From: a virus
Lineage: Duplodnaviria > Caudoviricetes
Virus record (IMG/VR): IMGVR_UViG_2868946205_000003
Reading direction: 5' to 3' (one strand)
Length of the DNA: 64,000 nucleotides
Below the pieces are notes generated by a model that was not told the DNA's origin, made no database searches, and saw only the letters and a list, made by a program, of their open reading frames with translations. Shown here one piece after another: positions 1 through 64,000 of the stretch (its first letter is position 1; the number at the start of each line of letters is the position of its first letter). Both the position numbers and the translations under genes were made by a program.

Positions 1-1140
1 TCATCCTGCTTTAATCTGAATTGTTAACCAATCTTTACCGCGGTCGTCGTTGTAGCTATCTGTCTGCTGCTGTGATTTATGCCCCAGAAGCATTCGAGTA
101 TCGACGTCACCTTGTTCCCTATAAAGCCGCTCTGCTAATGACCGCTGTTCGTGAAATGTCGGTGGTGTACCGTTTTCCCACACAAGTGCCGTCTTATCTC
201 TGGCTGCACTGAATCGCATCGTAATTGTTCTGGATGCCACGGCAGCGCCACGCTCTGCTTGCGAGGTGGAACGAAAGAAGTGAACCAGATGAGGACTGAC
301 AACGTAATCTCGGCACCGTGCAATGACATCGCGCAGCGTCCATCCTGTGGCATTGGATTTCAGTGACAGTGGAATAGCAACCCGGACACCCGTTTTCTCT
401 TGAACAACATGTAGGTGATCATCCCAGATATCTGAAAATTTCATGTTGGCAATATCACCTAAGCGCTGAGCTGTCACCAGCGCCAGTAACATGGCGTTCC
501 CCATGTATTGATGTTGAGCATTGGCCACGTCAAAAATGGCCCGCCATTCATCCAGATCCAAACGCTGGCGTTGAATTCTTTTACGTGGCTGCTTGGTGGC
601 AAGCGCAGGGTTATAACCAGGGGGAACTTCACCAGCATGCTGCGCCTCTTTGAAAACATCAATGAGGACGGAGCGAACTACCTGGGCCATGCGTGATTGT
701 CCGTTAGCTTTGTAGTCATCCAAAATTTCCGCAATATCTTTAGCCCCTACCTCCGTGAGTAATTTCATTCCTGCGTGCTGATTAAATAAGGATGCGGGTT
801 TATTGCGCTGTTTGTGGGTATTGGGCTTGATGTCGCCAGATTTCAATCTCTCGTCTTGAATCGCTTTATATTTTTCCAACCAACCGCTTACTGTTATACC
901 TTTTCCTGAAATTGCCAGAGTACGCTCCCGGATAGCAAATGCCTGTTTCACCTGCTGTTCGCTAATTCGTAGGTTGGCTTCTATTGCGATTGCGGTAGCG
1001 TCAGCCTCATTTGTTCCAAGTCCGTGCCTTTTACCCGTTAAAGGGTGTTTATATTGCCAATAAACCCGCTTGGTTCGCGGGTCGGTAAAACAAAATAGAT
1101 TTTGTACTTTGATGTTATGTTTCCGAGGTCTACCGGCCAT
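1..1140 (-). CDS. int: Lambda-type tyrosine integrase
   Basis: N-terminal arm-binding domain, catalytic R (AQRLGD), HEQRS, LLGH and Y motifs. Confidence 0.97.
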   Translation of the reverse strand: MAGRPRKHNIKVQNLFCFTDPRTKRVYWQYKHPLTGKRHGLGTNEADATAIAIEANLRISEQQVKQAFAIRERTLAISGKGITVSGWLEKYKAIQDERLKSGDIKPNTHKQRNKPASLFNQHAGMKLLTEVGAKDIAEILDDYKANGQSRMAQVVRSVLIDVFKEAQHAGEVPPGYNPALATKQPRKRIQRQRLDLDEWRAIFDVANAQHQYMGNAMLLALVTAQRLGDIANMKFSDIWDDHLHVVQEKTGVRVAIPLSLKSNATGWTLRDVIARCRDYVVSPHLVHFFRSTSQAERGAAVASRTITMRFSAARDKTALVWENGTPPTFHEQRSLAERLYREQGDVDTRMLLGHKSQQQTDSYNDDRGKDWLTIQIKAG

Positions 1141-1366
1141 CTGAAAGAATCCTTTTCAGTAGTGGGTTATCTGATTTATTTATTGTGGGTTCGGAGATCA
1201 TGCCGATAAAACGCGCATCTTGTTCCACCATCCATTTACGCCCGACTTTTTTCGGTGGTGGGGAAATCATGTTGTGCTTGGCATAGTGATATAGTGTGTT
1301 ATTCGATGGTTTTTCATCACCGAATTCTTCTATTGCCCACACTTTGAGTAAAAGCATTCGCGCCAT
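1130..1366 (-). CDS. xis: Excisionase
   Basis: 78 aa, PPPKKVGRKWMV motif, overlaps the int start. Confidence 0.9.
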   Translation of the reverse strand: MARMLLLKVWAIEEFGDEKPSNNTLYHYAKHNMISPPPKKVGRKWMVEQDARFIGMISEPTINKSDNPLLKRILSDGR

Positions 1367-1444
1367 TGGTCAGTCCTTATAAAAGGCGTGCCAAAGACAC
1401 GCCCGTATTCTGGTCGTTTGGTCTGGGTAAGGAAGGGGCTTTGG

Positions 1445-1852
1445 TTAGTAGAAGGTCCAGTTTTCCGTTTCGGCGTTATGGCCGAAGTGGTATTCGATCT
1501 GCGGGGAGGACAAATCCAGCTTTTTCATTTCTTCAACAACGGTAGTGATAATGGCGATATCCTGATTTAACCGTCTCAGATGATATTTTTTTCGACGTAG
1601 CAGGCTTTCTAACGCAAGCTGTTGTGATGGGAAGGCAAAAGAGCGCTCTGATGATTTTGCGACTTTCTTGATCGCGTATCGCATACTTTTCTTTTTCCAT
1701 CCGTCGAGCCACCGCGCCTTGTCCCTATCGATGTCATAAACCTTAGCCCAGTGAGCAGGGCACCGAAAGGCATAACTATTGGTCTGGTGAAAGGCAATAT
1801 ATTGCTCGGCGATAACTTCAATTCCCGCTTCCTGAACGGTTTCAAAATATCG
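1445..1852 (-). pseudogene. 5'-truncated conserved lambdoid early hypothetical gene
   Basis: The frame of ORF 1445-1684 stays open upstream (RYFETVQEAGIEVIAEQYIAFHQT) to a TGA at 1853-1855 with no start/RBS; resembles a ~150-aa coliphage protein ending FGHNxETENWxFY (recalled). Confidence 0.6.
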
Positions 1853-1863
1853 TCAGTAAGGGG

Positions 1864-1893
1864 ATAGCCGCATCACAGAACAGACGCGGCTAT
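1864..1893 (-). terminator. Hairpin, possible terminator
   Basis: ATAGCCGC...GCGGCTAT inverted repeat after ORF 1913-2719; no good U tract. Confidence 0.4.
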
Positions 1894-1912
1894 GTTATGG
1901 AGATATCAGCGA

Positions 1913-2719
1913 TCAGTAATCGCCGGGGTAATACACCTCGTCAGCGTCGTCCTGATCGAGCACTAACAAGCTGTCACCGTAGTAAAGCGCTGCGACCAGC
2001 TTTTCAAAGCGGGTATAGAAAGCGATAACTTTCTTACCGAGAATATCGCCGTCACATTTCCCTGAATACAGGCCGTAACATTTGATCCCGTCGTGTGTAA
2101 TTTCTTTTTTCTGTCCGTTTTCATATTCGACGGCTTCAGAAAAATAAAGGTTGTTACTAAATTCAAAGGGATGCGTTTTACGTTTGGTGCTCGACCAACT
2201 CCGTTCTTCAAACTGCTCTTTCTCTAATCCTACGCGGAAGCCACCGTACTCACTGTATTCCATCAGTACTTCAGGGCGTTGCCATCCTTCCTGAGCTGCT
2301 GCTTCCTGATGGTCTTCAATAAACGCAGCCCACAGATCGGACGCTTTAATGAATTTTGGGATCTGCTTTTCAGTGATGAACGCAGTGACCTTTTTGCGCA
2401 TCTCCGTCACTAACTGGTCAGATACTGCTTCTTGCTCCCACTGCGTTGCCAGCTCTTTTAACAGCAGAAGGTTATAGCGTGGCAGATCTACGACATCGGT
2501 AATATTGGCGGGGAGGGCAGATTGCAGCGCACGCCTAACGGCATCGGGGAATGTGCCCCAACTGAACGTATCGTTGATGGCCTTTTCATACAGTTTGGCG
2601 ACATGTTCACGAAGCATTGCCTGATACGCATCGGATTTTTCAAACGCGGCACAGTGAGCGGCGATATCGACCGCAAGGCTTGCAGCGTTCACGGTTACTT
2701 CAGTGGTGTTATTGGTCAT
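1913..2719 (-). CDS. Hypothetical phage protein (268 aa)
   Basis: Long ORF starting in the repeated AAGGACTGACCAATG motif. Confidence 0.85.
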   Translation of the reverse strand: MTNNTTEVTVNAASLAVDIAAHCAAFEKSDAYQAMLREHVAKLYEKAINDTFSWGTFPDAVRRALQSALPANITDVVDLPRYNLLLLKELATQWEQEAVSDQLVTEMRKKVTAFITEKQIPKFIKASDLWAAFIEDHQEAAAQEGWQRPEVLMEYSEYGGFRVGLEKEQFEERSWSSTKRKTHPFEFSNNLYFSEAVEYENGQKKEITHDGIKCYGLYSGKCDGDILGKKVIAFYTRFEKLVAALYYGDSLLVLDQDDADEVYYPGDY

Positions 2720-2735
2720 TGGTCAGTCCTTATTT

Positions 2736-3158
2736 TCACATTTCTTTTGTTAAGCGATCCAATATCACCGCTTTAGATGGCAACGGCAGTTGCTGAGCCA
2801 GTTGCCATTGTTTGCGCTGAATTTGGGTTTTGTGCGTCAGCAGTTTACGGATATCGCCAACCGGGATACTGGTATCTTTGGCGATCACGTTTTCGTTGAT
2901 GCCGCGGCGGTGCAACTGATAGATGCTGAGCATGATGGATGACGAGTAATGACGACGTGCGCCAATACGCGGCGTTACTGGTTTCTGTTTCTGAGGATCA
3001 TAGCCCGTGTAAATGGGTTTAGGTTCCGGTTTATACGGTTCCCCCACGCGTATTGATGATCGGGTTCGCATTCGGTAAATGATGACTGGCAGCCAGTTAC
3101 ATTTGTCGTCTTCTGGCTTAAACAGCACGCCAACAGGGTTCAATTTTTCTTCCATCAT
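2736..3158 (-). CDS. Hypothetical protein with probable C-terminal HTH
   Basis: ATGA overlap with upstream gene, GAGG RBS; HTH-like ENVIAKDTSIPVGDIRKLL. Confidence 0.75.
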   Translation of the reverse strand: MMEEKLNPVGVLFKPEDDKCNWLPVIIYRMRTRSSIRVGEPYKPEPKPIYTGYDPQKQKPVTPRIGARRHYSSSIMLSIYQLHRRGINENVIAKDTSIPVGDIRKLLTHKTQIQRKQWQLAQQLPLPSKAVILDRLTKEM

Positions 3159-4294
3159 GCCGCCTCGTTCTGTTTTTGTGCCAATTCCCAATCCTTTACT
3201 AGCCCCATGCACTTCGCATGTACCTGACGGGCAGTACTGATCCCAAAACCTTTCACTTTCTCGGCCAGCGCATCCGGTGTGCGGCGAACCACATCAAACA
3301 TCGAGTGAATGCCCGCTGCGCTGAGTAGGTCGAGGTGTTGCTCTTTCAACGGAAGCGAACCGGCCAGCACGGATTCCGCCCATTCAGCACGCCGAACTAA
3401 GTGAGGATGCGTTGCTTCCAGCAGCTCACGAATACGTGCGGTAATGGCTTCCGTTAAGCCATCCGGCCATGAGTCTCTGAAGTTTTCTACGGTGGGGTAG
3501 ATTGGTGCCGCCCATTCCGACACTGACACGATCATGCAGATACCGATGGTGCTGCGGATCTCAAGGTGCCAGTCGATATCGTTCAGGATTTTTACGTCAT
3601 ACTCAGGGGAATAAAGCTGTAATCCCCATTGGAAGGTGTAGAAATAGAACTGCACGCCGTTGGCGGCCTGCCAATAGCGTTGCTCAACGTCACCATCAGC
3701 ACGCTGTAGGCGTGCCCTCATATCCGCGATCGCGTGATTCAACTCATCGTTGAGCTGAACCATCGTTGATAGCTTGCTGGTTTTATCAGCCGCTTCCTTC
3801 TTCAACCGACGAATTTCAGCCAGTTGCTGATCGCGTAGCGTGCGACTGTCGTTCAAGTCGTTTTTTACGCGTGCCAGTTGTGCTTTAAGGCGCTCAGGGT
3901 TGAGGGATTTCAACTGGTTCAACTCGGTTGCCAACATCCCTTTTTCGGTGATGGCCAGCTTATATTTTGCAGTGACGCTATCGCGCTCGGCAGTGGCTTC
4001 GGCGGCTACCAGTTCTGCACTTTCAACACGTTCCTGAACCTGTGTCAGCGCTAATGCTTTGGTGGTCAGGTCGTTTTCGGCAGCCTCCAGCCGGTCAATA
4101 ATGGCGTTGTAATAATCGACTTCTTTATTCAGTTGCTCGATGCACAGGGTCTGTACTTGATCTAATAAAACCGTCGCGCTTTCGACGGAGCGCTGAACGA
4201 TCCCCGTGGTTTGTTCGATAGCTAAATCGAGTTGCGCCCGAACGGGGCGCAGGGAAGACTCCAACACGCCAGCGGCGGTTGTCGTGGTTGTCAT
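3155..4294 (-). CDS. Coiled-coil protein with C-terminal helix-hairpin-helix-like domain
   Basis: Heptad-rich first ~200 aa; C-terminal LAEKVKGFGISTARQV. Confidence 0.8.
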   Translation of the reverse strand: MTTTTTAAGVLESSLRPVRAQLDLAIEQTTGIVQRSVESATVLLDQVQTLCIEQLNKEVDYYNAIIDRLEAAENDLTTKALALTQVQERVESAELVAAEATAERDSVTAKYKLAITEKGMLATELNQLKSLNPERLKAQLARVKNDLNDSRTLRDQQLAEIRRLKKEAADKTSKLSTMVQLNDELNHAIADMRARLQRADGDVEQRYWQAANGVQFYFYTFQWGLQLYSPEYDVKILNDIDWHLEIRSTIGICMIVSVSEWAAPIYPTVENFRDSWPDGLTEAITARIRELLEATHPHLVRRAEWAESVLAGSLPLKEQHLDLLSAAGIHSMFDVVRRTPDALAEKVKGFGISTARQVHAKCMGLVKDWELAQKQNEAA

Positions 4295-4332
4295 AATGAT
4301 TTCCTGATGTTATCCCCAGTAAGGGGGAAGAA

Positions 4333-5883
4333 TTAATTACGGAGGGTGAATGAGCGGACGAGATTGTTGGCGACGGCATCCAGTAATTTTTTAGCTGTTG
4401 CCTTGGTGATCTTAATTTCAACACTAGCCAAATCTACCAGCAGCAAATCCAGTAGCCATTTAAGGTCAGGCTGCGTTGCGGCAGGTTGAGAGGCTTCGCC
4501 CAGCTTTTCCGGCCAGTTGACGGTGCCTGGTGGATAGAGAGGTGTGCGAGCTACTTGTGTAAGAGGCTCGGTTACCGTTTGCTGTGCCTGCAAGCGTTCT
4601 TCTTCCAATTTTTTCTGGTTAGAAACACGCTGCTCGATCAATAAACTAATATGATCTGGGCTATTACCAACGAGCTGGTTCAGATCGGCAAACAGGTTTT
4701 TATACTCTGGCGGCACAGCATCAAATAGCTTTAGATTGTCACGGTACTGTGTGGCTATTTGATTCGCCTCGACCTTTGCCCGAGCCAATTCGTCGTTTGC
4801 TGCACCGTGCAGAGAAACTAGCGTTTTCTTGCCCTTAATCACACTGACGAAATCCGCAGGGACTGGCGGGAGTCGGACAACTGCCAGATCAGCATTCAGC
4901 ACATTGATGTGCTGCGCCAAATCCTCTTTTGCTTTGCTAATAATCTCTGCGCGGATCTCGTCTTTACGTGATTTTACCAGCCGCGTGATCTCCAGCCGTT
5001 TGCCGCGCATTTCCTCGCGTAGGGTATCGATGGTGCGGAATAGCTGATCAATCTGCACCGTTTGCGAAAGCGCCTGCTGCTTAATCAGATCCAGCTCTTT
5101 TTCTGCTTTATCACAGAATTTGGCCGTTTCTTCCGCATCAGCAAAATCCTGATCGGTGGTCAGATTGGTGTTGATGGCACGGATAAAGGCCAACGCCTTC
5201 CCTTCATAAACTGCCAGGTTGGACTGCTTCACTGTTCCTTCAATTTCAACCAGTAACGCAGGCAGACGCATAATCGCTTTACCCTGTGGTAATTCGTTAA
5301 TAACAGGAGCGGCATAGTTATTCAGATCCTGTTCAAACTGTTCCCATCCAGCGAGTAGGGCAGCAGCACGCCCGGCGACGGGAAGGTATTCCGTCCAGGC
5401 GAAATTGTCTTCCGTGCCATCGGATACCACAAAAATGGCGCGTCTGGCCTCACTGACCAGCAGTTGCTGTTCTAACTGCCAGTAATACTCAGACGGCAGG
5501 TCGTGATTGTTAACGTGTTCGGCTAATGATGCGTTCCACATCTTATGTTCAAACACGGTATCTTCCATCATGGTGATACCGTCGAATGACGCCAGTAAGC
5601 GCTCATCGTCAGAAACGGCTGTTGCGGGGAAGAGTTCGTCGCCGATAATCCCTTCGACGATGCAGCGCGCGGCGGCTTCGTACTCATGGCCTTTATCGAA
5701 CAGATTTTTCTGCACCCACTCGCTCACTTCGCGTTCGGTTCCGGTCGCTTTCATGCGCAGCAACTCATCGCGGCGCATTTTGCTGGAAGCCGCCATCATC
5801 ACGGGGGCTTCGCTGGCGGTGAAATGTTTGGCACGCAGTGCGTGCCATGCGTCTGTGCCCTGTTGGACATTAATGATTTGCAT
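4333..5883 (-). CDS. YqaJ-family phage exonuclease with long helical extension
   Basis: QGTDAWHALRAKHFTASEAP, ASFDG and FEHK nuclease motifs; start overlaps the bet end. Confidence 0.93.
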   Translation of the reverse strand: MQIINVQQGTDAWHALRAKHFTASEAPVMMAASSKMRRDELLRMKATGTEREVSEWVQKNLFDKGHEYEAAARCIVEGIIGDELFPATAVSDDERLLASFDGITMMEDTVFEHKMWNASLAEHVNNHDLPSEYYWQLEQQLLVSEARRAIFVVSDGTEDNFAWTEYLPVAGRAAALLAGWEQFEQDLNNYAAPVINELPQGKAIMRLPALLVEIEGTVKQSNLAVYEGKALAFIRAINTNLTTDQDFADAEETAKFCDKAEKELDLIKQQALSQTVQIDQLFRTIDTLREEMRGKRLEITRLVKSRKDEIRAEIISKAKEDLAQHINVLNADLAVVRLPPVPADFVSVIKGKKTLVSLHGAANDELARAKVEANQIATQYRDNLKLFDAVPPEYKNLFADLNQLVGNSPDHISLLIEQRVSNQKKLEEERLQAQQTVTEPLTQVARTPLYPPGTVNWPEKLGEASQPAATQPDLKWLLDLLLVDLASVEIKITKATAKKLLDAVANNLVRSFTLRN

Positions 5884-6712
5884 GAGGTGGCTCCAGATCG
5901 CGGATCGCGAGGATTTGTTCTTCGGAAAGGGTGTATTTGCTGCTGGCGGTAGCGATAATTTGCTGCGCGGTTTTCTTGCCACTTTCCATCAGTTGTTGCC
6001 AGGCGGTCAGATTGGCGGAGAAACGCTCTTGTGGGTAATAGGGAATTGCCAATGTTTCAGATGTTGCTGCCTTTGGCGTAATATCCCGGGCATTGTTGTA
6101 ATCCAGATCCTTGCCTTCCATTTCTTCCGCCGTGGGCTGCTGGCCGATTTCAGGCCATGCCTTACGCAACGCCTGAGCCTCTGCACATTTTGCTAATTGC
6201 GCATAAGGGCGGCGTTTCCACATGGCATTGGGGGCTTTGGTGTCTTTGCTGGCGGTGGCGTAGTTCTCCAGCCAATACTCTTTGGCGCTGAACTCCACGA
6301 TGTGACCGTCAGGCATCAGCTTATAGACGGTGTATTTGCACCAGGCAGGAAAGGTGATTTCGACTTCATTCAGCTTATGAATCGTATCAGGTCCGAACTC
6401 TGGTTCTTTTGCGCCGGCGTAACTGCCTGAGCGGTCGGCTTGAATGCGATATAGGCCAATGCCAGGCATGACCACATCACGCCACCCATACTGCCCTGAT
6501 TGAGCATCTTTAACGTTCATGGGCACGAGATGAACGGGTTTCATCAGCGGATCGAGGCTACGGGCGTGGCAGTAATTCACTGCCAGAATGATGGATTCTT
6601 CTTTGGCTCCCGGAAAAACGCTGCTTTTCAGCGCGCTCCAGGTCGGCTCATCAATGCCGAGACTTGCCATCGTCGGCGGCAACGCCGAGTTGGCAACAGT
6701 GTTGTTGGTCAT
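5870..6712 (-). CDS. bet: Phage recombination protein Bet (ssDNA annealing)
   Basis: LDPLMKPVHLVP, GIGLYRIQADRSG, QLAKCAEAQALRKAWP motifs; paired with the exonuclease. Confidence 0.93.
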   Translation of the reverse strand: MTNNTVANSALPPTMASLGIDEPTWSALKSSVFPGAKEESIILAVNYCHARSLDPLMKPVHLVPMNVKDAQSGQYGWRDVVMPGIGLYRIQADRSGSYAGAKEPEFGPDTIHKLNEVEITFPAWCKYTVYKLMPDGHIVEFSAKEYWLENYATASKDTKAPNAMWKRRPYAQLAKCAEAQALRKAWPEIGQQPTAEEMEGKDLDYNNARDITPKAATSETLAIPYYPQERFSANLTAWQQLMESGKKTAQQIIATASSKYTLSEEQILAIRDLEPPHANH

Positions 6713-6724
6713 GGTCAGTCCTTA

Positions 6725-6871
6725 TTACAGAATTAATGACAAAACAGAAAACGCAGCCGCGATGACGACGATCGGGAATATCAGGCCATTTGTCTGCTGT
6801 GGATGTTGGTGAATATTGTGGCTACCGACGCGGTGGCGGTACTGGATATGTTTAACGGAGGTCGAGGGCAT
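6725..6871 (-). CDS. Small protein (48 aa) with C-terminal transmembrane helix
   Basis: Not in ORF track; AAGGAG RBS, MPSTSVKHIQYRHR...LIFPIVVIAAAFSVLSLIL, stop abuts the bet RBS. Confidence 0.7.
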   Translation of the reverse strand: MPSTSVKHIQYRHRVGSHNIHQHPQQTNGLIFPIVVIAAAFSVLSLIL

Positions 6872-6904
6872 GGTATGCTCCTTGGCGATCGGGTTGGTCC
6901 CCGA

Positions 6905-6928
6905 TCAACTGCTAATGACTATGGTCAT
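6905..6928 (-). other. 7-codon mini-ORF MTIVISS starting in the conserved start motif
   Basis: ATAAGGACTGACCA-ATG ACC ATA GTC ATT AGC AGT TGA. Confidence 0.5.
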
Positions 6929-7009
6929 TGGTCAGTCCTTATGGTCAACGGTTTGGTCGCTGTTGACCGGGATAGCCCCGGTGCAAACTGGGGCTTTTCT
7001 CTTTTTGGG

Positions 7010-7345
7010 CTACCAGAGAAATTCATCGGGTACGCTGTTCTCTTCAACGTCCAGTTCGCTGATGCGCTCAGTCGCTGCCGTCATGAAAAACAACCTTTCC
7101 TGAAACTCGCCCAAACACTCAGCCATTTCCGGCGATTCGATTAATCGAAGAATTGGCCGTTTCTCAATACCAGAAACACACTCGGATACGATGAGCTGCT
7201 TCAGGCGATCGGTAAAATTTCCGTTTTGGCGCAGTAATTCGATACGTTCTTCCAGTACCGCCTTTTCCCTAGGGTTGGTATGCAGCTTGTGCTCATACCG
7301 TTCAAGCCGTTCCTCCCGCATTCGTTGGTAGTTGTATTCGTTCAT
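7010..7345 (-). CDS. Hypothetical phage protein (111 aa)
   Basis: GAGG RBS, operon position. Confidence 0.8.
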   Translation of the reverse strand: MNEYNYQRMREERLERYEHKLHTNPREKAVLEERIELLRQNGNFTDRLKQLIVSECVSGIEKRPILRLIESPEMAECLGEFQERLFFMTAATERISELDVEENSVPDEFLW

Positions 7346-7421
7346 CGGAAACCTCGCTTTTTGCCAATAAACTTACTCATGCGCCCTGAATGAGCAGGGC
7401 ACATGGTGAAAGCCTACTGAG

Positions 7422-7682
7422 TTACTCTTCGGTCTTTTCCTCGTTGATGCGCTGATAAGGGAAGCGATCGGTGTGAGGTTTGATGTTGCGATAGAAGTGG
7501 CTACCGACTGAATCAGCACCGGAGAACGCAGCGAAGTCGTCGGTTTTCACGTTGCTGTAGTGATACAGGCTGCCCGGCGCGTCGCCACGACCGTTGAAAC
7601 GAATGGCCAGCGTGTTGGTTACTGGGTCGTGACCGATGCTGTGGATCTGAGATGATTTAACGGGGGTCATGCTGATGGTCAT
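7422..7682 (-). CDS. KTSC domain protein
   Basis: PVKSSQIHSIGHD...YHYSNV...ADSVGSHFYRNIK; start at the motif variant AAGGACTCACCAATG. Confidence 0.9.
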   Translation of the reverse strand: MTISMTPVKSSQIHSIGHDPVTNTLAIRFNGRGDAPGSLYHYSNVKTDDFAAFSGADSVGSHFYRNIKPHTDRFPYQRINEEKTEE

Positions 7683-7705
7683 TGGTGAGTCCTTATCGAA
7701 AGAAA

Positions 7706-7795
7706 TAAAAAAGCCACCCGAAGGTGGCCGTGGTTGCCCTGGTGAGGCGTAAAACTCGCTTTTCAGGCGAAAAAAAAGCCCACCGAAGTGAGCTT
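7706..7795 (-). terminator. Two tandem intrinsic terminators downstream of N (tL-like)
   Basis: GC hairpins with TTCG loops followed by T runs on the minus strand. Confidence 0.8.
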
Positions 7796-7806
7796 GAGTT
7801 AGGTAT

Positions 7807-8079
7807 TTAGTAAACGCCGCGTGGCATTTTGCTGTTGCCGCGTATTTTCTGACGTCCGACTGCTGAGTAGCCAACGTAACGATCTGGATCGCTACCGTCG
7901 TTGGTTTTAACTGAACACAATTTTTTAGGTTGGGCAGGGTGGTCTGTAATTGAATGGCAACTCACAGCAGCCTGAACTGCTCTTGTTACGCGGTCACTTT
8001 TTCGCTGAGTGATACGCTGAAGGTTCTCTACGCACTGGCGCGCATTTGCAGTGCGGCGTTTTTTACGTGGCTTGGTCAT
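7807..8079 (-). CDS. N-like antitermination protein
   Basis: Arg/Lys-rich N-terminus; ENLQRI and GRQKIRG resemble lambda N (ESNLQRI, GRQKIKG); early in the pL operon. Confidence 0.75.
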   Translation of the reverse strand: MTKPRKKRRTANARQCVENLQRITQRKSDRVTRAVQAAVSCHSITDHPAQPKKLCSVKTNDGSDPDRYVGYSAVGRQKIRGNSKMPRGVY

Positions 8080-8206
8080 TGGTCAGTCCTTATGGTTTGC
8101 TTTGGTGGTTTAGTGGCGGGCGCTGAACTCCGCATTAGGGGTTTGCGATGAGAGAATCCACCCAAATCTTCTCCTATCATCGCAATGAGTGAATCAGCCT
8201 TCACAT

Positions 8207-8395
8207 TCACCACACCCCAAAGAAAACCAGCCACACTCTCGCAGTGGCCGCGCTCATGCCTTTGAGTTTCTGCCGCTCAATCGCCGCTAATAACCGGTGC
8301 TCGTTTGGCGGTCGAGCTGCTCTACCGGTGCGCTTGATCCAAGTTAACCCTGACCAGTGCGCTCTCAGCTTTTTACCTGAGACTGGCTCCCTCAA
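8207..8395 (-). CDS. Small hypothetical ORF in the pL leader
   Basis: 62-codon ORF only; region may be non-coding. Confidence 0.3.
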   Translation of the reverse strand: MREPVSGKKLRAHWSGLTWIKRTGRAARPPNEHRLLAAIERQKLKGMSAATARVWLVFFGVW

Positions 8396-8559
8396 CCGAG
8401 ATTCGGGGCAGCGTCATTACTGCTGCGTTGGCACTACTTGCCGCGGCCTATCCGCGCTGTTACTTCATCTTGATATCCTCCAATGTTGATAACGCTCATG
8501 TTTAGCCGTAGCCGTCGCACCGGTACATGCAGACCGTTGGTATGTGCAACTTAACCTGG

Positions 8560-8634
8560 TTTTTAAAGAGCGTATCCGCTTGGGATGAAATAAATATAAC
8601 CAAAGCTATTTTGAGTGTAAATAGCTTTGGTTGT
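8560..8634 (-). promoter_or_regulatory. pL promoter with OL operators and boxA
   Basis: TTTACA-17-TATATT; 14-bp operators at 8596-8609 and 8621-8634 match the OR sites; boxA-like CGCTCTTTAAAAA at 8560-8572. Confidence 0.85.
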
Positions 8635-8750
8635 TTTTGCGTGGTTTATTGACGTTTGCTATTGAACAAAAAGGATATTTATTTTTTACCTGTCCGATGT
8701 ATAAACTTCACTTCGATGAACTTGTGGCTTTATGAACTTAAGGAAGAGTT

Positions 8751-9035
8751 ATGATTTTTGTCCGTTCAGAAAACATAAAAAGTAATAATTGGTCAGGGAA
8801 TATCGCGTGGGGATACTGCGGGGTAGGAGGAACATTTGGGCATCTTGCTATTGTGATCATGGTTTTCTATGGAGTTTATGCCGCCCATATTGGTATGGGA
8901 TTCTGGCGTCTGGCGCGGAAGCTGTCAGAGGTTAAGACGTTCCTGCTGCGATGTCTGGCTGCTGTTTGTGTGATGGCTGGCATATCGGCGATCTTTAACG
9001 GGCTGGCTTTAGTGTTCGCGCTACTACTTGTCTAA
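8751..9035 (+). CDS. Small membrane protein (accessory gene between pL and the cI operon)
   Basis: AAGGAAG RBS, two hydrophobic segments. Confidence 0.6.
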   Translation: MIFVRSENIKSNNWSGNIAWGYCGVGGTFGHLAIVIMVFYGVYAAHIGMGFWRLARKLSEVKTFLLRCLAAVCVMAGISAIFNGLALVFALLLV

Positions 9036-9097
9036 GATTCAGAAAGAAAACCCAGCGTGAACTGGGCTGGAGCAGATAATGATTTTTACAGGGCAAT

Positions 9098-9409
9098 TCA
9101 GAATATAAATCGCGCAACGGCAAGAGAAATGGCCGCAGTGGCAATGATTGTCGCTGCTAACCACTTAGTTTGCTTGCCAATTTCTTCATGTAAATCGGCT
9201 TTTGTTGCGTAATTTGATTTGATTACTGCGATATCTGTGCGCAGGTCTGACATAATGCCTTCGAGTTTTTCAACGCGTTTTTCTAACATGTCATCACCTC
9301 CACCACTTCCACCATCATGAAATGAATTATGGGGGGAATGTGTACCAGAATCAACATTACGCTTCTTTGCGTCACCGATGTTAAATACTTGAGCCATGTT
9401 ATTCCCCAT
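9098..9409 (-). CDS. Coiled-coil protein with C-terminal TM anchor
   Basis: [18 protein letters not shown]...ATKADL...[23 protein letters not shown]; downstream of cI. Confidence 0.8.
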
Positions 9410-9860
9410 CCTTGACTAAAACATGAAAATAACTGCTATAACAATCAATTACATCGCCTTTTTTAACGCCATCATCATCAACCTCAAAGAGCTTTATTCT
9501 TATTTCATATGTTCCTGATTTGTGAAATTTGACGTCTTTGACATGCATAGATGATAAGAGTATCACTTGACTATCATCAATATAATTAACTTTCAGATTT
9601 TCATAGTGGCCATCTGAGTCACCTTCGTCGAGGCTGATAATTTTACCGTCCAGCAATATATCAATGAACGTGAAAATGCGGAGATCAACGGATATCATTA
9701 ATCCTACTGTTACAACGACGGTATGTTCACTGCCTTTTTCAATACCTGCAATCAACGGATCTGGAATGTACCCTTGTTCACTAGGCTCATCTGGTTGTAG
9801 AAGTGTAGGATAAGCAAAACATATTTTATTTATATCGTTCATGATTTTGTCTCGTTTCAT
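9399..9860 (-). CDS. Hypothetical beta-rich acidic protein, low GC
   Basis: 153-aa ORF directly downstream of cI, overlapping the next gene. Confidence 0.8.
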
Positions 9861-9886
9861 CCGTTATTGGGTTCGCTAGTTTTCTG

Positions 9887-10807
9887 TTATATCAACACCG
9901 AATACCAAAAAACCCGCCCGATAATCTCCAGTTCGGATTCGTAGGCTTCTTCATCGGCATCGCGGTTAAAACTGTGAATCACTACAATGCCACCCGGCTT
10001 GCGGTAAAGCTGTTTAATGCGCTTCAGCTTATCGTTGCCGCCACCTTCCTGAGCGATAGCGTAAATCTTACCGTCAACGATGCGCTTGTTATTGGTGTCT
10101 ACCGCGACAGTCGTACCATCAGGGATCATCGGCTCCATGCTGTCACCTGTCACGGGGAAGCAGAGAACACCGGAACCGTCGGTATTAGCGCCAACCTTGC
10201 GTAAGGTTGATTTGGAAAAGCGGAGCTTAAAGCCGTTGTAGTCGTCGTCCTGAATGCGCCCGTCGCCACAGGCAAACTCAATATCCCTAAGAAAAGGCAC
10301 TTCTACTTCATCCTCTGATAACGCAGTGTTGCTGTCCCAGGCTGCGACTGTGCCCCATTCTGATTTGGGGGGAATTGAAGATTCCCGCATGAGATCTAGG
10401 TACCCAATTGGCATTCCATAATCATGCTCAAGCCGCCTTGCGGCTTTTTCTCCGAAAGATGCTTTCCCATTAATTAATTGGGAAATATAGCTTTTTTCCT
10501 CTTCTGGGATCGTTCTCCCTGAAAACCATTCTTTGAGGCGAATGCGTCTGATTTCTTTCGTATCCTTAAAAGCATTTTGAAGAGAATCATCAGCCCGCAT
10601 CGGTTCTTCGCCGCTAGATAACCATTCTGGCCGGACATTAAGAACTTTTGATATTTCTAGCAATTTCCGAGGGTTCTGGGTCTTACCAGTGGTCATTTTC
10701 CATACGCTTGGCTGTTTAATGCCAATAGCTTCCGCAAGGGTTGGTTGATTAACCCCTGATTCCCGCATGGCTAAGTTCAGCCTGTCTGCAAAAGTCTCTT
10801 TTTTCAT
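9887..10807 (-). CDS. cI: CI repressor (two HTH-like domains plus S24 peptidase)
   Basis: N-terminal HTH, cleavage-loop ACGDG, GDSMEP catalytic Ser, IKQL Lys, IIGRV. Confidence 0.95.
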   Translation of the reverse strand: MKKETFADRLNLAMRESGVNQPTLAEAIGIKQPSVWKMTTGKTQNPRKLLEISKVLNVRPEWLSSGEEPMRADDSLQNAFKDTKEIRRIRLKEWFSGRTIPEEEKSYISQLINGKASFGEKAARRLEHDYGMPIGYLDLMRESSIPPKSEWGTVAAWDSNTALSEDEVEVPFLRDIEFACGDGRIQDDDYNGFKLRFSKSTLRKVGANTDGSGVLCFPVTGDSMEPMIPDGTTVAVDTNNKRIVDGKIYAIAQEGGGNDKLKRIKQLYRKPGGIVVIHSFNRDADEEAYESELEIIGRVFWYSVLI

Positions 10808-10814
10808 AGGTATA

Positions 10815-10885
10815 AAGTTATAGCTGTAGCTATTTTTAGTCAAATAGCTATGGTTATTTACTTTCTGAATAGCTTTGGTTATTCT
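10815..10885. promoter_or_regulatory. OR region: three operators, pRM and pR
   Basis: ATAGCTnnrGyTAT at 10820-10833, 10844-10857, 10869-10882; pRM TTGACT-17-TAACTT (minus; +1 at or next to the cI ATG, so probably leaderless); pR TTTACT-17-TATTCT. Confidence 0.88.
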
Positions 10886-10916
10886 TTATCGTGGATTAAA
10901 ACTAGAGGTTTTATTT

Positions 10917-11162
10917 ATGTCTACCAGAGCTATCTCCGAAGCCATTGAGCTTATCGGTAGCCAGCAGAAGTTAGCTACAGCCTGCGGCGTAAAGCAGCCC
11001 ACTGTTTGGGCGTGGCTGCATGGAAAGAAGAAGGTATCTGCTGAAAACGCCAAACGCATTGAAATTGCAACAAATGGCATTGTTCCAGCGTATCTGGTTC
11101 GCCCAGATCTGCCACATCTATTCCCGCACCCTGACCAGGTGCAGAGTTGGAAAAAACAGTAA
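10917..11162 (+). CDS. cro: Cro/YdaS-like repressor
   Basis: GSQQKLATACGVKQPTVWAW HTH and VRPDL; divergent from cI. Confidence 0.92.
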   Translation: MSTRAISEAIELIGSQQKLATACGVKQPTVWAWLHGKKKVSAENAKRIEIATNGIVPAYLVRPDLPHLFPHPDQVQSWKKQ

Positions 11163-11178
11163 CACCAAGGACTGACCA

Positions 11179-11535
11179 ATGACCACAATACGTCAACCTG
11201 CCGCACCAACGGCAGGGGCCGCGATCGCTTCTGGCGTTCGCAAGGAGTTGCTTTCCCGCAAGAAAGTGGGCAAGGCTGGCTTGCCGTTCCACGTTGTGCG
11301 GGAAGACCAGATCAAAACTCGCTGGACTGAAAGCGAAGCCGCCACCATCAAAAGTGTGGCTGGCGCTATGTCATCAAATCCCGCCGTTGAAACCAACACC
11401 GCCGCTATTCGTGGCTTTCTGGCTATGTTCGCTGAATCTCCAGACATGTTGGCGCATGTTCATGCCGAACTGAAGGCCGCAGGTCTGTCGATTCCCGACT
11501 GGTTACCGCCGTTGCCGGAAGGGGCTACGCGATGA
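11179..11535 (+). CDS. Hypothetical protein in the cII position
   Basis: Starts in the conserved AAGGACTGACCAATG motif; not recognisably CII. Confidence 0.75.
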   Translation: MTTIRQPAAPTAGAAIASGVRKELLSRKKVGKAGLPFHVVREDQIKTRWTESEAATIKSVAGAMSSNPAVETNTAAIRGFLAMFAESPDMLAHVHAELKAAGLSIPDWLPPLPEGATR

Positions 11536-11723
11536 ATCAAACGCAAGGTATCGAAATGATTGCCGACATCGTCGGTAAAAAACTTGATATAGCCGGGGAT
11601 GAAACTCGGCGTTTGGCAATCATAGGGGCTTTGTCCGGTATGGCGCAGGCATTTTATTCCCGCCAACAGCCTCCAGCAGAAATGCACACGGCAGGCGATC
11701 ATGACACATGTTCAGTCGCTTGA
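11532..11723 (+). CDS. Small hypothetical protein
   Basis: ATGA overlap with upstream gene. Confidence 0.6.
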   Translation: MNQTQGIEMIADIVGKKLDIAGDETRRLAIIGALSGMAQAFYSRQQPPAEMHTAGDHDTCSVA

Positions 11724-11874
11724 TCGGCGCTATCGAGATCAGCGCGGCGTGATTGTGCATGTCATAGGGTATGACCGCGCTAACAAGCAGGTGATTTTTA
11801 TGCGTTCTGGCTATGAGCATGAGTGCAGCCAGCCGCTGTGGAAATTTCAAAAATATTATACGGAGGTCAAATGA
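11701..11874 (+). CDS. DUF4222-like protein (57 aa)
   Basis: Not in ORF track; LDRRYRDQRGVIVHVIGYD...GYEHECSQPLWKF; ATGA overlap with the replication gene. Confidence 0.75.
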   Translation: MTHVQSLDRRYRDQRGVIVHVIGYDRANKQVIFMRSGYEHECSQPLWKFQKYYTEVK

Positions 11875-12797
11875 GCAGCAAGTTAACCGGCCACGTATGG
11901 GAAGCGTGTGCCGCCAATGGCATCAAAAATACAAAACTTCTGATCATGGTGCGTTTGGCTGATTACTCGAATGATGACGGTATCAGTTATCCCAGTGTGG
12001 AAACCATTGCCCGACAGTTAGGGGCAGGGGAAAGTACCATTCGTGGCGCAATAGCAGAGCTGGAAGAGGCGGGGTGGCTGTACCGAGAAGGGCGCCGTAA
12101 AGGTAACCGTAATTCTTCCAACCTGTACTACCTGAACGCTGAACGATTGGAAGAAGTTGCCTTACAGGAAATCGCCAAAGTTAAAGCAGCCAGACTGGCT
12201 AAACGGGTATCAAATCCTCACCCTCCAGAATCTGACGGTTCAAAATCTGACCCTCTGGAATCTGGAGGTTCAAACGGTTTTCACCCTCCAGAATCTGGCG
12301 ATAAAGCGTGTTTTGACCCTCCAGAATCTGGAGGCGATCCACAAGTAAATTCAACACATGATCCACAAGTAAATTCAAAACATGAATCACAAGGTATGCC
12401 CGCGCGAAAAATCGCGCTGAAATCACCGCTGGCTGAATTCGATTTTTCTGCTTTCCCGACATTGCCCAGCGAACAGGTCTGGGGGGATTACGTGAAGCAC
12501 CGCAAAGCCAAACGTGCCCCGATCACGCAAACCGTCGTGAATATTCTCGGCCAAGAGTTGACGAAAGCCGCTAACGCTGGTTGGACGGTTGATCAGGCGT
12601 TGGGTGAAGCGATGGCCGCAGGTTGGCAGGGGCTGAAGTTTGAATGGCTGGCGAATCGTAATCAGTCTGTGCGCGGTGTTGTACCGCTGAACAAGCAGGA
12701 AGCGCTTGAAGCCCGCAATGCGCAGGCGTTTGACGAGTGGCTACAGGAGGAAGCTCAGGCGTTGGAGAATCGGGGGGATATTGATGGTCGCTACTGA
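11871..12797 (+). CDS. Replication initiator (O-like, N-terminal winged HTH)
   Basis: RLADYSNDDGISYPSVETIARQ motif; internal iterons. Confidence 0.9.
   Translation: MSSKLTGHVWEACAANGIKNTKLLIMVRLADYSNDDGISYPSVETIARQLGAGESTIRGAIAELEEAGWLYREGRRKGNRNSSNLYYLNAERLEEVALQEIAKVKAARLAKRVSNPHPPESDGSKSDPLESGGSNGFHPPESGDKACFDPPESGGDPQVNSTHDPQVNSKHESQGMPARKIALKSPLAEFDFSAFPTLPSEQVWGDYVKHRKAKRAPITQTVVNILGQELTKAANAGWTVDQALGEAMAAGWQGLKFEWLANRNQSVRGVVPLNKQEALEARNAQAFDEWLQEEAQALENRGDIDGRY
12220..12378. repeat. Replication-origin iterons
   Basis: ACCCTCCAGAATCTG-like units at 12220, 12250, 12283, 12316, then GATCCACAAGTAAATTCAA twice (12336, 12360). Confidence 0.85.
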
Positions 12798-13602
12798 CGA
12801 ACGCACTGATTTAGCGGTGAAGCGCGAGTTTGCTGAGCTGCTGAAAGCGACACTGGCCGTGTACGGCAAGGATTCATCGAAAGCCGTGATCCGCCTGTAC
12901 TGGAATGCTGTCGGTTCATTCGACATCGGACTGATTCGGCAGGCGCTCAGCCAGTGGATCACCGATCCCGAGCAGGGGCGCTACGCACCAAAACCCGCCG
13001 ATATTATTCGCAACATCCAGCGTCTCACCGGCCGCCCGTCGTGGGTTAGCGCTAATGAGGCGTGGGCAATCGCGCTGCCTGCACAGGATGAGGCTAACAC
13101 GCTGATTTGGACAGCGGAGATCGCTCAGGCATGGCGTGTAGCTGAACCTATTTTCACTGATGGCGATCGCGTTGGGGCACGAATGGCGTTTATTGCTGCC
13201 TACGAACGCCTTGTTGCGACCGCTCAGTCTTCTGGCGTCTTGCCGCAGTGGACGGTTTCGGAAGGCTGGGACAAAGGGGCTGTGAAAGGTGCGGTAGAAC
13301 AGGCTGTTAACGCAGGGTTATTACCTGCACCGGATGCTACGCGATATTTATCCCCGCCTGCCAGCTTGCCCCCGCCAAAGGTGGACAGAGGAAAGCGGGA
13401 TGGGATGTTGGCAAAAATTCAGGCATTCGCCGGGATATTGCTGGATCAGAAAGAACAACGGGAGACACAGGAACGGCACGAAAGGGAGGAGCGAAGAGCA
13501 CTAGCAAACAAGGAGTTAGATAAGCGCTACCAAGATGAATTACGCCGTGCTGCTGACCACAGCACAACTGATGAAAACCAAGCAATAAGGGCTGACCAAT
13601 GA
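12784..13602 (+). CDS. Replication protein / helicase-loader-like
   Basis: Follows the initiator; [11 protein letters not shown] and [12 protein letters not shown] motifs. Confidence 0.75.
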
Positions 13603-14741
13603 GTATGACGTTTAAAAATGCACTGATTTATCGCCTGAATAGCGATGTGATGTTTGATGAGCTGGAAAAGAAACTGGCTCCGTTTGCGTTCACCCCATGC
13701 GGTAGCCAGGACAGAGCAAAAACGGGCTGGATATCGCCTATTTGTCCGCTGCTCGATGTGCTTTCTCACCAGGCTAACGGGCAGATCATGCTTACGTTGC
13801 AGCGCGAAGAAAAGATCCTGCCTGCACCCGTGATTGCGCGTGAGCTGGCCGCCAAAATCGACAGCATGGAAACCGTGCAGCGGCGCCGTCTGAAGAAAAC
13901 CGAGAAAGACGCGCTGAAGGATGAAGTTATCCAAACGCTCCTGCCGCGTGCGTTCAGTAAATACCATACCACCAAGATTTGGATTAACGCAGGGGCTGGG
14001 CTGATCATCGTTGATGCCGCCAGCGGCAAAAAAGCGGAAGATGCTCTGGCGCTGCTGCGTAAAACGCTTGGATCGCTGCCCGTTGTGCCGCTGATGCTGG
14101 AAACGCCCATTGAACTGACGCTGACCGAGTGGGTTCGCAACGGTAAAGCGCCGGCGGGTTTTGTTTTGCAGGAAGAGGCCGAGTTAAAAGCCGTGTTGGA
14201 AGAAGGCGGCATTCTGCGCAGCAAGCATCAGGATCTGACCAGTGATGAAATCACCAATCATATCGACGCAGGCAAACTGGTCACCAAGCTGGCGCTGGAA
14301 TGGCGCGAACGCATCAGTTTTGTGCTGGCCGATGATGGCAGCCTGAAAAAGCTGAAATTCTCCGACTCTTTACTCGAGCAGAATGACGATATCGATCGTG
14401 CAGATGAGGTCGCGCGTTTTGACGCCGATTTCGTGTTGCTGACAGGGGAATTGTCGGCGCTGATCCGTGAACTGGTGGCAGCGCTGAGTGGTGAAAATAA
14501 GCGTGGGGATGTGGTGGAAGCCACCGTTACTGGTAGCGAAGATTTGGATAAAGATCCGCTATACGACGACGCCGTGAAATTTCTCACTGGCAAATCGGAA
14601 GGGTCAATTTCTCAGCTACAGCGCCATTTCCGCATCGGCTACAACCGCGCAGCCAGGCTGATAGAAGCACTTGAGAATGACGGTGCCATTTCCACACCTG
14701 CGTATAACGGCATTCGGAAAGTGATCGGGGTGGTGGCATGA
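13599..14741 (+). CDS. rdgC: RdgC fused to a C-terminal FtsK-gamma domain
   Basis: [32 protein letters not shown]; C-terminal DPLYDDAV...[21 protein letters not shown]. Confidence 0.93.
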
Positions 14742-15403
14742 TCGATTTCTCCGAAACCGAATATGTATCTTCCTTGTTGTGCCAGAAGTCAGAATCAGCA
14801 CACCTGCTGAGAGACGTCGGTGACCAATGGCGCACACCTGATCCGCTTTTCTGGGGCATCAATGCGATGTTTGGCCCGCTTGTTCTCGATCTGTTTACCG
14901 ATGGCGAAAATAGCAAATGTCCGGCGTTTTACACGGCAGAGGACAATGCGCTGGCGCAGGATTGGGCAGCGCGGTTAGCAGAATTAAACGGTGCCGCATT
15001 CGCTAACCCTCCGTACAGCACAGCGAAAATGCATGAGGGTGAATATATCACCGGCATGCGTCACATCATGGCCCACACAGCCAAAATGAGGGAGTGCGGC
15101 GGGCGCTATGTTTTCCTCATTAAGTCGGCCACGTCTGAAGTGTGGTGGCCGGAGCAGGCCGATCACGTTGCATTCATCCGTGGACGTATCGGCTTTGACG
15201 TCCCCACCTGGTTCAAGCCTAAAGACGATAAGCAAATTCCCAGCAGCGCAGGCTTTGGTGCGGCAATTGCCGTGTTTGATAAGGAATGGCGAGGTTCGGC
15301 TATCAGCTACATTCAACGGGAAAAACTGCTGGCGACGGGGGAAGCGTTTTTAGCGCAGATCCAGCGTGAGGCGGGGCGACTGATAAGTAGAGAGGCCGCA
15401 TGA
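14738..15403 (+). CDS. Phage N6-adenine DNA methyltransferase (Dam-type)
   Basis: DQWRTP, NPPYS and IRGRIGF motifs. Confidence 0.93.
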
Positions 15404-16047
15404 CAACAGCTATCCGCACCAAATCACCGAAAAAGCATAAAACCGAAGCACTGGGCGTTCTACTGCCTGGCGGCGGCATCAAATACTGTACCGATCATGA
15501 TCGTGACGTAATGAAAGGGGTGCCAATCGGCACCCCGATCTCGCTCACACCTATCGGCGACCGGCGCAATATCAAACACCACCGTAAATTCTGGGCGTTG
15601 CTGGATCTGGGGTTTTCGTATTGGGAACCAGAATGGGCATTTGTCAGCAGATCAGAGTCATGGATAGCCCAAGAGGTTGCCAAAGAGCTGGCGCAGGAAG
15701 CAGGTAATCTATCGCTCTATGAAAACGTGACGAAAGGCATTGCAGGGCGGGTATTAGAAAAAGTGGCCGCCCAGCGCCGCCAGCGCTTTGATCCTGAGGC
15801 AGTTAAAACCAAAGATGCCTACCTGAATCACGTCATGGTAAAAGCCGGATTCTATGACCTAGCTCCTAATCCTGATGGCGGTACGCTTAAACAGCGCTGG
15901 AGCATCGCATTCGTCAACATGGGGCAAGAGAAATTCGACAAGGTTTATCGTGGTGTATTTGGCGTGATCTGGAATGAGACGTTGAGCCAGTATTTTGCTG
16001 ATGAATATGAAATGGAAAACGCAGTTAGCCAACTGATGAGCTTTTGA
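15400..16047 (+). CDS. DUF1367-like nin-region protein
   Basis: RNIKHHRKFWALLDLGFSYWEP and SIAFVNMGQEKF. Confidence 0.85.
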   Translation: MTTAIRTKSPKKHKTEALGVLLPGGGIKYCTDHDRDVMKGVPIGTPISLTPIGDRRNIKHHRKFWALLDLGFSYWEPEWAFVSRSESWIAQEVAKELAQEAGNLSLYENVTKGIAGRVLEKVAAQRRQRFDPEAVKTKDAYLNHVMVKAGFYDLAPNPDGGTLKQRWSIAFVNMGQEKFDKVYRGVFGVIWNETLSQYFADEYEMENAVSQLMSF

Positions 16048-16049
16048 TT

Positions 16050-16358
16050 ATGATAAGAAAATCTCCTGCTTTCAGAAGCAAAGTGTTACGTGAGTCTGCC
16101 CGAGGGCAGGCTTGCACCTTGCAGATCCCTGGCATCTGTAACGGTAATCCCGAAACAACGGTATTGTGTCATCTTCCAAGTCCCACGCATGGTATGGGAT
16201 ATAAAGGCGATGACTTCTGGGCTGTATACGGCTGCTCATCTTGCCACGATGTGATTGATGGGCGCGTGCTGTATGACTGGCGGGCGGGGGAGAAAGAAGA
16301 AGTATTGCTTCAGGCGCTGTATTTGACATTCAGATGGACTGCCATGGTTAAAAATTAA
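16050..16358 (+). CDS. DUF1364-like zinc-binding putative nuclease
   Basis: ARGQACTLQIPGICNGNPETTVLCH, CSSCHDVID. Confidence 0.88.
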   Translation: MIRKSPAFRSKVLRESARGQACTLQIPGICNGNPETTVLCHLPSPTHGMGYKGDDFWAVYGCSSCHDVIDGRVLYDWRAGEKEEVLLQALYLTFRWTAMVKN

Positions 16359-16404
16359 TCTAAAGTTAAAGGTCTGATAATAATTTTCCATAAAGGAGAT
16401 CTAT

Positions 16405-17274
16405 ATGACAGGTTTCAATGGTGATGTTAAAAAATTTGTTAACGATGCAATGGATGAATACTGTAACCAGTGGAAAGTTAATTCAGAAGGGATTAAAAAA
16501 TGTGATGGATACAAGTGGATGTCAAGTTTTTTAAATGAAGCAAAGTTTGTTCTCGAAATTGGTTGTGGTGCCGGCTTGTCTACAAAACAGTTGCTTGCTG
16601 ATGGGCATAAAGTCATTTCTATTGATGAAAATCCTAAATGTCTTGAAACCGCTAAAGGTAATCTTGAAGATGCGGGATTTAAGGTGTTACTTGTTCTTCG
16701 TGGAAAAATAACAAAGGAAAGGTATAAAAAATCTAATGGAGCTATTGAGTATACAATAAAATATTTTAATGATTTTTTTGAGGTGATTAATGAAGATGAA
16801 TATGATGCTATACTAATTGAAAGTGATGTATGGGATTATTCACTTTTAAGCGAGTGGTTGAAACCCAAAGAAATAGATGCTGTGATTTGTTGGCTAATAG
16901 GTTCACATGGCGCCAGGTCATTCAATAAGATTCTAATAAATAACGGGAATCCTAAGTCAGGACATCATTATCGTATACTTACACAAAATAAAGTTTATGA
17001 ACTGGCTGATGCTATTTTAGGAAAAGATGGAATGCTACATATTGTAGACAGAGGTGCTTTGGTTAACGAGGATGAAGAGAAAAAAATTAGGCAATGTCAC
17101 GAAGAGCAAGCAAGTGTAACTTCGATGAAAATAACAACTATTGATAGCGTGTTATATCGTGAAAGTAATGAGGATGGTGCAATGAAAATGATCAATGAAG
17201 ACATATATACTAATAAAGTAAACCAAGTTGAAGGTGATACATATCTCATTTCTGTTCTCTCTAAGAAGGGTTGA
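16405..17274 (+). CDS. Class I SAM-dependent methyltransferase-like protein, AT-rich moron
   Basis: VLEIGCGAGLST motif I; AAGGAG RBS. Confidence 0.85.
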   Translation: MTGFNGDVKKFVNDAMDEYCNQWKVNSEGIKKCDGYKWMSSFLNEAKFVLEIGCGAGLSTKQLLADGHKVISIDENPKCLETAKGNLEDAGFKVLLVLRGKITKERYKKSNGAIEYTIKYFNDFFEVINEDEYDAILIESDVWDYSLLSEWLKPKEIDAVICWLIGSHGARSFNKILINNGNPKSGHHYRILTQNKVYELADAILGKDGMLHIVDRGALVNEDEEKKIRQCHEEQASVTSMKITTIDSVLYRESNEDGAMKMINEDIYTNKVNQVEGDTYLISVLSKKG

Positions 17275-17296
17275 GTAAAATAATCATATCAGATGT

Positions 17297-17480
17297 TTTC
17301 TGGCACTTCCTCGCGGCGGGTATGGTGGCCTGTGGATTGAGATGAAAGCTAAGGGCGGTAAGTTATCGACTCAGCAAGAGATTTGGATCAAAAAAAACCT
17401 CAGCCGTGGGGTATAAAACTCAGGTATGCTTTGGTTATGAACATGCTATCCGCAGCATAGCTAACTATTTTAATAAATAA
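17297..17480 (+). pseudogene. VRR-NUC nuclease remnant (3' half, frameshifted)
   Basis: FLALPRGGYGGLWIEMKAKGGKLSTQQEIWIKK, a shift at the A8 tract 17390-17397, then SAVGYKTQVCFGYEHAIRSIANYFNK*. Confidence 0.8.
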
Positions 17481-17494
17481 AATGGAATGTTTAT

Positions 17495-18259
17495 ATGAAA
17501 GAAAATAAAAATCTAATGTCTATCTGTTATGAGGGAACCTCTGGTTCTATAGATATAAGGACATGCTATATAGATGAAATTCTTTATTTTTCTTTAAAAG
17601 ATATTTTTATTGTATTAAACAAAGAGAATAGAGAGTTAGGGGAGGTTAACCCTACAAAGTTCATTCCTAATTTGATCAAAGGTCAAATAAATGATCTTGA
17701 TTCCGATGAATATAAAAATATTCCAGTTAATAATGGAAGATTCGATGAGGAAACAGAGGTTTTTGTCACTCAGCCAGGTCTGAATAGGATAATGGGTAAT
17801 GACAAATCTAAAGCGGGAAGGCGATTTCAACGTTGGCTTTATCATGAAGTAGTACCATCGTTAACCAAGCATGGAGTATACCCACCGCCAGTGACAGCTC
17901 AGGGGTCGGCGCTGACAAAAATGGCTGAAGTTGTTGTGCAAAATGCTATAGCTGTAGCGGAGCTTTTTAGACAGAATGATGAGCTGTCTAGAAAAGTGGA
18001 AAATGTAGATTCAAGGTTGTCTAAACTAGAAGGTAATTCTGACGAACCGCACATAATGACAGTAAGGAAATTTTTTGATAAGCAAGAATTATTTTTATCT
18101 GAGAAGACAGAGTTTGATATCGTACTTTGGTGTGAAAATTTAGCTTTAAGCTATGGGAAGTCACAAAGAAAATGTCCATCAGGGGATAGATTGAAGACCA
18201 AGTTTTATCAAATAATAATTGAAGAAGCTAAAGACTTGGTTGAAAAGGCACGGGGCTAA
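17495..18259 (+). CDS. BRO-N domain (antirepressor-like) protein, AT-rich
   Basis: FVTQPGLNRI...AGRRFQRWLYHEVVPSLTKHGVY. Confidence 0.88.
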   Translation: MKENKNLMSICYEGTSGSIDIRTCYIDEILYFSLKDIFIVLNKENRELGEVNPTKFIPNLIKGQINDLDSDEYKNIPVNNGRFDEETEVFVTQPGLNRIMGNDKSKAGRRFQRWLYHEVVPSLTKHGVYPPPVTAQGSALTKMAEVVVQNAIAVAELFRQNDELSRKVENVDSRLSKLEGNSDEPHIMTVRKFFDKQELFLSEKTEFDIVLWCENLALSYGKSQRKCPSGDRLKTKFYQIIIEEAKDLVEKARG

Positions 18260-18348
18260 TTTAGCCCACGTTGTAAATTGTAATATTGTTGCTCTCTGTA
18301 AACTAAATCATACAATCAGCCTGATGATATCATTTCAGGACTGACCAA

Positions 18349-19158
18349 ATGACCATAGCCATAGAACAACTTATCAAGATGCACGATCCGCATTGTATGA
18401 GTATTGAATCACTGAACATAGGGCGCGGGCAAGGCATTCTTTCCAAAGATCAGATCGTTGGCGCGTTTGCTACAGCTCAACATCGCCATTCCGTTGGCTT
18501 TGATTTGTTAATGACAAAATACCGCCACGATAGCCAGGCAGAACAGCGTATTCGAGATGCTATTTCTAACTGGGTAAAAACTCGAACTCACCTCATGCAC
18601 TCGGACTCTGCCTGTCAGTTGGCGCTAAGTATGGTGCTTGATCGCAATCTGCCCGCGCAAATCGATCATATCGCTGGGCTACTACGCAGATACGGCGCTA
18701 AAGCGGCGCAGTCGCGCAAGAATACCAATGCATTGCGTGCAGAGATAAAGCAGCTTGAAAGGCAGCGCTGTCGCGAAAAGGTGAGCCACGCCGATTACAT
18801 TAGCGCGGGGATCGAAATCACCGAACTTAACGAGCGAATAAGTCATGAACGTAAAGCGCTGCGGGAATGGTCGGATCTCCAGGCGGCACAATTAAATGTC
18901 TGCCCACGTTGTAGCGGAACAGGAAAAACGCAGCGCCCTGTCATTACCGTCTGTAACGAGTGTGGTGGTAATGGGCATATTGTGGCGACGTTCGAACATC
19001 TGCGTAAATCATTGGCTATCATAGGGGCTGTGATATCTGCTGGTGAATGGCCGAAATATTTGGATCTGGTTAAGAGTTGCATGCGCTGGTTGTATGTTGA
19101 AGAGTCTCAGGCGGTTAGCACCCTCAGCACTAAAATTTATGATGAAATGGAGGCATGA
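18349..19158 (+). CDS. Q-like late antitermination protein
   Basis: CPRCSGTG...CNECGGNG zinc motifs; upstream of the late promoter and lysis genes. Confidence 0.82.
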   Translation: MTIAIEQLIKMHDPHCMSIESLNIGRGQGILSKDQIVGAFATAQHRHSVGFDLLMTKYRHDSQAEQRIRDAISNWVKTRTHLMHSDSACQLALSMVLDRNLPAQIDHIAGLLRRYGAKAAQSRKNTNALRAEIKQLERQRCREKVSHADYISAGIEITELNERISHERKALREWSDLQAAQLNVCPRCSGTGKTQRPVITVCNECGGNGHIVATFEHLRKSLAIIGAVISAGEWPKYLDLVKSCMRWLYVEESQAVSTLSTKIYDEMEA

Positions 19159-19159
19159 C

Positions 19160-19555
19160 ATGGGGATTTATGGTGAAACAGCCGTTGCTGTAGCGAGTAA
19201 TTTTATTTATGGGCAATCGCCGCAAGAGTGTTGGGAACATGAAATAACTCATTTCACTAGCAGTAAAGAAAGCAGGAAAAAAGGTTGTCCCAAATCTGCA
19301 TTTCTTGGGTTATGTCAGGATGGTTATATAAAAGATATCCCGAAAGGGAATTATTTACCGCCAGACAGTCCAAATAAAGAATACGCCGTAGCGGCTGCTG
19401 AAAGGTTATTAAGTGAACCAACCAGAAAATATTCTAAATCTGATTTATGGAAAAAAGCGACGGAACACTTTGATGAAGCCGCAAAAAATCAAAATGGTCA
19501 AATGGATGTTGTTCTGGCATTAAAAGACGCCGGATTACTACAGAAACCCGATTGA
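19160..19555 (+). CDS. Hypothetical protein (DUF6979-like)
   Basis: KKGCPKSAFLGLC and NGQMDVVLAL motifs (family recalled, unverified). Confidence 0.75.
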   Translation: MGIYGETAVAVASNFIYGQSPQECWEHEITHFTSSKESRKKGCPKSAFLGLCQDGYIKDIPKGNYLPPDSPNKEYAVAAAERLLSEPTRKYSKSDLWKKATEHFDEAAKNQNGQMDVVLALKDAGLLQKPD

Positions 19556-19626
19556 CCTGCCCGCCCATACGCGCTAAATTCGCGAAAGATACCGGAGTAT
19601 GCCTTAAAAAGCTGCTCCGGTTTTTT
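19552..19626 (+). promoter_or_regulatory. Late promoter (pR'-like) plus tR'-like terminator, copy 1
   Basis: TTGACC-17-TAAATT, then ACCGGAG...CTCCGGT hairpin and T run. Confidence 0.85.
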
Positions 19627-19672
19627 ATTGGTCAGTCCTCAAGCCTGCATGGTTCGCCCAGCAGGCTTTTTT
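19587..19672 (+). ncRNA. Candidate late-leader sRNA carrying an antisense seed ATTGGTCAGTCCT
   Basis: Seed 19627-19639 lies between two hairpin/U-tract elements and is the reverse complement of the repeated start motif; ends inferred. Confidence 0.5.
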
Positions 19673-19695
19673 ATTTCCTGCATATAGAGCGTGTT

Positions 19696-20289
19696 ATGTC
19701 CAAAATTCTCACCCTTTTAGATTACCGGGTCGCCGCGAGTGGTTTGGGGGTTCCGGTTGCCACGATTAAAGCTGTGACCGAAGTAGAAAGTAGCGGCAGC
19801 GGATTTCTATCGGATGGTCGGGTAAAAGTGCAATATGAACCGCATGTTATGTATCAGCAACTGACGAAACATTTCGGCGGTGCTCGGGCAAATACCGAAT
19901 TAGCGAAACATCCCGATCTGGTAGCGCGTAAACCGGGCAGTTACCAATCCCTAGATAAAGAAGATAAAGATATGGATCGGGCTGCGACTGTTATTGATCG
20001 CGGCTGCGCGTTGCAATCTGCATCGTGGGGAGCATTTCAGATCATGGGTTACCACTGGAAAACTTGCGGCTACCCGACATTACAAGCTTTCATTAACGCC
20101 CAATACATGGCAGCCGGGCAACTCGATTCGTTCGTGCGCTTTATTAAAGCGGATAACAAACTGCTATCGGCGCTGAAAAGTCGTGATTGGGCAACCTTCG
20201 CCCGAATTTACAACGGTCCAGCGTATGCCAAAAATCGCTATGACACCAAACTTGAGAGTGCATATGCCAAGTACCAGGGGGCTGTGTAA
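19696..20289 (+). CDS. Endolysin, N-acetylmuramidase (DUF3380-type)
   Basis: AVTEVESSGSGF, SASWGAFQIMGYH, WATFARIYNGP. Confidence 0.92.
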   Translation: MSKILTLLDYRVAASGLGVPVATIKAVTEVESSGSGFLSDGRVKVQYEPHVMYQQLTKHFGGARANTELAKHPDLVARKPGSYQSLDKEDKDMDRAATVIDRGCALQSASWGAFQIMGYHWKTCGYPTLQAFINAQYMAAGQLDSFVRFIKADNKLLSALKSRDWATFARIYNGPAYAKNRYDTKLESAYAKYQGAV

Positions 20290-20609
20290 TGGAATGGCTA
20301 TCCCGACTGTGGGAGCAATTTCAATGGGCGGTAGCCGGGCTCATTGGTGCACTGATATCTGTACCATTCCAGAGCGACTTAAGAACGGCACGCGGGATCG
20401 CGATCTTCGTTTTCACGGGTAGCGCCTGCGCCCACTACCTGACAGGCATTGTTGGCGATTATTTCAATATCAATCCTTCGTCGGCTGGCGGCATTGGCTT
20501 TCTTCTGGGGGCGTTCGGCGGTTCGCTGATTGCTGCCGTTATCAAGGCCATTGAAGCTGCCGATCTGTGGGGGCTTATCCGATCCCGATTTGGTGGAGGT
20601 GCCCAATGA
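20289..20609 (+). CDS. Holin
   Basis: Three TM segments, GIGFLLGAFGGSL; within the lysis cassette. Confidence 0.8.
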   Translation: MEWLSRLWEQFQWAVAGLIGALISVPFQSDLRTARGIAIFVFTGSACAHYLTGIVGDYFNINPSSAGGIGFLLGAFGGSLIAAVIKAIEAADLWGLIRSRFGGGAQ

Positions 20610-20848
20610 TTTTCACCATCGCCTACGTCACCATTCTTCTGTGGGCTGGGTGGTGCGTGTTCAGTGATCACGTTAAAGATGGGGTAATCGGCAAACTCAT
20701 GTATTCGGCACTTTCTATTTCGTGCATGGGGGCGCTGATTGGTGGAAGTGGATCAGATAGACAGGCCGATAGCATTATTTTGCTATGTATTGCGATGGTA
20801 GGCATTCGGCACTTTGTCCTAAAACAGCTTAATTTGTCTAAAAAATAG
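20606..20848 (+). CDS. Second lysis-cassette membrane protein
   Basis: GGAGG RBS, ATGA overlap, three hydrophobic segments. Confidence 0.75.
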   Translation: MIFTIAYVTILLWAGWCVFSDHVKDGVIGKLMYSALSISCMGALIGGSGSDRQADSIILLCIAMVGIRHFVLKQLNLSKK

Positions 20849-20932
20849 TCTTTCTGATGCCGTTTTGGCAACGCTACGTGAAATCTGAATTCCTCCCCTT
20901 CATCAATCTGTCCACTTTCTAACAGAGAAACC

Positions 20933-21475
20933 ATGTTAACCACGAAAATGAAAGCGCTGCTGTTATACGGCGGGTTGGCTGCTGCGTTCGGCGCAGGTTG
21001 GTATGTGCAGGGATTGCGGTGGGATACGGATATTGCGCAGCGGGATAAGCAGCAATCGAAAGATATCAGCGCCAGCCAGCAAGCGGTTATCGCCGGACAG
21101 TCGCTTCAGTTTCATCACTACAACGAAATCGCCAGGCAGGCGAATCAGTATGCCATCACCATCAAGGGTAAATCCGATGAAAAACAGATTATTTACCGAA
21201 CAGTTATCAAACATCATCCTGCTAGTCGTGAGTGTGTGCCTGATGATGTCGCTACTGGGCTGCTCGACTACGCGCACAGTCTACGTGCCAGCGCAATGCG
21301 TGCCACTGCCGGCGGAGCTGACACAACCGGTTCTGGTGCCGCTACCACCGAGTGCAGACTAACGTATGGGCAGGCGGTATATTGGATTGATCCGTTGCTG
21401 GCGACACTAGACAGAGCGCTAAATCAGTTGGCGGGGATACGGGAAATAGACTCCCAAAAAGATGATAATAAATAA
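20933..21475 (+). CDS. i-spanin (Rz-like)
   Basis: N-terminal TM (AFGAGWYVQGLRW) and helical periplasmic part. Confidence 0.85.
   Translation: MLTTKMKALLLYGGLAAAFGAGWYVQGLRWDTDIAQRDKQQSKDISASQQAVIAGQSLQFHHYNEIARQANQYAITIKGKSDEKQIIYRTVIKHHPASRECVPDDVATGLLDYAHSLRASAMRATAGGADTTGSGAATTECRLTYGQAVYWIDPLLATLDRALNQLAGIREIDSQKDDNK
21177..21362 (+). CDS. Embedded o-spanin lipoprotein (Rz1-like)
   Basis: +1 frame inside Rz; lipobox LLGC and Pro-rich mature part. Confidence 0.8.
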   Translation: MKNRLFTEQLSNIILLVVSVCLMMSLLGCSTTRTVYVPAQCVPLPAELTQPVLVPLPPSAD

Positions 21476-21591
21476 CACATTACTGAGCGTTAAATTTATT
21501 TTCTCGGAAAAGACACTTTTTTTGCTGAAACACTTCGGCCTCTTTTTTCATGTGGTAGCGTAGTTATATACCAACTAACAAAGAGACTGAT

Positions 21592-21912
21592 ATGACAACA
21601 AAACTTTCTGCATCACAAAAAATTATCGAAATGGATGATAAATATACCGCTTCAGTGGCCTTATGCGCCGTTGGTATTTATGCAGCAATTAAAACTTATG
21701 AAAATGAATCTTATGTAGCATGTGCACTGGTAATCCTTTGTACAGTGATTCGCGCCTGTGCTTTGGGCCATGTAGTAATTGCCGATTTACAGAGCTTTGT
21801 GCCAAAAAGCAGCTCGTGGTATCAAAATATTCAGTTGTTGTTGATGCTTCTTGTGACTGAATTCGGCTTGATACTTGCCTTTGGCCTTGCTTTTACTGGA
21901 TTATTTAAATAA
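21592..21912 (+). CDS. AT-rich membrane protein (moron)
   Basis: About three TM segments; followed by a terminator at ~21933-21962. Confidence 0.7.
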   Translation: MTTKLSASQKIIEMDDKYTASVALCAVGIYAAIKTYENESYVACALVILCTVIRACALGHVVIADLQSFVPKSSSWYQNIQLLLMLLVTEFGLILAFGLAFTGLFK

Positions 21913-21983
21913 GACTTTTGATATTCAATATATAGCCTCAGCATCCGCTGGGGCTTTTTTTCGTCCTAACAAAAGGTAATCCC

Positions 21984-22874
21984 ATGACACAAGTCACTGA
22001 TCAACACATTGAGAAAGAGATTCAGGCGAAGGGCTTAACCGCGCCGCGTGTTACACCTGACCACATTGAAGGCATTATTGTTGCTGAGCACTTTTTTTCA
22101 GCAGCAGAAGGGTTGGGGGGCGCTTGTGATGGTCACAAACTCCTTAACCCGATTAACGGAAATCTTCACCTGCTGACCTTCTGCGTCCTGGTATTGCGTA
22201 ATGGCTTTACCGTCACTGGCGAATCAGCCTGCGCATCACCTGAAAACTTCGACCCTGAGATTGGCCGTAAGATTGCACGCCAGAATGCGGTTAACAAAAT
22301 CTGGCAGTTGGAAGGCTATTTGCTTAAACAGCGCCTTTATGAGCAATCGCTTTCGGAGCCGTTGCCCGATGATGTTGAATCTACCACCTTGCCTCGTGAC
22401 CAGTGCGTGAAAATCAATGGTATCCCGTTTTCCCTGCTGGAGGAGGTTAAGGCAATTACAGGTAAAGGCGGAACAGCACTGGCGTTTGAAAATCTGCCGG
22501 GTGTCGGTGTGGGTAATTCCGAGGCCGAAGACAGAGGATATAGCATTGACCTGATTGCCAGAATATCTCACGAAATCAACCGCGCCTACTGCGCAGCCCT
22601 AGGAGATGGTAGTCAAATGTCGTGGGACGATGCACCAGATTGGCAGAAAGATAGTGCTCGCCTCGGCGTAGAATTCCATCTCAATGGTGAGCACGGCCCA
22701 GAAGCGTCACATAATAGTTGGTTGGCTCAGAAACAGGCTGAAGGTTGGGTATATGGGCCAGTGAAAGACGCCGAGAAGAAAGAACACCCGTGCTTTGTCC
22801 CGTATGACCAGCTTCCTAAAGAGCAGCAGGTGAAAGATTACCTGTTTCGCGCTGTAGTCCACGCATTCAAGTGA
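21984..22874 (+). CDS. Gp49(Phage_gp49_66)-family domain fused to an RyR domain
   Basis: LTFCVLVLRNGFTVTGESACASPENFDPEIGRKIA...LEGYLL; C-terminal HNSWLAQKQAEGWVYGPVKDAEKKEHPCFVPYDQLP. Confidence 0.9.
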   Translation: MTQVTDQHIEKEIQAKGLTAPRVTPDHIEGIIVAEHFFSAAEGLGGACDGHKLLNPINGNLHLLTFCVLVLRNGFTVTGESACASPENFDPEIGRKIARQNAVNKIWQLEGYLLKQRLYEQSLSEPLPDDVESTTLPRDQCVKINGIPFSLLEEVKAITGKGGTALAFENLPGVGVGNSEAEDRGYSIDLIARISHEINRAYCAALGDGSQMSWDDAPDWQKDSARLGVEFHLNGEHGPEASHNSWLAQKQAEGWVYGPVKDAEKKEHPCFVPYDQLPKEQQVKDYLFRAVVHAFK

Positions 22875-22938
22875 TTCATCAGGCATTCCAGAGTCACTTC
22901 CCAGAGGTGGCTCGATAATGCTTACTCAGTAGGACGCT

Positions 22939-23808
22939 ATGGCAAAGTACGATTGGAAAAAGCTACTGGCCGATTATGCCGCTGCATATTTAGCAACGGG
23001 AATCTCCCCAGTAGAGTGGTGCGCTCAGAATGACGTACCGTATAGCTCTGCGAAGCGTCACATCACGATAAAGGCTGCGACGGATTTTATTAAACAGAAT
23101 TCGCAAACTCTCTGTTCGCAAGAAAGTGATTCGCACATTCGCAAAGAGAAAAGCGCGAATCGCAAAAGCGAGAAAAAGCGCGGTAATTCTGGTGATAATG
23201 ACACTCAGGAATCAGCAAACACAGATGCTACCAGCAGCGAGGCCTCAGCACACGAAACGAAAAGGCACGGCAGGGATTCCAGTGGTCGCTTTACTGAGGG
23301 AAACCCCGGCAATACGGGCGTGCCGACAAACGCATTTCCGCGCGGTAATCAATTCGCCAGAACACATGGTGCTTATGCTAAATATCTGGATGCCGATGAA
23401 CTGTTCGATGCAGCTAAGGATTCCGATCTGCGGGATGAGCTGATTTTCACCCGCGCGCGTGCATTATCAGTGACGAAAACGCTGAACAAAATCATGGAGG
23501 ATTTGCAGAACGCGGAATCGGTCGAAGCGCGTATCGAGCTTTACGATAAGTTCATCAAGGCCGAGCAAGGGCTTGATCGCAACATTGCCCGGATTGAGTC
23601 GATCGAGAACAGCCTGAGTAAATTACAGCTGGATGCGGTGAATATTCCGCGCCTGAGTGCTGACACGCTGCGTATTAAGGCGGCTACCGCCAAGCTGAAA
23701 GCGGAGACAGAGAAGTTAACGGCGGAAAGCAAGGATGTGACGACGCCGCTAACCGATGTGGTGCGTGATATTCATGCTATGCCGGATGATGGAATGCTGG
23801 CGCAATGA
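22939..23808 (+). CDS. Terminase small subunit (933W-like)
   Basis: GNQFARTHGAYA motif; overlaps TerL. Confidence 0.85.
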   Translation: MAKYDWKKLLADYAAAYLATGISPVEWCAQNDVPYSSAKRHITIKAATDFIKQNSQTLCSQESDSHIRKEKSANRKSEKKRGNSGDNDTQESANTDATSSEASAHETKRHGRDSSGRFTEGNPGNTGVPTNAFPRGNQFARTHGAYAKYLDADELFDAAKDSDLRDELIFTRARALSVTKTLNKIMEDLQNAESVEARIELYDKFIKAEQGLDRNIARIESIENSLSKLQLDAVNIPRLSADTLRIKAATAKLKAETEKLTAESKDVTTPLTDVVRDIHAMPDDGMLAQ

Positions 23809-25520
23809 CGACACCGCACTATGATGCCAGTCTCGCAGAAGACGAGCTGGACGGAATGACCGAGGCGCAGCAGCGCCTTTTTATTTTGTCAAAATTGAGC
23901 AATCCGTGGTGGCGGCTCAACAATCTGTACAAGATCGAGAATGAAAAAGGCCAATTGGTCACGTTTCGGATGCGTCCGGCACAGCGTCGTTTGTTCAAGC
24001 ACATGCATTACCGCAACATCATTCTTAAGGCGCGTCAGCTCGGTTTCTCCACTGCGATTGATATCTACCTGCTCGATCAGGCGCTATTCAACAAGAACAT
24101 CAAGTGCGGGATCATTGCGCAGGATAAGACCGCCGCGGGCGAAATCTTCCGTACCAAGATATCGATACCGTTCGACAATCTACCTGGCTGGTTACGTTCA
24201 TCTTTCAAGATTACCGAGCGACGCAGCGGGGCGAATGGCGGCTATATCCTGTTTTCTCACGGCTCCAGCATTCAGGTAGCCACGTCTTTCCGCTCAGGTA
24301 CGGTTCAGCGTCTGCACATTTCTGAGCATGGAAAAATCTGCGCCAAGTATCCGGCGAAAGCCAAAGAGGTGCGAACCGGTACGCTGAACGCGGTGCATGA
24401 CGGCTGCATCGTGTTTGACGAATCCACGGCGGAAGGTGTGGGCGGCGACTTCCATACCATGAGCACGAGGGCGCTTGAACTGGCGCAATCCGGCGTTGAT
24501 CTGACGATGCAGGATTACAAGTTTCATTTCTATCCGTGGTTTGACGATCCGAAATACGTTGCACCCGTTCCGGCCGGAGGTCTGCGCCTGAGTAAATATC
24601 ATCAGGAATATTTTGCTGCAGTGGAAGCGGCAACGCGTGCCACGCTGAGTGCTGAGCAAAAGCAGTGGTATATCCGCAAAGAGGTCGAGCAGGGTGAGGA
24701 AATGAAACAGGAATTTCCTTCCACGCCGCAGGAAGCCTTCTTAACCTCTGGCCGCCGTGTGTTCCCTGCGATCAATGTGATGTATGCCGAAGGGCGTTGT
24801 AGCCCACCGCTGATTGTCTATGACGTAGAGCCGGAAACCGGTAAGCGCACAAAGGTGCAGGCACTGCGTGGCGGCGATAAAGAAGAACTTCAGCGCACGT
24901 TGCAAAATCATCTACTAGTCTGGGAATTGCCGGATCCCGATGAAGATTACGCTATCGGTGCGGATATCGCCGAAGGACTGGAAAACGGTGACCGATCTTC
25001 ATTTGATGTCGTGAAGAAATCGACAGGCGAACAGGTAGCGCATTGGTTCGGTCATCTGGATGCTGAATTGTTCGCGCAACTGCTGGCGCACATCGGCAAG
25101 TGGTACAACACCGCCTACATCGGACCAGAACGAAATAACCACGGTCATGCGGTATTGCAGAAGTTGCGTGATATTTACCCCGTCCGCGCTATTTATGCCG
25201 AGCAGCACCTCGATCGCGATAACGACGATGAAACGCCGAAGCTGGGCTGGCTGACGACCAAGCAGAGTAAGCCGGTGGTAACTGAGGGGCTGAAAACGTT
25301 ACTGCGTGAAAAGGCCAGCGGCATTCGTTGGATCGGCACAATCAATGAACTGAATACCTATGTCTATGACGCTAAAGGCAGCATGGGCGCACAAACCGGT
25401 TGTTTCGATGACCAGGTGATGAGCTATGCCATTGCGCAGGAAATGCGTGCTCGTATGCCAGCCAGACCGAAACTGAAACCTATCGACCGTTCTAAACCTA
25501 CTCACTGGATGTCACATTAA
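23805..25520 (+). CDS. Terminase large subunit
   Basis: ILKARQLGFST, ESTAEG, nuclease IGADIAEG and FDDQVMS. Confidence 0.95.
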   Translation: MTTPHYDASLAEDELDGMTEAQQRLFILSKLSNPWWRLNNLYKIENEKGQLVTFRMRPAQRRLFKHMHYRNIILKARQLGFSTAIDIYLLDQALFNKNIKCGIIAQDKTAAGEIFRTKISIPFDNLPGWLRSSFKITERRSGANGGYILFSHGSSIQVATSFRSGTVQRLHISEHGKICAKYPAKAKEVRTGTLNAVHDGCIVFDESTAEGVGGDFHTMSTRALELAQSGVDLTMQDYKFHFYPWFDDPKYVAPVPAGGLRLSKYHQEYFAAVEAATRATLSAEQKQWYIRKEVEQGEEMKQEFPSTPQEAFLTSGRRVFPAINVMYAEGRCSPPLIVYDVEPETGKRTKVQALRGGDKEELQRTLQNHLLVWELPDPDEDYAIGADIAEGLENGDRSSFDVVKKSTGEQVAHWFGHLDAELFAQLLAHIGKWYNTAYIGPERNNHGHAVLQKLRDIYPVRAIYAEQHLDRDNDDETPKLGWLTTKQSKPVVTEGLKTLLREKASGIRWIGTINELNTYVYDAKGSMGAQTGCFDDQVMSYAIAQEMRARMPARPKLKPIDRSKPTHWMSH

Positions 25521-27652
25521 TGAACACAGCCGCTATTGAAGCTGAGGCCAAGCCACAGCAGCAGGATAATCGCGATCGTTTTACGCAGCGTCAATTACTG
25601 GATATTTCATCGGATATTGACGCGCAACCGGACTGGCGTACTACGGCAAATACCGCCTGTGCGTATTACGACGGCGATCAGCTTGCACCGGAAGTGGTGG
25701 CGAAGCTGCGCGAGCGCGGCCAGCCGCTGACTATGCACAATCTTATCGCGCCAACCATCGATGGCGTATTGGGCATGGAGGCGAAGACACGCACGGATTT
25801 AATGGTTATCGCTGACGATCCCGATGAGGAAATGGAACAACTGGCCGATGCGGTCAATGCGGAGTTTTCTGACGTCTGTCGCTTGTCGAATATAAATAAG
25901 GCGCGTTCTGATGCTTACGCTGAGCAGATCAAGGCGGGGTTGTCGTGGGTTGAGGTGCGTCGCAATAGCGATCTGTTTGGTTCGCGTTACAAGGTCGGGA
26001 CCGTTCACCGCAATGAAGTGTTTTGGGACTGGCATAGTCGCGAGGCCGACATGAGTGATTGCCGTTGGCTGATGCGCAAGCGCTGGTTGGACGTGGATGA
26101 AGTGAAAGCGACCTTTCCTAATATGTCACAGGTTATCGACTACTCGATCAATGAGTGGCGCGGGTTTGTGGATACTGATATTGCCGAAGGGCAAGAGTCC
26201 GCCTTAATCAGTGCTTATGACGAATATCAGCAGTGGAGCCGCAAGGATACGGAATGGGTATCCGCAAACCGTAAGCGCGTTATGTTGCAGGTGATCTACT
26301 ATCGCACATACCAGCGGGTGCCGGTGCTTGAACTGTCCAATGGTCGCGTTATCCAATTTGATAAAAACAATGTGATGCACGCCGTGGCGCTGGCGACTGG
26401 ACGTGTGTCGGTGGTGATGTCTCGCGTTAGTCGGATTCGCGAAGCGTGGTTTGTCGGGCCGCACTTTCTGGGTGACCGCTTGTGTTCCGCGCCACAAGGC
26501 ATGTTCCCGTTAGTGCCGTTCTGGGGCTATCGTAAGGACAAAACGGGTGCACCGTATGGTCTAGCCTGCCGTGCGATCCCTGCTCAGGATGAAGTGAACT
26601 TCCGCCGTATCAAATTAACCTGGCTGCTACAGGCCAAGCGCATCATCAAGGATGCTGATGCGACAAATATGACAGATAAGCAGTTGGCTGAAGAAGTTGA
26701 ACGCCCGGATGGCGTGATTAACCTCAATCCTAACAGGCACAATAAAACGACCGCCGCCGATGCGCTGAATATTCAGCAAGATTTTCAGGTAGCGCAGCAG
26801 CAGTTCCAGGTCATGCAGGAAAGTATGAAACTGATTCAGGATGGCATGGGGGTGTACTCAGCATTTCTGGGGCAGGATACCAGTGCTTCTTCTGGTGTGG
26901 CGATCAGTAATCTGGTCGAGCAAGGCGCTACAACACTGGCGGAAATCAACGATAACTATCAGTTTGCCTGCCAGCAGGTTGGGCAATTGCTGCTGTCGTA
27001 TTTGCTGGAGGATCTGACGCGCCGGCGGAATTATTCCGTTGTGGTGAACCGTGACGATCCTCGTCGCCGCAAGTCCGTCACCATCAATGAAGAATCCGAG
27101 GTCGATGGCGGCATGACTAACGATATTTCCCGCCTGCGTGCGCATATTGCGCTTGCGCCGATCCAGCAAACCCCAGCCTATAAATCGCAACTGGCCGAGC
27201 GTATGTCGCAAGTCATCACCGGCTTGCCGCCGCAGGTACAAGCCACGGTGCTGGATATGTGGGTCGAGTTGTTAGACGTGCCGAAGAAAGCCGAGTTTAT
27301 CGAACGTATCCGCAGTGCGCTGGGTACGCCGAAAGCGCCGGATGAAATGACACCTGAAGAACAGCAGGCGGCTCAGCAGCAACAGCAGTTGCAGGCGCAG
27401 CAGCAAGACCTGGCGATGCGTGAGATAGCAGGGAAGGTGGCAAAACTGGAGGCCGAGGCGCAACGTATTGCGGCGGCGGCTCAGCGTGAGCAAATCTTAA
27501 CAAGCAGCCAGCGCTTTGATGATGCGAAAACGCAGGCAGAAACGGGTCGCATTCTTCAGGATATGGAGAACACGACGCGGGAGGTTGAGGTATTGAATAC
27601 GCAGATGATGCAGACCATTCAGGGACAGATTGATTCAATTCCGATAGACTAA
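25520..27652 (+). CDS. Portal protein (933W/P22-like)
   Basis: 710 aa after TerL; YYDGDQL, NLIAPTIDGVLG, C-terminal Q-rich helix. Confidence 0.92.
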   Translation: MNTAAIEAEAKPQQQDNRDRFTQRQLLDISSDIDAQPDWRTTANTACAYYDGDQLAPEVVAKLRERGQPLTMHNLIAPTIDGVLGMEAKTRTDLMVIADDPDEEMEQLADAVNAEFSDVCRLSNINKARSDAYAEQIKAGLSWVEVRRNSDLFGSRYKVGTVHRNEVFWDWHSREADMSDCRWLMRKRWLDVDEVKATFPNMSQVIDYSINEWRGFVDTDIAEGQESALISAYDEYQQWSRKDTEWVSANRKRVMLQVIYYRTYQRVPVLELSNGRVIQFDKNNVMHAVALATGRVSVVMSRVSRIREAWFVGPHFLGDRLCSAPQGMFPLVPFWGYRKDKTGAPYGLACRAIPAQDEVNFRRIKLTWLLQAKRIIKDADATNMTDKQLAEEVERPDGVINLNPNRHNKTTAADALNIQQDFQVAQQQFQVMQESMKLIQDGMGVYSAFLGQDTSASSGVAISNLVEQGATTLAEINDNYQFACQQVGQLLLSYLLEDLTRRRNYSVVVNRDDPRRRKSVTINEESEVDGGMTNDISRLRAHIALAPIQQTPAYKSQLAERMSQVITGLPPQVQATVLDMWVELLDVPKKAEFIERIRSALGTPKAPDEMTPEEQQAAQQQQQLQAQQQDLAMREIAGKVAKLEAEAQRIAAAAQREQILTSSQRFDDAKTQAETGRILQDMENTTREVEVLNTQMMQTIQGQIDSIPID

Positions 27653-27679
27653 ATTAGTCTAATGAATAAGGAGATTTTT

Positions 27680-28507
27680 GTGGGTATTATTTACCATTAT
27701 TGCAGCCCTGAAGCATTTATTAGTATTGCCAAGAATAAAAAATTGTGGTTAAGCGCTACTAATAATATGAATGATTCGGCAGAGGGGGTGTGGTTGATAG
27801 AGACATTAAAAAAAGTATTATCTATCAATGTCAATTCAATTAATCGTTCTTCTCGTGATTATATTTACAACCATTTGTTCTTAAACAATAACATAAAGTT
27901 CATTTCGTGCTTCTCTAAAGAAAATGATCTGCTAAGTCAGTGGAGAGCGTATGCCCAAGACGGAGAAGGTGTTGCTATAGGATTCGATGAAGATAAGTTT
28001 GAATTGTCTTCTGGGTTTGCATCTAATCATCCAGACCCAAAGGAAAGCATAAAGATAAATGATGTTTTATATTTAAATAATGTCGAGCTAGAGGCCGCGA
28101 TTATTCAGATATTAAGAAAACACGGCATTATCCTCAGTGATGGGAAAGATGAAATCTCATCAGAGATGTTAGTCAAACTAAGCGCTGAATTAAGTTTTTT
28201 ATCCACAATAGTTAAAAATGTATCATTTAAAGAAGAAAAAGAAAAAAGAATTACATATTCAACCTTAGTAATGGGGAATGGTGAGGACAATAGTACAGTA
28301 ATACTCTATCCATTCGGTGAGATGCATTATCGTATATCCGGTTCTTTTCTAACTTCATATTTTGAATTTGGTTTTAAAAATGATGCGATTGTTGAAACAA
28401 TTCGCGGGCCTAAAAATAAATTCTCTCAGTATGATATTGAAACTTTTATGGGATTAAATGGATTAGGATTGGCACGAGCTCATAGAAGTACTGCAACCTA
28501 CAGGTAG
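27680..28507 (+). CDS. DUF2971-like protein, AT-rich moron
   Basis: IYHYCS, MNDSAEG, CFSKENDLLSQWRAYA, FKEEKEKR; GTG start after AAGGAG. Confidence 0.88.
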   Translation: MGIIYHYCSPEAFISIAKNKKLWLSATNNMNDSAEGVWLIETLKKVLSINVNSINRSSRDYIYNHLFLNNNIKFISCFSKENDLLSQWRAYAQDGEGVAIGFDEDKFELSSGFASNHPDPKESIKINDVLYLNNVELEAAIIQILRKHGIILSDGKDEISSEMLVKLSAELSFLSTIVKNVSFKEEKEKRITYSTLVMGNGEDNSTVILYPFGEMHYRISGSFLTSYFEFGFKNDAIVETIRGPKNKFSQYDIETFMGLNGLGLARAHRSTATYR

Positions 28508-28510
28508 AGG

Positions 28511-28628
28511 TTGCTTTGAGCATGAATACGCGCTAAATTCGCGAAAGATACCGGAGTATGCCTTAAAAAGCTGCTCCGGTTTTTTTATACCACAAAATCA
28601 GTATCGGCCACCTTCGGGTGGTTTTTTT
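28511..28628 (+). promoter_or_regulatory. Second late promoter plus terminators (copy 2)
   Basis: TTGCTT-17-TAAATT; 28526-28585 identical to 19567-19626; second hairpin CCACC-TTCG-GGTGG-T7. Confidence 0.85.
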
Positions 28629-28735
28629 GTTTGTGCAGATAAGCACTTTAGCAATAGAGCGCTTATTCGCATGGGCAGCGATACGCCTTTTCCCTTTCGG
28701 ATCTATCCGACAAATAGACATGCAGGAGTAATGAC

Positions 28736-29785
28736 GTGAGTGTTGATATTAATAATTTAACGGGTGAAGAGACAGCGGAAGAGCTGGAAGCATTGCTGAA
28801 TGGCTTGGGTGATGTGGATATTTCTGATGATACGGTGGGGGAGGTAACCATTACCGGACAAACCACCGCCGATGATCTGAATAAGCAGCAGGAAAATAAG
28901 GGCGATACCATCACGCTGACGCCGGGCGTAGCTGCGCAACCACAGACAACCACAACTCAACAGCCAGCCGTTGCTGATGAAGGTAATGGCTCTGCGAAAA
29001 GTATTATCAGCCGCGATGGAAAACACACCATTCCTTATGGCGTGCTGGAAGCAGAACGTGCCGAAAAGCAACGACTGTCTGAAGCAAATCAGCGAGCGTC
29101 TACGGAACTGGCTGAAGCTCGGCGGCAACTGGAAGTCTTTACGCGCCAGATTAACGCCGCTGGTTTACAGCCTGCTCAACTGCCGGAGAAAGCGCAGATT
29201 ACACCAGAGCAGATCGCGACAGTTCGCGAGAGCTTCCCCGAGGTGGCGAATGTGCTTGATGCGCTGACGCAGAAAGTGGAATACCTGCAATCTGCTCAGC
29301 CAACCCCGGTAGTTCCTCAATCTGTTAATGACAACCCCGTGATGGCGGCACTGGATGCTACGGCAGAACTGAAAAGCTGGCAAAGCAGCGATCCAGACCG
29401 TTTCACACTGGCGGTACATATCGATGAAACACTCAAACTTGATCCCGCATGGAAAGATAAACCGTTAGCTGAACGATTCAGTGAAGTCGAGAAGCGAACC
29501 CGCGCTGCTTATGGCGAGACTGTGGAGAGTGCACCTCAACAGCCTACACAAGCCGCGCAACAGCAACCGACCACCGCAGAACTTCAGCAAAAAGCAGCAG
29601 ACCTGCTGGCGAAAGCGAATGCCTCGTCACAACTGCCTGCATCACCGTCCGATGTCGGCTCAACAACGCAACACAGTGCATCGCCACTGGAGCAGGCGGC
29701 TAATGCCGATCCTGATCAATTGCAGGCGATGTTTGCTGGCATGACTGATGCGCAGATTGAGGCGCTGTTAGAACAAGCCATCTGA
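28736..29785 (+). CDS. Scaffolding protein
   Basis: Acidic and low complexity, DGKHTIPYGVLE; between portal and capsid. Confidence 0.82.
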   Translation: MSVDINNLTGEETAEELEALLNGLGDVDISDDTVGEVTITGQTTADDLNKQQENKGDTITLTPGVAAQPQTTTTQQPAVADEGNGSAKSIISRDGKHTIPYGVLEAERAEKQRLSEANQRASTELAEARRQLEVFTRQINAAGLQPAQLPEKAQITPEQIATVRESFPEVANVLDALTQKVEYLQSAQPTPVVPQSVNDNPVMAALDATAELKSWQSSDPDRFTLAVHIDETLKLDPAWKDKPLAERFSEVEKRTRAAYGETVESAPQQPTQAAQQQPTTAELQQKAADLLAKANASSQLPASPSDVGSTTQHSASPLEQAANADPDQLQAMFAGMTDAQIEALLEQAI

Positions 29786-29845
29786 CGTTACTTACTCACA
29801 TCATCCAACCCGCAGTGTGCGGGTTTTTCTTTTTAGGGAATCAAC

Positions 29846-31069
29846 ATGACTACCATTACCTCCGCCCAGGCGAATAAGTTGATGCAGGTTGCGCTGTTTA
29901 CCGCAGCCAACCGCAACCGCTCATTCGTTAACATCATGACGGAACAGCAGGAAGCGCCAAAGGCGGTAACGCCGGATAAAAAAGGCGTGAAGCAAACCAG
30001 CTATACCGCGCCAGTAGTGCGCATTACCGATCTGCAAAAATCCAAGGGCGATGAAGTGGATATGCAGATCGTCCACAAGCTCAGCAAGCGCCCGACGATG
30101 GGCGATGCGAAGCTGGAAGGGCGCGGTGAAAACCTCGCGTTCGCGGATTTCTCGCTTAAGATCAATCAGGGCCGCCACCTGGTTGATGCGGGCGGGAAAA
30201 TGTCAGAACAGCGTTATAAGCACAATCTGAACAAAACCGGGCGCACCTTGCTGGGCACGTACTTTAATGACCTGCAAGATCAGTGCGCAACGGTGCATCT
30301 GGCGGGCGCACGCGGTGATTTTATCGCCGATGACACCATTCTGCCGCTGGCAGGACACAGTGAGTTCGGCAAAATCATGATCAACGACGTGCTGCCGCCA
30401 ACCTACGATCGCCATTTTTATGCCGGTGACGCAACCAGCTTTGAAGGTCTGGATGCTGCCGATCTGTTTACGCTGGGCGTGGTCGATAATCTCTCTCTGT
30501 TTATCGATGAAATGGCGCATCCACTCCAGCCCGTCAAAATGTCGAAAGACGACATGGCGAACGACGATCCGTATTACGTCCTGAACGTGACGCCACGCCA
30601 GTGGAACGACTGGTATACGTCCACCTCTGGTAAAGACTGGCAGGCGATGCTGTCTCGCGTTATGCAGCGATCTAAAGGCTTCGACCATCCGTTGTTCAAA
30701 GGTGAGTGTGCGATGTGGCGTAACATCCTGGTGCGTAAATACACCGGGATGCCGATTCGCTTCAACACAGGTTCTCAGGTCGCGGTTTCCAATAACGATC
30801 TGGCTGCGACGGTAGCGCAGAAGGAAGCGAAAACCACCATTGACCGCGCCATCTTGCTGGGCGGTCAGGCGCTGGCGAACGCTTACGGTACGGGCGAAGG
30901 CGGCGGCCACTTCGGCTACCACGAAGAGAAGGTGGATCATGGTAACGGCACAGAGATTTCAGTTCGTTGGATTAACGGCCTGAAGAAAATCCGCTTCCAG
31001 CAGAAAGATGGCCGTATGAGTGACCACGGCATCATCGTCGTCGATTCCGCGATCTCTACGGGTCGTTAA
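29846..31069 (+). CDS. Major capsid protein (N4-gp56/DUF4043 type)
   Basis: APVVRITDLQKSKGDEV, INQGRHLVD, HPLFKG. Confidence 0.9.
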   Translation: MTTITSAQANKLMQVALFTAANRNRSFVNIMTEQQEAPKAVTPDKKGVKQTSYTAPVVRITDLQKSKGDEVDMQIVHKLSKRPTMGDAKLEGRGENLAFADFSLKINQGRHLVDAGGKMSEQRYKHNLNKTGRTLLGTYFNDLQDQCATVHLAGARGDFIADDTILPLAGHSEFGKIMINDVLPPTYDRHFYAGDATSFEGLDAADLFTLGVVDNLSLFIDEMAHPLQPVKMSKDDMANDDPYYVLNVTPRQWNDWYTSTSGKDWQAMLSRVMQRSKGFDHPLFKGECAMWRNILVRKYTGMPIRFNTGSQVAVSNNDLAATVAQKEAKTTIDRAILLGGQALANAYGTGEGGGHFGYHEEKVDHGNGTEISVRWINGLKKIRFQQKDGRMSDHGIIVVDSAISTGR

Positions 31070-31130
31070 TCTATCCCTCTCATAACAGCAGGCTTCGGCC
31101 TGCTGCTTTGCTTTATCAGGAGAAAATTTT

Positions 31131-31514
31131 ATGGCAACGATTCAAGCGCCGTCCATGCGTGATGCGGTGTACCAAGGTCCACAGGGCAACCTGTCTTTGG
31201 CAGAAAGCCAGATTGTGCTGGCTGCCGCAGCCGTCGGCGATATTGTCGAACTGCTGGAAATGCCGATCGGTATGCGTATCTGTTCCATTGATGTGGTCAG
31301 TGAAGCGTTGGGCGCGGGCGTAACAGTGGAAGTAAAAAGCGGTACACATACGCTTATCGCGGCGGCCAGCCATGCCGATGCGGTGGCGAAATCTGTACCT
31401 GTAGTACCGTATAGCACGGCGGCCAGCGGTGAGAAAATTACCGCCATGATTGCCGGAGGTGCCGCAACGGGGCGTCTGGTCATCAATGTGAAATATGTCG
31501 CGGTAGGCTATTAA
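31131..31514 (+). CDS. Probable capsid decoration/structural protein
   Basis: 127 aa, Ala/Val-rich beta protein after the capsid gene; terminator hairpin at 31535-31556. Confidence 0.75.
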   Translation: MATIQAPSMRDAVYQGPQGNLSLAESQIVLAAAAVGDIVELLEMPIGMRICSIDVVSEALGAGVTVEVKSGTHTLIAAASHADAVAKSVPVVPYSTAASGEKITAMIAGGAATGRLVINVKYVAVGY

Positions 31515-31564
31515 GCCACTTCCAACATTATCCAGCCCACTTCGGTGGGCTTTTTTATAAGGAT

Positions 31565-31610
31565 TGATGCGCCGCGCGATAAATGCGGCACATCCTGCGC
31601 GATAAATGAA
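31565..31610. repeat. Mu-like right end with two transposase-binding repeats
   Basis: Begins TGATGCGCC; GCGCGATAAATG at 31574-31585 and 31597-31608; resembles Mu attR TGAAGCGGCGCACGAAAAACGCG...CACGATAAATGCG. Confidence 0.85.
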
Positions 31611-31650
31611 ATACCCATACTGTTACGGATACTGAAAACAAATTACAAAA

Positions 31651-32208
31651 TTATGTGCCGCAGACAGGGAAATGCTTGTAGATAGTAGAAACGCCGACAT
31701 CATAAATGATCGCTAGCTGCTGTCTGCTGTGACCTGCATTCAGTAGCCGTTTAATCATCTCTTTATCCTCAGATGTAAACACTTGCGGTCTACCGCCGAT
31801 ACGTCCTTTTTCCCTTGCAGCAGCCAATCCAGCTAACGTCCTCTCAACAATAAGCTCCCGCTCCATTTCTGCAAGGGCAGACATTACGTGAAAAAAGAAC
31901 CTTCCCATTGCAGTTCCTGTATCAATGCTGTCTGTTAGAGAACGAAAATGTACACCACGCTCATGCAATTCAGATATCAGCGTAACCAGATTTTTAACGC
32001 TTCTTCCAAGCCGATCCAATTTCCAAACAACAAGAGTATCTCCCTTTTCCATACATTTTAAGGCACGTCTAAGCCCTGGTCGGTTAGCGATTCGTCCACT
32101 CATCTTGTCTTCAAAAATTTGTTCACATTCTGCGCCAATCAATGCATTACGCTGCAAGTCGCTGTTTTGGTCATTTGTTGACACCCTCATATAACCCAAT
32201 TTCGCCAT
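31651..32208 (-). CDS. Gin/Pin-family serine DNA invertase
   Basis: GYMRVST, VWKLDRLGRS, ERTLAGL, C-terminal HTH. Confidence 0.96.
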   Translation of the reverse strand: MAKLGYMRVSTNDQNSDLQRNALIGAECEQIFEDKMSGRIANRPGLRRALKCMEKGDTLVVWKLDRLGRSVKNLVTLISELHERGVHFRSLTDSIDTGTAMGRFFFHVMSALAEMERELIVERTLAGLAAAREKGRIGGRPQVFTSEDKEMIKRLLNAGHSRQQLAIIYDVGVSTIYKHFPVCGT

Positions 32209-32270
32209 TTGTATCACGCTATCCTTCGTCACAAAGAGGGCGATTCTTACAAATGAGCCTCAGCATGGCA

Positions 32271-32296
32271 CTACCGAAAACCTCGGTTTTGGAGAG
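32271..32296 (+). repeat. gix-like crossover site 1
   Basis: CTACCGAAAACCTCGGTTTTGGAGAG. Confidence 0.92.
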
Positions 32297-32554
32297 GCGC
32301 TTTTAAGTGAAAGTGGTTATCAAAAACTTTCGGGGGGATTGATCATTCAGTGGGGCGTATCAAAAGAAGGCAATAACGTATTCCCTATTCAATTCCCTGC
32401 CCAGTGTTTTTCGTTGACCGCTACATTAAAACGAACCAGCTCGCCATGGGATGGATCTGTCACTGCTGCATACATTATTAGCAAAAGCGAATTTTATGTC
32501 GGTGTCGGTACGCCTAACAGCGATCCGATATATTGGCTCGCAATTGGAAACTAA
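32279..32554 (+). CDS. Silent alternative tail-fibre C-terminus
   Basis: No start of its own; reads NLGFGE-ALLSESGYQKLSGGLIIQWG...YWLAIGN from the crossover site. Confidence 0.88.
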   Translation, partial: NLGFGEALLSESGYQKLSGGLIIQWGVSKEGNNVFPIQFPAQCFSLTATLKRTSSPWDGSVTAAYIISKSEFYVGVGTPNSDPIYWLAIGN

Positions 32555-32617
32555 TATTTTCCTTGGGCGGGACGGGTGAAATTAATCTCCCCCGTTCCGC
32601 TATAACTTACTAATTTT

Positions 32618-34552
32618 TCAAAAATTAATTATTTTTAAAACTGCAGCCCAGTTATCCAATTCATTTTGTGTTCCGATAACAATCCCACCGCCTGATAATT
32701 TATCACCGCCAAAAAATCCACGGTTGGGGACATTGAATTGAATATGCGTTTTCGACACCCCTGCGGTTAACGGTAAATATCGTGATGCACCTGCAATTGA
32801 AATCAGCGCGGATGGGCACATCAATACATCCCCCGCACTGTACGCCCCGATTGACGCAATACACACGATCATCACGTCTGTAATACATGAATCGACATTC
32901 AATTCAGATATGTGATGTTCAATTATGATTGGCTCATTCAGGATCATACGTTGCCGAGCAGAAAACCACACTTCTCCAAAACCGAGGTTTTGTGGCGTGA
33001 GGTTGATATCTGCTGACCCGTCAAACGCTACACCATTAATCTTACGTGCCGTTGCCAGCTTCGTTGCAGTACCTGCATTACCGGTTGTTGTCGTGGCTGT
33101 ACCGCCATTGGCTGCGGCGGTGATGGTAATGTTTGTTGTCCCATCGAAGGCTACGCCATTAATTGTGCGTGCTGTGGCCAATTTGGTCGCCGCTGCCGCT
33201 GTACCTGCAGTAGGTAATGCGCCAACATTTGCCGGAGTAAGTGAAATATTCGCTGTGCCATCAAATGCCACGCCGTTAATAGTCCGTGCTGTGGCCAATT
33301 TGGTCGCTGCCACAGCCGTTCCCGCAGTTGGCAATGCCCCGATGTTTGCCGGAGTTAGAGTGATATCCGCCGTACCATCAAACGCCACGCCGTTAATATT
33401 TCTCGAAACAGCCAGTTTAGTTGCGGCCGTCGCAGTACCCGCCGCAGGTAACGCCCCTACATTCGCTGGGGTAAGTGCAATATCCGCAGTACCGTCAAAC
33501 GCTACCCCCGCAATTTTCCGAGCCATTGACAATTTAGTTGCCGCTGCCGCTGTCCCGTCTGCGGGTAAAGCACCAATATCCGCTGCAGCGGGCTTATTAT
33601 TCGGGCTGTAGACGCGTTGGCCTTTTTCCTGAAGCACAGATGCGTTAGCCGTGTGACCAAACTCAATATTTCCAGTGGCCAGGTCAATTCGGAGTGGTCG
33701 TAAGCTGTTAAACCCGCCACCGCTGTCATTCTTATTAGTTAGCAGGATGTAAACGCCACCGCCATCCTGCCGGAGAATCGCGCCATATCCACCGTAAACC
33801 ATGCGTAACACATCAGCGACTGTCGAAATCAGATTACCCGTCAGTGTGCCGCCTACAGCCGGTAATGCCCCTATATTTTCAGGCGTCAGTGCAATATCCG
33901 CAGTACCATCAAACGCGATGCCAGCAATCTTTCTCGCTGCGGCCAATTTTGTTGCAGCAACCGCCGTAGCGGTTTTCCCTAAATAACGACCATCCCCGGC
34001 TGTAATATCTGGAATATCACTGGCTCCTGTACCGACTGCGCGTGTAGCGGCAGATTTTAGCCCGACGTTGGCCATAAATTTGGTCTTGTCGGGAATGTCC
34101 GCCCCGTTTTGCTCTTTCGTCAGTTTTTGCGCCAGTTCATTCAATATCGTAGTCGAAAAGTTAGGGTCATTTCCCAACGCAGCAGCCAGCTCTTTTAACG
34201 TATCTAATGCGCCAGGAGAACCATTGACCAACGCGGCAATCGCCGCCATCACGTAGGCTGTTGTGGCGATCTGCGCGTTATTGACGCCTGCGGCCGCAGT
34301 CGGTGCCGTTGGTGTTCCGGTCAAGGCGGGGCTGGCTTTAGGGGCGTACTGTGTATGCGGATCAGTTGCTTTGGTATGGGAGAGTAAATCTGCCCCCGTT
34401 TTTTCCTGCTGTTCTTTCAGATACGCAGTGCGCTTGGCCAACTGTTCCGCCTGCCGGTTGGAAATGCCTCCGGGGCCACCAATCACGGGATCGGATGTCT
34501 CTAGTTGGTAAATGCCGTCAATCCACTCTTTTTGTTCAGGCAGGTTAGCCAT
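32618..34552 (-). CDS. Tail fibre protein with invertible C-terminus
   Basis: DPHTQYAPKASPALTGTPTAPT, ALDTLKELAAALGNDPNF; crossover site encodes NLGFGE. Confidence 0.93.
   Translation of the reverse strand: MANLPEQKEWIDGIYQLETSDPVIGGPGGISNRQAEQLAKRTAYLKEQQEKTGADLLSHTKATDPHTQYAPKASPALTGTPTAPTAAAGVNNAQIATTAYVMAAIAALVNGSPGALDTLKELAAALGNDPNFSTTILNELAQKLTKEQNGADIPDKTKFMANVGLKSAATRAVGTGASDIPDITAGDGRYLGKTATAVAATKLAAARKIAGIAFDGTADIALTPENIGALPAVGGTLTGNLISTVADVLRMVYGGYGAILRQDGGGVYILLTNKNDSGGGFNSLRPLRIDLATGNIEFGHTANASVLQEKGQRVYSPNNKPAAADIGALPADGTAAAATKLSMARKIAGVAFDGTADIALTPANVGALPAAGTATAATKLAVSRNINGVAFDGTADITLTPANIGALPTAGTAVAATKLATARTINGVAFDGTANISLTPANVGALPTAGTAAAATKLATARTINGVAFDGTTNITITAAANGGTATTTTGNAGTATKLATARKINGVAFDGSADINLTPQNLGFGEVWFSARQRMILNEPIIIEHHISELNVDSCITDVMIVCIASIGAYSAGDVLMCPSALISIAGASRYLPLTAGVSKTHIQFNVPNRGFFGGDKLSGGGIVIGTQNELDNWAAVLKIINF
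32972..32997 (-). repeat. gix-like crossover site 2 (inverted)
   Basis: TTCTCCAAAACCGAGGTTTTGTGGCG; 19 bp identical to site 1 in inverted orientation. Confidence 0.92.
32995..33970 (-). repeat. About six ~40-aa repeats in the tail-fibre shaft
   Basis: ATKLATARxIxGVAFDGTADIxLTPxNxGALP; four copies tandem at 120 bp. Confidence 0.85.
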
Positions 34553-35127
34553 TATGCACTCCCGTAATTGTAGTTACCGTCATATGACGCGGTTTCGTTA
34601 TAGCGAATAGGCACCCCCAGATATTCCAGGCTGGCCAACAGGCAGCGAGCGGGGGCAATCATTTCCAGTGTGTTACGCAGCATATGTGCCTGGTCATTGG
34701 TGATGGGTTGTTGCAGCAGAACGCGGTAAACCGGCCATTTACTGGGGTCGCCGTAAACCATGTGGCCGTTATAACTGCGGATACCGTTGTAACTGAGGCG
34801 TCCGATATGTTCGATTAACTCAACATCGCCAAATCCGAGACTACGGATAACATCACGCACGGCCCATTCCGTTCCTTTGAAGCGATGCCGCTCTATCGCT
34901 GACTTAATCATGGCGCGGCGGGCATCTTCAGATTCAGCCAGTTGCCAGCCGTCTTCCTTCAGTGAGAATTGCTCAGCCAGTGCATCCAGTGCGCCGCCGT
35001 CAACGATGTCGACAAGATAGACAATGACGGCTTCAACCTGCAGGGCGTCAAATCTGTCCAGTAGTGATGCCAACACGCTAAATCGCAGATCAGACGCCAA
35101 CGGGGGTGGGAGAAGGTCTTTACTCAT
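34552..35127 (-). CDS. Tail/baseplate protein, P2 gpI-like
   Basis: ALDALAEQF, HRFKGTEWAV. Confidence 0.88.
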   Translation of the reverse strand: MSKDLLPPPLASDLRFSVLASLLDRFDALQVEAVIVYLVDIVDGGALDALAEQFSLKEDGWQLAESEDARRAMIKSAIERHRFKGTEWAVRDVIRSLGFGDVELIEHIGRLSYNGIRSYNGHMVYGDPSKWPVYRVLLQQPITNDQAHMLRNTLEMIAPARCLLASLEYLGVPIRYNETASYDGNYNYGSA

Positions 35128-36226
35128 CAGCCACGCCTGCAATGGTTATTGCAATGTCGGTACAGATAGCGAGTTGCCAGGCATCAAGCACCAGCAACGC
35201 TGGAGATAACAGCTCAACGCTGTAAACCCCATCGAGTAACAAGGCGGCATTAATCTGACTGGGCACGATGTCCTGCCCCAATGTTGCCCGACGTTGTTCT
35301 GTCCAGGCTAACGCAGCCTGCTGTGCTGCCTGTTTAACTGGCAATGCCTGCACATCGCGTTTGAGCGTCAATCTGGCATGCAGTGCGTATTCAATCGGAA
35401 CCGGGGATTTTGCCGCGACGGTGTCCGTGAGTGGCCGGACTTTTTCATCAGAACAAACGCTGATCACTTGCGCCAGCACACTGTCATCAGGCAGACCTGT
35501 GGACAACAGCGGATATAAATGAACGGTGCCAGGCTCGGCTCTGACTACCCCAACGTCAACAATATCGGGGTGAGCGCTCAACGCATGATAGCGGTACGCT
35601 AATTTTGAGCCTGCCGTGCTGAAGGACTCAGGGGCTAACTGGATACGTTCGCGCAGGCGGTCATCAGTTTCTTCATCAGAGCCACCGGCGCTGGCGGTAA
35701 TATTGGTCACGGTGAAGTCGACGTCGTCAATCTCATCCAACAACGTGCTAATTTGTGCTGGCTGCCAGTTGTTGCCAACTAATCCCGCCTGCGTACACGT
35801 TGCTGCTACGGTTATGCTCAGTGCGCCAGCCTTCATTATCACATCGCTATCAGTGGCAAACACGACTCTGTCGGAGGCACTAACTCGAGTTCCAGCAGAG
35901 ATCAGCGTATCGGTTAACAATGCGCTGTCGACGCTAAATTGCAGCGTCGTCTGTCCGGCTAATGCCGCGAGACGGTACGTTCCCACCAGTTCACCGAGGT
36001 AATCCAGCATCGGAGCGCGAGCATAACGCACCAGATTTTGTTTTGCCGCATCCTGAATCGCACTGCGTACCAGCATTTCACGGTAGGCCATCAAATCAAT
36101 CAACAGGCGTTCAGCCTGGGCGGGGTACAGTGTCTTACCGCTGTCTGCTTCATATTTTGCAATCATCTCAGCAGTAACTTTTGCAGCGTCGCGTTCAATG
36201 AAAACGGGTTCAGTCGTTACCGCCAT
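35120..36226 (-). CDS. Baseplate J-like protein
   Basis: GGSDEETDDRLRERI, VRPLTD. Confidence 0.92.
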   Translation of the reverse strand: MAVTTEPVFIERDAAKVTAEMIAKYEADSGKTLYPAQAERLLIDLMAYREMLVRSAIQDAAKQNLVRYARAPMLDYLGELVGTYRLAALAGQTTLQFSVDSALLTDTLISAGTRVSASDRVVFATDSDVIMKAGALSITVAATCTQAGLVGNNWQPAQISTLLDEIDDVDFTVTNITASAGGSDEETDDRLRERIQLAPESFSTAGSKLAYRYHALSAHPDIVDVGVVRAEPGTVHLYPLLSTGLPDDSVLAQVISVCSDEKVRPLTDTVAAKSPVPIEYALHARLTLKRDVQALPVKQAAQQAALAWTEQRRATLGQDIVPSQINAALLLDGVYSVELLSPALLVLDAWQLAICTDIAITIAGVADE

Positions 36227-36564
36227 AGCACCTCCGTAGCCTGTAGCACGCCGCTTGTTGTTTCCCAACTCAGGCGCAGTGTCATGTGTGTACCATCAAT
36301 TAACGGCTTCACAGCCAGCAGCTTGCAGCGCGGCTCCCAGCGTTTGATCGCTTCGACTGTCTCCCGCACGACGTGCGGAATGGCCCGGTCAATCGGGTAG
36401 TCGATGTAGCGATGCAAGTTACTGCCAAATTCGGGACGGTGTGGATCGCTGCCGCAGGGTGTGCGCAGAATGATGTGAATGGCCTGAGTGATATCGGCAA
36501 CCCCCTCGACGAGTTCGCCAGGGTGTTGCAGGGCCGGTTGCCAGTAAACAGAATTAGTATTCAT
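36217..36564 (-). CDS. Baseplate wedge gpW/gp25
   Basis: ILRTPCGSDPHRPEFGS, AIKRWEPR. Confidence 0.92.
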   Translation of the reverse strand: MNTNSVYWQPALQHPGELVEGVADITQAIHIILRTPCGSDPHRPEFGSNLHRYIDYPIDRAIPHVVRETVEAIKRWEPRCKLLAVKPLIDGTHMTLRLSWETTSGVLQATEVLWR

Positions 36565-36570
36565 GGGGGC

Positions 36571-36613
36571 AGTATCGCCCCCGGTGGGATAGTTGGTTAT
36601 TAACGTGATTTAG
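36571..36613 (-). promoter_or_regulatory. Activator-dependent late promoter (baseplate)
   Basis: TTAA-N6-TTAG at 36600-36613, 23 nt from -10 GATACT. Confidence 0.7.
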
Positions 36614-36625
36614 AAAGGCTGAACG

Positions 36626-37219
36626 CTAGTGAGAATGGTGATTTGAATTACCATCGGCATCCATCACTGTGCCGGTGGCATCAATATTGCCTTGAACGCT
36701 GACATTGCCCTGAATGGTTGCTGCTGAGCCAGCACCGCCAGACCCTGCCATGCCGCCCTGATAAGTTAGTTTGCCTTTAACCAGTAAATTTCCAGTGACT
36801 TCCGTCTCAGGTGCATCAATTGTGGCTCGCTGTGTTTTCACCGTTACATCCGTACCGCAGGCGATCACGATATGCTTGATGCCGCCGTTGATGGTTAATG
36901 TATGTGTCTTACGGTTGTAGTAAAACGCGGTGCTGTCGGAATAGGTAACGCCGCGTGCATCCGGGTTATTGACAGGCGGTTTATCGACACTGGAGTAGAC
37001 CGCGCCCAGGATAACGCCGTCCTCGCCATTTTCATCCAACAGCACCACAACCTGTTCGCCGACGTCGGGCAGCCAGTAGTCCTTATTGTTCTGGGTATTG
37101 CGTTGCAGCACATCTAGCCAGTTGGTGCGCATATTATCGCATTCAGGTAGGCGAACGCGGGCGCGGACGTTTTGCGAGTCAACGGCGCTGACTGTGCCCA
37201 CCTGTCGTGATACGCTCAT
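36626..37219 (-). CDS. Baseplate spike gpV
   Basis: LPDVGEQV, C-terminal HxH. Confidence 0.93.
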   Translation of the reverse strand: MSVSRQVGTVSAVDSQNVRARVRLPECDNMRTNWLDVLQRNTQNNKDYWLPDVGEQVVVLLDENGEDGVILGAVYSSVDKPPVNNPDARGVTYSDSTAFYYNRKTHTLTINGGIKHIVIACGTDVTVKTQRATIDAPETEVTGNLLVKGKLTYQGGMAGSGGAGSAATIQGNVSVQGNIDATGTVMDADGNSNHHSH

Positions 37220-38367
37220 TTTTTCTTTTCCTTTACGGTCGTTGTCGTAGTGGTCGTGCCATCTGCTTTGTAAACCGTCAGCGTCTGCGTTTTCTTCTTT
37301 TTCTTGCCATTGGTCACCGGGCCACGAGCAACTTCCAGTTCGGTCACGTAACCGCTGCTGCGATCAAACGAATGCCGGGCGCTGGTGATAAGCCATTGTC
37401 CTGATAGCTGACCAAATTTCACCAGATCTATTTTGTTGCCGGCAGTGAGCTGCGGTGTTCCCATCAGCGTCAGTGAACCGGTCTGCTGATATTCGTTATG
37501 TGAATCCAGCGCGGCATCGGCTTTGAGCTGCGCACTGTCTTTGTCCGATGAACGGCTGGTGACTTTAAGCGTATCCGCACTGGTGGCTTTGCCGCTCTCT
37601 TTTCCTGTGGCTGTCGTCGCACTTCCATCTGAATGGTACGTCACCAGCTTTTTGTCGCTGGCTTTCTGGTGTTTCAGTTTTGCCGACTTATAGACCTGGT
37701 TGATGGTGTCACGCAGAGAATAACGGGCGACGTCGGTGGGTGATAACTGCTTAATGGGATCAAGTTGTCGCAAGGTGGCCAGATGGGAAAATATCAATTG
37801 GTCGCTGACAACCTTAACGGCATAGCCATACTCGCTGGCCAGTCGCTTCAGGAAGCCGACATCGGTTTCCGCATACTGCGTGACGCGATCGACCTTTATT
37901 GACTCAATACCGCCGACCAGTTTCAGACTGTGCTTTTTGGCAATGCGACCTGCGATAGCAGCCAGTGTGGTGTTCTCAAACCCCCGACTGGATTTGGTAC
38001 GCAGCGCAGTGTTGACTGACGTGGCCACACCGCGAATGGATACCGTTGACGGCGGCGCACTGACCTCAATCTCATCAATAGAAAACGTGCCACAAGACAG
38101 TAGTTTCTCACCGTTGTAACCGAGTTTCAGCGTCAACGTATCGCCTTTACCCGGATACCACTTGTCCAGCCAGCGACCGTCAGTGTCATCCAGTGCGACC
38201 TCGATGGTGTCCGACTCAGACTTGATATTGTCGCTATAGCTGACGCGGGTAACGTAAGGCGCGATATCGCTGGTGATATCTTTCTTCAGATACCACAGGG
38301 TAAATACCGGTTGCAGGACGTCTGAGGTGCCAGGCAGCGGCGCTGTTTGTTGAATTAACGTAGCCAC
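37216..38367 (-). CDS. Baseplate hub, gpD family
   Basis: QYAETDVGFLKRLASEYG. Confidence 0.92.
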   Translation of the reverse strand: MATLIQQTAPLPGTSDVLQPVFTLWYLKKDITSDIAPYVTRVSYSDNIKSESDTIEVALDDTDGRWLDKWYPGKGDTLTLKLGYNGEKLLSCGTFSIDEIEVSAPPSTVSIRGVATSVNTALRTKSSRGFENTTLAAIAGRIAKKHSLKLVGGIESIKVDRVTQYAETDVGFLKRLASEYGYAVKVVSDQLIFSHLATLRQLDPIKQLSPTDVARYSLRDTINQVYKSAKLKHQKASDKKLVTYHSDGSATTATGKESGKATSADTLKVTSRSSDKDSAQLKADAALDSHNEYQQTGSLTLMGTPQLTAGNKIDLVKFGQLSGQWLITSARHSFDRSSGYVTELEVARGPVTNGKKKKKTQTLTVYKADGTTTTTTTVKEKKK

Positions 38368-38570
38368 GGTGCGACCTCCTCGGCGTTTTCTACTTCATCT
38401 TGTTCAATCATTGGGATTAAGAGAACGATGCCAGACGGTAATGAGGGCGTAACGGCCACATGCGGGTTCGCCATGATGATCCGGTCATAACCCAGCGGAT
38501 CGCCATAGTAATGTTGTGACAGCGAATCCCACCGGTCACCCATTTTTGTTACATGCTCGATGTACCTCAT
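38355..38570 (-). CDS. Tail protein X
   Basis: GDRWDSLSQHYYG, IIMANPH. Confidence 0.9.
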   Translation of the reverse strand: MRYIEHVTKMGDRWDSLSQHYYGDPLGYDRIIMANPHVAVTPSLPSGIVLLIPMIEQDEVENAEEVAPWLR

Positions 38571-39451
38571 GCTTTCCTCGCCACAATGGTCGATGTCATT
38601 TTACTGAGTGCCGGAGAATTGTTTTTCAGCAGCACGCCAGCGGCATCGAACTGCCCGGAGACGGTATTCAATGCGGCGGCCAGATTGCGGCTGTCAACGC
38701 CTGCCAGCGATTGTCGCGCCGATGCCACAAACGTTGCGGCCTGACTGGTATCACGGGCTAACCGCACCGCATCAGGAAAGGACTCTTTGACGGCATTCAG
38801 CGCAGGAATAGATGACATTAGTGGCGCAGTCACGCCGCCTATCTGTGACATCAGACCGGGAATACGGGTTAGTGCAACCGTCGGATTGGTCGCCATCTTC
38901 TGCACCGCCCGTACCGTACTGGCGGCGGTGGTGAGAGCCGATTGTGCTTTCTTCGCATAGCTCACGGCATCGCGTACCGATTGCGCCATGCCACTGGGTT
39001 TGGTGACGGCACTGGTGACAACGCCCGTACCAGGAATGGCGCTATTAATCGCGGGCGGTTTTTGAGAGCTTTTCGGGTCGCCGATGTACTCGCGCAACGT
39101 CACTTCTGCCGTCATGGCCATCACATTCCCAGACGAATCGGTCTGCTGGCTGCTAGCCGTCACGGCGGTAATCACAAACCAGCCGCGATAATCGCCATTA
39201 CCGAATACCAGCGCCAGTGCCTGATGCGCACGCATCGCGCGGCGTAACCGCGACAACTCGTTATCCGGCGTGCAATACAGGCTGTGGAATACCAGGCTAA
39301 TGCGGAACTCATCGAGCTGTTCGCCGACGAACTGCAATCCCGGCTTTCCCTCGATACGGCTATGCTCGGCATAATCGACGCCGAACGTCGATTCAAAACC
39401 GTCCCAGTAGGTAATCAGCTCGAACTCAATATCACCCAATACGGCAAACAT
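38567..39451 (-). CDS. Tail protein, P2 gpU-like
   Basis: MFAVLGDIEF, KPGLQFVG. Confidence 0.88.
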   Translation of the reverse strand: MFAVLGDIEFELITYWDGFESTFGVDYAEHSRIEGKPGLQFVGEQLDEFRISLVFHSLYCTPDNELSRLRRAMRAHQALALVFGNGDYRGWFVITAVTASSQQTDSSGNVMAMTAEVTLREYIGDPKSSQKPPAINSAIPGTGVVTSAVTKPSGMAQSVRDAVSYAKKAQSALTTAASTVRAVQKMATNPTVALTRIPGLMSQIGGVTAPLMSSIPALNAVKESFPDAVRLARDTSQAATFVASARQSLAGVDSRNLAAALNTVSGQFDAAGVLLKNNSPALSKMTSTIVARKA

Positions 39452-42042
39452 CAGGCATACCCCCGTCGTTGTTGTTGCGCCACAATGCGCTCCATCATCT
39501 TCTCAAGTTCGTGCAGGGACAGATTCAGGCCGCGGGTGATTTCCGGTGTGGCTGGCGTTTTCTGCCCATTGAGGTAGATGTTGGGGGAAAACGTCACGCG
39601 CAAGCCACTGTCACGCTCTCCGCTGCCAGACCGGGCTTGCTGTTGTGAGGACGGCATTACCGGTACGGCAGGAGGCTGCGGCATGTCCGGTGGTGTCTTT
39701 GTCAATGGCCCATCGGGTATTACCCTTTGTCGTGGTACAGGCTCACGGGTAAGGGACTGCATAACGGGAGCACGCAAGGGTGATATGCCGACAGCAGGCA
39801 TATCAATCGATGGCATCGTGGGTGTTAATGCATCAGCCAGATTCTGCCCAGCTTTTGCTGCCAGCGGTGTGGTGCGGCTAATTCCTATCGCAGCCCCCTG
39901 CGATATATTATCGCCGAATGACGCAAATACCCGGCTAGGGGAATGAATACCTAATTTCTCGGCAAACCAACCCTTAATATTATCGCCTAATTCACCGACA
40001 ACCTTTTTTGCGCCTTCCCATGCATTTCTAATACCGTTCACCAGACCGCTGATAATATTTGCGCCAAAGTCGGTAAACTTGCTTGGCATATCGATGCCGA
40101 AATATTTCATCACTTCGGCAAATACGGTGTAAAAAATACCGATGGGTGACCAGTTCAGAATCAACTTTGTTACTCCGCCAATGCCACTGCTAAATGCGGT
40201 TGTAATATCATTCCAGCGTGCCCGGAACCAATTACTGATAGGTTCCCAGTAGCGATAAACCAAATAGGCTGCGACGGCGATCCCCGTCACCAATAGCCCT
40301 ATAGGATTCATCAATAATGCGCGGCCCATAATCATCACGGCACGACCCACTAACGTAATACCGCGCATTAAGCCGCCGCCGAGAATTCGTCCCAGCGATA
40401 GAGCACCACGGCCAAGTCGGGTAAACATTCCCAGCCACTGGCGAGCACGACCACCGGCCCCGAATGATGTCCGGAGCAATAGCCATTTGGAGCGCAGCAG
40501 CACCGCGCCTTTCCAGAGGTCAACAACAGGGGATAACAAAAGATTTAAGCCCAGTTTGGTGCCGATAGCCGCTGCTTTAAAGGCCAGCAGCCCTGCAGCG
40601 GCCATCACGACACCTTTCACAATTTCTGGGTTGGCGGCGATCCATTTCCCTGCCTGGTCGATCAGCGGAATAATGGTTTCGCCCAATGAGATTAGCGCTG
40701 GTTTTAATGACTCGCCAATGCCGATAGCCGCTTCATTCATGCGTATTTGGGTTTGTCGCCAGCGTGCCTCTAACGTATCGTTCTGCTTGGCTGCGTCTTT
40801 ATCTAGTGTTTGTTGGGATTCAGGGCTATTCATTTCGGTTTTGTTGGACTGATATTTCCCCCAATCCTGACGCATTGAAATCAAATGCTGGGCAGTCTGA
40901 ATATCAGTAAAAATTTCTGCCATACCGAATGATTCAAATAATTTTTGCTGTGTCTCTTTGTCACCTCTTGCGCCTGCTTTCTGCCATTGTTCGGCAAACG
41001 CTTTACCCTTGCCATCAATAAAACGGTTGGCAATCATGAGCGAGGCTTCATATTGCGAGAACCCCTTTGCGACGTAATCCTGCATCGAGGCTTTATAGTT
41101 AATTCCGGCTTTCTCATATTTCTGAATGGTATCGCTACGGTTCATTGCGGCCAGCCAGTTGGTCATATTAGTGACCGCCTCTTCAGCAGAACCTGAGCCT
41201 TTGGCTACCTCTAAACTGGCTACAATCTGAGTAATCGCATCTTTACCAACAATCCCTTTGGCCGCAAAAGATTTTGCCAAGCCAGGTAGCGCTTTTGCCA
41301 TATCCTTCAACTCAAACGAACCCAGCTTTGCTCCCGTTGCCGCAATTGAAAATGCTTCCTCCATTTCTTTGGGGTCAGTGATTTGCAGCGCAGAGCTGAA
41401 GGCATACGTCATTTTTGCCAGTTCAGTCATATCGCCCTTCGTCGCGGTAGCGGTTTTACCCAGCATTCCTGCAAATTTTGCCGCTTCCACGGGGTTCATC
41501 CCATCCGCAACCAATTGCCCGACGCCGCCCAGTAATGCTTCCTGTGTCTGGTTGACCTTTAATGCTGCTTGTCGAATTGCTGCCCCGATAGCCTGTTCCT
41601 GCGTTTTATCCAGATCACCCGTCACTGCAATATCCCGTAGCCCCGACTCAAAGCTGGCGTATTGCTTTACCGAACTCACAATCGGTGACGCTACCGTTCT
41701 GGCCACGGCATAGGTCTCGGCACCTTTGGCATAGAGTGCCATCCGGTTTGCCCGTGCCGCATCGCTGGTTGCCGCCGCTGCTGCGAGTCGATTTTGCTGG
41801 CGCTGTAGCTGCTCCATGGTTCGCCCGATACGCTGCAGGTCGCTGTTCAGCCGCTGACTGGCGCGTGAACCGAGCTGGCCATAACGTTCTGTGGCCCGCG
41901 TAAGCGCATTTTGGCGCTCCTGCAGACGGCGCGTGGTTTCGCCAATTGAATCCAGCGTGCGGCGGGTTCCCGTTACGGCGCTGCGGAACGCACCGGATAT
42001 GGCGCCGCCAATAATCACGCCTATGGAAAATTCTGTGGCCAC
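39451..42042 (-). CDS. Tape measure protein
   Basis: 863 aa, Ala/Gly-rich helical, LMNPIG, LGIHSPSRVF. Confidence 0.93.
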   Translation of the reverse strand: MATEFSIGVIIGGAISGAFRSAVTGTRRTLDSIGETTRRLQERQNALTRATERYGQLGSRASQRLNSDLQRIGRTMEQLQRQQNRLAAAAATSDAARANRMALYAKGAETYAVARTVASPIVSSVKQYASFESGLRDIAVTGDLDKTQEQAIGAAIRQAALKVNQTQEALLGGVGQLVADGMNPVEAAKFAGMLGKTATATKGDMTELAKMTYAFSSALQITDPKEMEEAFSIAATGAKLGSFELKDMAKALPGLAKSFAAKGIVGKDAITQIVASLEVAKGSGSAEEAVTNMTNWLAAMNRSDTIQKYEKAGINYKASMQDYVAKGFSQYEASLMIANRFIDGKGKAFAEQWQKAGARGDKETQQKLFESFGMAEIFTDIQTAQHLISMRQDWGKYQSNKTEMNSPESQQTLDKDAAKQNDTLEARWRQTQIRMNEAAIGIGESLKPALISLGETIIPLIDQAGKWIAANPEIVKGVVMAAAGLLAFKAAAIGTKLGLNLLLSPVVDLWKGAVLLRSKWLLLRTSFGAGGRARQWLGMFTRLGRGALSLGRILGGGLMRGITLVGRAVMIMGRALLMNPIGLLVTGIAVAAYLVYRYWEPISNWFRARWNDITTAFSSGIGGVTKLILNWSPIGIFYTVFAEVMKYFGIDMPSKFTDFGANIISGLVNGIRNAWEGAKKVVGELGDNIKGWFAEKLGIHSPSRVFASFGDNISQGAAIGISRTTPLAAKAGQNLADALTPTMPSIDMPAVGISPLRAPVMQSLTREPVPRQRVIPDGPLTKTPPDMPQPPAVPVMPSSQQQARSGSGERDSGLRVTFSPNIYLNGQKTPATPEITRGLNLSLHELEKMMERIVAQQQRRGYA

Positions 42043-42084
42043 GATTTATGATTCCTTTTAACGATGCGAAACAGGGATACGGAT

Positions 42085-42354
42085 ATGGAAAACGCACTGA
42101 CGGTATGTAAGGGACTGCTGATAACGGTATTCGGCGGGATATATATTTATCTGCTGGCAAAACTGGCTATCTATACCGTCAACAGCAGCAGTGAGCCGTT
42201 TGTCTGGGTGCTGATGATTGGCGGCGGTGCGGCATTATTATCGCTGGCAATGGCAGTTGCCGCGTTTCTCCTGCAACCCGCCGTCTATTTGCTGGCCGCG
42301 ATATTTGCGGGCGTTGGTGCCCTGATTAGTCGCTATCGCCGTTCTCACGTTTAA
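42085..42354 (+). CDS. Antisense-oriented membrane protein inside the tail operon
   Basis: 89 aa, about three TM segments, basic tail. Confidence 0.7.
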   Translation: MENALTVCKGLLITVFGGIYIYLLAKLAIYTVNSSSEPFVWVLMIGGGAALLSLAMAVAAFLLQPAVYLLAAIFAGVGALISRYRRSHV

Positions 42355-42509
42355 TCTGTTCGCTGGCTGTTTCCAGCCAGCTCTCAAACTCATCCAGATC
42401 CAGCTCATTCAACTCACTTGGCTGAAACCGAAACCACCTCGCCAGCAGCGCCTGTGCTTGAATCAATGTTTTCGGATGATGTAACCACCCCTGTAAGGTG
42501 CTGAAATCG
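42326..42509 (-). CDS. Tail assembly chaperone frameshift extension (gpE'-like)
   Basis: ALLARWFRFQPSELNELDLDEFESW in the +1/-2 frame relative to the chaperone; the start coordinate is approximate. Confidence 0.75.
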
Positions 42510-42731
42510 TTTTTGTAGCGCCAGATAGTCAGCCAAATCCATCCCATCCAAATCTTCAGGCGGCAGACCGCTGGAACGCGCAATCAGCAGGTCATCCCAG
42601 TCTTCGGCTTTATCACTGATTTTTCGTACCGCTTTCAGGTCTTTGACCTGCAGACGCCGCAGGGACAGGGATTCCAGTTTGACGCCTGCGGCAGTGGAGT
42701 AAGGGATCGATAACGTAAAGGTTTCAGACAT
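42414..42731 (-). CDS. Tail assembly chaperone (gpE/gp41-like)
   Basis: LRRLQVKDL, EDLDGMDLADY; between tube and TMP genes. Confidence 0.88.
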   Translation of the reverse strand: MSETFTLSIPYSTAAGVKLESLSLRRLQVKDLKAVRKISDKAEDWDDLLIARSSGLPPEDLDGMDLADYLALQKRFQHLTGVVTSSENIDSSTGAAGEVVSVSAK

Positions 42732-42775
42732 GCTGATGCTCCTGGTGACATTAATGTGAATTAGCGTTCAGGGGC

Positions 42776-42818
42776 AGTATGGTGCGGGGCGGGGAGAATC
42801 AATATTAATGGCAGTTAA
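42776..42818 (-). promoter_or_regulatory. Activator-dependent late promoter (chaperone/TMP)
   Basis: TTAA-N6-TTAA at 42805-42818, 23 nt from -10 CATACT. Confidence 0.75.
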
Positions 42819-42869
42819 CGAAAAAGGAGGGAAACCTATTCCTCCTTTATACAGAAATACAGCAGTTGC

Positions 42870-43070
42870 TTAGTTCAGTTGTAGCACGCCATGCTGCTCA
42901 GACTCGGAATAGGCAATCAGCCCGCAATACTCCGGCACGAGAGTGCCATCATTGGCTTCAAAGGCGGGAATGGTGCCGTGGGTGATGGTATACGCTGGCT
43001 GGCCTTCCGATTCTGCAAACTCAGCAAGCGCCTTGATCTGCTCTGCGCGTAATACGATTTTCTCACTCAT
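42870..43070 (-). CDS. Small hypothetical protein
   Basis: 66 aa directly after the tube gene. Confidence 0.65.
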   Translation of the reverse strand: MSEKIVLRAEQIKALAEFAESEGQPAYTITHGTIPAFEANDGTLVPEYCGLIAYSESEQHGVLQLN

Positions 43071-43076
43071 AGTATT

Positions 43077-43601
43077 TTAGCCCCCGATATTCATACGATA
43101 GTCCGTCAGCTGGTCGATGCCACCCACGCGGAAGATATTGGCCAGATAATCCAGCTCCAGCAGCTCTTCGCCGTCCAGTACCTGCTTCAGATAAGAACAG
43201 GTGAAGCTACTGGAGAACTCGGCGTTCTCATGCTGCTTGAACGTACCCAACGGGTTCTTCTTGAACATGATGGTCATGTACGTCACCAGCGGGATTTCAT
43301 CAATGCGTCCCTGGGAACTGTAACGCTCAACGCTGGAGCGGCACTGCAACGCCAGCGTTTTATAAGGGTTCGCCGCACCGAGCATGGCATCACGGTAGAA
43401 CGAGTTCCACTTGATCTCGCCCTCCAGTTTGTCGAACCCGGCAGGCAGTTCAACCTTACCTACCATCCCCAGCGCCTTATGCTCCTGCATCACCATGCTG
43501 ACATCCGGCAGTTTCACCTCTTCAGCACGCCCCAGCAGGTTCACCCCATCCAGATAGATATTGGCGTTGGTGATGCGGTTCACTTCAATTTTCCCGGCCA
43601 T
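43077..43601 (-). CDS. Major tail tube protein (FII-like)
   Basis: NANIYLDG, EEVKLP, GFDKLE. Confidence 0.92.
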   Translation of the reverse strand: MAGKIEVNRITNANIYLDGVNLLGRAEEVKLPDVSMVMQEHKALGMVGKVELPAGFDKLEGEIKWNSFYRDAMLGAANPYKTLALQCRSSVERYSSQGRIDEIPLVTYMTIMFKKNPLGTFKQHENAEFSSSFTCSYLKQVLDGEELLELDYLANIFRVGGIDQLTDYRMNIGG

Positions 43602-45028
43602 CAGCTATTGCCCTCCAACGTGACCAGATATTCGGAGGTGATCTCCGTCTCGAACGTCAACCGCTCCAACGGCGGTGGCGGCGTGTATTTGTAGCTCAAC
43701 AACAGGTGACCCGCTGCAAGCTCTGTTTCTTCATTACGTGCCGGGTCATACCAGCATTTGAAACCCAACAGCGCACCGTCACCAATCAGCTTGCGGCCAT
43801 AGCCGTTAACCGACTCGGTCAGCGCGTCGATCAACGCCTGAGTGATCGGCATATCGATGTATTGCTGGCTGAAGTAGCGGATGGACTCGTTGATCACATC
43901 ACCGGTGCGGCGCACGTTCTCAAAGTTGCGCATATGGGTCACGGTTGGCCACGCCGCACAGCGATTGCCCCACAGGCGCAGCCCGGAGCCATAGCTGTTG
44001 AACACGGTGGTGATCCCTTGTTCGTTCAGCAGGTTCACTTCACTGTTCGGGTCGTCGATCATCGCTGATAACTGACGCTCCACGCCGGTGATGCCCAGCA
44101 GCTCTTGATTGGAAGACGACCACCAGAAACCTCTCTCCAAATCGACTTTGGCACGTAATCCTGCCGCACGCTGCGACAGCGGCTCCAGCCGTTCGCTGTT
44201 GGTTTGTGCGTCATAGACTTTGACGTGCGGATAGCACAGCCGCACCCGGTCTGAACTGGTATTGAAGTTGATGCTGCCCGTTGGCCCTCGGCCCGCCAGC
44301 ACCTGCGCAAACGTGGTGCCAATCGGCGCATCGATATAGGTGATGGCATCCAGTTTGTCAGCCAACGCAATCAGCTCCACGCTGACGCTGTTCTGGGTGC
44401 AGAACACCGGCGCAATGAGGATTTTGGCAAAGAAGCCGAATTGGTTATAGGTATCGTGCAGCAGCTTCATGCCGGTACGGTTCCCCGCTGCATTGACCGC
44501 CCCGATAATTTCCGCTGCCGTTACTTTGGTCGGGTCAGCGTAATCGTAGCTGGCCAGCACCGCGTCCTCTGTCGGAATGTTGCTGTTTAGTCGGGTAATC
44601 ACACCGGTTTGCGCATCGAGCTGGTAGTCTGTGCCATCAATATACGGTGTGGTTTCCAGTGACTGACGCAACACCAGCTTAGCAATCGCACGCTGTGCCA
44701 GTTGCGCTTTTCCTGTCGCGGCGGCAAACGTCACGCTGGCATTATCGACATGGGTTTTATGCACATCCGGGTCGAGCACATTAATCACCAGCACCGTTCC
44801 CGCTCCGTGGTCGTAAATCGCATCCAGCGCCTGCGGGATGGTGAAACCACTGTATTGGCTACCGAACTGCTCCGCATCTTTCTCTGACAGGCACAGCGTA
44901 ACGGTATTGACCGGCCCCGTGGGTGCCGTGCCGATGAGGCCGATAACGGCAGATTTCACGGTTTTCACCGGACGTGCGCCGTTTTCCACTTCCGTGGTTT
45001 CGACGCCGTGTAAATAGTTAGCTGCCAC
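43601..45028 (-). CDS. Tail sheath protein (FI-like)
   Basis: YLHGVET, SAVIGLIGTAP, LRLWGNR, YTPPPPLERLTF. Confidence 0.95.
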   Translation of the reverse strand: MAANYLHGVETTEVENGARPVKTVKSAVIGLIGTAPTGPVNTVTLCLSEKDAEQFGSQYSGFTIPQALDAIYDHGAGTVLVINVLDPDVHKTHVDNASVTFAAATGKAQLAQRAIAKLVLRQSLETTPYIDGTDYQLDAQTGVITRLNSNIPTEDAVLASYDYADPTKVTAAEIIGAVNAAGNRTGMKLLHDTYNQFGFFAKILIAPVFCTQNSVSVELIALADKLDAITYIDAPIGTTFAQVLAGRGPTGSINFNTSSDRVRLCYPHVKVYDAQTNSERLEPLSQRAAGLRAKVDLERGFWWSSSNQELLGITGVERQLSAMIDDPNSEVNLLNEQGITTVFNSYGSGLRLWGNRCAAWPTVTHMRNFENVRRTGDVINESIRYFSQQYIDMPITQALIDALTESVNGYGRKLIGDGALLGFKCWYDPARNEETELAAGHLLLSYKYTPPPPLERLTFETEITSEYLVTLEGNS

Positions 45029-45242
45029 TGTTCACCTCCGTTTTCTCGTCAACGGTATTTTTACGGCGGGAGGCGGATACGGCGATGACATCCGGCTCGG
45101 CGTGTAAATGCTTCAGCGCAACCAGCGTTTTGACGTAGTCGTGCGCCTCCGGTAGATCAACCACGCTGTCTGGCCACAACAGCACCTCGGTGCCGTCAGC
45201 CAGCGTGACGCCGCTGGATGGCCCGGTATAACGGTATTTCAT
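45018..45242 (-). CDS. Small structural/hypothetical protein
   Basis: Overlaps both neighbours. Confidence 0.75.
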   Translation of the reverse strand: MKYRYTGPSSGVTLADGTEVLLWPDSVVDLPEAHDYVKTLVALKHLHAEPDVIAVSASRRKNTVDEKTEVNSGS

Positions 45243-45706
45243 GATTCGCTTTCCTCATAGTTGACCAGGGACAGTAACGGCCCATCGGGTAAATCGGTGT
45301 CTTCCAACTGGACGGATTCGGTGGAGAAATCCAGCGCGTACTGCCACAGCCCGCCGACATTGCCCAGAAACACGTCACGCACCAGCCAAATTTTGCGGCG
45401 GCAGTTCGGCGGTTTGTAACCGCACAGCACCCGACGCACTACATCCAGCACCGCCACCGCACCCTGACGTCCATTAAGTTGACGAAACACCACGGTGGTG
45501 TTCAGCGTAATGGTGTGGGACTGCATCACCGCACCGATATCTTCCGGCTTGCCAAAGCGGGAACCGGCGTAACTCACCAGTACCGCGCCAACCGGATGAT
45601 TAAGGCGGAAGTCAGCAGGCTTCTCAGGGAAATACTCAATCTGTAGCTGGGGCAGTTTTTCTTTCAGACGGGCAACCACTGCTTCGATAACCGGATTGAC
45701 GTCCAT
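45239..45706 (-). CDS. Gp37-family tail terminator-like protein
   Basis: LNHPVGAVLVSYAGS, GLWQYA; position. Confidence 0.8.
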   Translation of the reverse strand: MDVNPVIEAVVARLKEKLPQLQIEYFPEKPADFRLNHPVGAVLVSYAGSRFGKPEDIGAVMQSHTITLNTTVVFRQLNGRQGAVAVLDVVRRVLCGYKPPNCRRKIWLVRDVFLGNVGGLWQYALDFSTESVQLEDTDLPDGPLLSLVNYEESES

Positions 45707-46152
45707 CAGTATTTCTCCAGCATGCCATTGTTGCCGCCAAAGGTGGCGCGGCGCGCCCGTACCCGAAACTCGCCGGATTCCGGTACATCCTGACTGGTTG
45801 ATGGTAAGGCCAGCGTCAGCTTCGCATCACGAATATCCACCAGTTGACGCGTGGCCACCTTGTTGTCGTCTTTGACCGTATCCGGCATCGTCCCTTCCGG
45901 GCGACGGGCATATAACCGGTAGCGGGTCAGCGTGACCGCAATGTCGCGTAGCACGGTGGGGATTTCAGCCAGCGGCAAGGTGTAACGCCCACGTAAATGA
46001 GCATCGATCAACTCATCGGCATAGCGGATGCAACTGTCCACAACCTTGGTGTTAACCGGTGGTGGCGCATCAAAGCCAACCGTTTCATTGGTCAACTGGA
46101 TCAGCGTGGACTCCGGCACCTGTTCGAGTAAATCCGCCAACGTGCAGTACAT
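45706..46152 (-). CDS. Mu gp36/DUF1320 head-tail connector
   Basis: MYCTLADL, IDAHLRGRYTLPL. Confidence 0.88.
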   Translation of the reverse strand: MYCTLADLLEQVPESTLIQLTNETVGFDAPPPVNTKVVDSCIRYADELIDAHLRGRYTLPLAEIPTVLRDIAVTLTRYRLYARRPEGTMPDTVKDDNKVATRQLVDIRDAKLTLALPSTSQDVPESGEFRVRARRATFGGNNGMLEKY

Positions 46153-46154
46153 GA

Positions 46155-46493
46155 CTACACCCCGCGCAGGATTCGGATGACGTCACCTTCGGCGAGGGCT
46201 GCATCCAGTGCGATGCCATTCGATACGCCCGCTTCCGTCAGCAGAATGGCTCGGGCTGCATTGTCGGACTGGACAGACATACCACGCCCGACAGCCGCAC
46301 CGGCTTCAACGACAACAATACCGAGCACATTAACTGGCACTGCATCGCCTGCCGCACCATCTACTTCGGCAACGCCCAATGCGGCAGCACCTGCCTTACA
46401 CGGAGCGTTATCCGCACCGACAAAACGCTGCTGTGCCAGGGCAGCAGTGGCCAGAACCGTGGTGGTCAGAATGACCTGTTGTGTGGCTCCCAT
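46155..46493 (-). CDS. DUF2190-like capsid cement protein
   Basis: GIALDAALAEGDVIRIL; after the capsid gene. Confidence 0.8.
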   Translation of the reverse strand: MGATQQVILTTTVLATAALAQQRFVGADNAPCKAGAAALGVAEVDGAAGDAVPVNVLGIVVVEAGAAVGRGMSVQSDNAARAILLTEAGVSNGIALDAALAEGDVIRILRGV

Positions 46494-46503
46494 AATGCCC
46501 CCG

Positions 46504-47439
46504 TTATTTCAGGATATTGGTGATGAGATACCCGGCATCGCCGCCAACTACCGCGACTTTGTAGATATCGGTGAAACGTGCGTAGGAGACTTTGCCGCCC
46601 ACGCCCGGATATTTGTCGGAAACAGGCATCCCTTTGCGCCGGAAGGTGTAGCCGAACGACGGTTCGTTTTCGTCCGCGCTTTCCGTACCAGGCTGTGGTG
46701 GTGAAACGTAGTGCAGCATCAGGTTGTCAGCCCAAACATCAATGGGACCTTTCTTACTGTCCGGGCTGGACACTGGCTCACCGATCACCACTTTCTGGAT
46801 CTGGAAAATATCCTGCAGAATTTCTGCTGTAATGCGCTTACGCTCATTGGCACCAATCTGTGCCTGAATAGCGGGGTGATAACGCAATACCGACATCACG
46901 CTGGCACCCATTGTCATCAAATTCGGGCGTAAGCCCGTTGCATTACGGACAGCTTCGATACCTGCTTCAATCGCGGTGACAGGTTCACCCTTACCGTTTG
47001 CCCAACGCTCTGCGGCAGCCAGCGCCTTTTTCGAGCCAGCCAGATAAACCTTAGGGTCTTGCGCCAGTCGGGCGGCATACAGTTCGCGTTTCAGATTGAC
47101 GCCGTTGGTCGCACGGCGAATGGCTTTTGCCTCTTCGTTGAACAGCGATTCGGCCTGTTCGCGGTAGTCGACTGGGGCGGCCAGATCGTGCTCGTTGAGC
47201 ACCAAATCCATCGAACTGGATTTCTCACGCAGCAGAACGTTACTTTCTGCGCCGACTGCACGTTCAGTGTCATATTCAACAAATGCGCCTTTACCGAACA
47301 GCGGCACCACAATGCCTTCCTTTTCCACCTGAACGATGGGGAAAATGCTCTCGCCGATAAACGCGGCATTCTTGTAACCCCGTGCCACACTGGTCAACAC
47401 AGGGTCAACGACGCGTTTACCTCTTAAATAATCAGACAT
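46504..47439 (-). CDS. Major capsid protein
   Basis: VDPVLTSVARGY, PSFGYT; after the protease gene. Confidence 0.88.
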   Translation of the reverse strand: MSDYLRGKRVVDPVLTSVARGYKNAAFIGESIFPIVQVEKEGIVVPLFGKGAFVEYDTERAVGAESNVLLREKSSSMDLVLNEHDLAAPVDYREQAESLFNEEAKAIRRATNGVNLKRELYAARLAQDPKVYLAGSKKALAAAERWANGKGEPVTAIEAGIEAVRNATGLRPNLMTMGASVMSVLRYHPAIQAQIGANERKRITAEILQDIFQIQKVVIGEPVSSPDSKKGPIDVWADNLMLHYVSPPQPGTESADENEPSFGYTFRRKGMPVSDKYPGVGGKVSYARFTDIYKVAVVGGDAGYLITNILK

Positions 47440-47475
47440 GATGTCTCCTTTTCTTACAGTGACGGATTTCAGCGG

Positions 47476-48585
47476 TTACAGGCAGCGTGCGACAGCAGCG
47501 TCGTAGCTAATGCCTTCTTTCTTCGCCAGCGCCGTGGCTTTTTGGTGCAGTGCCAGGCGCTCAGGATCGGCTTCAGCAAATTCCGCTGACATCGTGGTGA
47601 GATCGACGTTGACGCGATCTTTGGTGGCGTGCTCACTGAAATCCAGTACAGGTGTCGCACCGCCTAACAGCTCCTTAAACGCGCTGGCCAGCGGCTTTTT
47701 CACCTCACCTTCGGCGAACTCAACCGGCTGCTCGCCTTTGGAGACTTCATCCAGCAGCGCCACGACAACCGCTTTTGCGGCTGGCACCAGACGGCCTTCC
47801 GTCACCAGTTTTTCAGCAAAGGCGACGTTGCCGGTATGTACCGTTTCCTGCCGCTGCTTCACATCAGCAGCCAGTCGGGTGGCAGCATCTGCCTTCAGGC
47901 GGGCGTTCTCGGCCTGCAGGGCCTCAATTTCTTCTTTGGTCACAGTGGTGTCCTCATGGGTAGATGTAGGATTAGCGGGGTTGGGTTCCTGAAATGCCGG
48001 GTCGGCTTGTACGGTTTTGTCCTCCCGCATCGCTTCATCACGCAGCGTATCGAGTTGCCACGACGGCAGAACGCTATCGGCGTCTTCCATGCCGAATTTG
48101 CTGATGATGAACTCACGCAGGCGACTGAACAGGCTGGCGCTGGTCATCATTCCCCAGTCGGCGAACTCGACCACGCCATCTTCCTGTTCATTGAAGGCTA
48201 CCTGCTTCAACCCCTTAATCGACGGCGGCTGTGCGCCGAGGAACCCTACATGGCGCAGATAGAGCGTGCCGGGCTTCGGGTTATTGGGCGAATCAGGCAG
48301 GTAGAACGAGGCGGAGACTTTCTTGTAACGGCCTGCATCCACGAGTTCAGCGAACTGCGGATCGACCTGCTTAGGTTCAGCCAGCAGATCGCCGCCGCTG
48401 GTTGACAATGAAGCCACCCAGCCATAGGCCGGAGCATCCGCTTTAGGGTGGCCGATCACCATCGGGGCCTCATGCACCGCCGGATCATAAGCAGCCGCAC
48501 ACGCGACCAAATCAGCAGGCGTGAACGGCAATTTCGTGCCGTGCATATCGGTATGGGTGCCGGATTTAAAAATGTGGAGTGGCAT
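47476..48585 (-). CDS. Head maturation protease/scaffold (Mu gpI-like)
   Basis: APMVIGHP, YKKVSASF, LRHVGFLGAQPPSIKGL. Confidence 0.9.
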   Translation of the reverse strand: MPLHIFKSGTHTDMHGTKLPFTPADLVACAAAYDPAVHEAPMVIGHPKADAPAYGWVASLSTSGGDLLAEPKQVDPQFAELVDAGRYKKVSASFYLPDSPNNPKPGTLYLRHVGFLGAQPPSIKGLKQVAFNEQEDGVVEFADWGMMTSASLFSRLREFIISKFGMEDADSVLPSWQLDTLRDEAMREDKTVQADPAFQEPNPANPTSTHEDTTVTKEEIEALQAENARLKADAATRLAADVKQRQETVHTGNVAFAEKLVTEGRLVPAAKAVVVALLDEVSKGEQPVEFAEGEVKKPLASAFKELLGGATPVLDFSEHATKDRVNVDLTTMSAEFAEADPERLALHQKATALAKKEGISYDAAVARCL

Positions 48586-48615
48586 AGTGCTGTCCCGGTT
48601 TGGAAAACTCAGAAC

Positions 48616-48658
48616 AGTGTCGACGGAACCGTTAAATCTGGCTGTTAACCCCCATTAA
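48616..48658 (-). promoter_or_regulatory. Activator-dependent late promoter (PI-like)
   Basis: TTAA-N6-TTAA at 48645-48658, 23 nt from -10 GACACT. Confidence 0.75.
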
Positions 48659-48780
48659 GAAAAACGGGGAGCAAAGCCGGTTTGGTATGATGGGAATAGT
48701 GCGGCTGTAAAGCCTTTATAAAGGAATTTAAGCCATTTTTCAGGATAGGCGGCACATTGGCTTAACCGTGCCGCCTGAAA

Positions 48781-49230
48781 TCAACGCTGCGCCGCAGATT
48801 CAAGATGCCGTTGAATGGTATCCAGTACCGAATTGGCGGCATCCTGTGACAGGTTACCACTGTCATCCACGGGCAGGTACGGACGGGCCGGCAACTCGAC
48901 GGATTGATTACGGCCAGCTTTACCGCCGAACTGATGGATAGCTCCATAAACGGTATTGGTGCCGACCATCGCACGGCTGGCATCATATTCTGTCGATACC
49001 GACCCTTGCAATCGACCCGTATCGCGCAGCGTCTGGCCGCTGCGGTCTTCTGCCGCCTGCGACACAATCCATTCAGGTCGTCCGCTCTCATCAAAATTGA
49101 TATCGGTTTCCGCGTGCAGCGTACCGGCAATCTTGCGCATAGCCGGGGTCATATCCGCTGCTGCGCTCTCCAGAGCACGCAGTCCACGCCGCAGATCGCT
49201 GTCGTTAATCGTGATGCTGACAGTACTCAT
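48781..49230 (-). CDS. Virion morphogenesis protein (Mu gpG-like)
   Basis: LRDTGRLQGS, YGAIHQFGG, LPARPYL. Confidence 0.9.
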   Translation of the reverse strand: MSTVSITINDSDLRRGLRALESAAADMTPAMRKIAGTLHAETDINFDESGRPEWIVSQAAEDRSGQTLRDTGRLQGSVSTEYDASRAMVGTNTVYGAIHQFGGKAGRNQSVELPARPYLPVDDSGNLSQDAANSVLDTIQRHLESAAQR

Positions 49231-50048
49231 GACGATAACTCCTGTTTTGCCAGGGACGTGAGGCTGCCCTGATAACGGGCCAAATCCGGGCGATAGGCGG
49301 CACCCGGTGCATATGACCAGCCAAGATCGGTACTGATTGTTGTGCTGCCGGTGTTGAACGTTGCCACACGCTGCATCTCACCCGTTTTCTCTGAGACCAG
49401 CTTCAGCTCCCACCCCATAGCATTAATGGCGTTAGCCACCTTCAGCCCACGCCGTTCGATATCACGCTGGCTCAGAGCAATCACGCTACAGCGGCAGCGC
49501 CAACCGTTCGGCGGATAGAATGCCTGCCAGAACGGAGCATCGAAACGAAAAACCAGCCCGTGCATCGACAGATGGCTTTGCCGCGTATGCTTGTCACGAA
49601 TGGCGCTATACATCCAGTAGGGCCGGTCATCGACATTTTCCATCTGCTCAGCCCAGCGGCCCGCGCTGTAGAGCACCGACATATTGGTACGGAAAATGGT
49701 ATCCAGCCGCCATGGGCTACCCTGCTGAATAGTGACGGGTTCACCGGTCACCGGGTCGGTGGTATCGCGCGGCCCCCACCAGCCTTTCTTCTGCAGCACC
49801 GGCTCCAACTCCTTACGAAACCAGCGGTCAGTCTTGCCGTCATCCAGCGTTTCCTGCAGGGCGCGGCGGATATCTTCCAGAATATCCAGACGAGTCACTT
49901 TAGCGACGGTAAAAGCGCGGACGTGGGCGTCCTGCCAGACCTCTTCCCAGTCCCAGCTTATCGCGTACCCCTTTGCCTGCAGGTAACTGATGGCCCGTTT
50001 AGGTGGCAACGTCATGCAGTAGGCTAATTCAGTCGCGGTTACGCTCAT
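49227..50048 (-). CDS. Minor head protein (Mu gpF-like)
   Basis: RLDTIFRTN, YPPNGWRCRC. Confidence 0.92.
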   Translation of the reverse strand: MSVTATELAYCMTLPPKRAISYLQAKGYAISWDWEEVWQDAHVRAFTVAKVTRLDILEDIRRALQETLDDGKTDRWFRKELEPVLQKKGWWGPRDTTDPVTGEPVTIQQGSPWRLDTIFRTNMSVLYSAGRWAEQMENVDDRPYWMYSAIRDKHTRQSHLSMHGLVFRFDAPFWQAFYPPNGWRCRCSVIALSQRDIERRGLKVANAINAMGWELKLVSEKTGEMQRVATFNTGSTTISTDLGWSYAPGAAYRPDLARYQGSLTSLAKQELSS

Positions 50049-51522
50049 GCAAACGCCCCCAAATATTGGCGACGAACAGGATGCGTGCCAGCCGCTCCTG
50101 CAGGTCGTCAGCCTTCATCTGCGGATACAGCTCCGCCAGTTCACCCAACAGATCGCCGGGACGAACGCCGGACTGAACACGTTCAAACAGCGGAGCCAGC
50201 AGCGGCTCCAGCGTGTCGTCAAGCTGACCACCGTTCATCACAACATCTAGCGCGGCATCGAGTGCATCCTGTGCGTTGACGTCGGCATTGACGGCTTCCG
50301 CGAACGCCAGTGATTGACCAGGGCGCGTCTCTTTGGGCGTTTCGTCGATATCGCCGTCCTGCAGTTGGTATTCACGCTTCCAGTATTGCGGGGTGAAGAC
50401 CACACCCGCGCTACTGAGCCGTTCGTCACGTTCAGCCTGCACCTTATCGACTGATTCCTGCTCCCACAGCTTATACACCGGCGCGACAACGTTACTGCCA
50501 AAATTAAGGTCAACCACCCAGCGGATGAGCTGATTGATAGCCCCTTCCACAATGTCGGCATCACCATCACGGATATCGTCGGTGACTTCCAGTCCGGCCT
50601 GCGCTGAGGCTTTGTTCGCTGTCGCTTCGGTGGTCTGGTTTTGCCCCAGCAATGCGATAGCAATTTCGCCACGCGATACGGCGATCAGATTCTGGTAGAT
50701 CTCGCTACTGTCTGCTTTGCCTGCCGCTTCTTTGATATCGACAGACGAGTCATCAGGGATTGCGGCAACGGCGTCCTCGATCATCGATTCCAGTGAATCC
50801 AGCAGGTTGTCGATTTCCCCCTGCGGCGTACCGCGAGGATGTTTGCCAATGACCCACGGTGAACCGTATTTTTCGGCAAACCGCACCCAGAACTTCATGC
50901 CGCCTTTTTTGAAGGTGACAGGCCAGAAGCACATCGACAGATCGGGAAAGCCATATGGGTTGTCGTAGGTTGCATCCTGACGCGGTACAAGGAATTTGTA
51001 GTCTGGTATGACTTCCCCCTCAAACCCGCTGTCACGGGAACGGAAACGCAGCCGGTTGTCGGTGTCGAACTGGAACCAGTCAGCGGGCTTACCGACGATA
51101 TCGCCAACATGCCAACTTGTCCCAGAGCGTTGCCACATCACTTCACAGGGCTGGTAGCCGTACAGCACCGCATCGGTCATTTCTCCGATAATGCGCGACA
51201 TATCCATGTCCGTCAGCATGTCACGGATAAAGCTGAATACCTGTTCAGAGGCGTTCCCTCTGTCCACGCCGCGCTCCAGCGCTTTCACTGCGGCCTTGCG
51301 GCGACGAATACAACCGCCGACTAACGGGTCAGTGCGCAACTCACGATAAATACGGATGTCTTTTCCCTGTGCTTTCAGAATCGGGTCGGGGTTCGGCAGA
51401 TACATGCCCAATCCGTAGAAATCCATGCTGCGGTCACGTGAGGCGATCTGCTCGCTGAGTGATTTCTTAGGCTCGGAAAAGGAAACAAATTCGGTGGGGG
51501 AAACCCAGAGTCCGCGTGCCAT
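50029..51522 (-). CDS. Portal protein (DUF935, Mu gp29-like)
   Basis: FAEKYGSPWVIGK, ALLGQNQTT. Confidence 0.92.
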   Translation of the reverse strand: MARGLWVSPTEFVSFSEPKKSLSEQIASRDRSMDFYGLGMYLPNPDPILKAQGKDIRIYRELRTDPLVGGCIRRRKAAVKALERGVDRGNASEQVFSFIRDMLTDMDMSRIIGEMTDAVLYGYQPCEVMWQRSGTSWHVGDIVGKPADWFQFDTDNRLRFRSRDSGFEGEVIPDYKFLVPRQDATYDNPYGFPDLSMCFWPVTFKKGGMKFWVRFAEKYGSPWVIGKHPRGTPQGEIDNLLDSLESMIEDAVAAIPDDSSVDIKEAAGKADSSEIYQNLIAVSRGEIAIALLGQNQTTEATANKASAQAGLEVTDDIRDGDADIVEGAINQLIRWVVDLNFGSNVVAPVYKLWEQESVDKVQAERDERLSSAGVVFTPQYWKREYQLQDGDIDETPKETRPGQSLAFAEAVNADVNAQDALDAALDVVMNGGQLDDTLEPLLAPLFERVQSGVRPGDLLGELAELYPQMKADDLQERLARILFVANIWGRLHERNRD

Positions 51523-53045
51523 TAGTAGTTCTCCAGTAACCGTGCAGACGTTCTGCGTCTGCGGGAGGATGCCGTCACCGGCCCTTTATTGATTTCCCGG
51601 CTGGCGTAGTAGGCCAGCGCCAGTGCAATGGCCGCGTCACCGTGGCGTTTACCGCCATCTGATTTGGCTTTTGAACGCTGCTCCGGCACGCGGGGAACGC
51701 CATTCACCACCTGAACAGCCCGCAGATCATCCAGCGTGTCCTCATCTTTTGGCAGGTCGACAAGATTACCGTCTTCCAGCGCAGCTTTGACAGGCGGCAT
51801 ATTGTCCCGATACCAGCCTTCTGTTGGCATGACCTGCTGCACCCGGCTGGCACCGTAACGCTGCATGGCGTATTCCGCCAGATAGGCACCGTTGCCCCGC
51901 GCGTCGAATGCCGCACCCAGCAACATCGGCAGACCGTCCATCAGATACCAGGTGATCTGCTCCTGCTGTTTGAACGGCACATTACGCAGCTCCAGCACGA
52001 ACGGCACCTGCCGTACCAGATTCTTCTGTTGCAACAGGGGATAATCTACCGACAGGTCACCACTGCGGCCAAAGTCACGCCCCAGAAACGAGCGGGCACC
52101 TCTCGGTAGCGCATCCAGCAACGGCTTCAGATGGGTGTCCAGCCAGTCCTGTGTTTCGCCCCAGCGGGTTTCATCGGATTTCAGCTCATAGCCTTCCGGG
52201 CAGGTCAGACGTAAAACAGGGGTATCGGCTGACATTCGGGATTCAATCAGGGCACGAGACAGCCAGGCTCCGCCACCATTAGCCGGGATGCAGTCCAGTT
52301 CTTCGGATGCACCCGCACCATAGAATTTATATACCGATGCCATCCACGTCTGTTCGGCTTCTTCCGACCACGCTTTCCCAGTACGCAAGCAGACGCGGTG
52401 AAATAGTCCCTGTGCTACCGCCTCCTTAAAGGTGATGCGATGTACGCTTCCACCTTGTCGTCCCGCTCGGATGTCGGTGATCGTAGTATTAAATTCATTG
52501 TCATCGCTATCATGGGTGGAGATAACCCTTACTTTACCGCCCCAGATAAGCATGGCCATTGCCGCTTTAAGCAGTTCTTTTAATTGCTCATGGAACGCGG
52601 CTTCATCAATGACGATAACACCCTGACGGCCACGCAGGTTAGACGGTCGACTGGACAACGCAACGACACGAAAGCCTGAGTCGGGGAATTTGATGGTGTA
52701 GGTCTTGATGTGCTTGTCGTCTTCGTCCTCTTCCCAGAAACCTTCTTCAATCTCGCTGGCCGCGTAGTTAAACGCCCGGGCCCACATCGCACAGGCCTGA
52801 ATATACTCAACCGTCATGTCCTGGTTGTACGCGATGTAGTAGACGTTCATTCCCCCAGCGGTAGCTGAGGACGCGGCAGTCAGCACGTTATCGGATGCCT
52901 CTGCCCAGGTAATACCGGTACGGCGGCTTTTTTCAATGACTTTGAGTGGAGACGGATCAGCAATCCAGCTTTGTTGATAGGGTAAGAGTACCGGAGGCGC
53001 TTCATAACCAGAGGTATCGGGTAAAACCGGAGCAAGCTGGCTCAT
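51522..53045 (-). CDS. Terminase large subunit (Mu gp28-like)
   Basis: LLPYQ, EKSRRTGITW, IDEAAFH, HGDAAIA. Confidence 0.94.
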   Translation of the reverse strand: MSQLAPVLPDTSGYEAPPVLLPYQQSWIADPSPLKVIEKSRRTGITWAEASDNVLTAASSATAGGMNVYYIAYNQDMTVEYIQACAMWARAFNYAASEIEEGFWEEDEDDKHIKTYTIKFPDSGFRVVALSSRPSNLRGRQGVIVIDEAAFHEQLKELLKAAMAMLIWGGKVRVISTHDSDDNEFNTTITDIRAGRQGGSVHRITFKEAVAQGLFHRVCLRTGKAWSEEAEQTWMASVYKFYGAGASEELDCIPANGGGAWLSRALIESRMSADTPVLRLTCPEGYELKSDETRWGETQDWLDTHLKPLLDALPRGARSFLGRDFGRSGDLSVDYPLLQQKNLVRQVPFVLELRNVPFKQQEQITWYLMDGLPMLLGAAFDARGNGAYLAEYAMQRYGASRVQQVMPTEGWYRDNMPPVKAALEDGNLVDLPKDEDTLDDLRAVQVVNGVPRVPEQRSKAKSDGGKRHGDAAIALALAYYASREINKGPVTASSRRRRTSARLLENY

Positions 53046-53587
53046 GACGCAATCCCCAGAATCTCCCGACGCAGCGCCTGTACCGCCTCAGTTGATAAGC
53101 CACCTTTGCGAGCAATTTTTTCGGCATTGCTTGCCGCTTGTTGCGCTTTGGTTCTGACTTCAGCCTGGAACTTCTTCAGATTGACGCTGGCCCGCGACAG
53201 CGTGGCGACGTTCTTGGCCACTTTGGACAACAGCGCGACACGCTCTTTCGGATCGATTTCCTCTTCGTCAGCTTCCTGTAACTGGACGATACTTTCGAAA
53301 AGTTCAGTCTGGATCAGTGCGATGACCGCCTCCGAACGCGCATCCTGATCGTCTGCTGCGCCTTCGGTTAACATGCGGGCGGCTTCCGTTGCGGCACGAA
53401 TAGCCCCGAAACGTTTTTCAATCTTCTGCCCGTAACGGTGGATCGCCGACTTACTGATGATGTAACCCTGCTCACGCAGCAGGCTTTCCAGTTCGGCATA
53501 ACCGCTGAAGCCGGATTCGGTCAGCGCCCGCTCCAGCCAGCGGCGGGCATCCTCCGGCAGTTTGTCGATAGTGCTGCGACGAGCCAT
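53042..53587 (-). CDS. DUF3486 / Mu gp27-like terminase small subunit
   Basis: MARRSTIDKLP, ISKSAIHRYG. Confidence 0.88.
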   Translation of the reverse strand: MARRSTIDKLPEDARRWLERALTESGFSGYAELESLLREQGYIISKSAIHRYGQKIEKRFGAIRAATEAARMLTEGAADDQDARSEAVIALIQTELFESIVQLQEADEEEIDPKERVALLSKVAKNVATLSRASVNLKKFQAEVRTKAQQAASNAEKIARKGGLSTEAVQALRREILGIAS

Positions 53588-53588
53588 A

Positions 53589-53900
53589 TCATTCGCTCCA
53601 GTATTTTTCAGGCCGGGCGATCCCAGGGCCACACTCCACGGTGTACTCAACGATATCAACGCCGAGCCGCGTTAAGTCAGCGAACCAGTCCCCGCTGGGG
53701 CGTTTGGTCAGTTCCACCATCTTGCGGTCAGACAGATAATCCAGTTCGCGCCGTAGCTCCAATGGCGTGGTATCCGGGTAAATCGCCAGTGCAATATCCA
53801 GCAACAGCGTCTCACTGGCGGTATACGGGCGGGTTTTATTGAGTGCGACCAGCAGACTCCAGCGCAGTCCCTCTCTGCGTGCACGAGCGATATCAACCAT
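53589..53900 (-). CDS. Mu gp26-like protein
   Basis: LRRELDYL, LTRLGVD, PGIARP. Confidence 0.8.
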   Translation of the reverse strand: MVDIARARREGLRWSLLVALNKTRPYTASETLLLDIALAIYPDTTPLELRRELDYLSDRKMVELTKRPSGDWFADLTRLGVDIVEYTVECGPGIARPEKYWSE

Positions 53901-54225
53901 GTTGTCCTCCGTTCATTCGGTGCTGTTGCACCAGTTCCAGTTTGTTGTAAACCGCATCCAGTTTGGCTTCGATTACCGTCTGCCCCCGGATGTAGTCTTC
54001 ACGGCGGACATAGGTCACCGGAAGTTCGGCACGAAACTCCAGAAATTCCCGCTCCAGCCGCTGCCAGCCTTTTTCGCTCTGAGAACGGGCCTGTTCCAGT
54101 GCGCCAAAACGCTCGTTCAGGCGCTGCTCTATCTGTGCCAGCAGAATTTTTCCGGCTGCAAAGACAAACCCTAAAAAACCCAGCAACAGGCCCACCAGTT
54201 GCCAGAACTCGACTTCAATTTTCAT
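53893..54225 (-). CDS. Membrane-anchored coiled-coil protein
   Basis: N-terminal TM, LPVTYVRREDY. Confidence 0.8.
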   Translation of the reverse strand: MKIEVEFWQLVGLLLGFLGFVFAAGKILLAQIEQRLNERFGALEQARSQSEKGWQRLEREFLEFRAELPVTYVRREDYIRGQTVIEAKLDAVYNKLELVQQHRMNGGQHG

Positions 54226-54896
54226 TATTCTTTCCTGTTCTGTAGTGCAGCGAGGTAATCCAACAGGCCATTTACCTGCGCGGCAAGCTGCTGGTAACGT
54301 TCTCCGGCGTCGGTGCTGTGGGCGAGGATGTCGCGTTGGGTAACACCGGAGTCGCGTAGCCGGGCGTCAAGGGTGGCAGCGGCTGCGGACGTATTGCCAG
54401 CCCTGCTGGCAGCGGTGGTAGCGTCTGTTCCTGCAACGGCATCAAAGGCGGCGTTGTACTGCTGCACGAAACCAGCAGTAAACACGCACTCAATAGGACG
54501 ACTCTGGCCGCGTTCATCAATCCAGCGTTGCGTGACATCATCAATTCTCCGCTTCAGGTTTTCGTTTTGCTGGCGCAATGACGCCGTGGTAGCGAGGTAA
54601 TGCTGCTCGGCGGTATTCGCGGATGTGACCAGTTGCTGATAGCGCTGCTGCCATGCCTGTAAAGCAGCGTTGGCCTGTTCCGCCCGTTGCTGTTGCTGCT
54701 GAGCGATATCCGCCTGAAAGCGTGCCAGCGTTGCATCGGATGCCGATTTCTGTTTATCCAGTGCGGTATTACCCGCGGATTCTGCCCTGGCGAATCCGCT
54801 CTCATAACCGTTCTGGTAAATCAGCCACAGCGCCAGCAATACGGCAGCAACCCATAGCAAGGTTTTCCACGGCAGCATTTTAAGCAGGTTCAGCAC
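54225..54896 (-). CDS. i-spanin (Rz-like)
   Basis: N-terminal TM, coiled coil, QVNGLLDY. Confidence 0.82.
   Translation of the reverse strand: MLNLLKMLPWKTLLWVAAVLLALWLIYQNGYESGFARAESAGNTALDKQKSASDATLARFQADIAQQQQQRAEQANAALQAWQQRYQQLVTSANTAEQHYLATTASLRQQNENLKRRIDDVTQRWIDERGQSRPIECVFTAGFVQQYNAAFDAVAGTDATTAASRAGNTSAAAATLDARLRDSGVTQRDILAHSTDAGERYQQLAAQVNGLLDYLAALQNRKE
54272..54517 (-). CDS. Embedded o-spanin lipoprotein (Rz1-like)
   Basis: Alternate frame inside Rz; lipobox LVSC and Pro-rich mature part. Confidence 0.75.
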   Translation of the reverse strand: MNAARVVLLSACLLLVSCSSTTPPLMPLQEQTLPPLPAGLAIRPQPLPPLTPGYATPVLPNATSSPTAPTPENVTSSLPRR

Positions 54897-55608
54897 AGCT
54901 ACGGCCTCCCCACGTCAGATAGCGCGGCGCTAACTCCTGCAGGATGCGCGGCGGGTAATGGCGGTTCTCACGCCAGTTAGCCGCAGAACGTCCGGCATTG
55001 ACGGTAGCGACATGCCCAAACCAGCGCTGACGATCTAACCCACGTTGTGCCGCCAGTTTCTGATCGCGCTGTACCCAGCCCAGCCCGCCGTTATAGCCGG
55101 AGAGCGTCATCGCCATCCGTTCGCAGTTGTCAGCCGCATTAACACGCTGCCAGATCCAGCGGTCATAGCGGGTCAATGCACGAATTGACCACGCAGGATT
55201 AAACGGCTGATTAGCTTTTAGTTCCGGCATGATGTCGCTAATCCACGCCGATGTAGCAGGCATAAACTGCGCTAATCCCTGTGCGCCAACGGGCGAGATT
55301 GCGCGGGGATTCCAGCCGGACTCCTGATGGAGTTGCGCCGCGAAATCGGCCACCGGCGCATTCAGCCCCCAGTCCAGCCGGGCATTACGGATAAGGTCGC
55401 TGCGGTATTGTTGGGCAGCTGCAGGCGGCTGGGCGGCATGAGCCTGACTGAAGAAACCACCTGACCAGAGCAACCACGCCGTAGCCAGCGCGCCGAATAG
55501 TGACCACCAGACGCTGTGTTTATCCGTTCGTGGTTCGCCATGTTTCATCAATGTCATGCCTAACCCCAGCGACACCAACACAATCCAGGTGATTTGCGGC
55601 CAGTTCAT
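54880..55608 (-). CDS. SLT lytic transglycosylase endolysin with hydrophobic N-terminus
   Basis: HQESGWNP, GAQGLAQFMP, YNGG. Confidence 0.93.
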   Translation of the reverse strand: MNWPQITWIVLVSLGLGMTLMKHGEPRTDKHSVWWSLFGALATAWLLWSGGFFSQAHAAQPPAAAQQYRSDLIRNARLDWGLNAPVADFAAQLHQESGWNPRAISPVGAQGLAQFMPATSAWISDIMPELKANQPFNPAWSIRALTRYDRWIWQRVNAADNCERMAMTLSGYNGGLGWVQRDQKLAAQRGLDRQRWFGHVATVNAGRSAANWRENRHYPPRILQELAPRYLTWGGRSCAEPA

Positions 55609-55610
55609 AG

Positions 55611-55952
55611 CTATAGCCCCATCGCTACGGCCAGACAGACCGCCGCCACGATAATGGCGCGACGGATCAATGCCGCAGCAAATATCCGTTGATAGCCATT
55701 TTTGACCGGGTATTCGCCGTGCTTCATCCGTTCAGGCTCATGCACCAGGTACTGGCCTAGCGCCGACTTAGGGAACAATGAACGGTCGAGCCAGTAGCCC
55801 AACACTGCAGCCAGCGTGATCAATGAGATTTTGTAGATGACTACGGGGAGTTGCTGCGGTGATACCAACGCGATCACAGCCAGCAGTAACACGGCAGTCA
55901 GTTGCCAGCCGATAAGGCGCTTCAGGCGTGTGAGGCGAAAGAGGTTTTTCAT
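55611..55952 (-). CDS. Putative holin (2/3-TM family)
   Basis: PQQLPVVIYK, GYWLDRSLFP, RRAIIV. Confidence 0.88.
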   Translation of the reverse strand: MKNLFRLTRLKRLIGWQLTAVLLLAVIALVSPQQLPVVIYKISLITLAAVLGYWLDRSLFPKSALGQYLVHEPERMKHGEYPVKNGYQRIFAAALIRRAIIVAAVCLAVAMGL

Positions 55953-55978
55953 AGCTGTCTCCTTATGTAAGTGGAGAC

Positions 55979-56021
55979 AGCATGGCGCATTACGTCACAC
56001 AGGGATTTTAAACGGCGTTAA
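55979..56021 (-). promoter_or_regulatory. Activator-dependent late promoter (Plys-like)
   Basis: TTAA-N6-TTAA at 56008-56021, 23 nt from -10 CATGCT. Confidence 0.75.
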
Positions 56022-56200
56022 TAGTGGCAAGAGAGGGGGAAACACCAGTATGGCGGGGAAAAGAGCGACCTGTCTGGTGGTGGAACACCGGACAAGCCGT
56101 CAACACACAGATGTGGCCTGTGAGTCAACCGAGGCTCTCCCGTTCTCGAGAACCGGAAAAGCCTACCGTATTTTCATCCTGTGAAAAAGGCTTACAGATA

Positions 56201-56965
56201 ATGAAAGAGCAATCTTTGCCCATCGTCCCGTGGATTGGTGGCAAACGCCGTCTGGCCAAACACATCCTGCCGCTGTTTCCTGCTCATACCTGCTATGTAG
56301 AGCCGTTCTGCGGTGCGGCAGCGCTGTACTTTCTGAAGCACCCCAGCAAGGCTGAAGTCATTAACGATATCAATGGCGAACTGGTAAACCTGTATCGGGT
56401 GGTGAAACACCATCTGGAAGAGTTTGTACGGCAATTCAAGTGGGCGCTGGTCAGCCGTCAGATCTACAAATGGTTGCAGGCTGTTCCAGAAGAGACGCTG
56501 ACGGATATTCAGCGTGCCGCCCGGTTCTATTATCTGCAAAAACAGGCGTTCGGCGGCAAAGTAGAAGAACGCACGTTCGGTACGGCGACGACATCGCCGC
56601 CACGTTTTAACCTGCTGCGTATTGAGGAAGAACTGTCAATGGCCCACCTACGGTTATCCCGAACCGTAATTGAGCACCTTGGTTGGGCGGAGTGCATCCA
56701 GCGTTATGATCGCCCCCACACGCTGTTCTACTGCGACCCACCGTACTGGGGAACGGAAGGCTATGGCGTCGAGTTCGGGCTAGAAAACTATGTCCAGATG
56801 GCGCAATTGGCACGAGATATCAAAGGGAAAATGATTATCTCGGTGAACGATATACCAGAAATGCGACAGGCGTTTGAGGGATTGAATTTACAGAGTGTGG
56901 AGATCAATTACAGCCTGTCGGGAAAACCAGTTCCCCGGCGGGAACTGGTGATTTGTAATTTTTGA
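56201..56965 (+). CDS. DNA adenine methyltransferase (D12 class)
   Basis: PWIGGKRRLA, YVEPFCG, INDIN, DPPY. Confidence 0.94.
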   Translation: MKEQSLPIVPWIGGKRRLAKHILPLFPAHTCYVEPFCGAAALYFLKHPSKAEVINDINGELVNLYRVVKHHLEEFVRQFKWALVSRQIYKWLQAVPEETLTDIQRAARFYYLQKQAFGGKVEERTFGTATTSPPRFNLLRIEEELSMAHLRLSRTVIEHLGWAECIQRYDRPHTLFYCDPPYWGTEGYGVEFGLENYVQMAQLARDIKGKMIISVNDIPEMRQAFEGLNLQSVEINYSLSGKPVPRRELVICNF

Positions 56966-57002
56966 TGAGATATAGACATATCATAGTGGGACTTAACGCC
57001 CA

Positions 57003-57440
57003 CTATGATAGCACCTTAATTATATTAAAAAGCCGTCTTCCAGTTCGCAGCAAACACATAACAGATGTGGTAACAATACCGATTAACACCGTTATAGCCA
57101 GTCCCTGAAACTTTGTATGCAACATCAGCCCAATTAAACATGTTAATACCAGTATCAACAACATTAGGCAGGTATCAAAAGCATCTGTCATTAGACGCCG
57201 ATAGTGCCCAGTCTTTTGCATATTCCTGAGCAAGGGCTTGTCCAGTAAGGAAACCAAAAGCGCAACAGCCGTTATAATAAATCCAAGCAACGTTGCAAAA
57301 ACACTAGCTAAGGTCGTCATCAAATTAGGGATCGCCGCCTCTGGCATGTGAGGCGATTTTTGCCAGTACAAGACCGCTATAGCAACGCCTATAGCCAGAT
57401 TAAACAATAGCCCCGGAATCCTCTGATCCAATATACGCAT
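57003..57440 (-). CDS. Four-TM membrane protein
   Basis: GGGAG RBS, overlaps the upstream gene, four hydrophobic segments. Confidence 0.82.
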   Translation of the reverse strand: MRILDQRIPGLLFNLAIGVAIAVLYWQKSPHMPEAAIPNLMTTLASVFATLLGFIITAVALLVSLLDKPLLRNMQKTGHYRRLMTDAFDTCLMLLILVLTCLIGLMLHTKFQGLAITVLIGIVTTSVMCLLRTGRRLFNIIKVLS

Positions 57441-58290
57441 TAATACTCTCCCGGTTTTCATCGTATGCCGTATCAATGAGGCGATACATTGTTCCTGCAG
57501 GAGGGAAACGAGCATCGGTTGGTATTGATTGTTTGGAGACAATCCGATCTGCTATCAGATCTATGGGATGAACAACACCATCAGCTTCAAACACTTCAAT
57601 CACTGCCTTCCTAGCTCCTAGATCAACCAGCTCCTGCATAGCAAATTTAATGCCCTGTTTGAGTCTGCCATCACTATCTCCACGTCTGGTATTAATCCCC
57701 ATTACAACTTGCATTGTATCCGCGCCAGCCGCGCCAAGTAATTGAAGCGTTTTTTGACTGAAATCCGTATCGGGATACAGTTCTGGGTTACGAGGACGAG
57801 GGAGCGTCAAAGTGAGTTTCTTCATGTTGACGTCACCTTTCATAAGCATAGCAATAGCTTCTTTCCCTAGCAGAGGTGCAGCTTTTACACTGGTTGAGAA
57901 AATTATCGATAAAAATGCAGTGAAACGGCTCATTCCCCCAGCCAAATGATTTCGGTGCCAACCAATAATATTGTGCTGTGAATAATATACAAAAAAGTTA
58001 CGTTCAATAATGCCTTCATCTTCTTCTAAAGGAATCGGGGATGAATGTTTCCCAGGAGCTCCTTTATCAGGGATATCAGAATTACGGAATTTCCTTACCT
58101 CACCTGCATAAGTGCCGTCATCTCGCTTTTTCAAAGCCCAGATTTCCCTTGTGCAGCCTTCCCGATCAGACGAACTGGGTGACGTTTTATCTATAGCAGA
58201 TTGAAATGCTGCATCAAGCGATGCCAGTCTTACAGATGGTTTAAATGACAACTGATAAAATTCAATTCGATAAGTTTTAACATCACTCAT
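57400..58290 (-). CDS. Soluble hypothetical protein (DUF6731/DUF4747-like)
   Basis: IPLEEDEGIIERNFFVY, PIDLIADRI (family recalled, unverified). Confidence 0.8.
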   Translation of the reverse strand: MSDVKTYRIEFYQLSFKPSVRLASLDAAFQSAIDKTSPSSSDREGCTREIWALKKRDDGTYAGEVRKFRNSDIPDKGAPGKHSSPIPLEEDEGIIERNFFVYYSQHNIIGWHRNHLAGGMSRFTAFLSIIFSTSVKAAPLLGKEAIAMLMKGDVNMKKLTLTLPRPRNPELYPDTDFSQKTLQLLGAAGADTMQVVMGINTRRGDSDGRLKQGIKFAMQELVDLGARKAVIEVFEADGVVHPIDLIADRIVSKQSIPTDARFPPAGTMYRLIDTAYDENRESINAYIGSEDSGAIV

Positions 58291-58420
58291 TCAGAGAGGC
58301 CCTCTTTAATTTGCTGTTTGTAATCCTGTAATTAACTAGTCACTAGATAATATAAATTAATTCAGATGGTTATGTGCGATAAGGTTAAGTTTTATGTGGA
58401 ATCCTAATATCAACTCATAT

Positions 58421-58813
58421 TCAATGTTTCATCACTACTGCCGCTAACTTTTCCGCTGTCTGTGGAGTTAAACCGCTATTTAACTGAGCAACGATGAGGC
58501 CGTTCTTCGATTGGTAAAGGTAAGGGCCTGCAAAGGCTTTGAGTGCATCAAAGTAGGCATAAATCGCATCACAGTATTCTTTCTTCTCACAGATAAAGAC
58601 TTGTCCACCTTTGGGGGAAACTTCTGAAAGAACAAAAGTAACATGCTCTTTGTAGCTGTTAGGTACAGGCGTTTTTACACTGCGATCTGGCGTTTGGATA
58701 TCAGTGACCGTGACACCTGTTTTTTGGAACTGATCCATAATGCTCTGTGTCGTAATAGCTTTATCGCCGCAACCTGCCAAAAGAAATACAACTGGTATTA
58801 ATAGTTTATGCAT
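58421..58813 (-). CDS. Lipoprotein
   Basis: Signal peptide with LAGC lipobox. Confidence 0.85.
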   Translation of the reverse strand: MHKLLIPVVFLLAGCGDKAITTQSIMDQFQKTGVTVTDIQTPDRSVKTPVPNSYKEHVTFVLSEVSPKGGQVFICEKKEYCDAIYAYFDALKAFAGPYLYQSKNGLIVAQLNSGLTPQTAEKLAAVVMKH

Positions 58814-58824
58814 AACCAATATCC

Positions 58825-59409
58825 TTATCTAAATAAAAAAGATGTAAAAAATCCTAAAAAGAAAATACCGATAAATACTTTAGGGTGAGCTTTTATAAGT
58901 TCTTGCCAATCCACTGCTTTAGGCTGTGTGGGGTTTGGCTGGCGTTGCCGCAATTCATCTCGGTCAAAATGGTCAAAAGCCACTTGAAGTTGTTCACGGG
59001 ATAAATCGTTGAGCGTTTTCGTACCAAATTTTTTCAGACAAAATCTATCGCGTTCTGTTGCGGTATCCACGGTTAATCGCAAGATTTCGCTGACTAATCG
59101 GCGGCACTCTTTTGCCAGCTTAGCCTCTGCCAGTCTATGTCGCAGATACGTCTCAGCTTTATGATATTTCTTGGTTGTAATGCCATTGATACTGTGAACA
59201 TCAATATGGGCATGAACGGCTCGCCACAGATCTTTCTTAGGCTCGCCGCTGGCAGTAACAAGGTCATCTAGCAATTGGTGCAGGCGATGACGCTGAGCCG
59301 GAAGTAGCGACTCATCATCTGTCGGGTTTTCACCTGAAGGGGGATGTATATTGATAATGTCTCTGGATGAGAACTGTCCCTGTGCAGTTCCATTAAATTC
59401 CTGCCGCAT
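58825..59409 (-). CDS. Membrane-anchored protein with N-terminal Q/N/G-rich motif
   Basis: AAGGAG RBS; C-terminal TM VFIGIFFLGFFTSFLF. Confidence 0.85.
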   Translation of the reverse strand: MRQEFNGTAQGQFSSRDIINIHPPSGENPTDDESLLPAQRHRLHQLLDDLVTASGEPKKDLWRAVHAHIDVHSINGITTKKYHKAETYLRHRLAEAKLAKECRRLVSEILRLTVDTATERDRFCLKKFGTKTLNDLSREQLQVAFDHFDRDELRQRQPNPTQPKAVDWQELIKAHPKVFIGIFFLGFFTSFLFR

Positions 59410-59441
59410 CCTATCTCCTTTATTACTGTGTGTTACTCGTT

Positions 59442-59873
59442 CTATTTATTTTTTTTATTACTGACCGCGCCATTATTAATAATCTGATTACCGGCAAATT
59501 GACCACTAATATCGCCATTGAATATCTGACTTGAACTTGTCGGTTGAGACGACGTACCTGCTGTTAATGCAGCCAAAACCGCAGCTTTCACTGCTAATGG
59601 TGCATTTCTGTAATGCTGTATCAGTTCTGACTCATCTTTAGTGATGCGATTCTCAACAGATGGCGGGTTACTGCCAGTAAGAATGAATTGCACGTTTGCA
59701 CCAGCCATTGCAAACAACATCAGAACCTCACCGCCAGGTACGGCTATACCACGCTCGTACTTGCTCCACATTTCACGAGAAACCCCGCATATATCTGCCA
59801 CCTCGCCTTGTTTCAGCGATAAGCGGGAACGTTCAGATTTGATACGGGGTGCAAAAAGAGAATCAAAGTTCAC
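59442..59873 (-). CDS. Prophage repressor (XRE HTH, no peptidase domain)
   Basis: RIKSERSRLSLKQGEVADICGVSREMWSKYERG; divergent from the early genes. Confidence 0.9.
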   Translation of the reverse strand: MNFDSLFAPRIKSERSRLSLKQGEVADICGVSREMWSKYERGIAVPGGEVLMLFAMAGANVQFILTGSNPPSVENRITKDESELIQHYRNAPLAVKAAVLAALTAGTSSQPTSSSQIFNGDISGQFAGNQIINNGAVSNKKNK

Positions 59874-59912
59874 AAAAACCTCATTGACAATGAGAACTAA
59901 AGTTCACATAAT
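59857..59912 (+). promoter_or_regulatory. Early promoter with two operators
   Basis: TTGACA-17-CATAAT; wGAGAAyyAAAGTTCACA at 59857-59874 and 59891-59908. Confidence 0.82.
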
Positions 59913-59958
59913 CTATCACGTATTCTACAAACATCATTGCATAACCGGAGGCCGTAGC

Positions 59959-60147
59959 ATGACACCCGAACAAGTTAAAAGCCGCTTTCAACAGCACGGT
60001 ATCACCGTCACCCAATGGGCGCTGGAGAATGGTTACTCCCGTGAAGCGGTCTATCGCGTACTGAACGGCATTACCAAAGCGAAATACGGACAGGCACATG
60101 AAATCGCCGTCAAACTTGGCCTTAAAACCACGGCCCGAGCCGCCTGA
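59959..60147 (+). CDS. Ner/Cro-like DNA-binding protein (BcepMu gp16 family)
   Basis: MTPEQVK...GITVTQWA...HEIAVKLGLK; GGAGG RBS. Confidence 0.9.
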   Translation: MTPEQVKSRFQQHGITVTQWALENGYSREAVYRVLNGITKAKYGQAHEIAVKLGLKTTARAA

Positions 60148-60199
60148 TATCTATCAGCCTGCGTAACAGATTATCACATATCGCAAAAAGGGGAATGAC

Positions 60200-60505
60200 A
60201 TGACTAAGGCAAATGTTTCCAGCGCAGGCGCTCGGATCTTGCGCGTTCTCAAAGCACTGCGCGGCCATACCCTGAACGGGGTATCAAACGGCGAGCTGGC
60301 GGCGGCGCTGGCTGATTCCCCGGCCAACGTTAACCGCGCCTTGAACACCCTTATTGAGGAAGGACTGGCGCAAAAACTGGATAACGGCAGATTTGCCCTC
60401 TCAATGCAGGCGCTGCAAATCGCACAAGCTCATGCGAACGAAATCTCCCGTGCGCAAGACCGTATTAACGAAATGAATCAACGCCTGCTGGCTGGCAGTC
60501 GCTAA
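60200..60505 (+). CDS. IclR-like winged-HTH protein
   Basis: GVSNGELAAALADSPANVNRALNTL. Confidence 0.85.
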   Translation: MTKANVSSAGARILRVLKALRGHTLNGVSNGELAAALADSPANVNRALNTLIEEGLAQKLDNGRFALSMQALQIAQAHANEISRAQDRINEMNQRLLAGSR

Positions 60506-60514
60506 GGATAAGAA

Positions 60515-61423
60515 ATGGCACGCACCAAATCACAAACGGTTGAACTAGTAGAGGATGCCCCGTTAGCGGGTGATCTGAATGTGAAACTCAATGCACTGAC
60601 CGAGCACCGTATACAGGTAATGGCTCAGTTCGGTGACGGTCTGCCGTATGAGCGAGATCGTATCGTTCACGAAGCACGCTTTTATATGGCCCAAAGTGCT
60701 GAAGCTATGCTGGAGGCTGGTAAGCGTTTGATTATGCTCAAAGAGAATGAGCCACATGGCGAGTTTGTTGAGATTGTCAGAGAACATCTCGGCATTGAAC
60801 CTCGTATTGCGCAAAAAATGGCTCAGGCTGCTCTTAAATTTTTATCACCAGAACTGGTGTCAAAAGCGAAAACGTTTTCGCTTTTAGGTCGTTCAAAATT
60901 ATACGAGCTGATGCTGGAAGATGATGAAGAACTGGCTCAACTAGCCGATGGCGGTACTGTAGTAGGTCTGACGCTAGATGATGTTGATCGCATGTCAGTA
61001 CGTGAATTGCGGCAGTCTCTGCGCGAAGCCCGCGAAACCAATACCGCCCAGCAGCGTGTACTGACCGACAAAAACCAGAAGATAGATGACCTGACCACCA
61101 AGCTGGATAAGAAATCCCGCATTCAGCCGCCGCCACCCGATCAGGAAGCCGAGAAACTGCGCAAAGAGGTTAGCGCTATTGCGTATGAAGCAGAAGCGGC
61201 TATCACCGTCCGTCTTCACACCGCCTTTTCAACCTTGACTACCTTCACATCCGATAACGATGTAGAGCCACCGTATGACTTTATGGCGGGCTTGGTGTGC
61301 CAGATAGAACGGGCGTTACACCATATCCGAGAGGTTTACGACTTAGAGGCAGCGCCTACTGGTAGCGAACGTCCGACATGGCTGGATGCGCCGGAACCCG
61401 TGATTCCGCGTACCGACGCATAA
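60515..61423 (+). CDS. DUF3102-like protein
   Basis: EAGKRLIMLKENEPHGEF, MSVRELR. Confidence 0.85.
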   Translation: MARTKSQTVELVEDAPLAGDLNVKLNALTEHRIQVMAQFGDGLPYERDRIVHEARFYMAQSAEAMLEAGKRLIMLKENEPHGEFVEIVREHLGIEPRIAQKMAQAALKFLSPELVSKAKTFSLLGRSKLYELMLEDDEELAQLADGGTVVGLTLDDVDRMSVRELRQSLREARETNTAQQRVLTDKNQKIDDLTTKLDKKSRIQPPPPDQEAEKLRKEVSAIAYEAEAAITVRLHTAFSTLTTFTSDNDVEPPYDFMAGLVCQIERALHHIREVYDLEAAPTGSERPTWLDAPEPVIPRTDA

Positions 61424-61432
61424 GGGGACGCC

Positions 61433-63202
61433 ATGAGTGCCGCCCTGACAGAACGATTAGTAGCTGTAGCCCGCGCCGCACGGCAGGCCGGGCATGGCGA
61501 ACGCGGTGCCATCTATGACGCCGCCTGTATTGAACTGGGGCTATCTCGCGCCACGTTGCTACGCAAGTTAAAGGAGGTTGCCGTGACTGACAAACGCAAA
61601 AAACGTGCCGATGCCGGACAAAGCGCCTTGACGAGGGATGAAGCCGCCATGATTTCCGCCACATTGATGGAAGCAACCCGTAAAAACGGCAAGCGCTTGT
61701 ACTCCATCGCTGACGCAGTCGAAACACTACGGGCAAACGACATGATCGCTGCCGGGCGTATTGATGAAACCACGGGTGAATTTTATGCCCTGTCAGAGAC
61801 CGCTATCAGCCGCGCTCTGCGTAATTATGGCCTGCATCCCGATCAGTTGAGTCAGCCAGCACCCGTGACCGAGCTGGCCAGTCTGCACCCTAATCATGTG
61901 TGGGAAATCGACGCCTCACTTTGCACCCTTTATTACCTGAGCAACGGACATAAGGGCTTGCAGGTGATGGACAGCGCGAAGTTCTACAAGAACAAACCGG
62001 CCAATGTGGCACGTATCGCCAGTGACCGCGTTTGGAGCTATGAAATCACTGACCACACCAGCGGCTGGATCTACGTCGAGTATGTGATGGGCGCTGAATC
62101 TGGCGAAAACCTGTGCTCTGTTCTCATCAACGCCCTGCAAGAGCGCAGCGGCGCGGACGTGCTGCACGGCGTGCCTAAGTTGCTGTATCTCGACCCCGGT
62201 TCTGCCAACACCGCAAGCATGACAAAAAACCTGTGTCGTGCACTGGGTATCGATTTAAAGGCACATAAAGCCCATGCGGCACGCTCAACAGGCAGCGTTG
62301 AGAAGGCCCGCGACATCATCGAACGCAAACTGGAGCCGGGTCTGAAGTTCCAACCGGTTCATAGCCTGGAAGAGCTGAATGCGCTGGCTGTGAAATGGCG
62401 TTCTCACTTCAATGCTACCGCTGTTCATAGCCGCCACGGACAGACCCGTACCGATATCTGGCTGAAAATCACCGCCGAACAGCTAGTGAAAGCGCCGCCT
62501 ATTGAGGTTTGCCGCGAACTGGCCGTCGCTACACCGGAAGAGCGCAAGGTCAAACCGAAGCTGCGCGTGTCGTTCCGTGGCATTGAGTACGATGTGTCTA
62601 CCGTACCCGGTGTGATGGTCGGTGAGAAGTTGCTGATCACCCGCAATCCTTGGCGTACAGATGCCGCGCAAGTGGTGCTGACAGGTGAAGATGGCCACGA
62701 CACATTCTTCCTGATCGATGAAGTCACCAAAAATGAATTTGGCTTTGCCGACTCTGCCGCAGTGATAGGCGAAAACTACAAATCACACGCCGATACGCCA
62801 GCCCAAACCGCAGCGAAAGAAATTGAGCAGTTGGTGACGGGAACGGATAACGCGACGGATGCAGCAGCAGCACGTAAAGCGAAAGCGCTACCGTTCGGCG
62901 GCAAACTTGACCCATACAAACACATTGATGACACCACGTTACCTGCGTTTATGCCACGCCGTGGTACGGAATCTGATGTACGCAGCCCACGTATCGAACA
63001 GCGGCCTCTTACACATGTTGAAGCTGCCAAAGCGCTGCGTGAGCGGTTTGCAGCCCGCAACCAGACATGGACAGCCGGACACTTTCGCCAGTTGGTTCAG
63101 CTTTATCCTGCAGGAGTACAGGAAGAACAACTGGATGAGGCTATCGATGCACTAATGACGCCTGTTTCCGGCAATGTCATCAACATCGTCAACGGGAATT
63201 AA
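61433..63202 (+). CDS. DDE transposase (Mu A analogue)
   Basis: HPNHVWEIDAS, LYLDPGS, TGSVEK. Confidence 0.93.
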   Translation: MSAALTERLVAVARAARQAGHGERGAIYDAACIELGLSRATLLRKLKEVAVTDKRKKRADAGQSALTRDEAAMISATLMEATRKNGKRLYSIADAVETLRANDMIAAGRIDETTGEFYALSETAISRALRNYGLHPDQLSQPAPVTELASLHPNHVWEIDASLCTLYYLSNGHKGLQVMDSAKFYKNKPANVARIASDRVWSYEITDHTSGWIYVEYVMGAESGENLCSVLINALQERSGADVLHGVPKLLYLDPGSANTASMTKNLCRALGIDLKAHKAHAARSTGSVEKARDIIERKLEPGLKFQPVHSLEELNALAVKWRSHFNATAVHSRHGQTRTDIWLKITAEQLVKAPPIEVCRELAVATPEERKVKPKLRVSFRGIEYDVSTVPGVMVGEKLLITRNPWRTDAAQVVLTGEDGHDTFFLIDEVTKNEFGFADSAAVIGENYKSHADTPAQTAAKEIEQLVTGTDNATDAAAARKAKALPFGGKLDPYKHIDDTTLPAFMPRRGTESDVRSPRIEQRPLTHVEAAKALRERFAARNQTWTAGHFRQLVQLYPAGVQEEQLDEAIDALMTPVSGNVINIVNGN

Positions 63203-63211
63203 GGGGGGAGC

Positions 63212-64000
63212 ATGCTGGTACTGAAACAACAGTTAAAACAGGCACGGCTCTCGCAGGCCGTTGTAGCCAGACATATCGCTGTGTCAGAGGCCACGCTGGC
63301 ACAGATTGTTAATCATGACCAGTGGCCACGCACCAACACCGGGGAAATTCGCCAGCGCCTGACAGCCTTTCTGTCGGCTAATGGCATTGAAACACAATGT
63401 AGTTTTGATGCTGTGCAGGACCGCACATCCCGCACAGCAGATACAACAGACCTCACAACGGAGGAAAACATGTTACTCAAAAAACAGGTGTTATTTCCAG
63501 CAACAAAAAAGGCATTCGGACTGTTCCGTGACCCATTTTCCGATGATGCCATGCAGGGCGCGGAAGACGTTTTTACTACGCCGGATAGCCGCTATGTGCG
63601 TGAGTCACTGTATCAGACCGCAAAACATGGTGGCCTGATGGCGGTTATCGGCGAGTCTGGCGCGGGTAAATCGACGCTGCGCCGTGACCTTATCGAACGC
63701 ATCAATCGCGAGAACGTGCCAGTGATAGTGATTGAGCCTTATGTGATTGCGATGGAGGACAATGATGTTAAAGGTAAGACGCTGAAAGCCGCCGCCATTG
63801 CCGAAGCGATCATCAACACCATCGCCCCGCTGGAAGGTGTGAAACGGTCGCAAGAAGCACGCTATCGCCAACTACATCGCGTACTAAAAGACAGCAGTAA
63901 TGCGGGCTACAGCCACGTTCTGGTGATTGAAGAGGCGCATAGCCTGCCAATCCCCACGCTGAAGCATTTGAAGCGATTTTACGAGCTGGAAAGCGGGTTT
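63212..64000 (+). CDS. ExeA-family AAA ATPase with N-terminal HTH (Mu B analogue), cut by the window end
   Basis: Not in ORF track; Walker A GESGAGKS, Walker B VLVIEEAH. Confidence 0.92.
   Translation, partial: MLVLKQQLKQARLSQAVVARHIAVSEATLAQIVNHDQWPRTNTGEIRQRLTAFLSANGIETQCSFDAVQDRTSRTADTTDLTTEENMLLKKQVLFPATKKAFGLFRDPFSDDAMQGAEDVFTTPDSRYVRESLYQTAKHGGLMAVIGESGAGKSTLRRDLIERINRENVPVIVIEPYVIAMEDNDVKGKTLKAAAIAEAIINTIAPLEGVKRSQEARYRQLHRVLKDSSNAGYSHVLVIEEAHSLPIPTLKHLKRFYELESGF

What the first reader, a model, noticed from the sequence alone, without database searches (positions are those of the whole stretch)
1364..18354. One conserved sequence forms the RBS and start codon of nine phage ORFs
Seen: (AT)AAGGACTGACCAATG(ACC) is the translation start of xis (1364-1380), the 268-aa ORF (2717-2733), a mini-ORF (6926-6942), N (8077-8093) and the cII-position gene (11167-11181). 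Variants start bet (6710-6725, one A fewer), KTSC (7680-7696, G>C), rdgC (13585-13601, A>G) and Q (18337-18351, one extra A). All are in the sense orientation of their gene, on both strands, and the second codon is often ACC. I saw none at structural genes or in the Mu-like prophage. A Shine-Dalgarno site does not need a conserved spacer, so extra selection is implied. Inference: a regulon controlled at translation initiation by an RNA or protein, comparable to the start-associated sequences of cluster K mycobacteriophages. Alternative: a cassette-boundary recombination sequence.
Basis: partly seen in the sequence, partly recalled or inferred. Interest (0 to 1): 0.85.

Follow-up and report, generated by a model that had tools for sequence, protein, structure and literature searches.

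The report
Shared early-gene start tag, antisense leader
Nine early genes of a lambda-like prophage begin with the same 20-letter ribosome-binding tag, and the leader of the phage's late transcript carries the exact complement of that tag, which suggests that one phage RNA switches the whole set of early genes off.

Summary
AAGGACTGACCAATG occurs 5 times exactly (0 expected), and 4 close variants also sit on start codons. All 9 are in the sense of their gene, in the early operons of a lambdoid prophage. The conserved block is 20 nt, TAAGGACTGACCAATGACCA.

The tag belongs to the phage, not the host. In 5 whole genomes, 26 of 32 hits lie in one prophage early region. Related prophages of Pectobacterium, Brenneria, Serratia and Yersinia use it on at least 16 gene classes.

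It lies downstream of Q and upstream of the lysis genes. It follows a sigma-70 late promoter and sits unpaired between two terminator hairpins. It can pair with SD through AUG of every tagged gene over 15 bp. Every relative examined has it.

Best reading (0.6): the late-leader RNA base-pairs with the tag and blocks translation of the early genes. Expression is not shown.

A parallel exists in cluster K1 mycobacteriophages. Adephagia's single reverse start-associated sequence lies in a hairpin loop, in the gap where late transcription is reported to start.

Rivals are a recombination linker, a protein regulator, or an inherited strong start site.

The parts
1360..1379 (-). Start tag of xis (78 aa, ATG at 1366)
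   Evidence: Exact 15-mer. Context. Pfam Exc and phrog_629. Preceded by a terminator-like hairpin.
2713..2732 (-). Start tag of the 268-aa ORF (phrog_2600, function unknown)
   Evidence: Exact 15-mer..
6706..6724 (-). Start tag of the RecT-family annealing protein ('bet'), with one A fewer before the ATG
   Evidence: Core exact. Context. Pfam RecT and phrog_2449. The same spacing variant occurs in relatives.
6887..6995 (-). Conserved region of four hairpins that holds the 'mini-ORF' tag copy (tag at 6922-6941). Hairpin C (6907-6937) pairs the tag with an imperfect partner in cis.
   Evidence: Fold z = -4.88. In an alignment of 10 relatives the tag-partner pair at columns 55-75 is AU in 7 and GC in 3, which is compensatory.
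7676..7695 (-). Start tag of the KTSC-domain gene (86 aa), G>C variant
   Evidence: Pfam KTSC 1.5e-17.
8073..8092 (-). Start tag of the N-position gene (90 aa, arginine-rich N-terminus, no family hit)
   Evidence: Exact 15-mer..
11166..11185 (+). Start tag of the cII-position gene (118 aa, no family hit), just after the Cro-like gene
   Evidence: Exact 15-mer.. Cro-like gene at 10875-11162.
13586..13605 (+). Start tag of RdgC (380 aa), A>G variant. The upstream gene ends in the ATGA of the tag.
   Evidence: Pfam RdgC 6.9e-113.
18336..18355 (+). Start tag of the Q-like antiterminator (269 aa), with one extra A
   Evidence: Core exact.. phrog_127 2.2e-13.
19552..19580 (+). Late (pR'-like) promoter: -35 TTGACC, 17-nt spacer, -10 TAAATT
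   Evidence: Promoter scan. TTG at the -35 position with a 17-nt spacer in 32 of 32 unique seed-bearing relatives, although the spacers differ.
19591..19626 (+). Leader hairpin 1 plus U6 (terminator-like, t1)
   Evidence: Folds. Compensatory and G-U variants fit this strand only. The same unit recurs at 28532.
19625..19640 (+). Anti-tag seed UAUUGGUCAGUCCUC, predicted unpaired. It is complementary to -11..+3 of the tag.
   Evidence: Conserved in the relatives.
19641..19672 (+). Leader hairpin 2 plus U6 (terminator t2). The endolysin gene starts at 19696.
   Evidence: Folds. Endolysin, holin and spanin lie downstream.
28532..28640 (+). Second copy of the same -10, hairpin 1 and U7 unit, without the seed, between the portal-side gene and the head genes
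   Evidence: It serves as an internal control: the seed is not needed for the promoter and terminator unit.

Best explanation
The 20-nt block TAAGGACTGACCAATGACCA is an address tag built into the translation start (SD, spacer, AUG, second codon) of a set of early genes of a lambdoid prophage lineage.

Its partner is the 5' leader of the Q-dependent late transcript. This RNA is predicted to start near 19587. It has a hairpin with a U-tract (t1), then the unpaired sequence AUUGGUCAGUCCUC, then a strong terminator (t2). The same RNA is the first ~90 nt of the long late mRNA when Q lets the polymerase read through.

The unpaired sequence can form 15 contiguous pairs with every tag: 13 Watson-Crick pairs, one G-U at the G of AUG, and one A-U. 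These pairs cover the AGGA of the SD through the A after AUG. The inferred result is that 30S binding is blocked, and cleavage of the duplex may follow.

The inferred biological role is to silence xis, recT, N, cII, rdgC, Q and the other tagged genes as one set whenever leader RNA is abundant. That would be after Q acts (early-to-late shutoff, with negative feedback on Q). To the extent that t1 is read through, it would also apply in lysogens, damping leaky early expression.

Shown: the tag, its restriction to the phage, the complementary leader element, its position, its predicted structure and its conservation.
Inferred: that the leader is transcribed, that the RNAs pair, and that pairing represses translation.
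For: 1. Complementarity. The only antisense copy in the 93-kb record lies at 19626-19640.

2. Position. It lies after the Q-like gene and a 131-aa ORF, and 56 nt before the endolysin, holin and spanin genes. This is the pR'-tR' position.

3. Promoter. TTGACC-17-TAAATT in the window. In 32 of 32 unique seed-bearing relatives TTG keeps the -35 position with a 17-nt spacer, although the spacer sequence diverges.

4. Structure.
- Two hairpins with the seed unpaired: MFE -34.9 kcal/mol, z = -4.45, 0 of 200 shuffles fold as well.
- In 25 unique leaders there are 22 consensus pairs, 4 with changes on both sides, and G-U pairs that would be C-A mismatches on the other strand.

5. Conservation of the seed.
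- One seed downstream of Q in 6 of 6 cases where that DNA was held: the window, P. betavasculorum, S. quinivorans, B. alni, Brenneria sp. and L055.
- All 40 instances found through the t2 22-mer alone carry ATTGGTCAGT.
- Among the 25 unique leaders the only seed change is C>U in L196, which still pairs as G-U.

6. Internal control. A paralogous promoter-hairpin unit in the same phages lacks the seed or has a decayed one: GGTCCGTCC in B. alni, TTAGTCCTT in B. corticis.

7. Co-occurrence. 9 of 9 further leader-bearing virus records hold 1-7 tag copies with at most 1 mismatch; the reversed control pattern gives 0.

8. Duplex energies. -19.6 to -29.7 kcal/mol for the 9 tagged starts, against a median of -9.8 for 498 ORF starts. 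Seven of the 8 best are tagged.

9. The conserved block (-13..+6) is nearly the paired stretch (-11..+3).

10. Pairing with the tag is selected at least in cis. At the mini-ORF copy, the Serratia tag variant A>G is matched by U>C in its hairpin partner.

11. Convergent parallel in cluster K1.
- Adephagia has 16 forward SAS and one reverse SAS.
- The reverse one sits in the 10-nt loop of a long hairpin in the gp92-gp93 gap.
- A paper states that late transcription appears to initiate in that gap (PMC11373665, passage).
- Anaya has the same loop in the syntenic gap.

12. Precedent. The PR'-tR' short RNA of Stx phages is the Hfq-binding regulator StxS (PMC7547250, abstract). The lambda 6S RNA is reported as Hfq-dependent, with its function unexplored (PMC12197685, section 2).
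Against: - No expression data. The public RNA runs found held only assembled contigs of relatives, which give no transcript ends, strand or level.
- Hairpin 1 with its U-tract looks like an efficient terminator. In Serratia-type second units it is the only one before a gene. Without Q, most transcripts may therefore stop before the seed.
- No covariation between seed and tag was found, because the seed hardly varies.
- Among 1-mismatch tag variants, changes that keep pairing (A>G, C>U) outnumber disruptive ones by about 15 to 7 contexts (my tally). That is close to what transitions alone would give.
- G>A or G>C at core position 7 recurs at the KTSC, cII and rdgC tags, and it breaks the duplex.
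- Conservation at +4..+6 (CCA) and -13/-12 (TA) is not explained by the 15-bp duplex.
- The whole leader is highly conserved (mean column identity 80%), so an invariant seed alone does not prove selection for pairing.
- All carriers belong to one phage lineage, so co-occurrence is not independent evidence.
- The cluster K parallel held in 2 of 4 phages examined. Nothing was found in the last 3 kb of Pixie or TM4.
Confidence: 0.6

Rival explanations
1. Recombination linker (the 'boundary sequence' idea). The 20-bp block is a short homology at gene boundaries. The phage's RecT-type recombinase or the host system exchanges gene cassettes at it, and repeated crossovers keep the copies identical.
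For: - The same tag joins different flanks. The N-position and cII-position genes keep the tag while their upstream flanks fall into at least 6 and at least 8 unrelated classes, and at least 16 gene classes carry it.
- In L014, the flank that normally precedes recT is followed by the tag and then by unrelated DNA with no ATG. This is a junction exactly at the tag.
- The phage encodes RecT and RdgC.
- The block has stop codons in all three frames plus SD plus ATG (read from the sequence). A universal junction would need exactly that.
- Short conserved boundary sequences have been proposed as crossover points (PMC3029335, passages).
Against: - It does not explain the antisense copy inside the conserved late leader. 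The mosaic breaks there lie at the -10 element and after t2, not at the seed.
- Six to seven direct repeats in one operon, plus inverted copies in the other, would cause deletions and inversions in a phage with its own annealing protein.
- It does not explain the fixed register to the AUG, or the restriction to early genes.
- Only 1 junction without a gene start was seen among 229 unique contexts.
Confidence: 0.12
2. Protein regulon. A phage-encoded or host RNA-binding protein recognises the tag and represses or activates initiation. Candidates are a RegA-like repressor or the GGA-binding CsrA/RsmA. The antisense copy would then be unrelated to this.
For: - T4 RegA represses about 30 mRNAs through sites that overlap the AUG. 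T4 RegB cuts GGAG in early start regions (PMC3014915, passages).
- The tag contains AAGGA.
- Conservation extends to +6, beyond the RNA duplex.
- GACCAA recurs in the loops of two covarying hairpins beside the mini-ORF copy.
Against: - A protein that reads the sense RNA would not bind the complementary leader RNA. The conserved anti-tag would be left unexplained.
- No candidate protein was identified. Homologues of RegA, RegB or CsrA were not searched for here.
- GACCAA is not clearly enriched in the window: 39 found against 30.3 expected, and 7 of 100 shuffles reach 39.
Confidence: 0.12
3. Inherited efficient start site. The tag is simply a good ribosome-binding site with an ACC second codon. 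It spread by duplication and descent within one phage lineage. The antisense copy is a fossil of an inverted gene start, carried along with the conserved terminator region.
For: - All carriers are related prophages.
- The whole leader is conserved, not only the seed.
- SD-to-AUG spacing tolerates an A more or an A fewer at Q and recT.
Against: - Flanks diverge to background within 2 nt on either side of the block, while the block stays at 78-100% in 64 to 144 contexts.
- A spacer needs no fixed sequence in order to work.
- A fossil should decay. The seeds of the paralogous second units did decay, yet the Q-proximal seed is intact in 32 of 32 unique variants.
- In L209, which has no leader unit within 9 kb downstream of Q, the tags are degenerate. 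This is one case only.
Confidence: 0.1

Closest known systems
Start-associated sequences (SAS) of cluster K mycobacteriophages (Pope et al. 2011, PMC3203893)
   Same: - A short asymmetric conserved sequence that contains the SD core.
- It sits at the starts of many non-structural genes, in the sense orientation.
- It occurs on genes of different families and is absent from the host.
- Conservation goes beyond what rRNA pairing needs.
- One copy lies in the opposite orientation, away from a gene start. Here that copy was located in a hairpin loop in the late-transcription start gap of Adephagia and Anaya.
   Different: - Different sequence: GGGATAGGAGCCC.
- Different phage lineage and host phylum.
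- SAS lies 3-7 bp from the start codon. Here the AUG and the second codon are part of the block, at a fixed distance (plus or minus one A).
- Half of the SAS have an upstream inverted repeat (ESAS), now read as a promoter. None was looked for here.
- The function of SAS is still stated to be unknown in the passages read from PMC11373665 and PMC12699233.
StxS and lambda 6S RNA: short PR'-tR' transcripts of lambdoid phages
   Same: Both come from the constitutive late promoter just downstream of Q and end at the terminator that Q overrides. StxS binds Hfq and acts by base-pairing in trans, including on a phage transcript, stx1AB (PMC7547250, abstract).
   Different: - Sequence similarity to StxS was not tested, because no StxS sequence was on hand. 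There was no Rfam match and no match of the leader in 5,426 E. coli genomes or in INPHARED phages.
- The predicted targets here are the phage's own early genes, addressed by one shared tag. They are not rpoS or a toxin gene.
- The seed lies between two tandem terminators.
T4 RegB endoribonuclease and RegA translational repressor
   Same: Both are a post-transcriptional shut-off of many early phage genes that acts on their translation start regions. RegB cuts GGAG in SD sites. RegA binds sites that overlap the AUG (PMC3014915, passages).
   Different: The T4 effectors are proteins and their target sites are loose, with no exact shared sequence. Here the proposed effector is an RNA and the target is a nearly invariant 15-20-mer.
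Boundary (linker) sequences of lambdoid phages in the modular theory
   Same: Short conserved sequences at gene boundaries, between modules that are otherwise unrelated (PMC3029335, passages; seen here).
   Different: Those are proposed crossover sites with no role in expression. The papers on them were not read here, only the passages that cite them. The tag here is part of the start codon context and has a complementary partner in the late leader.
Classical phage antisense RNAs (P22 sar, lambda OOP, lambda aQ)
   Same: Phage RNAs that repress phage regulatory genes by base-pairing (PMC12197685, section 2).
   Different: Those are cis-encoded, overlap their single target gene and are fully complementary to it. 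Here one trans-encoded seed would address nine or more dispersed genes.

Membership tests
Cluster K start-associated sequences (SAS) | Conserved asymmetric sequence with an SD core at the starts of many non-structural genes, in one orientation | tested here: met
   9 sense copies at early-gene starts and none at late genes.
Cluster K start-associated sequences (SAS) | The 13-bp consensus GGGATAGGAGCCC in cluster K mycobacteriophages | tested here: not met
   The sequence here is TAAGGACTGACCAATGACCA and the hosts are Enterobacterales. It is analogous, not a member.
Cluster K start-associated sequences (SAS) | Virtually absent from the host genome | tested here: met
   26 of 32 hits in 5 genomes lie inside one prophage region each. 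6 lie elsewhere, against 5 control hits.
Cluster K start-associated sequences (SAS) | Extended SAS: 17-bp inverted repeats upstream of about half of the sites | not tested
   No search for upstream inverted repeats was run.
PR'-tR' short late-leader RNA (StxS / lambda 6S kind) | Sigma-70 promoter just downstream of the Q antiterminator gene and upstream of the lysis genes | tested here: met
   By prediction and conservation only. (32 of 32 with TTG at -35).
PR'-tR' short late-leader RNA (StxS / lambda 6S kind) | Intrinsic terminator within about 50-200 nt that Q must override | tested here: met
   By prediction. Two hairpins, each followed by U6, with covarying stems. The simple terminator scan did not list them, because its loop limit is 8 nt.
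PR'-tR' short late-leader RNA (StxS / lambda 6S kind) | The short RNA accumulates and binds Hfq | tested here: inconclusive
   The RNA runs gave only contigs of relatives. Hfq binding cannot be tested with these tools.
PR'-tR' short late-leader RNA (StxS / lambda 6S kind) | Sequence homology to StxS or 6S | tested here: inconclusive
   No Rfam hit. No match in E. coli genomes or INPHARED phages. No direct comparison with an StxS sequence was made.
Trans-acting seed-pairing sRNA | Unpaired seed complementary to the start region of several mRNAs, followed by a terminator hairpin with a U tail | tested here: met
   By prediction..
Lambdoid boundary/linker sequences | Short conserved sequence at the junction of otherwise unrelated modules | tested here: met
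   The same tag occurs with many unrelated flanks.
Lambdoid boundary/linker sequences | Acts as the crossover point of recombination | tested here: inconclusive
   One junction lies exactly at the tag (L014). No control for untagged boundaries was run.
T4 RegA/RegB-type protein control of early start regions | A phage protein that binds or cuts the start regions | not tested
   No search for RegA or RegB homologues was run. The passages served for comparison only.

The most novel reading that the evidence does not exclude
Temperate phages of unrelated lineages have converged on the same device. They stamp a fixed 'address tag' on the translation starts of their early or non-structural genes. 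They place its complement, exposed between or within hairpins, in the first ~100 nt of the late transcript. Turning on late transcription then switches off translation of the whole early set by RNA-RNA pairing.

The enterobacterial lambdoid prophages described here would be one instance. The cluster K1 mycobacteriophages would be another. That would give a function to the start-associated sequences, whose role has been open since 2011.
Probability: 0.35. Interest if true: 0.92.

Novelty: new variant of a known kind. Interest (0 to 1): 0.85.

Why it matters
If the pairing is real, it would be a phage regulon defined by an identical sequence written into many start sites, read by a single RNA that is a by-product of the Q antitermination switch. 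It would add a translational layer to the textbook lambda early-to-late cascade.

It would also give a function to the late-leader RNA beyond the one known case (StxS).

It offers a concrete and easily tested hypothesis for the cluster K start-associated sequences, whose role has been called unknown or ill-defined in the 2011, 2024 and 2025 papers read here.

In practice, the tag and leader pair would be a compact, orthogonal, multi-gene translational off-switch for synthetic biology. It would also be a marker for annotating true start codons and late promoters in these prophages.

Tried and rejected
Extended pairing of the tag with the 16S rRNA 3' end. Considered by eye only: TAAGGA matches, the rest does not align without bulges. 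No computation was run, and the idea was dropped.

RNA-seq evidence.
- The look-up of sequencing runs listed 13 runs, each holding 5-10% of the sampled words.
- Read laying on X1, X5, X7 and X13 gave only Logan contigs of related prophages. Their edges sit at homology borders or at the repeated promoter unit.
- They show neither transcription nor transcript ends, so they do not count for or against.

Order-level scan for the seed 14-mer. 61 of 401 genomes matched, but the reversed control also hit roughly 40 genomes. The pattern is too AT-rich to be informative, so the planned second scan was dropped.

Rfam. No family at gathering score in the window. Only chance-level hits with E above 2 appeared on the leader.

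Named relatives.
- Megablast of 1-20000 against INPHARED gave only short matches of at most 106 nt.
- The leader alone gave one 44-nt hit at E = 0.009.
- There was no match in E. coli genomes.

Literature search for the motif or seed strings found 0 papers.

Covariation between seed and tag.
- The only seed variant (L196, C>U) sits in a phage with canonical tags, which gives a G-U pair. It is compatible but not covariation.
- A tally of tag variants by whether they preserve pairing was not clearly different from a transition bias.

More distant relatives found through the Q protein. 10 loci were returned, of which 2 were new. L210 has the leader. L209 has degenerate tags and no leader unit within 9 kb. 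This is suggestive but is a single case.

GACCAA as the true unit. It is not clearly enriched: 39 found against 30.3 expected. CTGACCAA is enriched (11 against 1.9), but 9 of those 11 are the known sites.

Host look-alike AAGGAGTGACCAATG. It lies at the start of an ABC-permease gene in Pectobacterium and Brenneria. It was not pursued.

A mosaic-breakpoint statistic at tagged versus untagged boundaries was considered and not run. A break at the tag is expected under every hypothesis.

Full report
**1. The observation**

The 15-mer AAGGACTGACCAATG occurs exactly 5 times in the 64-kb window. None of 100 dinucleotide-preserving shuffles contains it. Allowing up to 2 mismatches gives 8 sites against 0.13 expected.

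The 9-nt core GGACTGACC is exact at 8 places and has one mismatch at two more gene starts. The other ten 1-mismatch hits are scattered and match the background of 8.7.

Read in the sense of the local operon, nine sites end in an ATG that opens an ORF:
- xis (Pfam Exc);
- a 268-aa ORF (phrog_2600);
- a RecT-family annealing protein, with one A fewer;
- a 7-codon mini-ORF;
- a KTSC-domain gene (G>C);
- the N-position gene;
- the cII-position gene;
- RdgC (A>G);
- a Q-like antiterminator, with one A more.

N and cII are named by position only.

About 31 ORF starts lie in the early region, so 9 of about 31 carry the tag.

Nothing comparable lies at the lysis, terminase, portal or head genes. Nothing lies in the second prophage either; it has its own terminase, portal and a phrog_310 transposase.

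**2. Extent of the block**

I collected 144 unique contexts from relatives, or 64 when one is taken per N-terminal hexapeptide. They were selected only on the core plus AATG.

Conservation continues outside the selected part:
- T (70%) and A (62-69%) at -13 and -12;
- A, C, C, A (90, 88-90, 83, 78-83%) at +3 to +6;
- background beyond that.

The unit is therefore TAAGGACTGACCAATGACCA. By inspection it has a stop codon in each frame (TAA, TGA, and the TGA of ATGA), an SD, an ATG and usually a Thr codon.

**3. It belongs to a phage lineage, not to the host**

The window is a virus record of 93,086 bases, so there is no host genome to scan.

The exact 18-mer is found in 58 stretches of IMG/VR contigs, often several per contig.

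It is found in 45 stretches of species-representative genomes.
- 11 of these stretches come from 7 Enterobacterales species: Serratia quinivorans, Yersinia alsatica, two Pectobacterium and three Brenneria. All multi-copy cases are among them.
- The other 34 stretches are single matches in unrelated taxa. By my own arithmetic this is about what chance gives for an 18-mer in 596 Gb.

In five of the whole genomes, 26 of 32 hits with at most 1 mismatch fall in one 2-22-kb cluster per genome. Minus-strand copies lie on one side and plus-strand copies on the other, as in divergent pL and pR operons. Six hits lie elsewhere, against five hits of the reversed control pattern.

It is not met.

Across the relatives the tag heads at least 16 classes of genes. 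They include four different N-position proteins, two kinds of annealing protein, Q, RdgC, KTSC, Xis and several unknowns. The DNA on either side of the tag is unrelated from class to class.

**4. The tenth copy**

The site at 19626-19640 is on the minus strand, in a region where every gene is on the plus strand, and it has ATA instead of ATG.

On the plus strand the region reads, in order:
- the end of a 131-aa ORF that follows Q;
- TTGACC, 17 nt, TAAATT (also found by the promoter scan);
- a hairpin ACCGGAG...CUCCGGU followed by U6;
- AUUGGUCAGUCCUC;
- a strong hairpin AAGCCUGC...GCAGGCUU followed by U6;
- 24 nt later, the endolysin gene, then holin and spanin.

This is the position and layout of a lambdoid late promoter with its terminator.

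Folded as RNA from the predicted start, the 96 nt give two hairpins with the middle sequence unpaired. The MFE is -34.9 kcal/mol, z = -4.45, and 0 of 200 shuffles fold as well.

The unpaired sequence is complementary to the tag from the A of AGGA through the A after AUG. That is 13 Watson-Crick pairs, a G-U at the G of AUG, and an A-U.

**5. Conservation of the leader**

The antisense element is present once, 0.9-1.5 kb downstream of the Q start, in all 6 cases where I held that DNA.

A search with only the terminator-2 22-mer returned 35 IMG/VR stretches. Together with loci already held, that makes 40 instances and 28 unique contexts, and every one has ATTGGTCAGT in front.

A search with only the 5' unit (the -10 element plus the start of hairpin 1, with no seed in the pattern) returned 90 stretches.
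- Among contexts with enough upstream DNA, 32 unique ones carry the seed.
- All 32 have TTG at the -35 position with a 17-nt spacer, although the spacer sequences differ widely.
- That supports a real promoter with a variable, Q-specific spacer.

In an alignment of 25 unique leaders, RNAalifold predicts 22 pairs in the two hairpins and leaves the seed unpaired.
- Four pairs show changes on both sides.
- Several are G-U in some sequences, which would be C-A mismatches on the other strand.
- The transcribed strand is therefore the Q-sense strand.

The single seed variant (C>U, L196) occurs with canonical tags and still pairs as G-U.

A Yersinia-type class has two partial seeds in tandem. In its predicted fold, the first seed pairs with a downstream CUGACUA, and the second is displayed in a 12-nt loop.

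**6. An internal control**

Each phage has a second copy of the same -10, hairpin 1 and U7 unit. In the window it lies at 28532, between the portal-side gene and the head genes.

It lacks the seed. In two Brenneria prophages it has a decayed version, GGTCCGTCC or TTAGTCCTT. The seed is therefore not needed for the promoter-terminator unit, and it erodes where it is apparently not selected.

The same comparison raises a caveat. In Serratia-type second units, hairpin 1 with its U-tract is the only terminator before a gene. It is probably an efficient terminator, so without Q many transcripts may stop before the seed.

**7. Fit between seed and targets**

RNAduplex energies between the seed region and -22..+12 of the nine tagged starts run from -19.6 (the KTSC variant) to -29.7 kcal/mol. 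The median for 498 ORF starts of the record is -9.8. Seven of the eight best are tagged.

Nine further leader-bearing virus records all contain tag copies (1-7 each, at most 1 mismatch), with zero control hits.

A more distant relative, L209 (Q 52% identical), has no leader unit within 9 kb downstream of Q, and its tags are degenerate. This is one case only.

**8. The mini-ORF**

The copy at 6922-6941 lies in a strongly structured stretch, 6887-6995, z = -4.88.

In ten relatives the tag itself is paired with a downstream partner in cis. The Serratia tag variant (A>G) is matched by a U>C change in the partner: the pair at columns 55-75 is AU in 7 and GC in 3.

This copy is better read as an RNA element that masks a tag than as a gene. 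Its role is open; it could be a decoy for the leader, or control of the 48-aa ORF that follows.

**9. What does not fit, and what is missing**

- No expression evidence could be obtained.
- There is no seed-tag covariation, because the seed does not vary.
- Tag variants that keep pairing outnumber those that break it, but not clearly beyond a transition bias. G>A or G>C at core position 7 recurs.
- The CCA at +4..+6 lies outside the duplex. It may reflect a second register: UGACCA is repeated in the tag. That idea is untested.
- The whole leader is well conserved (80% mean column identity).
- All carriers are one lineage.

**10. Comparison with what is known**

Cluster K SAS is the nearest analogue for the tag. 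It is a 13-bp sequence with an SD core, 3-7 bp from the start, at non-structural genes, absent from hosts, and the authors leave open whether its binder is RNA or protein (PMC3203893, passages).

[quoted passage not shown] I located it.
- In Adephagia there are 16 forward sites and one reverse site. The reverse one lies in the 432-bp gap between gp92 and gp93.
- On the transcribed strand it sits in the 10-nt loop (CCUCCUAUCC) of a long hairpin: z = -6.67 for 181 nt and -5.77 for 73 nt.
- Anaya has the same loop in the syntenic gap.
- The last 3 kb of Pixie and TM4 have none.
- In the passages I read, neither the 2024 paper nor a 2025 survey of 188 cluster K genomes assigns a function to SAS. 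The 2025 text does not contain the word 'antisense'.

This is the same architecture in an unrelated phage lineage. It is the main reason for my confidence in the RNA-RNA reading.

For the leader, the nearest known thing is StxS, the PR'-tR' short RNA of Stx phages. It binds Hfq and regulates in trans (PMC7547250, abstract). The lambda 6S RNA is reported as Hfq-dependent with no known function (PMC12197685, section 2).

In function, the closest are T4 RegB and RegA, proteins that inactivate many early mRNAs at their start regions (PMC3014915, passages).

Lambdoid 'boundary sequences' are the nearest form of the recombination rival (PMC3029335, passages).

I found no paper containing the tag or seed strings, no Rfam family, and no named phage or E. 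coli genome with the leader.

**11. Verdict**

The most likely mechanism, at 0.6, is antisense control of a tagged early regulon by the late-leader RNA. The tag, the partner, and the partner's position, structure and conservation are shown. Transcription, pairing and repression are inferred.

Recombination at the tag may well happen as a side effect; one junction was seen. It does not explain the antisense copy.

I rate this a new variant of a known kind: a late-leader sRNA of the StxS kind, with a hard-wired multi-gene target tag of the SAS kind. Interest is high, because it is directly testable and may explain SAS.

Noticed in passing
L211:46683-46695 (Adephagia JF704105, record 58682-58694); L212:2071-2083 (Anaya): The single reverse-oriented start-associated sequence of cluster K1 phages lies in the 10-nt loop of a long hairpin. 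The hairpin is in the intergenic gap where Adephagia late transcription is reported to begin. Nothing similar was found in the last 3 kb of Pixie or TM4.
   Followed up: partly
window 28532-28640 (+): A second copy of the late-promoter -10, hairpin 1 and U7 unit, followed by its own second hairpin, sits between the portal-side gene and the head genes. The phage therefore seems to have two Q-type late start and terminator units. Relatives have two or three.
   Followed up: partly
window 6887-6995 (-): Four consecutive hairpins with covarying stems surround the mini-ORF tag. The loops of the second and fourth hairpins carry GACCAA, which matches the 5' part of the leader seed. The region could be a decoy for the leader RNA or a protein-binding platform.
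   Followed up: partly
L117:1428-1537 (-) and other Yersinia-type leaders: The leader has two partial seeds in tandem. In the predicted fold the first pairs with a downstream CUGACUA, and the second is shown in a 12-nt loop.
   Followed up: partly
L014, 5237-5247 of its reverse strand (script index): The flank that normally precedes the recT gene is followed by the tag and then by unrelated DNA with no start codon. This looks like a deletion or replacement junction lying exactly at the tag.
   Followed up: partly
L215:223-237 (G001 contig 21) and L216:220-234 (G003 contig 51): The host sequence AAGGAGTGACCAATG starts an ABC-transporter permease gene (Pfam BPD_transp_1). It is conserved in Pectobacterium and Brenneria and differs from the tag by one base. 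It may be a chance look-alike or a possible host target.
   Followed up: partly
window ~31500-64000: The lambdoid prophage shows no tail genes after its major head gene (29846-31069). From about 32.6 kb a second prophage follows, with a tail fibre, tape measure, protease, portal and terminase on the minus strand and a phrog_310 transposase at 61433-63202. The Mu-like element may have inserted into, or replaced part of, the lambdoid late region.
   Followed up: no
L209 (IMG/VR record G013): A relative with a Q protein 52% identical has degenerate tags: GGACTGATCCGTG at the cII-position gene and GGGCTGGTCAATATG at Q. It has no leader unit within 9 kb downstream of Q. This may be joint decay of tag and seed.
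   Followed up: partly
window 13596-13602 and relatives: At rdgC, the upstream gene reads through the tag and stops in its ATGA. The tag's three-frame stops therefore also serve as a coupling junction at some sites.
   Followed up: no

What the first reader, a model, noticed from the sequence alone, without database searches (positions are those of the whole stretch)
19587..19672. Late-promoter leader carries the exact antisense of the start motif: candidate multi-target shut-off sRNA
Seen: the only full copy not at a start codon is reversed, ATTGGTCAGTCCT (19627-19639). It lies unpaired between the tR'-like hairpin/T run (19591-19626) and a second hairpin/T run (19641-19672), downstream of the late promoter; on the other strand it has no ATG. 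The transcript would pair 13/13 with the SD and AUG of five ORFs, 11-12 contiguous nt with bet and Q, with a G-U wobble at rdgC and one mismatch at KTSC. Inference: read-through of tR' (Q-dependent or leaky) yields a ~86-nt RNA or late-mRNA leader that silences N, Q, xis, bet, rdgC and others together, as an early-to-late switch with feedback on Q or as a lysogeny stabiliser. Known precedent: sRNAs from pR' leaders (StxS). I know of none with a seed site repeated across the phage's own starts. The duplicate promoter at 28.5 kb lacks the seed.
Basis: partly seen in the sequence, partly recalled or inferred. Interest (0 to 1): 0.92.

Follow-up and report, generated by a model that had tools for sequence, protein, structure and literature searches.

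The report
Late-leader RNA mirroring early-gene start tag
A lambda-like prophage puts one identical 13-base tag on the ribosome-binding sites of its early genes and keeps the tag's exact mirror image, unpaired, in the leader RNA of its late operon, so late transcription probably switches those early genes off by RNA pairing, though no transcript or repression has been shown.

Summary
ATTGGTCAGTCCT (19627-19639) is the only reversed copy of a 13-nt tag (AGGACTGACCAAT) that otherwise forms the SD-to-AUG stretch of 5 exact and 4 near-exact early-gene starts. It lies unpaired between two hairpin/T-run terminators. These follow a sigma70-type promoter downstream of the Q gene and upstream of the lysis genes.

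Of 51 Q-family loci in viral contigs, 45 keep a seed at this place (16 full, 3 with one change, 26 as a split duplicate). A third, unrelated leader architecture carries a 8-9-nt partial seed. Thirty-one further versions of the same late promoter, in front of structural genes, lack it, so promoter or terminator function does not need it. Tag and seed co-occur: three distant Q relatives have neither, and host genomes have no exact tag outside prophages.

Against: the tag never varies, so no covariation could be tested. Three tag-bearing loci have lost or degraded the seed. One tagged record has none. No read-level RNA evidence was obtainable.

The closest analogues are StxS (pR' leader sRNA) and the start-associated sequences of Cluster K mycobacteriophages, whose function is unknown.

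This scan noted the same system earlier on other DNA (e1-5965903, e1-5965918, e1-6235031). I found no paper describing it.

The parts
18349..19158 (+). Q-family antiterminator gene. Its start carries the tag with one extra A (AGGACTGACCAAATG, 18337-18351).
   Evidence: phrog_127 'anti-termination protein Q-like', E 2.2e-13. Relatives are named TIGR02642 / antitermination protein and carry PF27659. Tag variant.
19161..19555 (+). DUF6979 gene lying between Q and the late promoter. It is absent in relatives where the promoter follows Q directly.
   Evidence: PF22399, E 7.9e-37, on ORF 19043-19555. ATG at 19161 with GGAGG upstream. L008, L010 and L012 have the seed about 90 nt after Q.
19552..19580 (+). 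Late promoter candidate: TTGACC, 17 nt, TAAATT.
   Evidence: Listed by the consensus scan, 9 of 12 matches. CGCTAAATT is kept in all 50 hairpin-1-anchored copies, while the first 11 spacer bases vary.
19585..19590 (+). AAAGAT, a -10-like hexamer at the predicted transcript start. It is a candidate sigma-dependent pause element for Q loading (inferred).
   Evidence: Present as AAAGAT in 49 and AAAAAT in 1 of the 50 rows anchored on hairpin 1. The role is inferred from the Q mechanism described in the abstracts of PMC9388147 and PMC6606751 (listing).
19591..19626 (+). Hairpin 1 plus T6, the first intrinsic terminator (tR'-like). It is part of the 60-nt repeat 19567-19626.
   Evidence: Fold. In alignment A1 its pairs are kept in 25 of 25 leaders, with compensatory double changes at two pairs. 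Repeat.
19627..19639 (+). Seed ATTGGTCAGTCCT, the exact complement of the early-gene start tag.
   Evidence: Unpaired. Kept in relatives.
19641..19672 (+). Hairpin 2 plus T6, the second intrinsic terminator.
   Evidence: Fold. The same hairpin type also ends unrelated phage genes that have no seed: 24 distinct sequences from 23 records.
19696..20609 (+). First late genes: muramidase (19696-20289) and holin (20289-20609).
   Evidence: PF11860, E 1.2e-56. phrog_2359 holin, E 4e-28.
28511..28629 (+). Second late promoter copy: TTGCTT, 17 nt, TAAATT, an identical hairpin 1, another spacer, another hairpin 2. It has no seed and serves as an internal control.
1365..1377 (-). Tag at the start of xis (1130-1366).
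   Evidence: phrog_629 excisionase. Duplex -24.0 kcal/mol.
2718..2730 (-). Tag at the start of the 268-aa ORF (1913-2719).
   Evidence: Duplex -24.8.
6710..6722 (-). Tag variant, one A fewer, at the RecT/Bet-like annealing gene (5870-6712).
   Evidence: phrog_2449. Duplex -20.6.
6927..6939 (-). Tag at a 7-codon mini-ORF (6905-6928).
   Evidence: Duplex -24.8.
7681..7693 (-). Tag variant (G>C) at the 86-aa ORF (7422-7682).
   Evidence: Duplex -18.4.
8078..8090 (-). Tag at the 90-aa ORF with an arginine-rich N-terminus (7807-8079), the first gene after the left operators. This is the N position.
   Evidence: Duplex -24.8. No PHROG match.
11168..11180 (+). Tag at the 118-aa ORF (11179-11535), next after the cro-like gene.
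   Evidence: Duplex -24.8.
13588..13600 (+). Tag variant (A>G, wobble-compatible) at the rdgC-FtsK-gamma gene (13599-14741).
   Evidence: Duplex -24.7.

Best explanation
The 13 bases are a working anti-ribosome-site seed carried by the RNA of the Q-dependent late operon.

Proposed mechanism:
1. A sigma70 promoter just downstream of Q fires (shown only as consensus).
2. Without Q, most polymerases stop at hairpin 1, giving an RNA of about 40 nt that lacks the seed. Those that leak through stop at hairpin 2, giving an RNA of about 86 nt.
3. With Q, polymerase reads through both terminators. The seed then sits, single-stranded between two stable hairpins, at the 5' end of the abundant late mRNA.
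4. In either form the seed can make a 13-15-bp duplex (about -24 kcal/mol) that covers the Shine-Dalgarno sequence and AUG of the tagged early mRNAs: xis, the RecT-like gene, the N-position gene, the cII-position gene, rdgC, Q itself and others.
5. This blocks 30S binding and probably invites RNase cleavage. Late transcription would thus turn down a set of delayed-early proteins and feed back on Q.

Shown: the sequence, the fold, the placement, conservation, and co-occurrence with the tag. Inferred: the transcript, its ends, read-through, pairing in vivo, and repression.
For: 1. Not chance. There are 6 exact 13-mers in 93 kb and 0 for the reversed-pattern control. Every copy other than the leader copy lies at a start codon and points with its gene.

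2. Accessible. The seed is unpaired between two hairpins (unpaired probability 0.79).

3. Specific. The 20-nt spacer was scanned against 31,986 windows of both strands (mean -7.5, sd 2.7 kcal/mol). Apart from its own complement, the six best hits are tagged starts at -24.0 to -24.8. Q scores -21.4 and the RecT-like gene -20.6.

4. Conserved at this place.
- 45 of 51 Q-family loci carry a seed: 16 full, 3 with one change, 26 as a split duplicate that keeps both the anti-AUG and the anti-SD half.
- It persists with three different hairpin-1 versions.
- Meanwhile the first 11 bases of the -35/-10 spacer have drifted to 35.5% pairwise identity.
- The two internal seed substitutions seen (L295/G018 and L024) are both C>T, which keep pairing as G-U.

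5. A third leader architecture with unrelated hairpins (G012, G015, G011, L308) still has GTCAGTCC(T) in the spacer before the holin gene, twice in G011.

6. Not needed for promoter or terminators. 31 of 68 distinct versions of the same promoter module lack any seed; these precede structural genes. The window's own copy at 28.5 kb is one of them.

7. Co-occurrence.
- 33 of 36 seed-bearing records have an exact 14-mer tag, and 15 of 15 of those at least 90% complete do.
- 22 of 23 records that share only hairpin 2 have no tag.
- Q relatives at 33-35% identity have neither tag nor seed.

8. The tag is phage-specific. There are 0 exact copies in two 5-Mb Pectobacterium genomes, and all 7 exact copies in a Brenneria genome lie on one prophage contig.

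9. Precedent. A pR' leader transcript matures into the regulatory sRNA StxS (PMC7547250, abstract).
Against: - No transcript evidence. The only RNA runs found hold relatives at 90-95% identity as assembled contigs. These break at the 60-nt repeat and cannot show starts, ends or strand.
- The tag is invariant across all relatives examined, so seed-tag covariation could not be tested. Single-base seed variants are not matched by tag changes.
- The whole leader is highly conserved (81% mean column identity). The seed is as conserved as the hairpins, not more. My 'seed invariant' figure comes from a set chosen by having the seed core.
- Hairpin 1 looks like a strong terminator. Without Q, the seed-bearing 86-nt RNA may therefore be rare.
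- Three of 48 tag-bearing Q loci lack an intact seed. L382 has none in a defective prophage. L015 and L376 keep only 7-8-nt remnants.
- Record G010 (48.6 kb, rated complete) has tags but no seed, no Q homologue and no such promoter. The tag can therefore exist without the seed.
Confidence: 0.55

Rival explanations
1. The reversed copy is a passenger. The tag is mainly a recombination joint or a strong ribosome site that spreads between phage genes. One inverted copy became fixed inside a leader that is conserved for other reasons (Q loading, termination), and it does nothing as RNA.
For: - The tag sits on genes of unrelated families and even on a 7-codon mini-ORF, as a joint left by recombination would.
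- The phage encodes RecE/RecT-like recombination genes.
- The whole leader is conserved at 81% column identity, so conservation of the seed is not special.
- Tags exist without a seed in G010 and L382.
- That short shared sequences at gene borders could mediate lambdoid mosaicism is recalled knowledge, not checked here.
Against: - The seed lies outside the 60-nt block shared with the seedless promoter copies, so Q loading and termination do not need it. Yet it is kept with three hairpin-1 versions, as a split duplicate that preserves both halves, and as a partial copy in an unrelated leader architecture.
- Neighbouring neutral positions have diverged to 35.5% identity.
- An inverted repeat of a recombination joint would promote inversions, which should be selected against.
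Confidence: 0.2
2. Tag and reversed copy are DNA sites for a phage or host DNA-binding protein, in the manner of the 13-bp stoperators of mycobacteriophage L5. The leader copy is one more site.
For: - The motif is 13 bp and asymmetric, scattered in intergenic positions of the early operons and absent from host DNA.
- The SAS paper itself contrasts such sites with stoperators (PMC3203893, passage).
- A double-stranded site reads the same in either orientation.
Against: - The tag keeps a fixed register with the ATG in every copy and contains the SD sequence, which points to the RNA and translation level.
- The prophage repressor's operators (AATAGCT(A/T)TGGTTATT at 10820-10883 and 8592-8638) are unrelated to the tag.
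- In split-seed leaders the site is broken into two overlapping halves. These still pair as RNA but no longer form one 13-bp DNA site.
Confidence: 0.1
3. The seed acts in cis only. In long read-through transcripts from the early right promoter it pairs with the Q ribosome site about 1.3 kb upstream. Alternatively it serves the stability or processing of the late mRNA 5' end, with no trans regulon.
For: - Q starts with the tag or a near-tag in most relatives.
- The seed always lies downstream of Q on the same strand.
- Only the lysis-proximal late promoter carries it.
Against: - This does not explain why 5-9 other early genes, half of them on the opposite strand and so on other transcripts, keep the identical tag.
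- The first late gene downstream differs between relatives, so a gene-specific cis role is unlikely.
Confidence: 0.1

Closest known systems
StxS, the sRNA made from the terminated pR' leader of Stx phages (PMC7547250, abstract read)
   Same: Both would be a short RNA from the constitutive late promoter, ending at the terminator just downstream, that acts by base pairing. Both are by-products of Q antitermination control.
   Different: StxS acts on rpoS and stx1 rather than on a repeated tag on the phage's own early genes. No sequence relation was found: Rfam gave no match. Here the seed lies after the first terminator, so it is made mainly on read-through. Hfq binding and processing are unknown here.
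Start-associated sequences (SAS) of Cluster K mycobacteriophages (PMC3203893, passages read; role still called unknown in PMC11373665 and PMC12699233, passages read)
   Same: Both are 13-bp asymmetric motifs containing the SD sequence at a fixed short distance from the ATG of many non-structural genes of unrelated families. Both are absent from the host genome. [quoted passage not shown] The paper states this for four K1 phages. I confirmed it for Anaya: 16 forward copies and 1 reversed, in a 385-nt intergenic stretch and in the loop of a predicted hairpin.
   Different: The sequence, the host phylum and the phage type are unrelated, so this is an analogue and not a member. No one has proposed or tested an antisense RNA for SAS in the passages I read. 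ESAS inverted repeats have no counterpart here.
T4 RegB and RegA (review PMC3014915, passages read)
   Same: Both shut off many early genes together through a shared feature of their translation-initiation regions. RegB cuts GGAG Shine-Dalgarno sequences. RegA binds at the AUG of about 30 mRNAs. RegB also targets its own message, as this seed would target Q.
   Different: Those regulators are proteins. Here the proposed regulator is an RNA and the shared feature is a long exact tag.
Phage antisense RNAs OOP, aQ, sar, and c4 of P1/P7 (review PMC12197685, sections 2 and 4 read; c4 recalled)
   Same: All are phage RNAs that block translation of, or destabilise, phage regulatory mRNAs. aQ also targets Q.
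   Different: OOP, aQ and sar are cis-antisense to a single gene. This seed is encoded away from all its targets and has up to nine of them. There was no Rfam C4 match.

Membership tests
Q-dependent late promoter with leader terminator (lambda pR'-qut-tR' type) | Lies downstream of a Q antiterminator gene and upstream of the lysis and late genes | tested here: met
   Q-like gene at 18349-19158. Muramidase and holin at 19696-20609. A 395-nt DUF6979 gene intervenes here, but not in L008, L010 or L012.
Q-dependent late promoter with leader terminator (lambda pR'-qut-tR' type) | Sigma70 -35/-10 promoter | tested here: met
   TTGACC-17-TAAATT, 9 of 12 matches. This is a consensus match only; promoter-like sites are not enriched in the region (16 found, 18.2 expected).
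Q-dependent late promoter with leader terminator (lambda pR'-qut-tR' type) | Q binding element and sigma-dependent promoter-proximal pause element (abstracts of PMC9388147 and PMC6606751, listing) | tested here: inconclusive
   A -10-like AAAGAT at 19585-19590 is kept in 49 of 50 hairpin-1-anchored copies. Neither pausing nor Q binding can be tested here.
Q-dependent late promoter with leader terminator (lambda pR'-qut-tR' type) | Intrinsic terminator(s) between the promoter and the first late gene | tested here: met
   Two hairpins, each followed by T6. Hairpin 1 is supported by compensatory changes. The terminator scan missed both because their loops exceed its limit.
Q-dependent late promoter with leader terminator (lambda pR'-qut-tR' type) | Q-dependent read-through | not testable with these tools
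   Needs transcription assays or read-level RNA data.
Trans-acting base-pairing sRNA of the pR'-leader kind (StxS-like) | A discrete short transcript is made and is stable | not testable with these tools
   Only assembled contigs of relatives were available.
Trans-acting base-pairing sRNA of the pR'-leader kind (StxS-like) | Accessible seed complementary to target translation-initiation regions | tested here: met
   13 of 13 complementarity to five starts. Unpaired probability 0.79. Duplexes -24 to -24.8 kcal/mol against a background of -7.5 +/- 2.7.
Trans-acting base-pairing sRNA of the pR'-leader kind (StxS-like) | Match to a curated RNA family | tested here: not met
   No Rfam family at gathering score in the window. 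Only chance-level hits (E 4.6-5.5) in 19480-19760.
Trans-acting base-pairing sRNA of the pR'-leader kind (StxS-like) | Seed and targets change together in relatives | tested here: inconclusive
   The tag is invariant in every relative checked, so there is nothing to covary with. Internal seed changes are G-U compatible.
Start-associated sequences (Cluster K SAS) | About 13-bp asymmetric motif at many non-structural gene starts, absent from the host, with one reversed copy | tested here: met
   set against passages of PMC3203893 and Anaya.
Start-associated sequences (Cluster K SAS) | The SAS consensus sequence itself and a Cluster K phage background | tested here: not met
   The motif is different and the prophage is lambdoid, in Pectobacteriaceae-type hosts. 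This is an analogue, not a member.
Cis-antisense phage RNAs (OOP, aQ, sar) | Transcribed from the strand opposite its single target gene | tested here: not met
   The seed is 1.3 to 18 kb away from its candidate targets, and nothing is encoded opposite it.

The most novel reading that the evidence does not exclude
A tag/anti-tag translational regulon. These temperate phages mark a set of early genes with one exact ribosome-site tag so that a single stretch of late-leader RNA can silence them all.

The same tag is shared, letter for letter, by dozens of relatives with different Q, hairpin and downstream modules. The constitutive leader RNA of a resident prophage could therefore also blunt the early genes of superinfecting relatives, giving an RNA-based cross-immunity.

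The same logic, many forward tags plus one reversed copy presented in an RNA hairpin, appears in Cluster K mycobacteriophages. There it would give the first testable function for SAS, a motif unexplained since 2011.
Probability: 0.25. Interest if true: 0.88.

Novelty: new variant of a known kind. Interest (0 to 1): 0.74.

Why it matters
If it is real, this is an RNA counterpart of T4 RegA/RegB. One short stretch of late mRNA would turn off a whole class of early proteins, including the late activator Q, through a purpose-built shared ribosome-site tag.

It would explain three things: why unrelated early genes in a large group of Pectobacterium, Brenneria and related prophages keep an identical 13-14-base start sequence, what the space between the two late-leader terminators is for, and, by analogy, what mycobacteriophage start-associated sequences might be for.

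It is directly testable with reporter fusions and compensatory mutations. It would also give a compact, portable multi-gene off-switch for engineering.

Tried and rejected
RNA evidence. The look-up of sequencing runs gave 14 runs, none holding more than 0.14 of the sampled words. Read laying on four RNA runs laid only Logan contigs of relatives at 90-95% likeness. Contigs end at 19567 in all four runs, but that is the edge of the 60-nt repeat, where assemblies break. It says nothing about a transcript start. One contig (X7, record 9) runs unbroken from 19567 through the seed and hairpin 2 into the lysis genes, but DNA carry-over cannot be excluded. No conclusion was drawn.

Covariation. I looked for relatives with a changed tag and a matching changed seed and found none. 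The tag is invariant, and seed variants are single bases.

Known phages. blastn of the 146-nt module against 50,697 phage records gave no match. A 4.1-kb query found only endolysin-level similarity.

Rfam. There was nothing at gathering score and only chance-level hits around the leader. No tRNA or tmRNA was found.

Genome-contig scan. My 17-nt hairpin-1 pattern was too short for 596 Gb. Of those listed, only four loci (one in each of two Pectobacterium genomes and two in Brenneria corticis) were relevant. The single scan was thereby spent.

First duplex scan. It included hairpin arms and gave misleadingly strong energies for GC-rich random sites. It was replaced by the spacer-only scan.

Repressor-site idea. 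The operators of the CI-like repressor are unrelated to the tag.

Decayed minus-strand gene start. In every relative the reversed tag is followed by the A run of terminator 1, never by G.

Literature. Searches, and a search for the four 13-mer strings themselves (0 papers), found no description of this system. The 2025 review of phage sRNAs (PMC12197685, sections 2 and 4 read) lists none like it. Supplementary files were not opened and may hold sRNA lists that I could not see.

I used the search for related loci with an alignment instead.
Full report
THE OBSERVATION

The 13-mer AGGACTGACCAAT occurs 10 times in the window at up to 2 mismatches, against 0.90 expected; no shuffle of 100 reaches 10. 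It occurs 6 times exactly in the whole 93-kb provirus record, with no hit for the reversed control. All copies lie between 1365 and 19639, in the early half of a lambda-like prophage.

Nine of the ten end in, or one base away from, an ATG and point the same way as the gene they start:
- xis, a 268-aa ORF, a RecT-like gene, a 7-codon mini-ORF, an 86-aa ORF and a 90-aa ORF on the minus strand.
- A 118-aa ORF, an rdgC-FtsK-gamma gene and the Q-like gene on the plus strand.

The tenth copy, at 19627-19639, is reversed and is followed on its own strand by A, so it cannot start a gene.

THE SETTING

- The Q-like gene (18349-19158; phrog_127; relatives named TIGR02642 or antitermination protein) is followed by a DUF6979 gene (19161-19555).
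- Next comes TTGACC-17-TAAATT (19552-19580).
- Hairpin 1 follows at 19591-19621 with six T, then the seed, then hairpin 2 at 19641-19668 with six T.
- A muramidase and a holin come after.
- The 94-nt stretch folds at -33.4 kcal/mol (z = -4.25), and the seed is unpaired apart from two weak pairs. Its mean unpaired probability is 0.79.
- The block 19567-19626 (the -10, the start region and hairpin 1) is repeated exactly at 28526-28585. There it is followed by a different spacer and a different second hairpin, and has no seed.

This layout matches the general description of Q-dependent late promoters: a Q binding element and a sigma-dependent pause at the promoter, with terminators downstream (abstracts listed). 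The resemblance to lambda pR' itself is from my recall and was not compared by sequence.

RELATIVES

I collected relatives by four routes that do not depend on the seed.

1. Q protein. Among 51 Q-family loci from viral contigs, 45 carry a seed on the Q strand after a T run. Of these, 16 have the full 13-mer, 3 have one change, and 26 have a split duplicate that keeps both the anti-AUG half and the anti-SD half.

2. Hairpin 1. Of 50 copies of hairpin 1, 11 have the full seed, 25 have the split seed and 14 have none. The 14 are second late promoters like the one at 28.5 kb.

3. Hairpin 2. Of 58 distinct sequences, 31 have a seed and the late promoter. Three have a partial seed in a different leader. 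Twenty-four, from 23 unrelated records, have neither, and 22 of those 23 records contain no tag.

4. Promoter plus start region. Of 68 distinct modules, 17 have the full seed, 3 a near seed, 17 a split seed and 31 none.

Records fetched because they are rich in tags showed further leader versions. Some have other hairpin-1 arms with the exact seed (G016, G017). Others have seeds with one change: a G-U-compatible change in G018 and a terminal change in G014. A third architecture with unrelated hairpins still has GTCAGTCC(T) in the spacer ahead of the holin gene, twice in G011.

WHAT THIS SHOWS

- The seed is not needed for the promoter, for Q loading or for termination, because the many seedless copies share those parts.
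- It has nevertheless been kept at the lysis-proximal late leader while the first 11 bases of the -35/-10 spacer drifted to 35.5% identity. The set in that calculation was chosen by having the seed core, so only the spacer figure is informative.
- Hairpin 1 is a real RNA or DNA structure: its pairs are kept in 25 of 25 leaders, with compensatory double changes at two pairs.
- Tag and seed travel together. 33 of 36 seed-bearing records have an exact 14-mer tag, and 15 of 15 near-complete ones do. Q relatives at 33-35% identity have neither.
- The tag is a phage feature, not a host one. [quoted passage not shown]
- The spacer's best predicted partners in the window are the tagged starts, at -24 to -24.8 kcal/mol against a background of -7.5 +/- 2.7.

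WHAT IT DOES NOT SHOW

- There is no evidence for a transcript. The RNA runs found hold only assembled contigs of relatives, and these break at the 60-nt repeat.
- Because the tag never varies, the decisive in-silico test, covariation of seed and tag, cannot be made in this family.
- The leader as a whole is very conserved (81% column identity), so the seed does not stand out from it.
- Some relatives keep tags with a lost or decayed seed. L382 is a defective prophage with a frameshifted Q and no lysis genes. L015 and L376 have a diverged leader with only 7-8-nt remnants. G010 has tags but no Q, holin or late promoter of this type. The tag therefore has, or had, a life of its own, for example as a strong ribosome site or a recombination joint, and the seed would be exploiting it.

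MECHANISM

I judge a trans-acting anti-ribosome-site function the most likely, at about 0.55.

Most seed-bearing RNA should be made when Q reads through hairpin 1, so the seed would act mainly as part of the 5' end of the late mRNA. The 86-nt RNA ending at hairpin 2 would be a minor product of leaky read-through in lysogens.

The expected effect is repression of the tagged delayed-early genes and negative feedback on Q. Whether a lysogen makes enough of it to stabilise lysogeny or to interfere with superinfecting relatives is open.

The rivals are:
- A passenger copy of a recombination joint (0.2).
- A DNA site for a protein (0.1). The repressor's own operators are unrelated to the tag.
- A purely cis role (0.1).

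COMPARISON WITH WHAT IS KNOWN

- StxS shows that a terminated pR' leader can become a regulatory sRNA (PMC7547250, abstract). Its targets are rpoS and stx1, not a repeated tag on the phage's own genes.
- T4 RegB and RegA do the same job with proteins (PMC3014915, passages).
- OOP, aQ and sar are cis-antisense to single genes (PMC12197685, section 2).
- The closest formal analogue is the start-associated sequence of Cluster K mycobacteriophages. It is a 13-bp asymmetric motif at 11-19 non-structural gene starts, absent from the host, of unknown function. [quoted passage not shown] Its role was still called unknown in 2024 and 2025 (PMC11373665 and PMC12699233, passages).
- In Anaya I found 16 forward copies and one reversed copy. 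The reversed copy lies in a 385-nt intergenic stretch on the transcribed strand, in the loop of a predicted hairpin. This is one phage and one fold, a lead only.

No paper in the searched library holds the 13-mer strings, and none of the searches found this system described. Supplements were closed.

EARLIER NOTES OF THIS SCAN

The same tag/seed system was noted and followed up before on other DNA: e1-5965903 and e1-5965918 on a Serratia prophage, and e1-6235031. The tag itself was noted on this genome (e1-6227427). Similar tag/anti-tag layouts were reported in unrelated phages.

These are unchecked AI notes and I do not count them as support. I saw them after my own analysis, except that e1-5965903 pointed me to the review PMC12197685.

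VERDICT

It is a new variant of a known kind: a base-pairing RNA from a late-promoter leader. Its distinctive feature is a dedicated, repeated target tag on the phage's own early genes. It is of high interest but rests on comparative evidence only.

Noticed in passing
window 28511-28629; also L017, L023, L028, L033, L039, L042, L049, L053, L057, L058, L060 and others: These phages carry two or three copies of the same late promoter and hairpin-1 module: 31 distinct seedless versions lie in front of structural genes. A Q-type phage with several Q-dependent late promoters is unusual as far as I recall; lambda has one.
   Followed up: partly
window 6905-6939 (minus strand): A complete tag starts a 7-codon mini-ORF (MTIVISS). 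This is a start tag left without a gene, which fits the idea that the tag travels with recombination joints.
   Followed up: partly
window 7700-7800 (minus strand) and 28606-28623: The N-position gene (7807-8079, arginine-rich N-terminus) is followed by two tandem hairpin/T-run terminators. The second (GGCCACCTTCGGGTGGC) has the same sequence as the second hairpin of the 28.5-kb late promoter copy.
   Followed up: no
L307-L339: The hairpin-2 terminator, with its loop ATGGTTCGCCC and a GC stem, recurs nearly unchanged at gene ends in 23 otherwise unrelated viral records, many of them GC-rich. It is a widely shared terminator hairpin of unknown origin.
   Followed up: partly
L345 34871-34883 (Mycobacterium phage Anaya JF704106, record 59870-59882): The single reversed SAS of Anaya lies in the 385-nt gp96-gp97 intergenic stretch, after a terminator-like hairpin. 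In the predicted fold (z = -3.99) it lies in the loop of a GC stem. This layout would suit an antisense RNA against SAS.
   Followed up: partly
window about 14221-14250 (plus strand): An internal site in rdgC (AGGAUCUGACCAGUGA) is the next-best predicted partner of the seed spacer (-21.6 kcal/mol) after the tagged starts.
   Followed up: no
window 13599-14741: RdgC is fused to a C-terminal FtsK-gamma (KOPS-binding type) domain: PF04381 at residues 3-299 and PF09397 at residues 317-376.
   Followed up: no
window 8592-8638 and 10820-10883: Operator-like repeats AATAGCT(A/T)TGGTTATT flank the repressor/cro region on both sides, marking the probable left and right early promoters.
   Followed up: partly
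L015 (diverged leader) and L376: In the Q lineage at 52-54% identity, the late leader has moved away from Q and its split seed has decayed to 7-8-nt remnants. Only about three tags (at up to 1 mismatch) remain within 10 kb of Q. This may be joint decay of tag and seed.
   Followed up: partly

Follow-up and report, generated by a model that had tools for sequence, protein, structure and literature searches.

A putative prophage repressor and the membrane protein encoded directly downstream of it carry matching motifs, at the C-terminus of the former and the N-terminus of the latter, in the 64,000-nt stretch of viral DNA analysed here (the window). Protein comparisons indicate that this arrangement, an HTH repressor with a C-terminal tag followed by a membrane protein with an N-terminal tag, is widespread and modular among temperate phages of Pseudomonadota. 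The shared tag is probably the means by which the membrane protein holds or switches the repressor, and we moderately favour a direct homotypic contact between the two motifs, which would couple the repressor to the membrane protein and set the level of free repressor.

The repressor gene (59442-59873, minus strand; 143 aa, GTG start) is separated from that of its partner (58825-59409, minus strand; 194 aa) by a 32-nt spacer (59410-59441, minus strand) containing an AAGGAG ribosome-binding site, which lies 7 nt 5' of the partner start and supports the start assignment. The two genes also lie next to each other in related loci, with a 4-nt overlap (gap -3) in other motif classes. A lipoprotein ORF (58421-58819, minus strand; 132 aa) follows the partner, and the three genes sit in the immunity operon of a putative BcepMu-like transposable prophage. 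The window gives a Phage_Mu_Gp27 match of 188.6 bits and an rve domain of 27.1 bits (under its 32.6 cut-off), also encodes terminase, SLT and holin, and has a Ner-like gene and a regulator divergent from the repressor. The sole match in a DNA search of phages was that of the Ner region to phage PhiKM, and the only relatives of the partner among 50,697 isolated-phage records were in Escherichia phage 520873 (two records). PADLOC matched the repressor at the level of the HTH only (RmrA) and the partner by a single weak match (PbeC, E = 0.0032), with no match for the lipoprotein, a DUF6731 protein or a 179-aa membrane protein. Of four sequencing runs, the three RNA-library runs yielded short contigs and the raw-read run yielded 0 reads; a 270-nt contig (59245-59514, 1 mismatch) spans the partner start into the repressor tail and a 185-nt contig (59242-59426, 0 mismatches) spans the partner start, neither being proof of transcription.

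The 143-aa protein is predicted to be an XRE-type HTH prophage repressor, with Pfam matches to HTH_31 (27.6 bits, cut-off 27) and HTH_3 (24.4 bits, cut-off 23) and PHROG matches to repressor/regulator families; the upstream proteins of related loci are HTH regulators as well (HTH_31 in 74/97, HTH_3 in 63/97). Its AlphaFold2 model, built from a 97-row alignment, consists of an HTH domain (aa 3-66), helices at aa 79-90 and 93-107, and a disordered tail (aa 108-143; 59445-59552, minus strand), which comprises an S/T/P linker, the motif and a basic end (NKKNK), with pLDDT of 37-48 across blocks of aa 111-143. An initial reading of the DNA without database searches (the sequence-only reading) had held that the repressor lacks an S24 domain, and this was borne out: all Pfam matches at E <= 0.1 are HTH domains and the last 36 residues are predicted to be disordered, whereas self-cleaving repressors of the LexA/CI type possess a C-terminal Peptidase S24 domain. 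To our knowledge, prophages very commonly encode small XRE repressors that lack a cleavage domain, and the inactivation of few of these is explained.

The partner is predicted to be a tail-anchored membrane protein of the Flk_N family, with a cytoplasmic orientation suggested by analogy with Flk. It matches PF27202 (Flk_N) in precomputed Pfam results and in the Atlas, a separate Pfam search giving no match, and also matches phrog_5825 (E = 2e-51) and, over aa 26-161, the NCBIfam Flk model NF007987 (E = 5.3e-14). In its AlphaFold2 model (mean pLDDT 89.5), the N-terminal motif and a disordered linker precede the helical Flk_N domain (aa 37-156; 58942-59301, minus strand; pLDDT about 98), and a helix at aa 176-193 (58831-58884, minus strand) corresponds to the C-terminal hydrophobic anchor. 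The transmembrane character proposed earlier for this segment agrees with its Kyte-Doolittle mean of 2.38 at aa 178-193 (16-residue window; 1.55 with a 19-residue window). Foldseek found no match of the Flk_N domain in the PDB at E <= 0.001, and VIA-align related aa 35-96 (matches spanning aa 30-101) to NinB, Sak and Red-beta C-terminal domains with Z of 6.8-8.0, a range common for helical bundles that makes these matches a lead only. The 267-aa phrog_17822 matches both repressor aa 10-86 (E = 1.5e-5) and partner aa 39-95 (E = 1.3e-4), which suggests a fusion of HTH and Flk_N; a search with the tail region for fused forms among longer proteins gave 193 candidates, of which 0 scored, and this is weak evidence.

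Flk itself, a flagella biosynthesis regulator, has the same Flk_N domain and the same topology of a cytoplasmic domain with a C-terminal anchor (if the partner is oriented like Flk), but chromosomal Flk genes encode 335-430 aa with two profile matches each, whereas the partner is phage-encoded, has 194 aa and one domain, and scores 52.3 bits against the Flk equivalog cut-off of 353. True Flk proteins are without the N-terminal tag that the partner has: when N-termini are classed by their first four residues, the tag is at or above threshold in 57 of 73 that are not Flk-type versus 4 of 37 that are, which marks it as characteristic of phage-type proteins. An order-wide genome search gave matches in 31 of 401 genomes, chiefly to chromosomal Flk, and a class-wide search gave 0 matches in 400 other genomes.

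As the sequence-only reading had noted, repressor aa 116-133 (QIFNGDISGQFAGNQIIN; 59475-59528, minus strand) align without gaps to partner aa 3-20 (QEFNGTAQGQFSSRDIIN; 59350-59403, minus strand), with 10 of 18 residues identical. None of 300 composition-preserving shuffles of both proteins reached 10, the best 18-mer identity in the shuffles being 5-8. The S/T/P-rich linkers described in the same reading are present, TSSQPTSSS preceding the repressor motif and HPPSGENPTDDES following that of the partner. Both motifs, about 18 aa long and rich in G, N, Q and aliphatic residues, lie in low-confidence AlphaFold2 segments (pLDDT 53-62 for the partner motif) beside confident domains, as expected of predicted disorder. 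Such low-complexity-like, G/N/Q-rich segments inflate chance similarity, and the adjacency of the genes makes duplication mechanistically easy; both points speak for a chance resemblance or a functionless relic of local duplication or gene conversion. The absence of the observed identity from all 300 shuffles argues against this explanation, as do the comparisons across loci and codons described below, and it is considered very improbable. The DNA of the two motifs is identical at 29 of 54 positions, and the codons differ at 6 of the 10 identical residues.

The comparison took in 121 loci (the window, L001-L011, L020-L026, L044 and L049-L149), and in 120 of them an ORF of 100 aa or more lies upstream, which yields 92 distinct pairs of repressor tail and partner N-terminus. 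Most of these loci were found by motif-based patterns, such that the partner motif is there by construction and the repressor tail is the independent observation. Paired occurrence in homologues, a check named beforehand, held up: 88 of the 92 pairs reach an ungapped BLOSUM62 score of at least 29 versus 17 of 920 shuffles, and a score of at least 40 is reached by 80 of 92 pairs versus 0 of 920 shuffles, which again argues against chance. The four low-scoring pairs can be explained, by an extra gene between the two in L075 and L095 and, in L074 and L082, by the intervening gene of a third membrane protein with a tag; the repressor tail of L074 (..RVAGHTFNE) is closer to the next gene (..RVAGHTYNE) than to the Flk-like gene (..RVAGRDFQE). 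In each of the 11 closest loci the upstream repressor has the motif, and 15 of the first 21 residues of the partner are invariant among 9 homologues with 54-84% overall identity.

The reverse test started from 33 distinct C-terminal motifs in 119 motif-seeded loci and found a matching N-terminal motif next in 28 (upstream of 20 Flk_N-like proteins, 6 with a Zn-ribbon plus TM, and 2 others), the remainder being 3 without a matching next ORF and 2 at contig ends. Elsewhere, membrane proteins of unrelated families begin with this N-terminal tag. At one of 12 profile-seeded phage-type loci (G454/L270), the pair is without significant similarity, scoring 15 ungapped and 19 gapped, and 622 of 1000 shuffles reached 19; tail and N-terminus at this locus are both G/N/Q/V-rich. 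Distant DNA matches to a related pair are present in 528 of the 5426 complete E. coli genomes, no match covering 80% of the query, and the E. coli annotations of its genes are only 'helix-turn-helix domain-containing protein' and 'membrane protein'.

The motifs fall into at least five classes (W, N, P, Q and V), and the co-variation of tail and N-terminus that had been proposed as a check was found among them: in a comparison of five classes whose loci are phylogenetically non-independent, no other of the 120 permutations scores as high as the true pairing (219 versus at most 204). In the five-class score matrix, the cognate motif is the row maximum in 5 of 5 cases and the column maximum in 4 of 5. 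Among the proteins compared, tail class evidently tracks the partner and not the HTH domain. The W tail occurs on three unrelated HTH types, with 80% identity at aa 78-143 versus 31% at aa 1-77, and HTH domains 55-73% identical to that of the window carry W, N, P or V tails. Retention of the pairing in at least five diverged classes is a further argument against a relic.

The similarity of the motifs is, from codon comparisons, maintained at the protein level and not at the DNA level. Over aligned motifs, nucleotide identity is 59% (2653/4500) and the same codon is used at 42% of identical residues (361/858), values that weigh against the relic explanation; recent DNA duplication or gene conversion is ruled out by the low DNA identity together with the differing codons. 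The partner motif shows 6-8 synonymous versus 0-2 nonsynonymous codon differences among W-class loci, a sign of strong purifying selection that would not be expected of a functionless remnant, and the repressor motif is less constrained (1-7 nonsynonymous differences, in loci with differing motifs).

From these observations we infer that the two tags contact each other directly. They would bind through a homotypic beta-strand or cross-beta contact, each chain contributing about one solenoid rung, and the membrane protein would thus capture the repressor and set the amount of free, active repressor in the lysogen. It counts against this model that both proteins are produced from one operon in the lysogen: since permanent sequestration would abolish repression, a conditional trigger must be assumed. 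The direction of the effect is speculative, whether sequestration or inactivation leading to induction, or stabilisation or anchoring of immunity, and so is any amyloid-like, self-propagating character of the tags.

Two peptides that fit one pocket would co-vary too. On such a view the tags would not bind each other but would both be ligands of a third surface, which might belong to a host chaperone or protease, to a conserved region of the repressor or to the partner's own domain; the partner tag would then be a decoy or competitor for the repressor tail, which it might for instance expose or shield from degradation. In phage Mu, the sensitivity of the repressor to ClpXP is governed by its C-terminal tail, which counts for such mimicry, as does the resemblance of Flk_N aa 35-96 to helical domains that bind partners or peptides (the Red-beta C-terminal domain with its SSB peptide, Sak, NinB), a region that also has weak PHROG matches to anti-repressor families. 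These fold matches, however, are within the range common to helical bundles, and the partner's globular domain is excluded as the common receptor because the tag persists on Zn-ribbon/TM and other, unrelated families. On the repressor side, tail class is independent of HTH type, and the helical segment that leads into the tail (YR.APL.VKAA.LAALTAG) does not differ between four tail classes of one order, Enterobacterales (W, N, P and V), and so cannot confer class specificity. A fixed host receptor is argued against by the presence of several classes in one host group (the N class in E. coli; P, W and N classes within one order). Competition for a third surface is accordingly considered improbable, and direct tag-tag contact is preferred.

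The lipoprotein after the partner, for which the sequence-only reading proposed a possible share in the switch, has a lipobox (LLAGC) as described there, but is not a conserved member of the system: in related loci the slot 3' of the partner is either empty or occupied by unrelated lipoproteins or by cytoplasmic, membrane or secreted proteins, and a role as conserved third member was rejected on this ground. It is best regarded, from the genes compared, as variable cargo of the same operon. A crude rule for recognising lipoboxes picked out 24 of the 98 distinct downstream genes but is not exhaustive, overlooking, e.g., those of L004, L024 and L044. One fusion hint ties a different lipoprotein family to the partner, and the window lipoprotein has no similarity (E = 1.8) to the periplasmic domain fused to V-class partners.

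The motifs had also been labelled RHIM-like and the gene pair compared with BASS and HET-s systems. The label does not hold, the G-phi-Q-phi-G core being absent: the corresponding residues are G-Q-F-A-G and N-Q-I-I-N in the repressor and G-Q-F-S-S and R-D-I-I-N in the partner. According to Dyrka et al. (10.1101/2020.01.06.895854), this core, (I/V)-Q-(I/V)-G, is that of RHIM, PP and BASS3. The comparison of layouts stands in part, since the order of the motifs, at the C-terminus of the first protein and at the N-terminus of the next, is conserved, whereas an NLR-type receptor and a cell-death effector are missing. No NLR/STAND, NACHT, NB-ARC or TPR sensor was found in the N-terminal carrier, which is a Flk_N protein, and the motif at the C-terminus is carried by an HTH_31/HTH_3 regulator instead of a membrane-targeting cell-death domain (HeLo, Bell or Bab).

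True amyloid signalling of the BASS/HET-s type, in which a signal would convert the partner tag to a cross-beta form that templates the aggregation of repressor tails, with irreversible loss of repressor activity and prophage induction (or abortive infection) as the result, is considered rather unlikely. It would provide the conditional trigger that the operon arrangement needs. The gene layout is like that of the Bell/NLR and Bab/Agp pairs, which have a C-terminal motif upstream and an N-terminal motif in the adjacent downstream gene (10.1101/2024.11.07.622273, 10.1101/2020.01.06.895854), and amyloid signalling has been demonstrated experimentally in an E. coli prophage defence island (10.1101/2024.11.07.622273). 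Similarity is greater within pairs than between classes, and the motifs, with G/N/Q plus aliphatic residues over about 18 aa, are disordered in monomer prediction, which in such models would be neutral as to amyloid formation. Against this explanation are the lack of an NLR/STAND or TPR sensor and of a pore-forming effector, the absence of the RHIM/BASS3 signature, and conserved R, D and E residues (..NRVAGRDY.E) that, together with the basic end, fit a simple soluble strand pairing. In the main texts of the open literature searched, no paper connects prophage repressors or HTH proteins with signalling through amyloids or terminal motifs, and the term 'helix-turn-helix' is absent from the main texts of the amyloid-signalling papers and preprints searched. 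HTH, phage and repressor have 0 occurrences in PMC12261475, and HTH and repressor have 0 in the main text of the Bab/Agp preprint (10.1101/2024.11.07.622273).

The shared tag offers a testable handle on the switching of small XRE repressors, class-specific and modular across phage types and partner families. If the tags bind, they constitute a new coupling of the membrane to the lysogeny decision, and the tag classes would offer orthogonal peptide pairs for engineering. A bolder generalisation, which we regard as rather unlikely, is that co-evolving prion-like terminal tags are a lysis-lysogeny switch of temperate phages (Mu-like, P2-like and others), in which a membrane or envelope signal would cause a sensor of interchangeable family to template the repressor tail into an inactive cross-beta assembly. 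Templating of this kind, if true, would extend amyloid signalling from cell-death effectors to gene regulation by aiming it at a transcription factor, and would make induction a RecA-independent and possibly heritable decision.

Among known systems, BASS pairs (Bell/NLR and the E. coli Bab/Agp pair of BASS11) share with the present one the resemblance of motifs within a pair, the existence of several families and occurrence in Enterobacteria prophages. They differ in that the C-terminal carrier here is a DNA-binding repressor and not a membrane-targeting death domain, that the N-terminal motif heads a small membrane protein (Flk_N or Zn-ribbon/TM) in place of an NLR or TPR sensor, and that the pair lies within the immunity operon itself. 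Fungal HET-s/NWD2 and RHIM proteins possess homotypic terminal motifs of about 20 residues, a rung of one chain templating another. The motifs of the window are likewise homotypic and terminal, but are without G-phi-Q-phi-G or I-Q-I-G and have no evident cell-death output. In bacterial regulation, Mlc is bound by PtsG and sigma-E by RseA, membrane proteins that hold the regulator at the inner membrane face and control its free amount, through folded domain-domain contacts without a shared terminal peptide; neither is known to involve a phage repressor with a co-varying tag. In the model proposed here, the membrane protein would, by analogy with PtsG and RseA, likewise control the amount of free regulator.

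The tag pair belongs to the immunity region of what is probably a transposable prophage of the BcepMu-like kind. The minus strand carries genes for a terminase, a homologue of Mu gp27 (188.6 bits), an SLT lysis protein and a holin; the plus strand carries a Dam methylase gene (56024-56965) and, beyond the repressor, genes for a Ner-like HTH protein, a winged-helix regulator and a transposase with an rve domain (61433-63202). In the repressor operon, also on the minus strand, the repressor (59442..59873, 143 amino acids) is followed by the partner (58825..59409, 194 amino acids, its start fixed by an AAGGAG site), a lipoprotein (58421..58819, 132 amino acids), a DUF6731-like protein (57400..58290, 296 amino acids; 25.9 bits in Pfam, just below the 27-bit cut-off, and phrog_7651 at E 2.5e-22) and a multi-pass membrane protein of up to 179 amino acids with four or five hydrophobic segments (within 57003..57542), the ORF of which overlaps the DUF6731-like gene. 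These last two genes (57003-58290), for which PADLOC gave no match, may be an accessory or defence pair borne by the prophage; among related loci, the DUF6731 gene is also present in L007, and other cargo occupies its place in L001 and L006.

Residues 116-133 of the repressor align without gaps to residues 3-20 of the partner with 10 of 18 identities, as the sequence-only reading had noticed, and the best 18-mer match in 300 shuffles of the two proteins never exceeded 8 identities. The two segments have 29 of 54 bases in common and use different codons at 6 of the 10 identical residues; thus, recent duplication is ruled out as the source of the pair. The motif of the partner is followed in the window by an acidic, proline-rich segment (HPPSGENPTDDES), and in all classes most repressor tails close after the motif with a basic cluster (NKKNK, NENKK, TTRRRKIK, NKNTKRK or NKEKLKG), some N-class tails ending in ..HEKE or ..YHE. 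Both tags are predicted to be flexible: the AlphaFold2 model of the repressor (97-row alignment) has an HTH domain (residues 3-66), two helices (79-107) and an unstructured tail (108-143, pLDDT 37-48), and that of the partner (43-row alignment) has an unstructured N-terminus (residues 1-28, pLDDT 53-62), a confident all-helical domain (37-156, pLDDT about 98) and a C-terminal helix (176-193). The latter is strongly hydrophobic (Kyte-Doolittle mean 2.38 over residues 178-193), which bears out the proposed membrane anchor, and the repressor indeed has HTH domains only, no S24 domain being found by domain search.

The helical domain of the partner, at 58942-59301, is Flk_N (PF27202). Flk is described as a tail-anchored flagellar regulator; because the partner matches the NCBI Flk model at E 5.3e-14 yet scores only 52 bits against a cut-off of 353, it is, judged by sequence, a phage relative of Flk and not Flk proper. 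Chromosomal Flk proteins (335-430 amino acids) have two tandem matches to the phage-type profile in many of the genomes behind loci L027-L043 and L045-L048, whereas the phage proteins carry one Flk_N unit; Flk therefore seems to have arisen by internal duplication of this unit. Helices one to three of Flk_N (partner residues 35-96), a region with weak PHROG matches to Ant-type anti-repressors, superpose on small C-terminal domains of NinB, Sak and Red-beta (58-67 residues, rmsd 1.5-2.8) with Z of 6.8-8.0, a range common for helical bundles. The family phrog_17822 (267-amino-acid proteins) matches both the repressor HTH (residues 10-86) and the start of the partner's Flk_N (39-95), which hints at natural fusions of the two domains; none was found among longer proteins.

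The pairing is general. A profile of the partner retrieved 111 representatives (E<=0.001) from 1.84 billion proteins, true Flk being among them along with many proteins of phage type that are about 200 amino acids long. With N-termini sorted by their first four residues, 57 of 73 not classed as Flk-type, versus 4 of 37 so classed, contained a segment that resembles the tag and scores higher than the 95th percentile of shuffles. From one subfamily to another, the tail of the upstream repressor and the N-terminus of the partner change in step: QIFNGDISGQFAGNQIIN with QEFNGTAQGQFSSRDIIN in class W, that of the window; VSGQGNRVAGRDYNE with VSGRENRAAGRDFHE in class N; QIAGGNIY with QIAGRDIY in class P; QQFNGPVGTVTTGDVVN with QQFHGAVEQVAAGDIKN in class Q; and LGNVIKGNVTI with VGNVVSGDVTI in class V. 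From 121 loci, 120 of them with an upstream ORF, 92 distinct pairs were obtained, of which 88 scored at least 29 (17 of 920 shuffles) and 80 at least 40 (0 of 920); among the 120 permutations obtained when each class is represented once, the true pairing was the single best, so that the paired occurrence and co-variation expected in relatives were both found. Each of the four failing pairs has another gene between repressor and partner. At L075 and L095 an extra gene separates the tail-bearing repressor from the tagged partner (1388-1979 in both; 114 amino acids, with a 107-amino-acid ORF on the opposite strand), and at L074 and L082 a third tagged protein does so, its tag (..RVAGHTYNE) being closer to that of the repressor (..RVAGHTFNE) than is the tag of the Flk-like protein. 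Over all pairs the same codon is used at 361 of 858 identical residues, and the aligned motifs are 59% identical in nucleotides. Chance or relic as the origin of the tag match is excluded in practice.

Most loci were fetched by motif-derived patterns, and at these the repressor tail alone counts as independent evidence. Profile-seeded genome searches that used no motif pattern found the pair in 11 of 12 phage-type loci, the exception (G454) having tag-like segments that are not significantly alike. When the class-N motif at a C-terminus was the seed, the next gene began with a matching tag in 28 of 33 distinct cases, two others being at contig ends and three lacking a matching next gene, at least one of these having a spacer longer than the search window.

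Among close relatives, 15 of partner residues 1-21 are invariant in nine homologues that are 54-84% identical overall, and the 18 codons of the partner motif differ between W-class loci at 6-8 synonymous and 0-2 nonsynonymous positions; the repressor motif varies more freely, mostly by conservative changes. In all 11 closest loci (four from Pectobacterium, Brenneria and Dickeya genomes and seven viral contigs) an HTH gene directly upstream of the partner ends in Q[IV]F[NH]G.[IV].GQ.AGN[QK]I[IV]N..NKKN[KR], one tail common to three unrelated HTH types; a heteroimmune repressor is 31% identical to that of the window over residues 1-77 and 80% over 78-143. HTH domains 55-73% identical to the window's occur with W, N, P or V tails, and therefore the tail class goes with the partner and not with the DNA-binding domain. 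Distinct upstream proteins have HTH_31 in 74 and HTH_3 in 63 of 97.

The partners vary as well. Of the 28 tagged followers of class-N tails, 20 are Flk_N-like, two are others, and six are unrelated small zinc-ribbon proteins, with CPxC...CNHC and, by hydrophobicity count, one or two membrane helices. The tagged zinc-ribbon family (117-154 amino acids; L155:1844-2230, L190:1077-1508, L184:9455-9883 on the minus strand, L227:4164-4535, L230:2338-2712 on the minus strand and L074:1526-1990; one or two helices in each copy counted) has no match in NCBIfam or PADLOC, and its genes directly follow tail-bearing repressors, sometimes alongside a Flk_N partner. In class-V partners, Flk_N is joined to a membrane helix (residues 186-204), after which comes a periplasmic domain of about 125 amino acids. 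The module is not confined to Mu-like phages. Strain 6409 of E. coli has it next to the integrase of a P2-like prophage (tail ..VSGNGNRVAGRDYNEKK, N-terminus MEVNSSGDQNRTAGRDF..), where the two genes bear no annotation beyond 'helix-turn-helix domain-containing protein' and 'membrane protein'. Of 5426 complete E. coli genomes, 528 contain a distant DNA match to a class-N pair, with no match extending over 80% of the query.

The lipoprotein, suggested earlier as a possible third member, is cargo, because the gene after the partner varies: in the closest loci it encodes the 132-amino-acid lipoprotein, a 267-277-amino-acid membrane protein, a 312-320-amino-acid lipoprotein or nothing, and elsewhere many other proteins. 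The 312-320-amino-acid type directly follows the partner in some W-class, Dickeya-type loci (L004, L008, L010 and L011), and the class-V periplasmic domain (L139:2613-2987) shares 34% identity (E 3e-21) with the N-terminal portion of one such lipoprotein (L004:4593-5531), a fusion/split relation suggesting that this family may work with the partner; the lipoprotein in the window shows no relation to that domain (E 1.8).

As the tags are kept alike at the protein level and diverge together, independently of HTH and partner family, their direct contact is the simplest explanation. That both are instead ligands of some third surface is quite improbable, as the partner domains are varied and several classes coexist within one host group. 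Direct contact would be class-specific, between two flexible terminal peptides of one operon. Since almost every partner is a membrane protein whose tag faces the cytoplasm, this contact would draw the repressor to the membrane's inner face. The alternation of aliphatic and polar residues, the glycines every 4-5 positions and the length of about 18 residues, which is the size of one beta-solenoid rung, lead us to infer a homotypic beta-strand contact. Because the genes are adjacent or overlap by 4 nucleotides, repressor and partner would be co-expressed in the lysogen, and constitutive sequestration of the repressor is therefore unlikely. Contact might be conditional, a switch towards induction, or might serve immunity through anchoring, stabilisation or oligomerisation. 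Amyloid-type templating between the tags would act as a conditional, all-or-none trigger, and the gene layout agrees with it; we consider it unlikely.

No published description of a repressor/membrane-protein tag pair was found in the main texts of the openly available literature searched. Bab/Agp of E. coli prophages is an amyloid signalling pair shown experimentally (10.1101/2024.11.07.622273). Bacterial amyloid signalling sequences (BASS) and fungal amyloid signalling pairs (10.1101/2020.01.06.895854) share with the pair in the window its layout and its within-pair motif similarity, and to this extent the comparison made in the sequence-only reading stands; but there one carrier is a death domain and the other an NLR or TPR sensor, whereas here they are a repressor and small membrane proteins, and the RHIM/BASS3 signature, as defined in that work, is not present in the window motifs, so that the RHIM label is not supported. 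For these two reasons the tag pair is not filed as a member of BASS but set apart as its own variant of the paired-terminal-motif principle.
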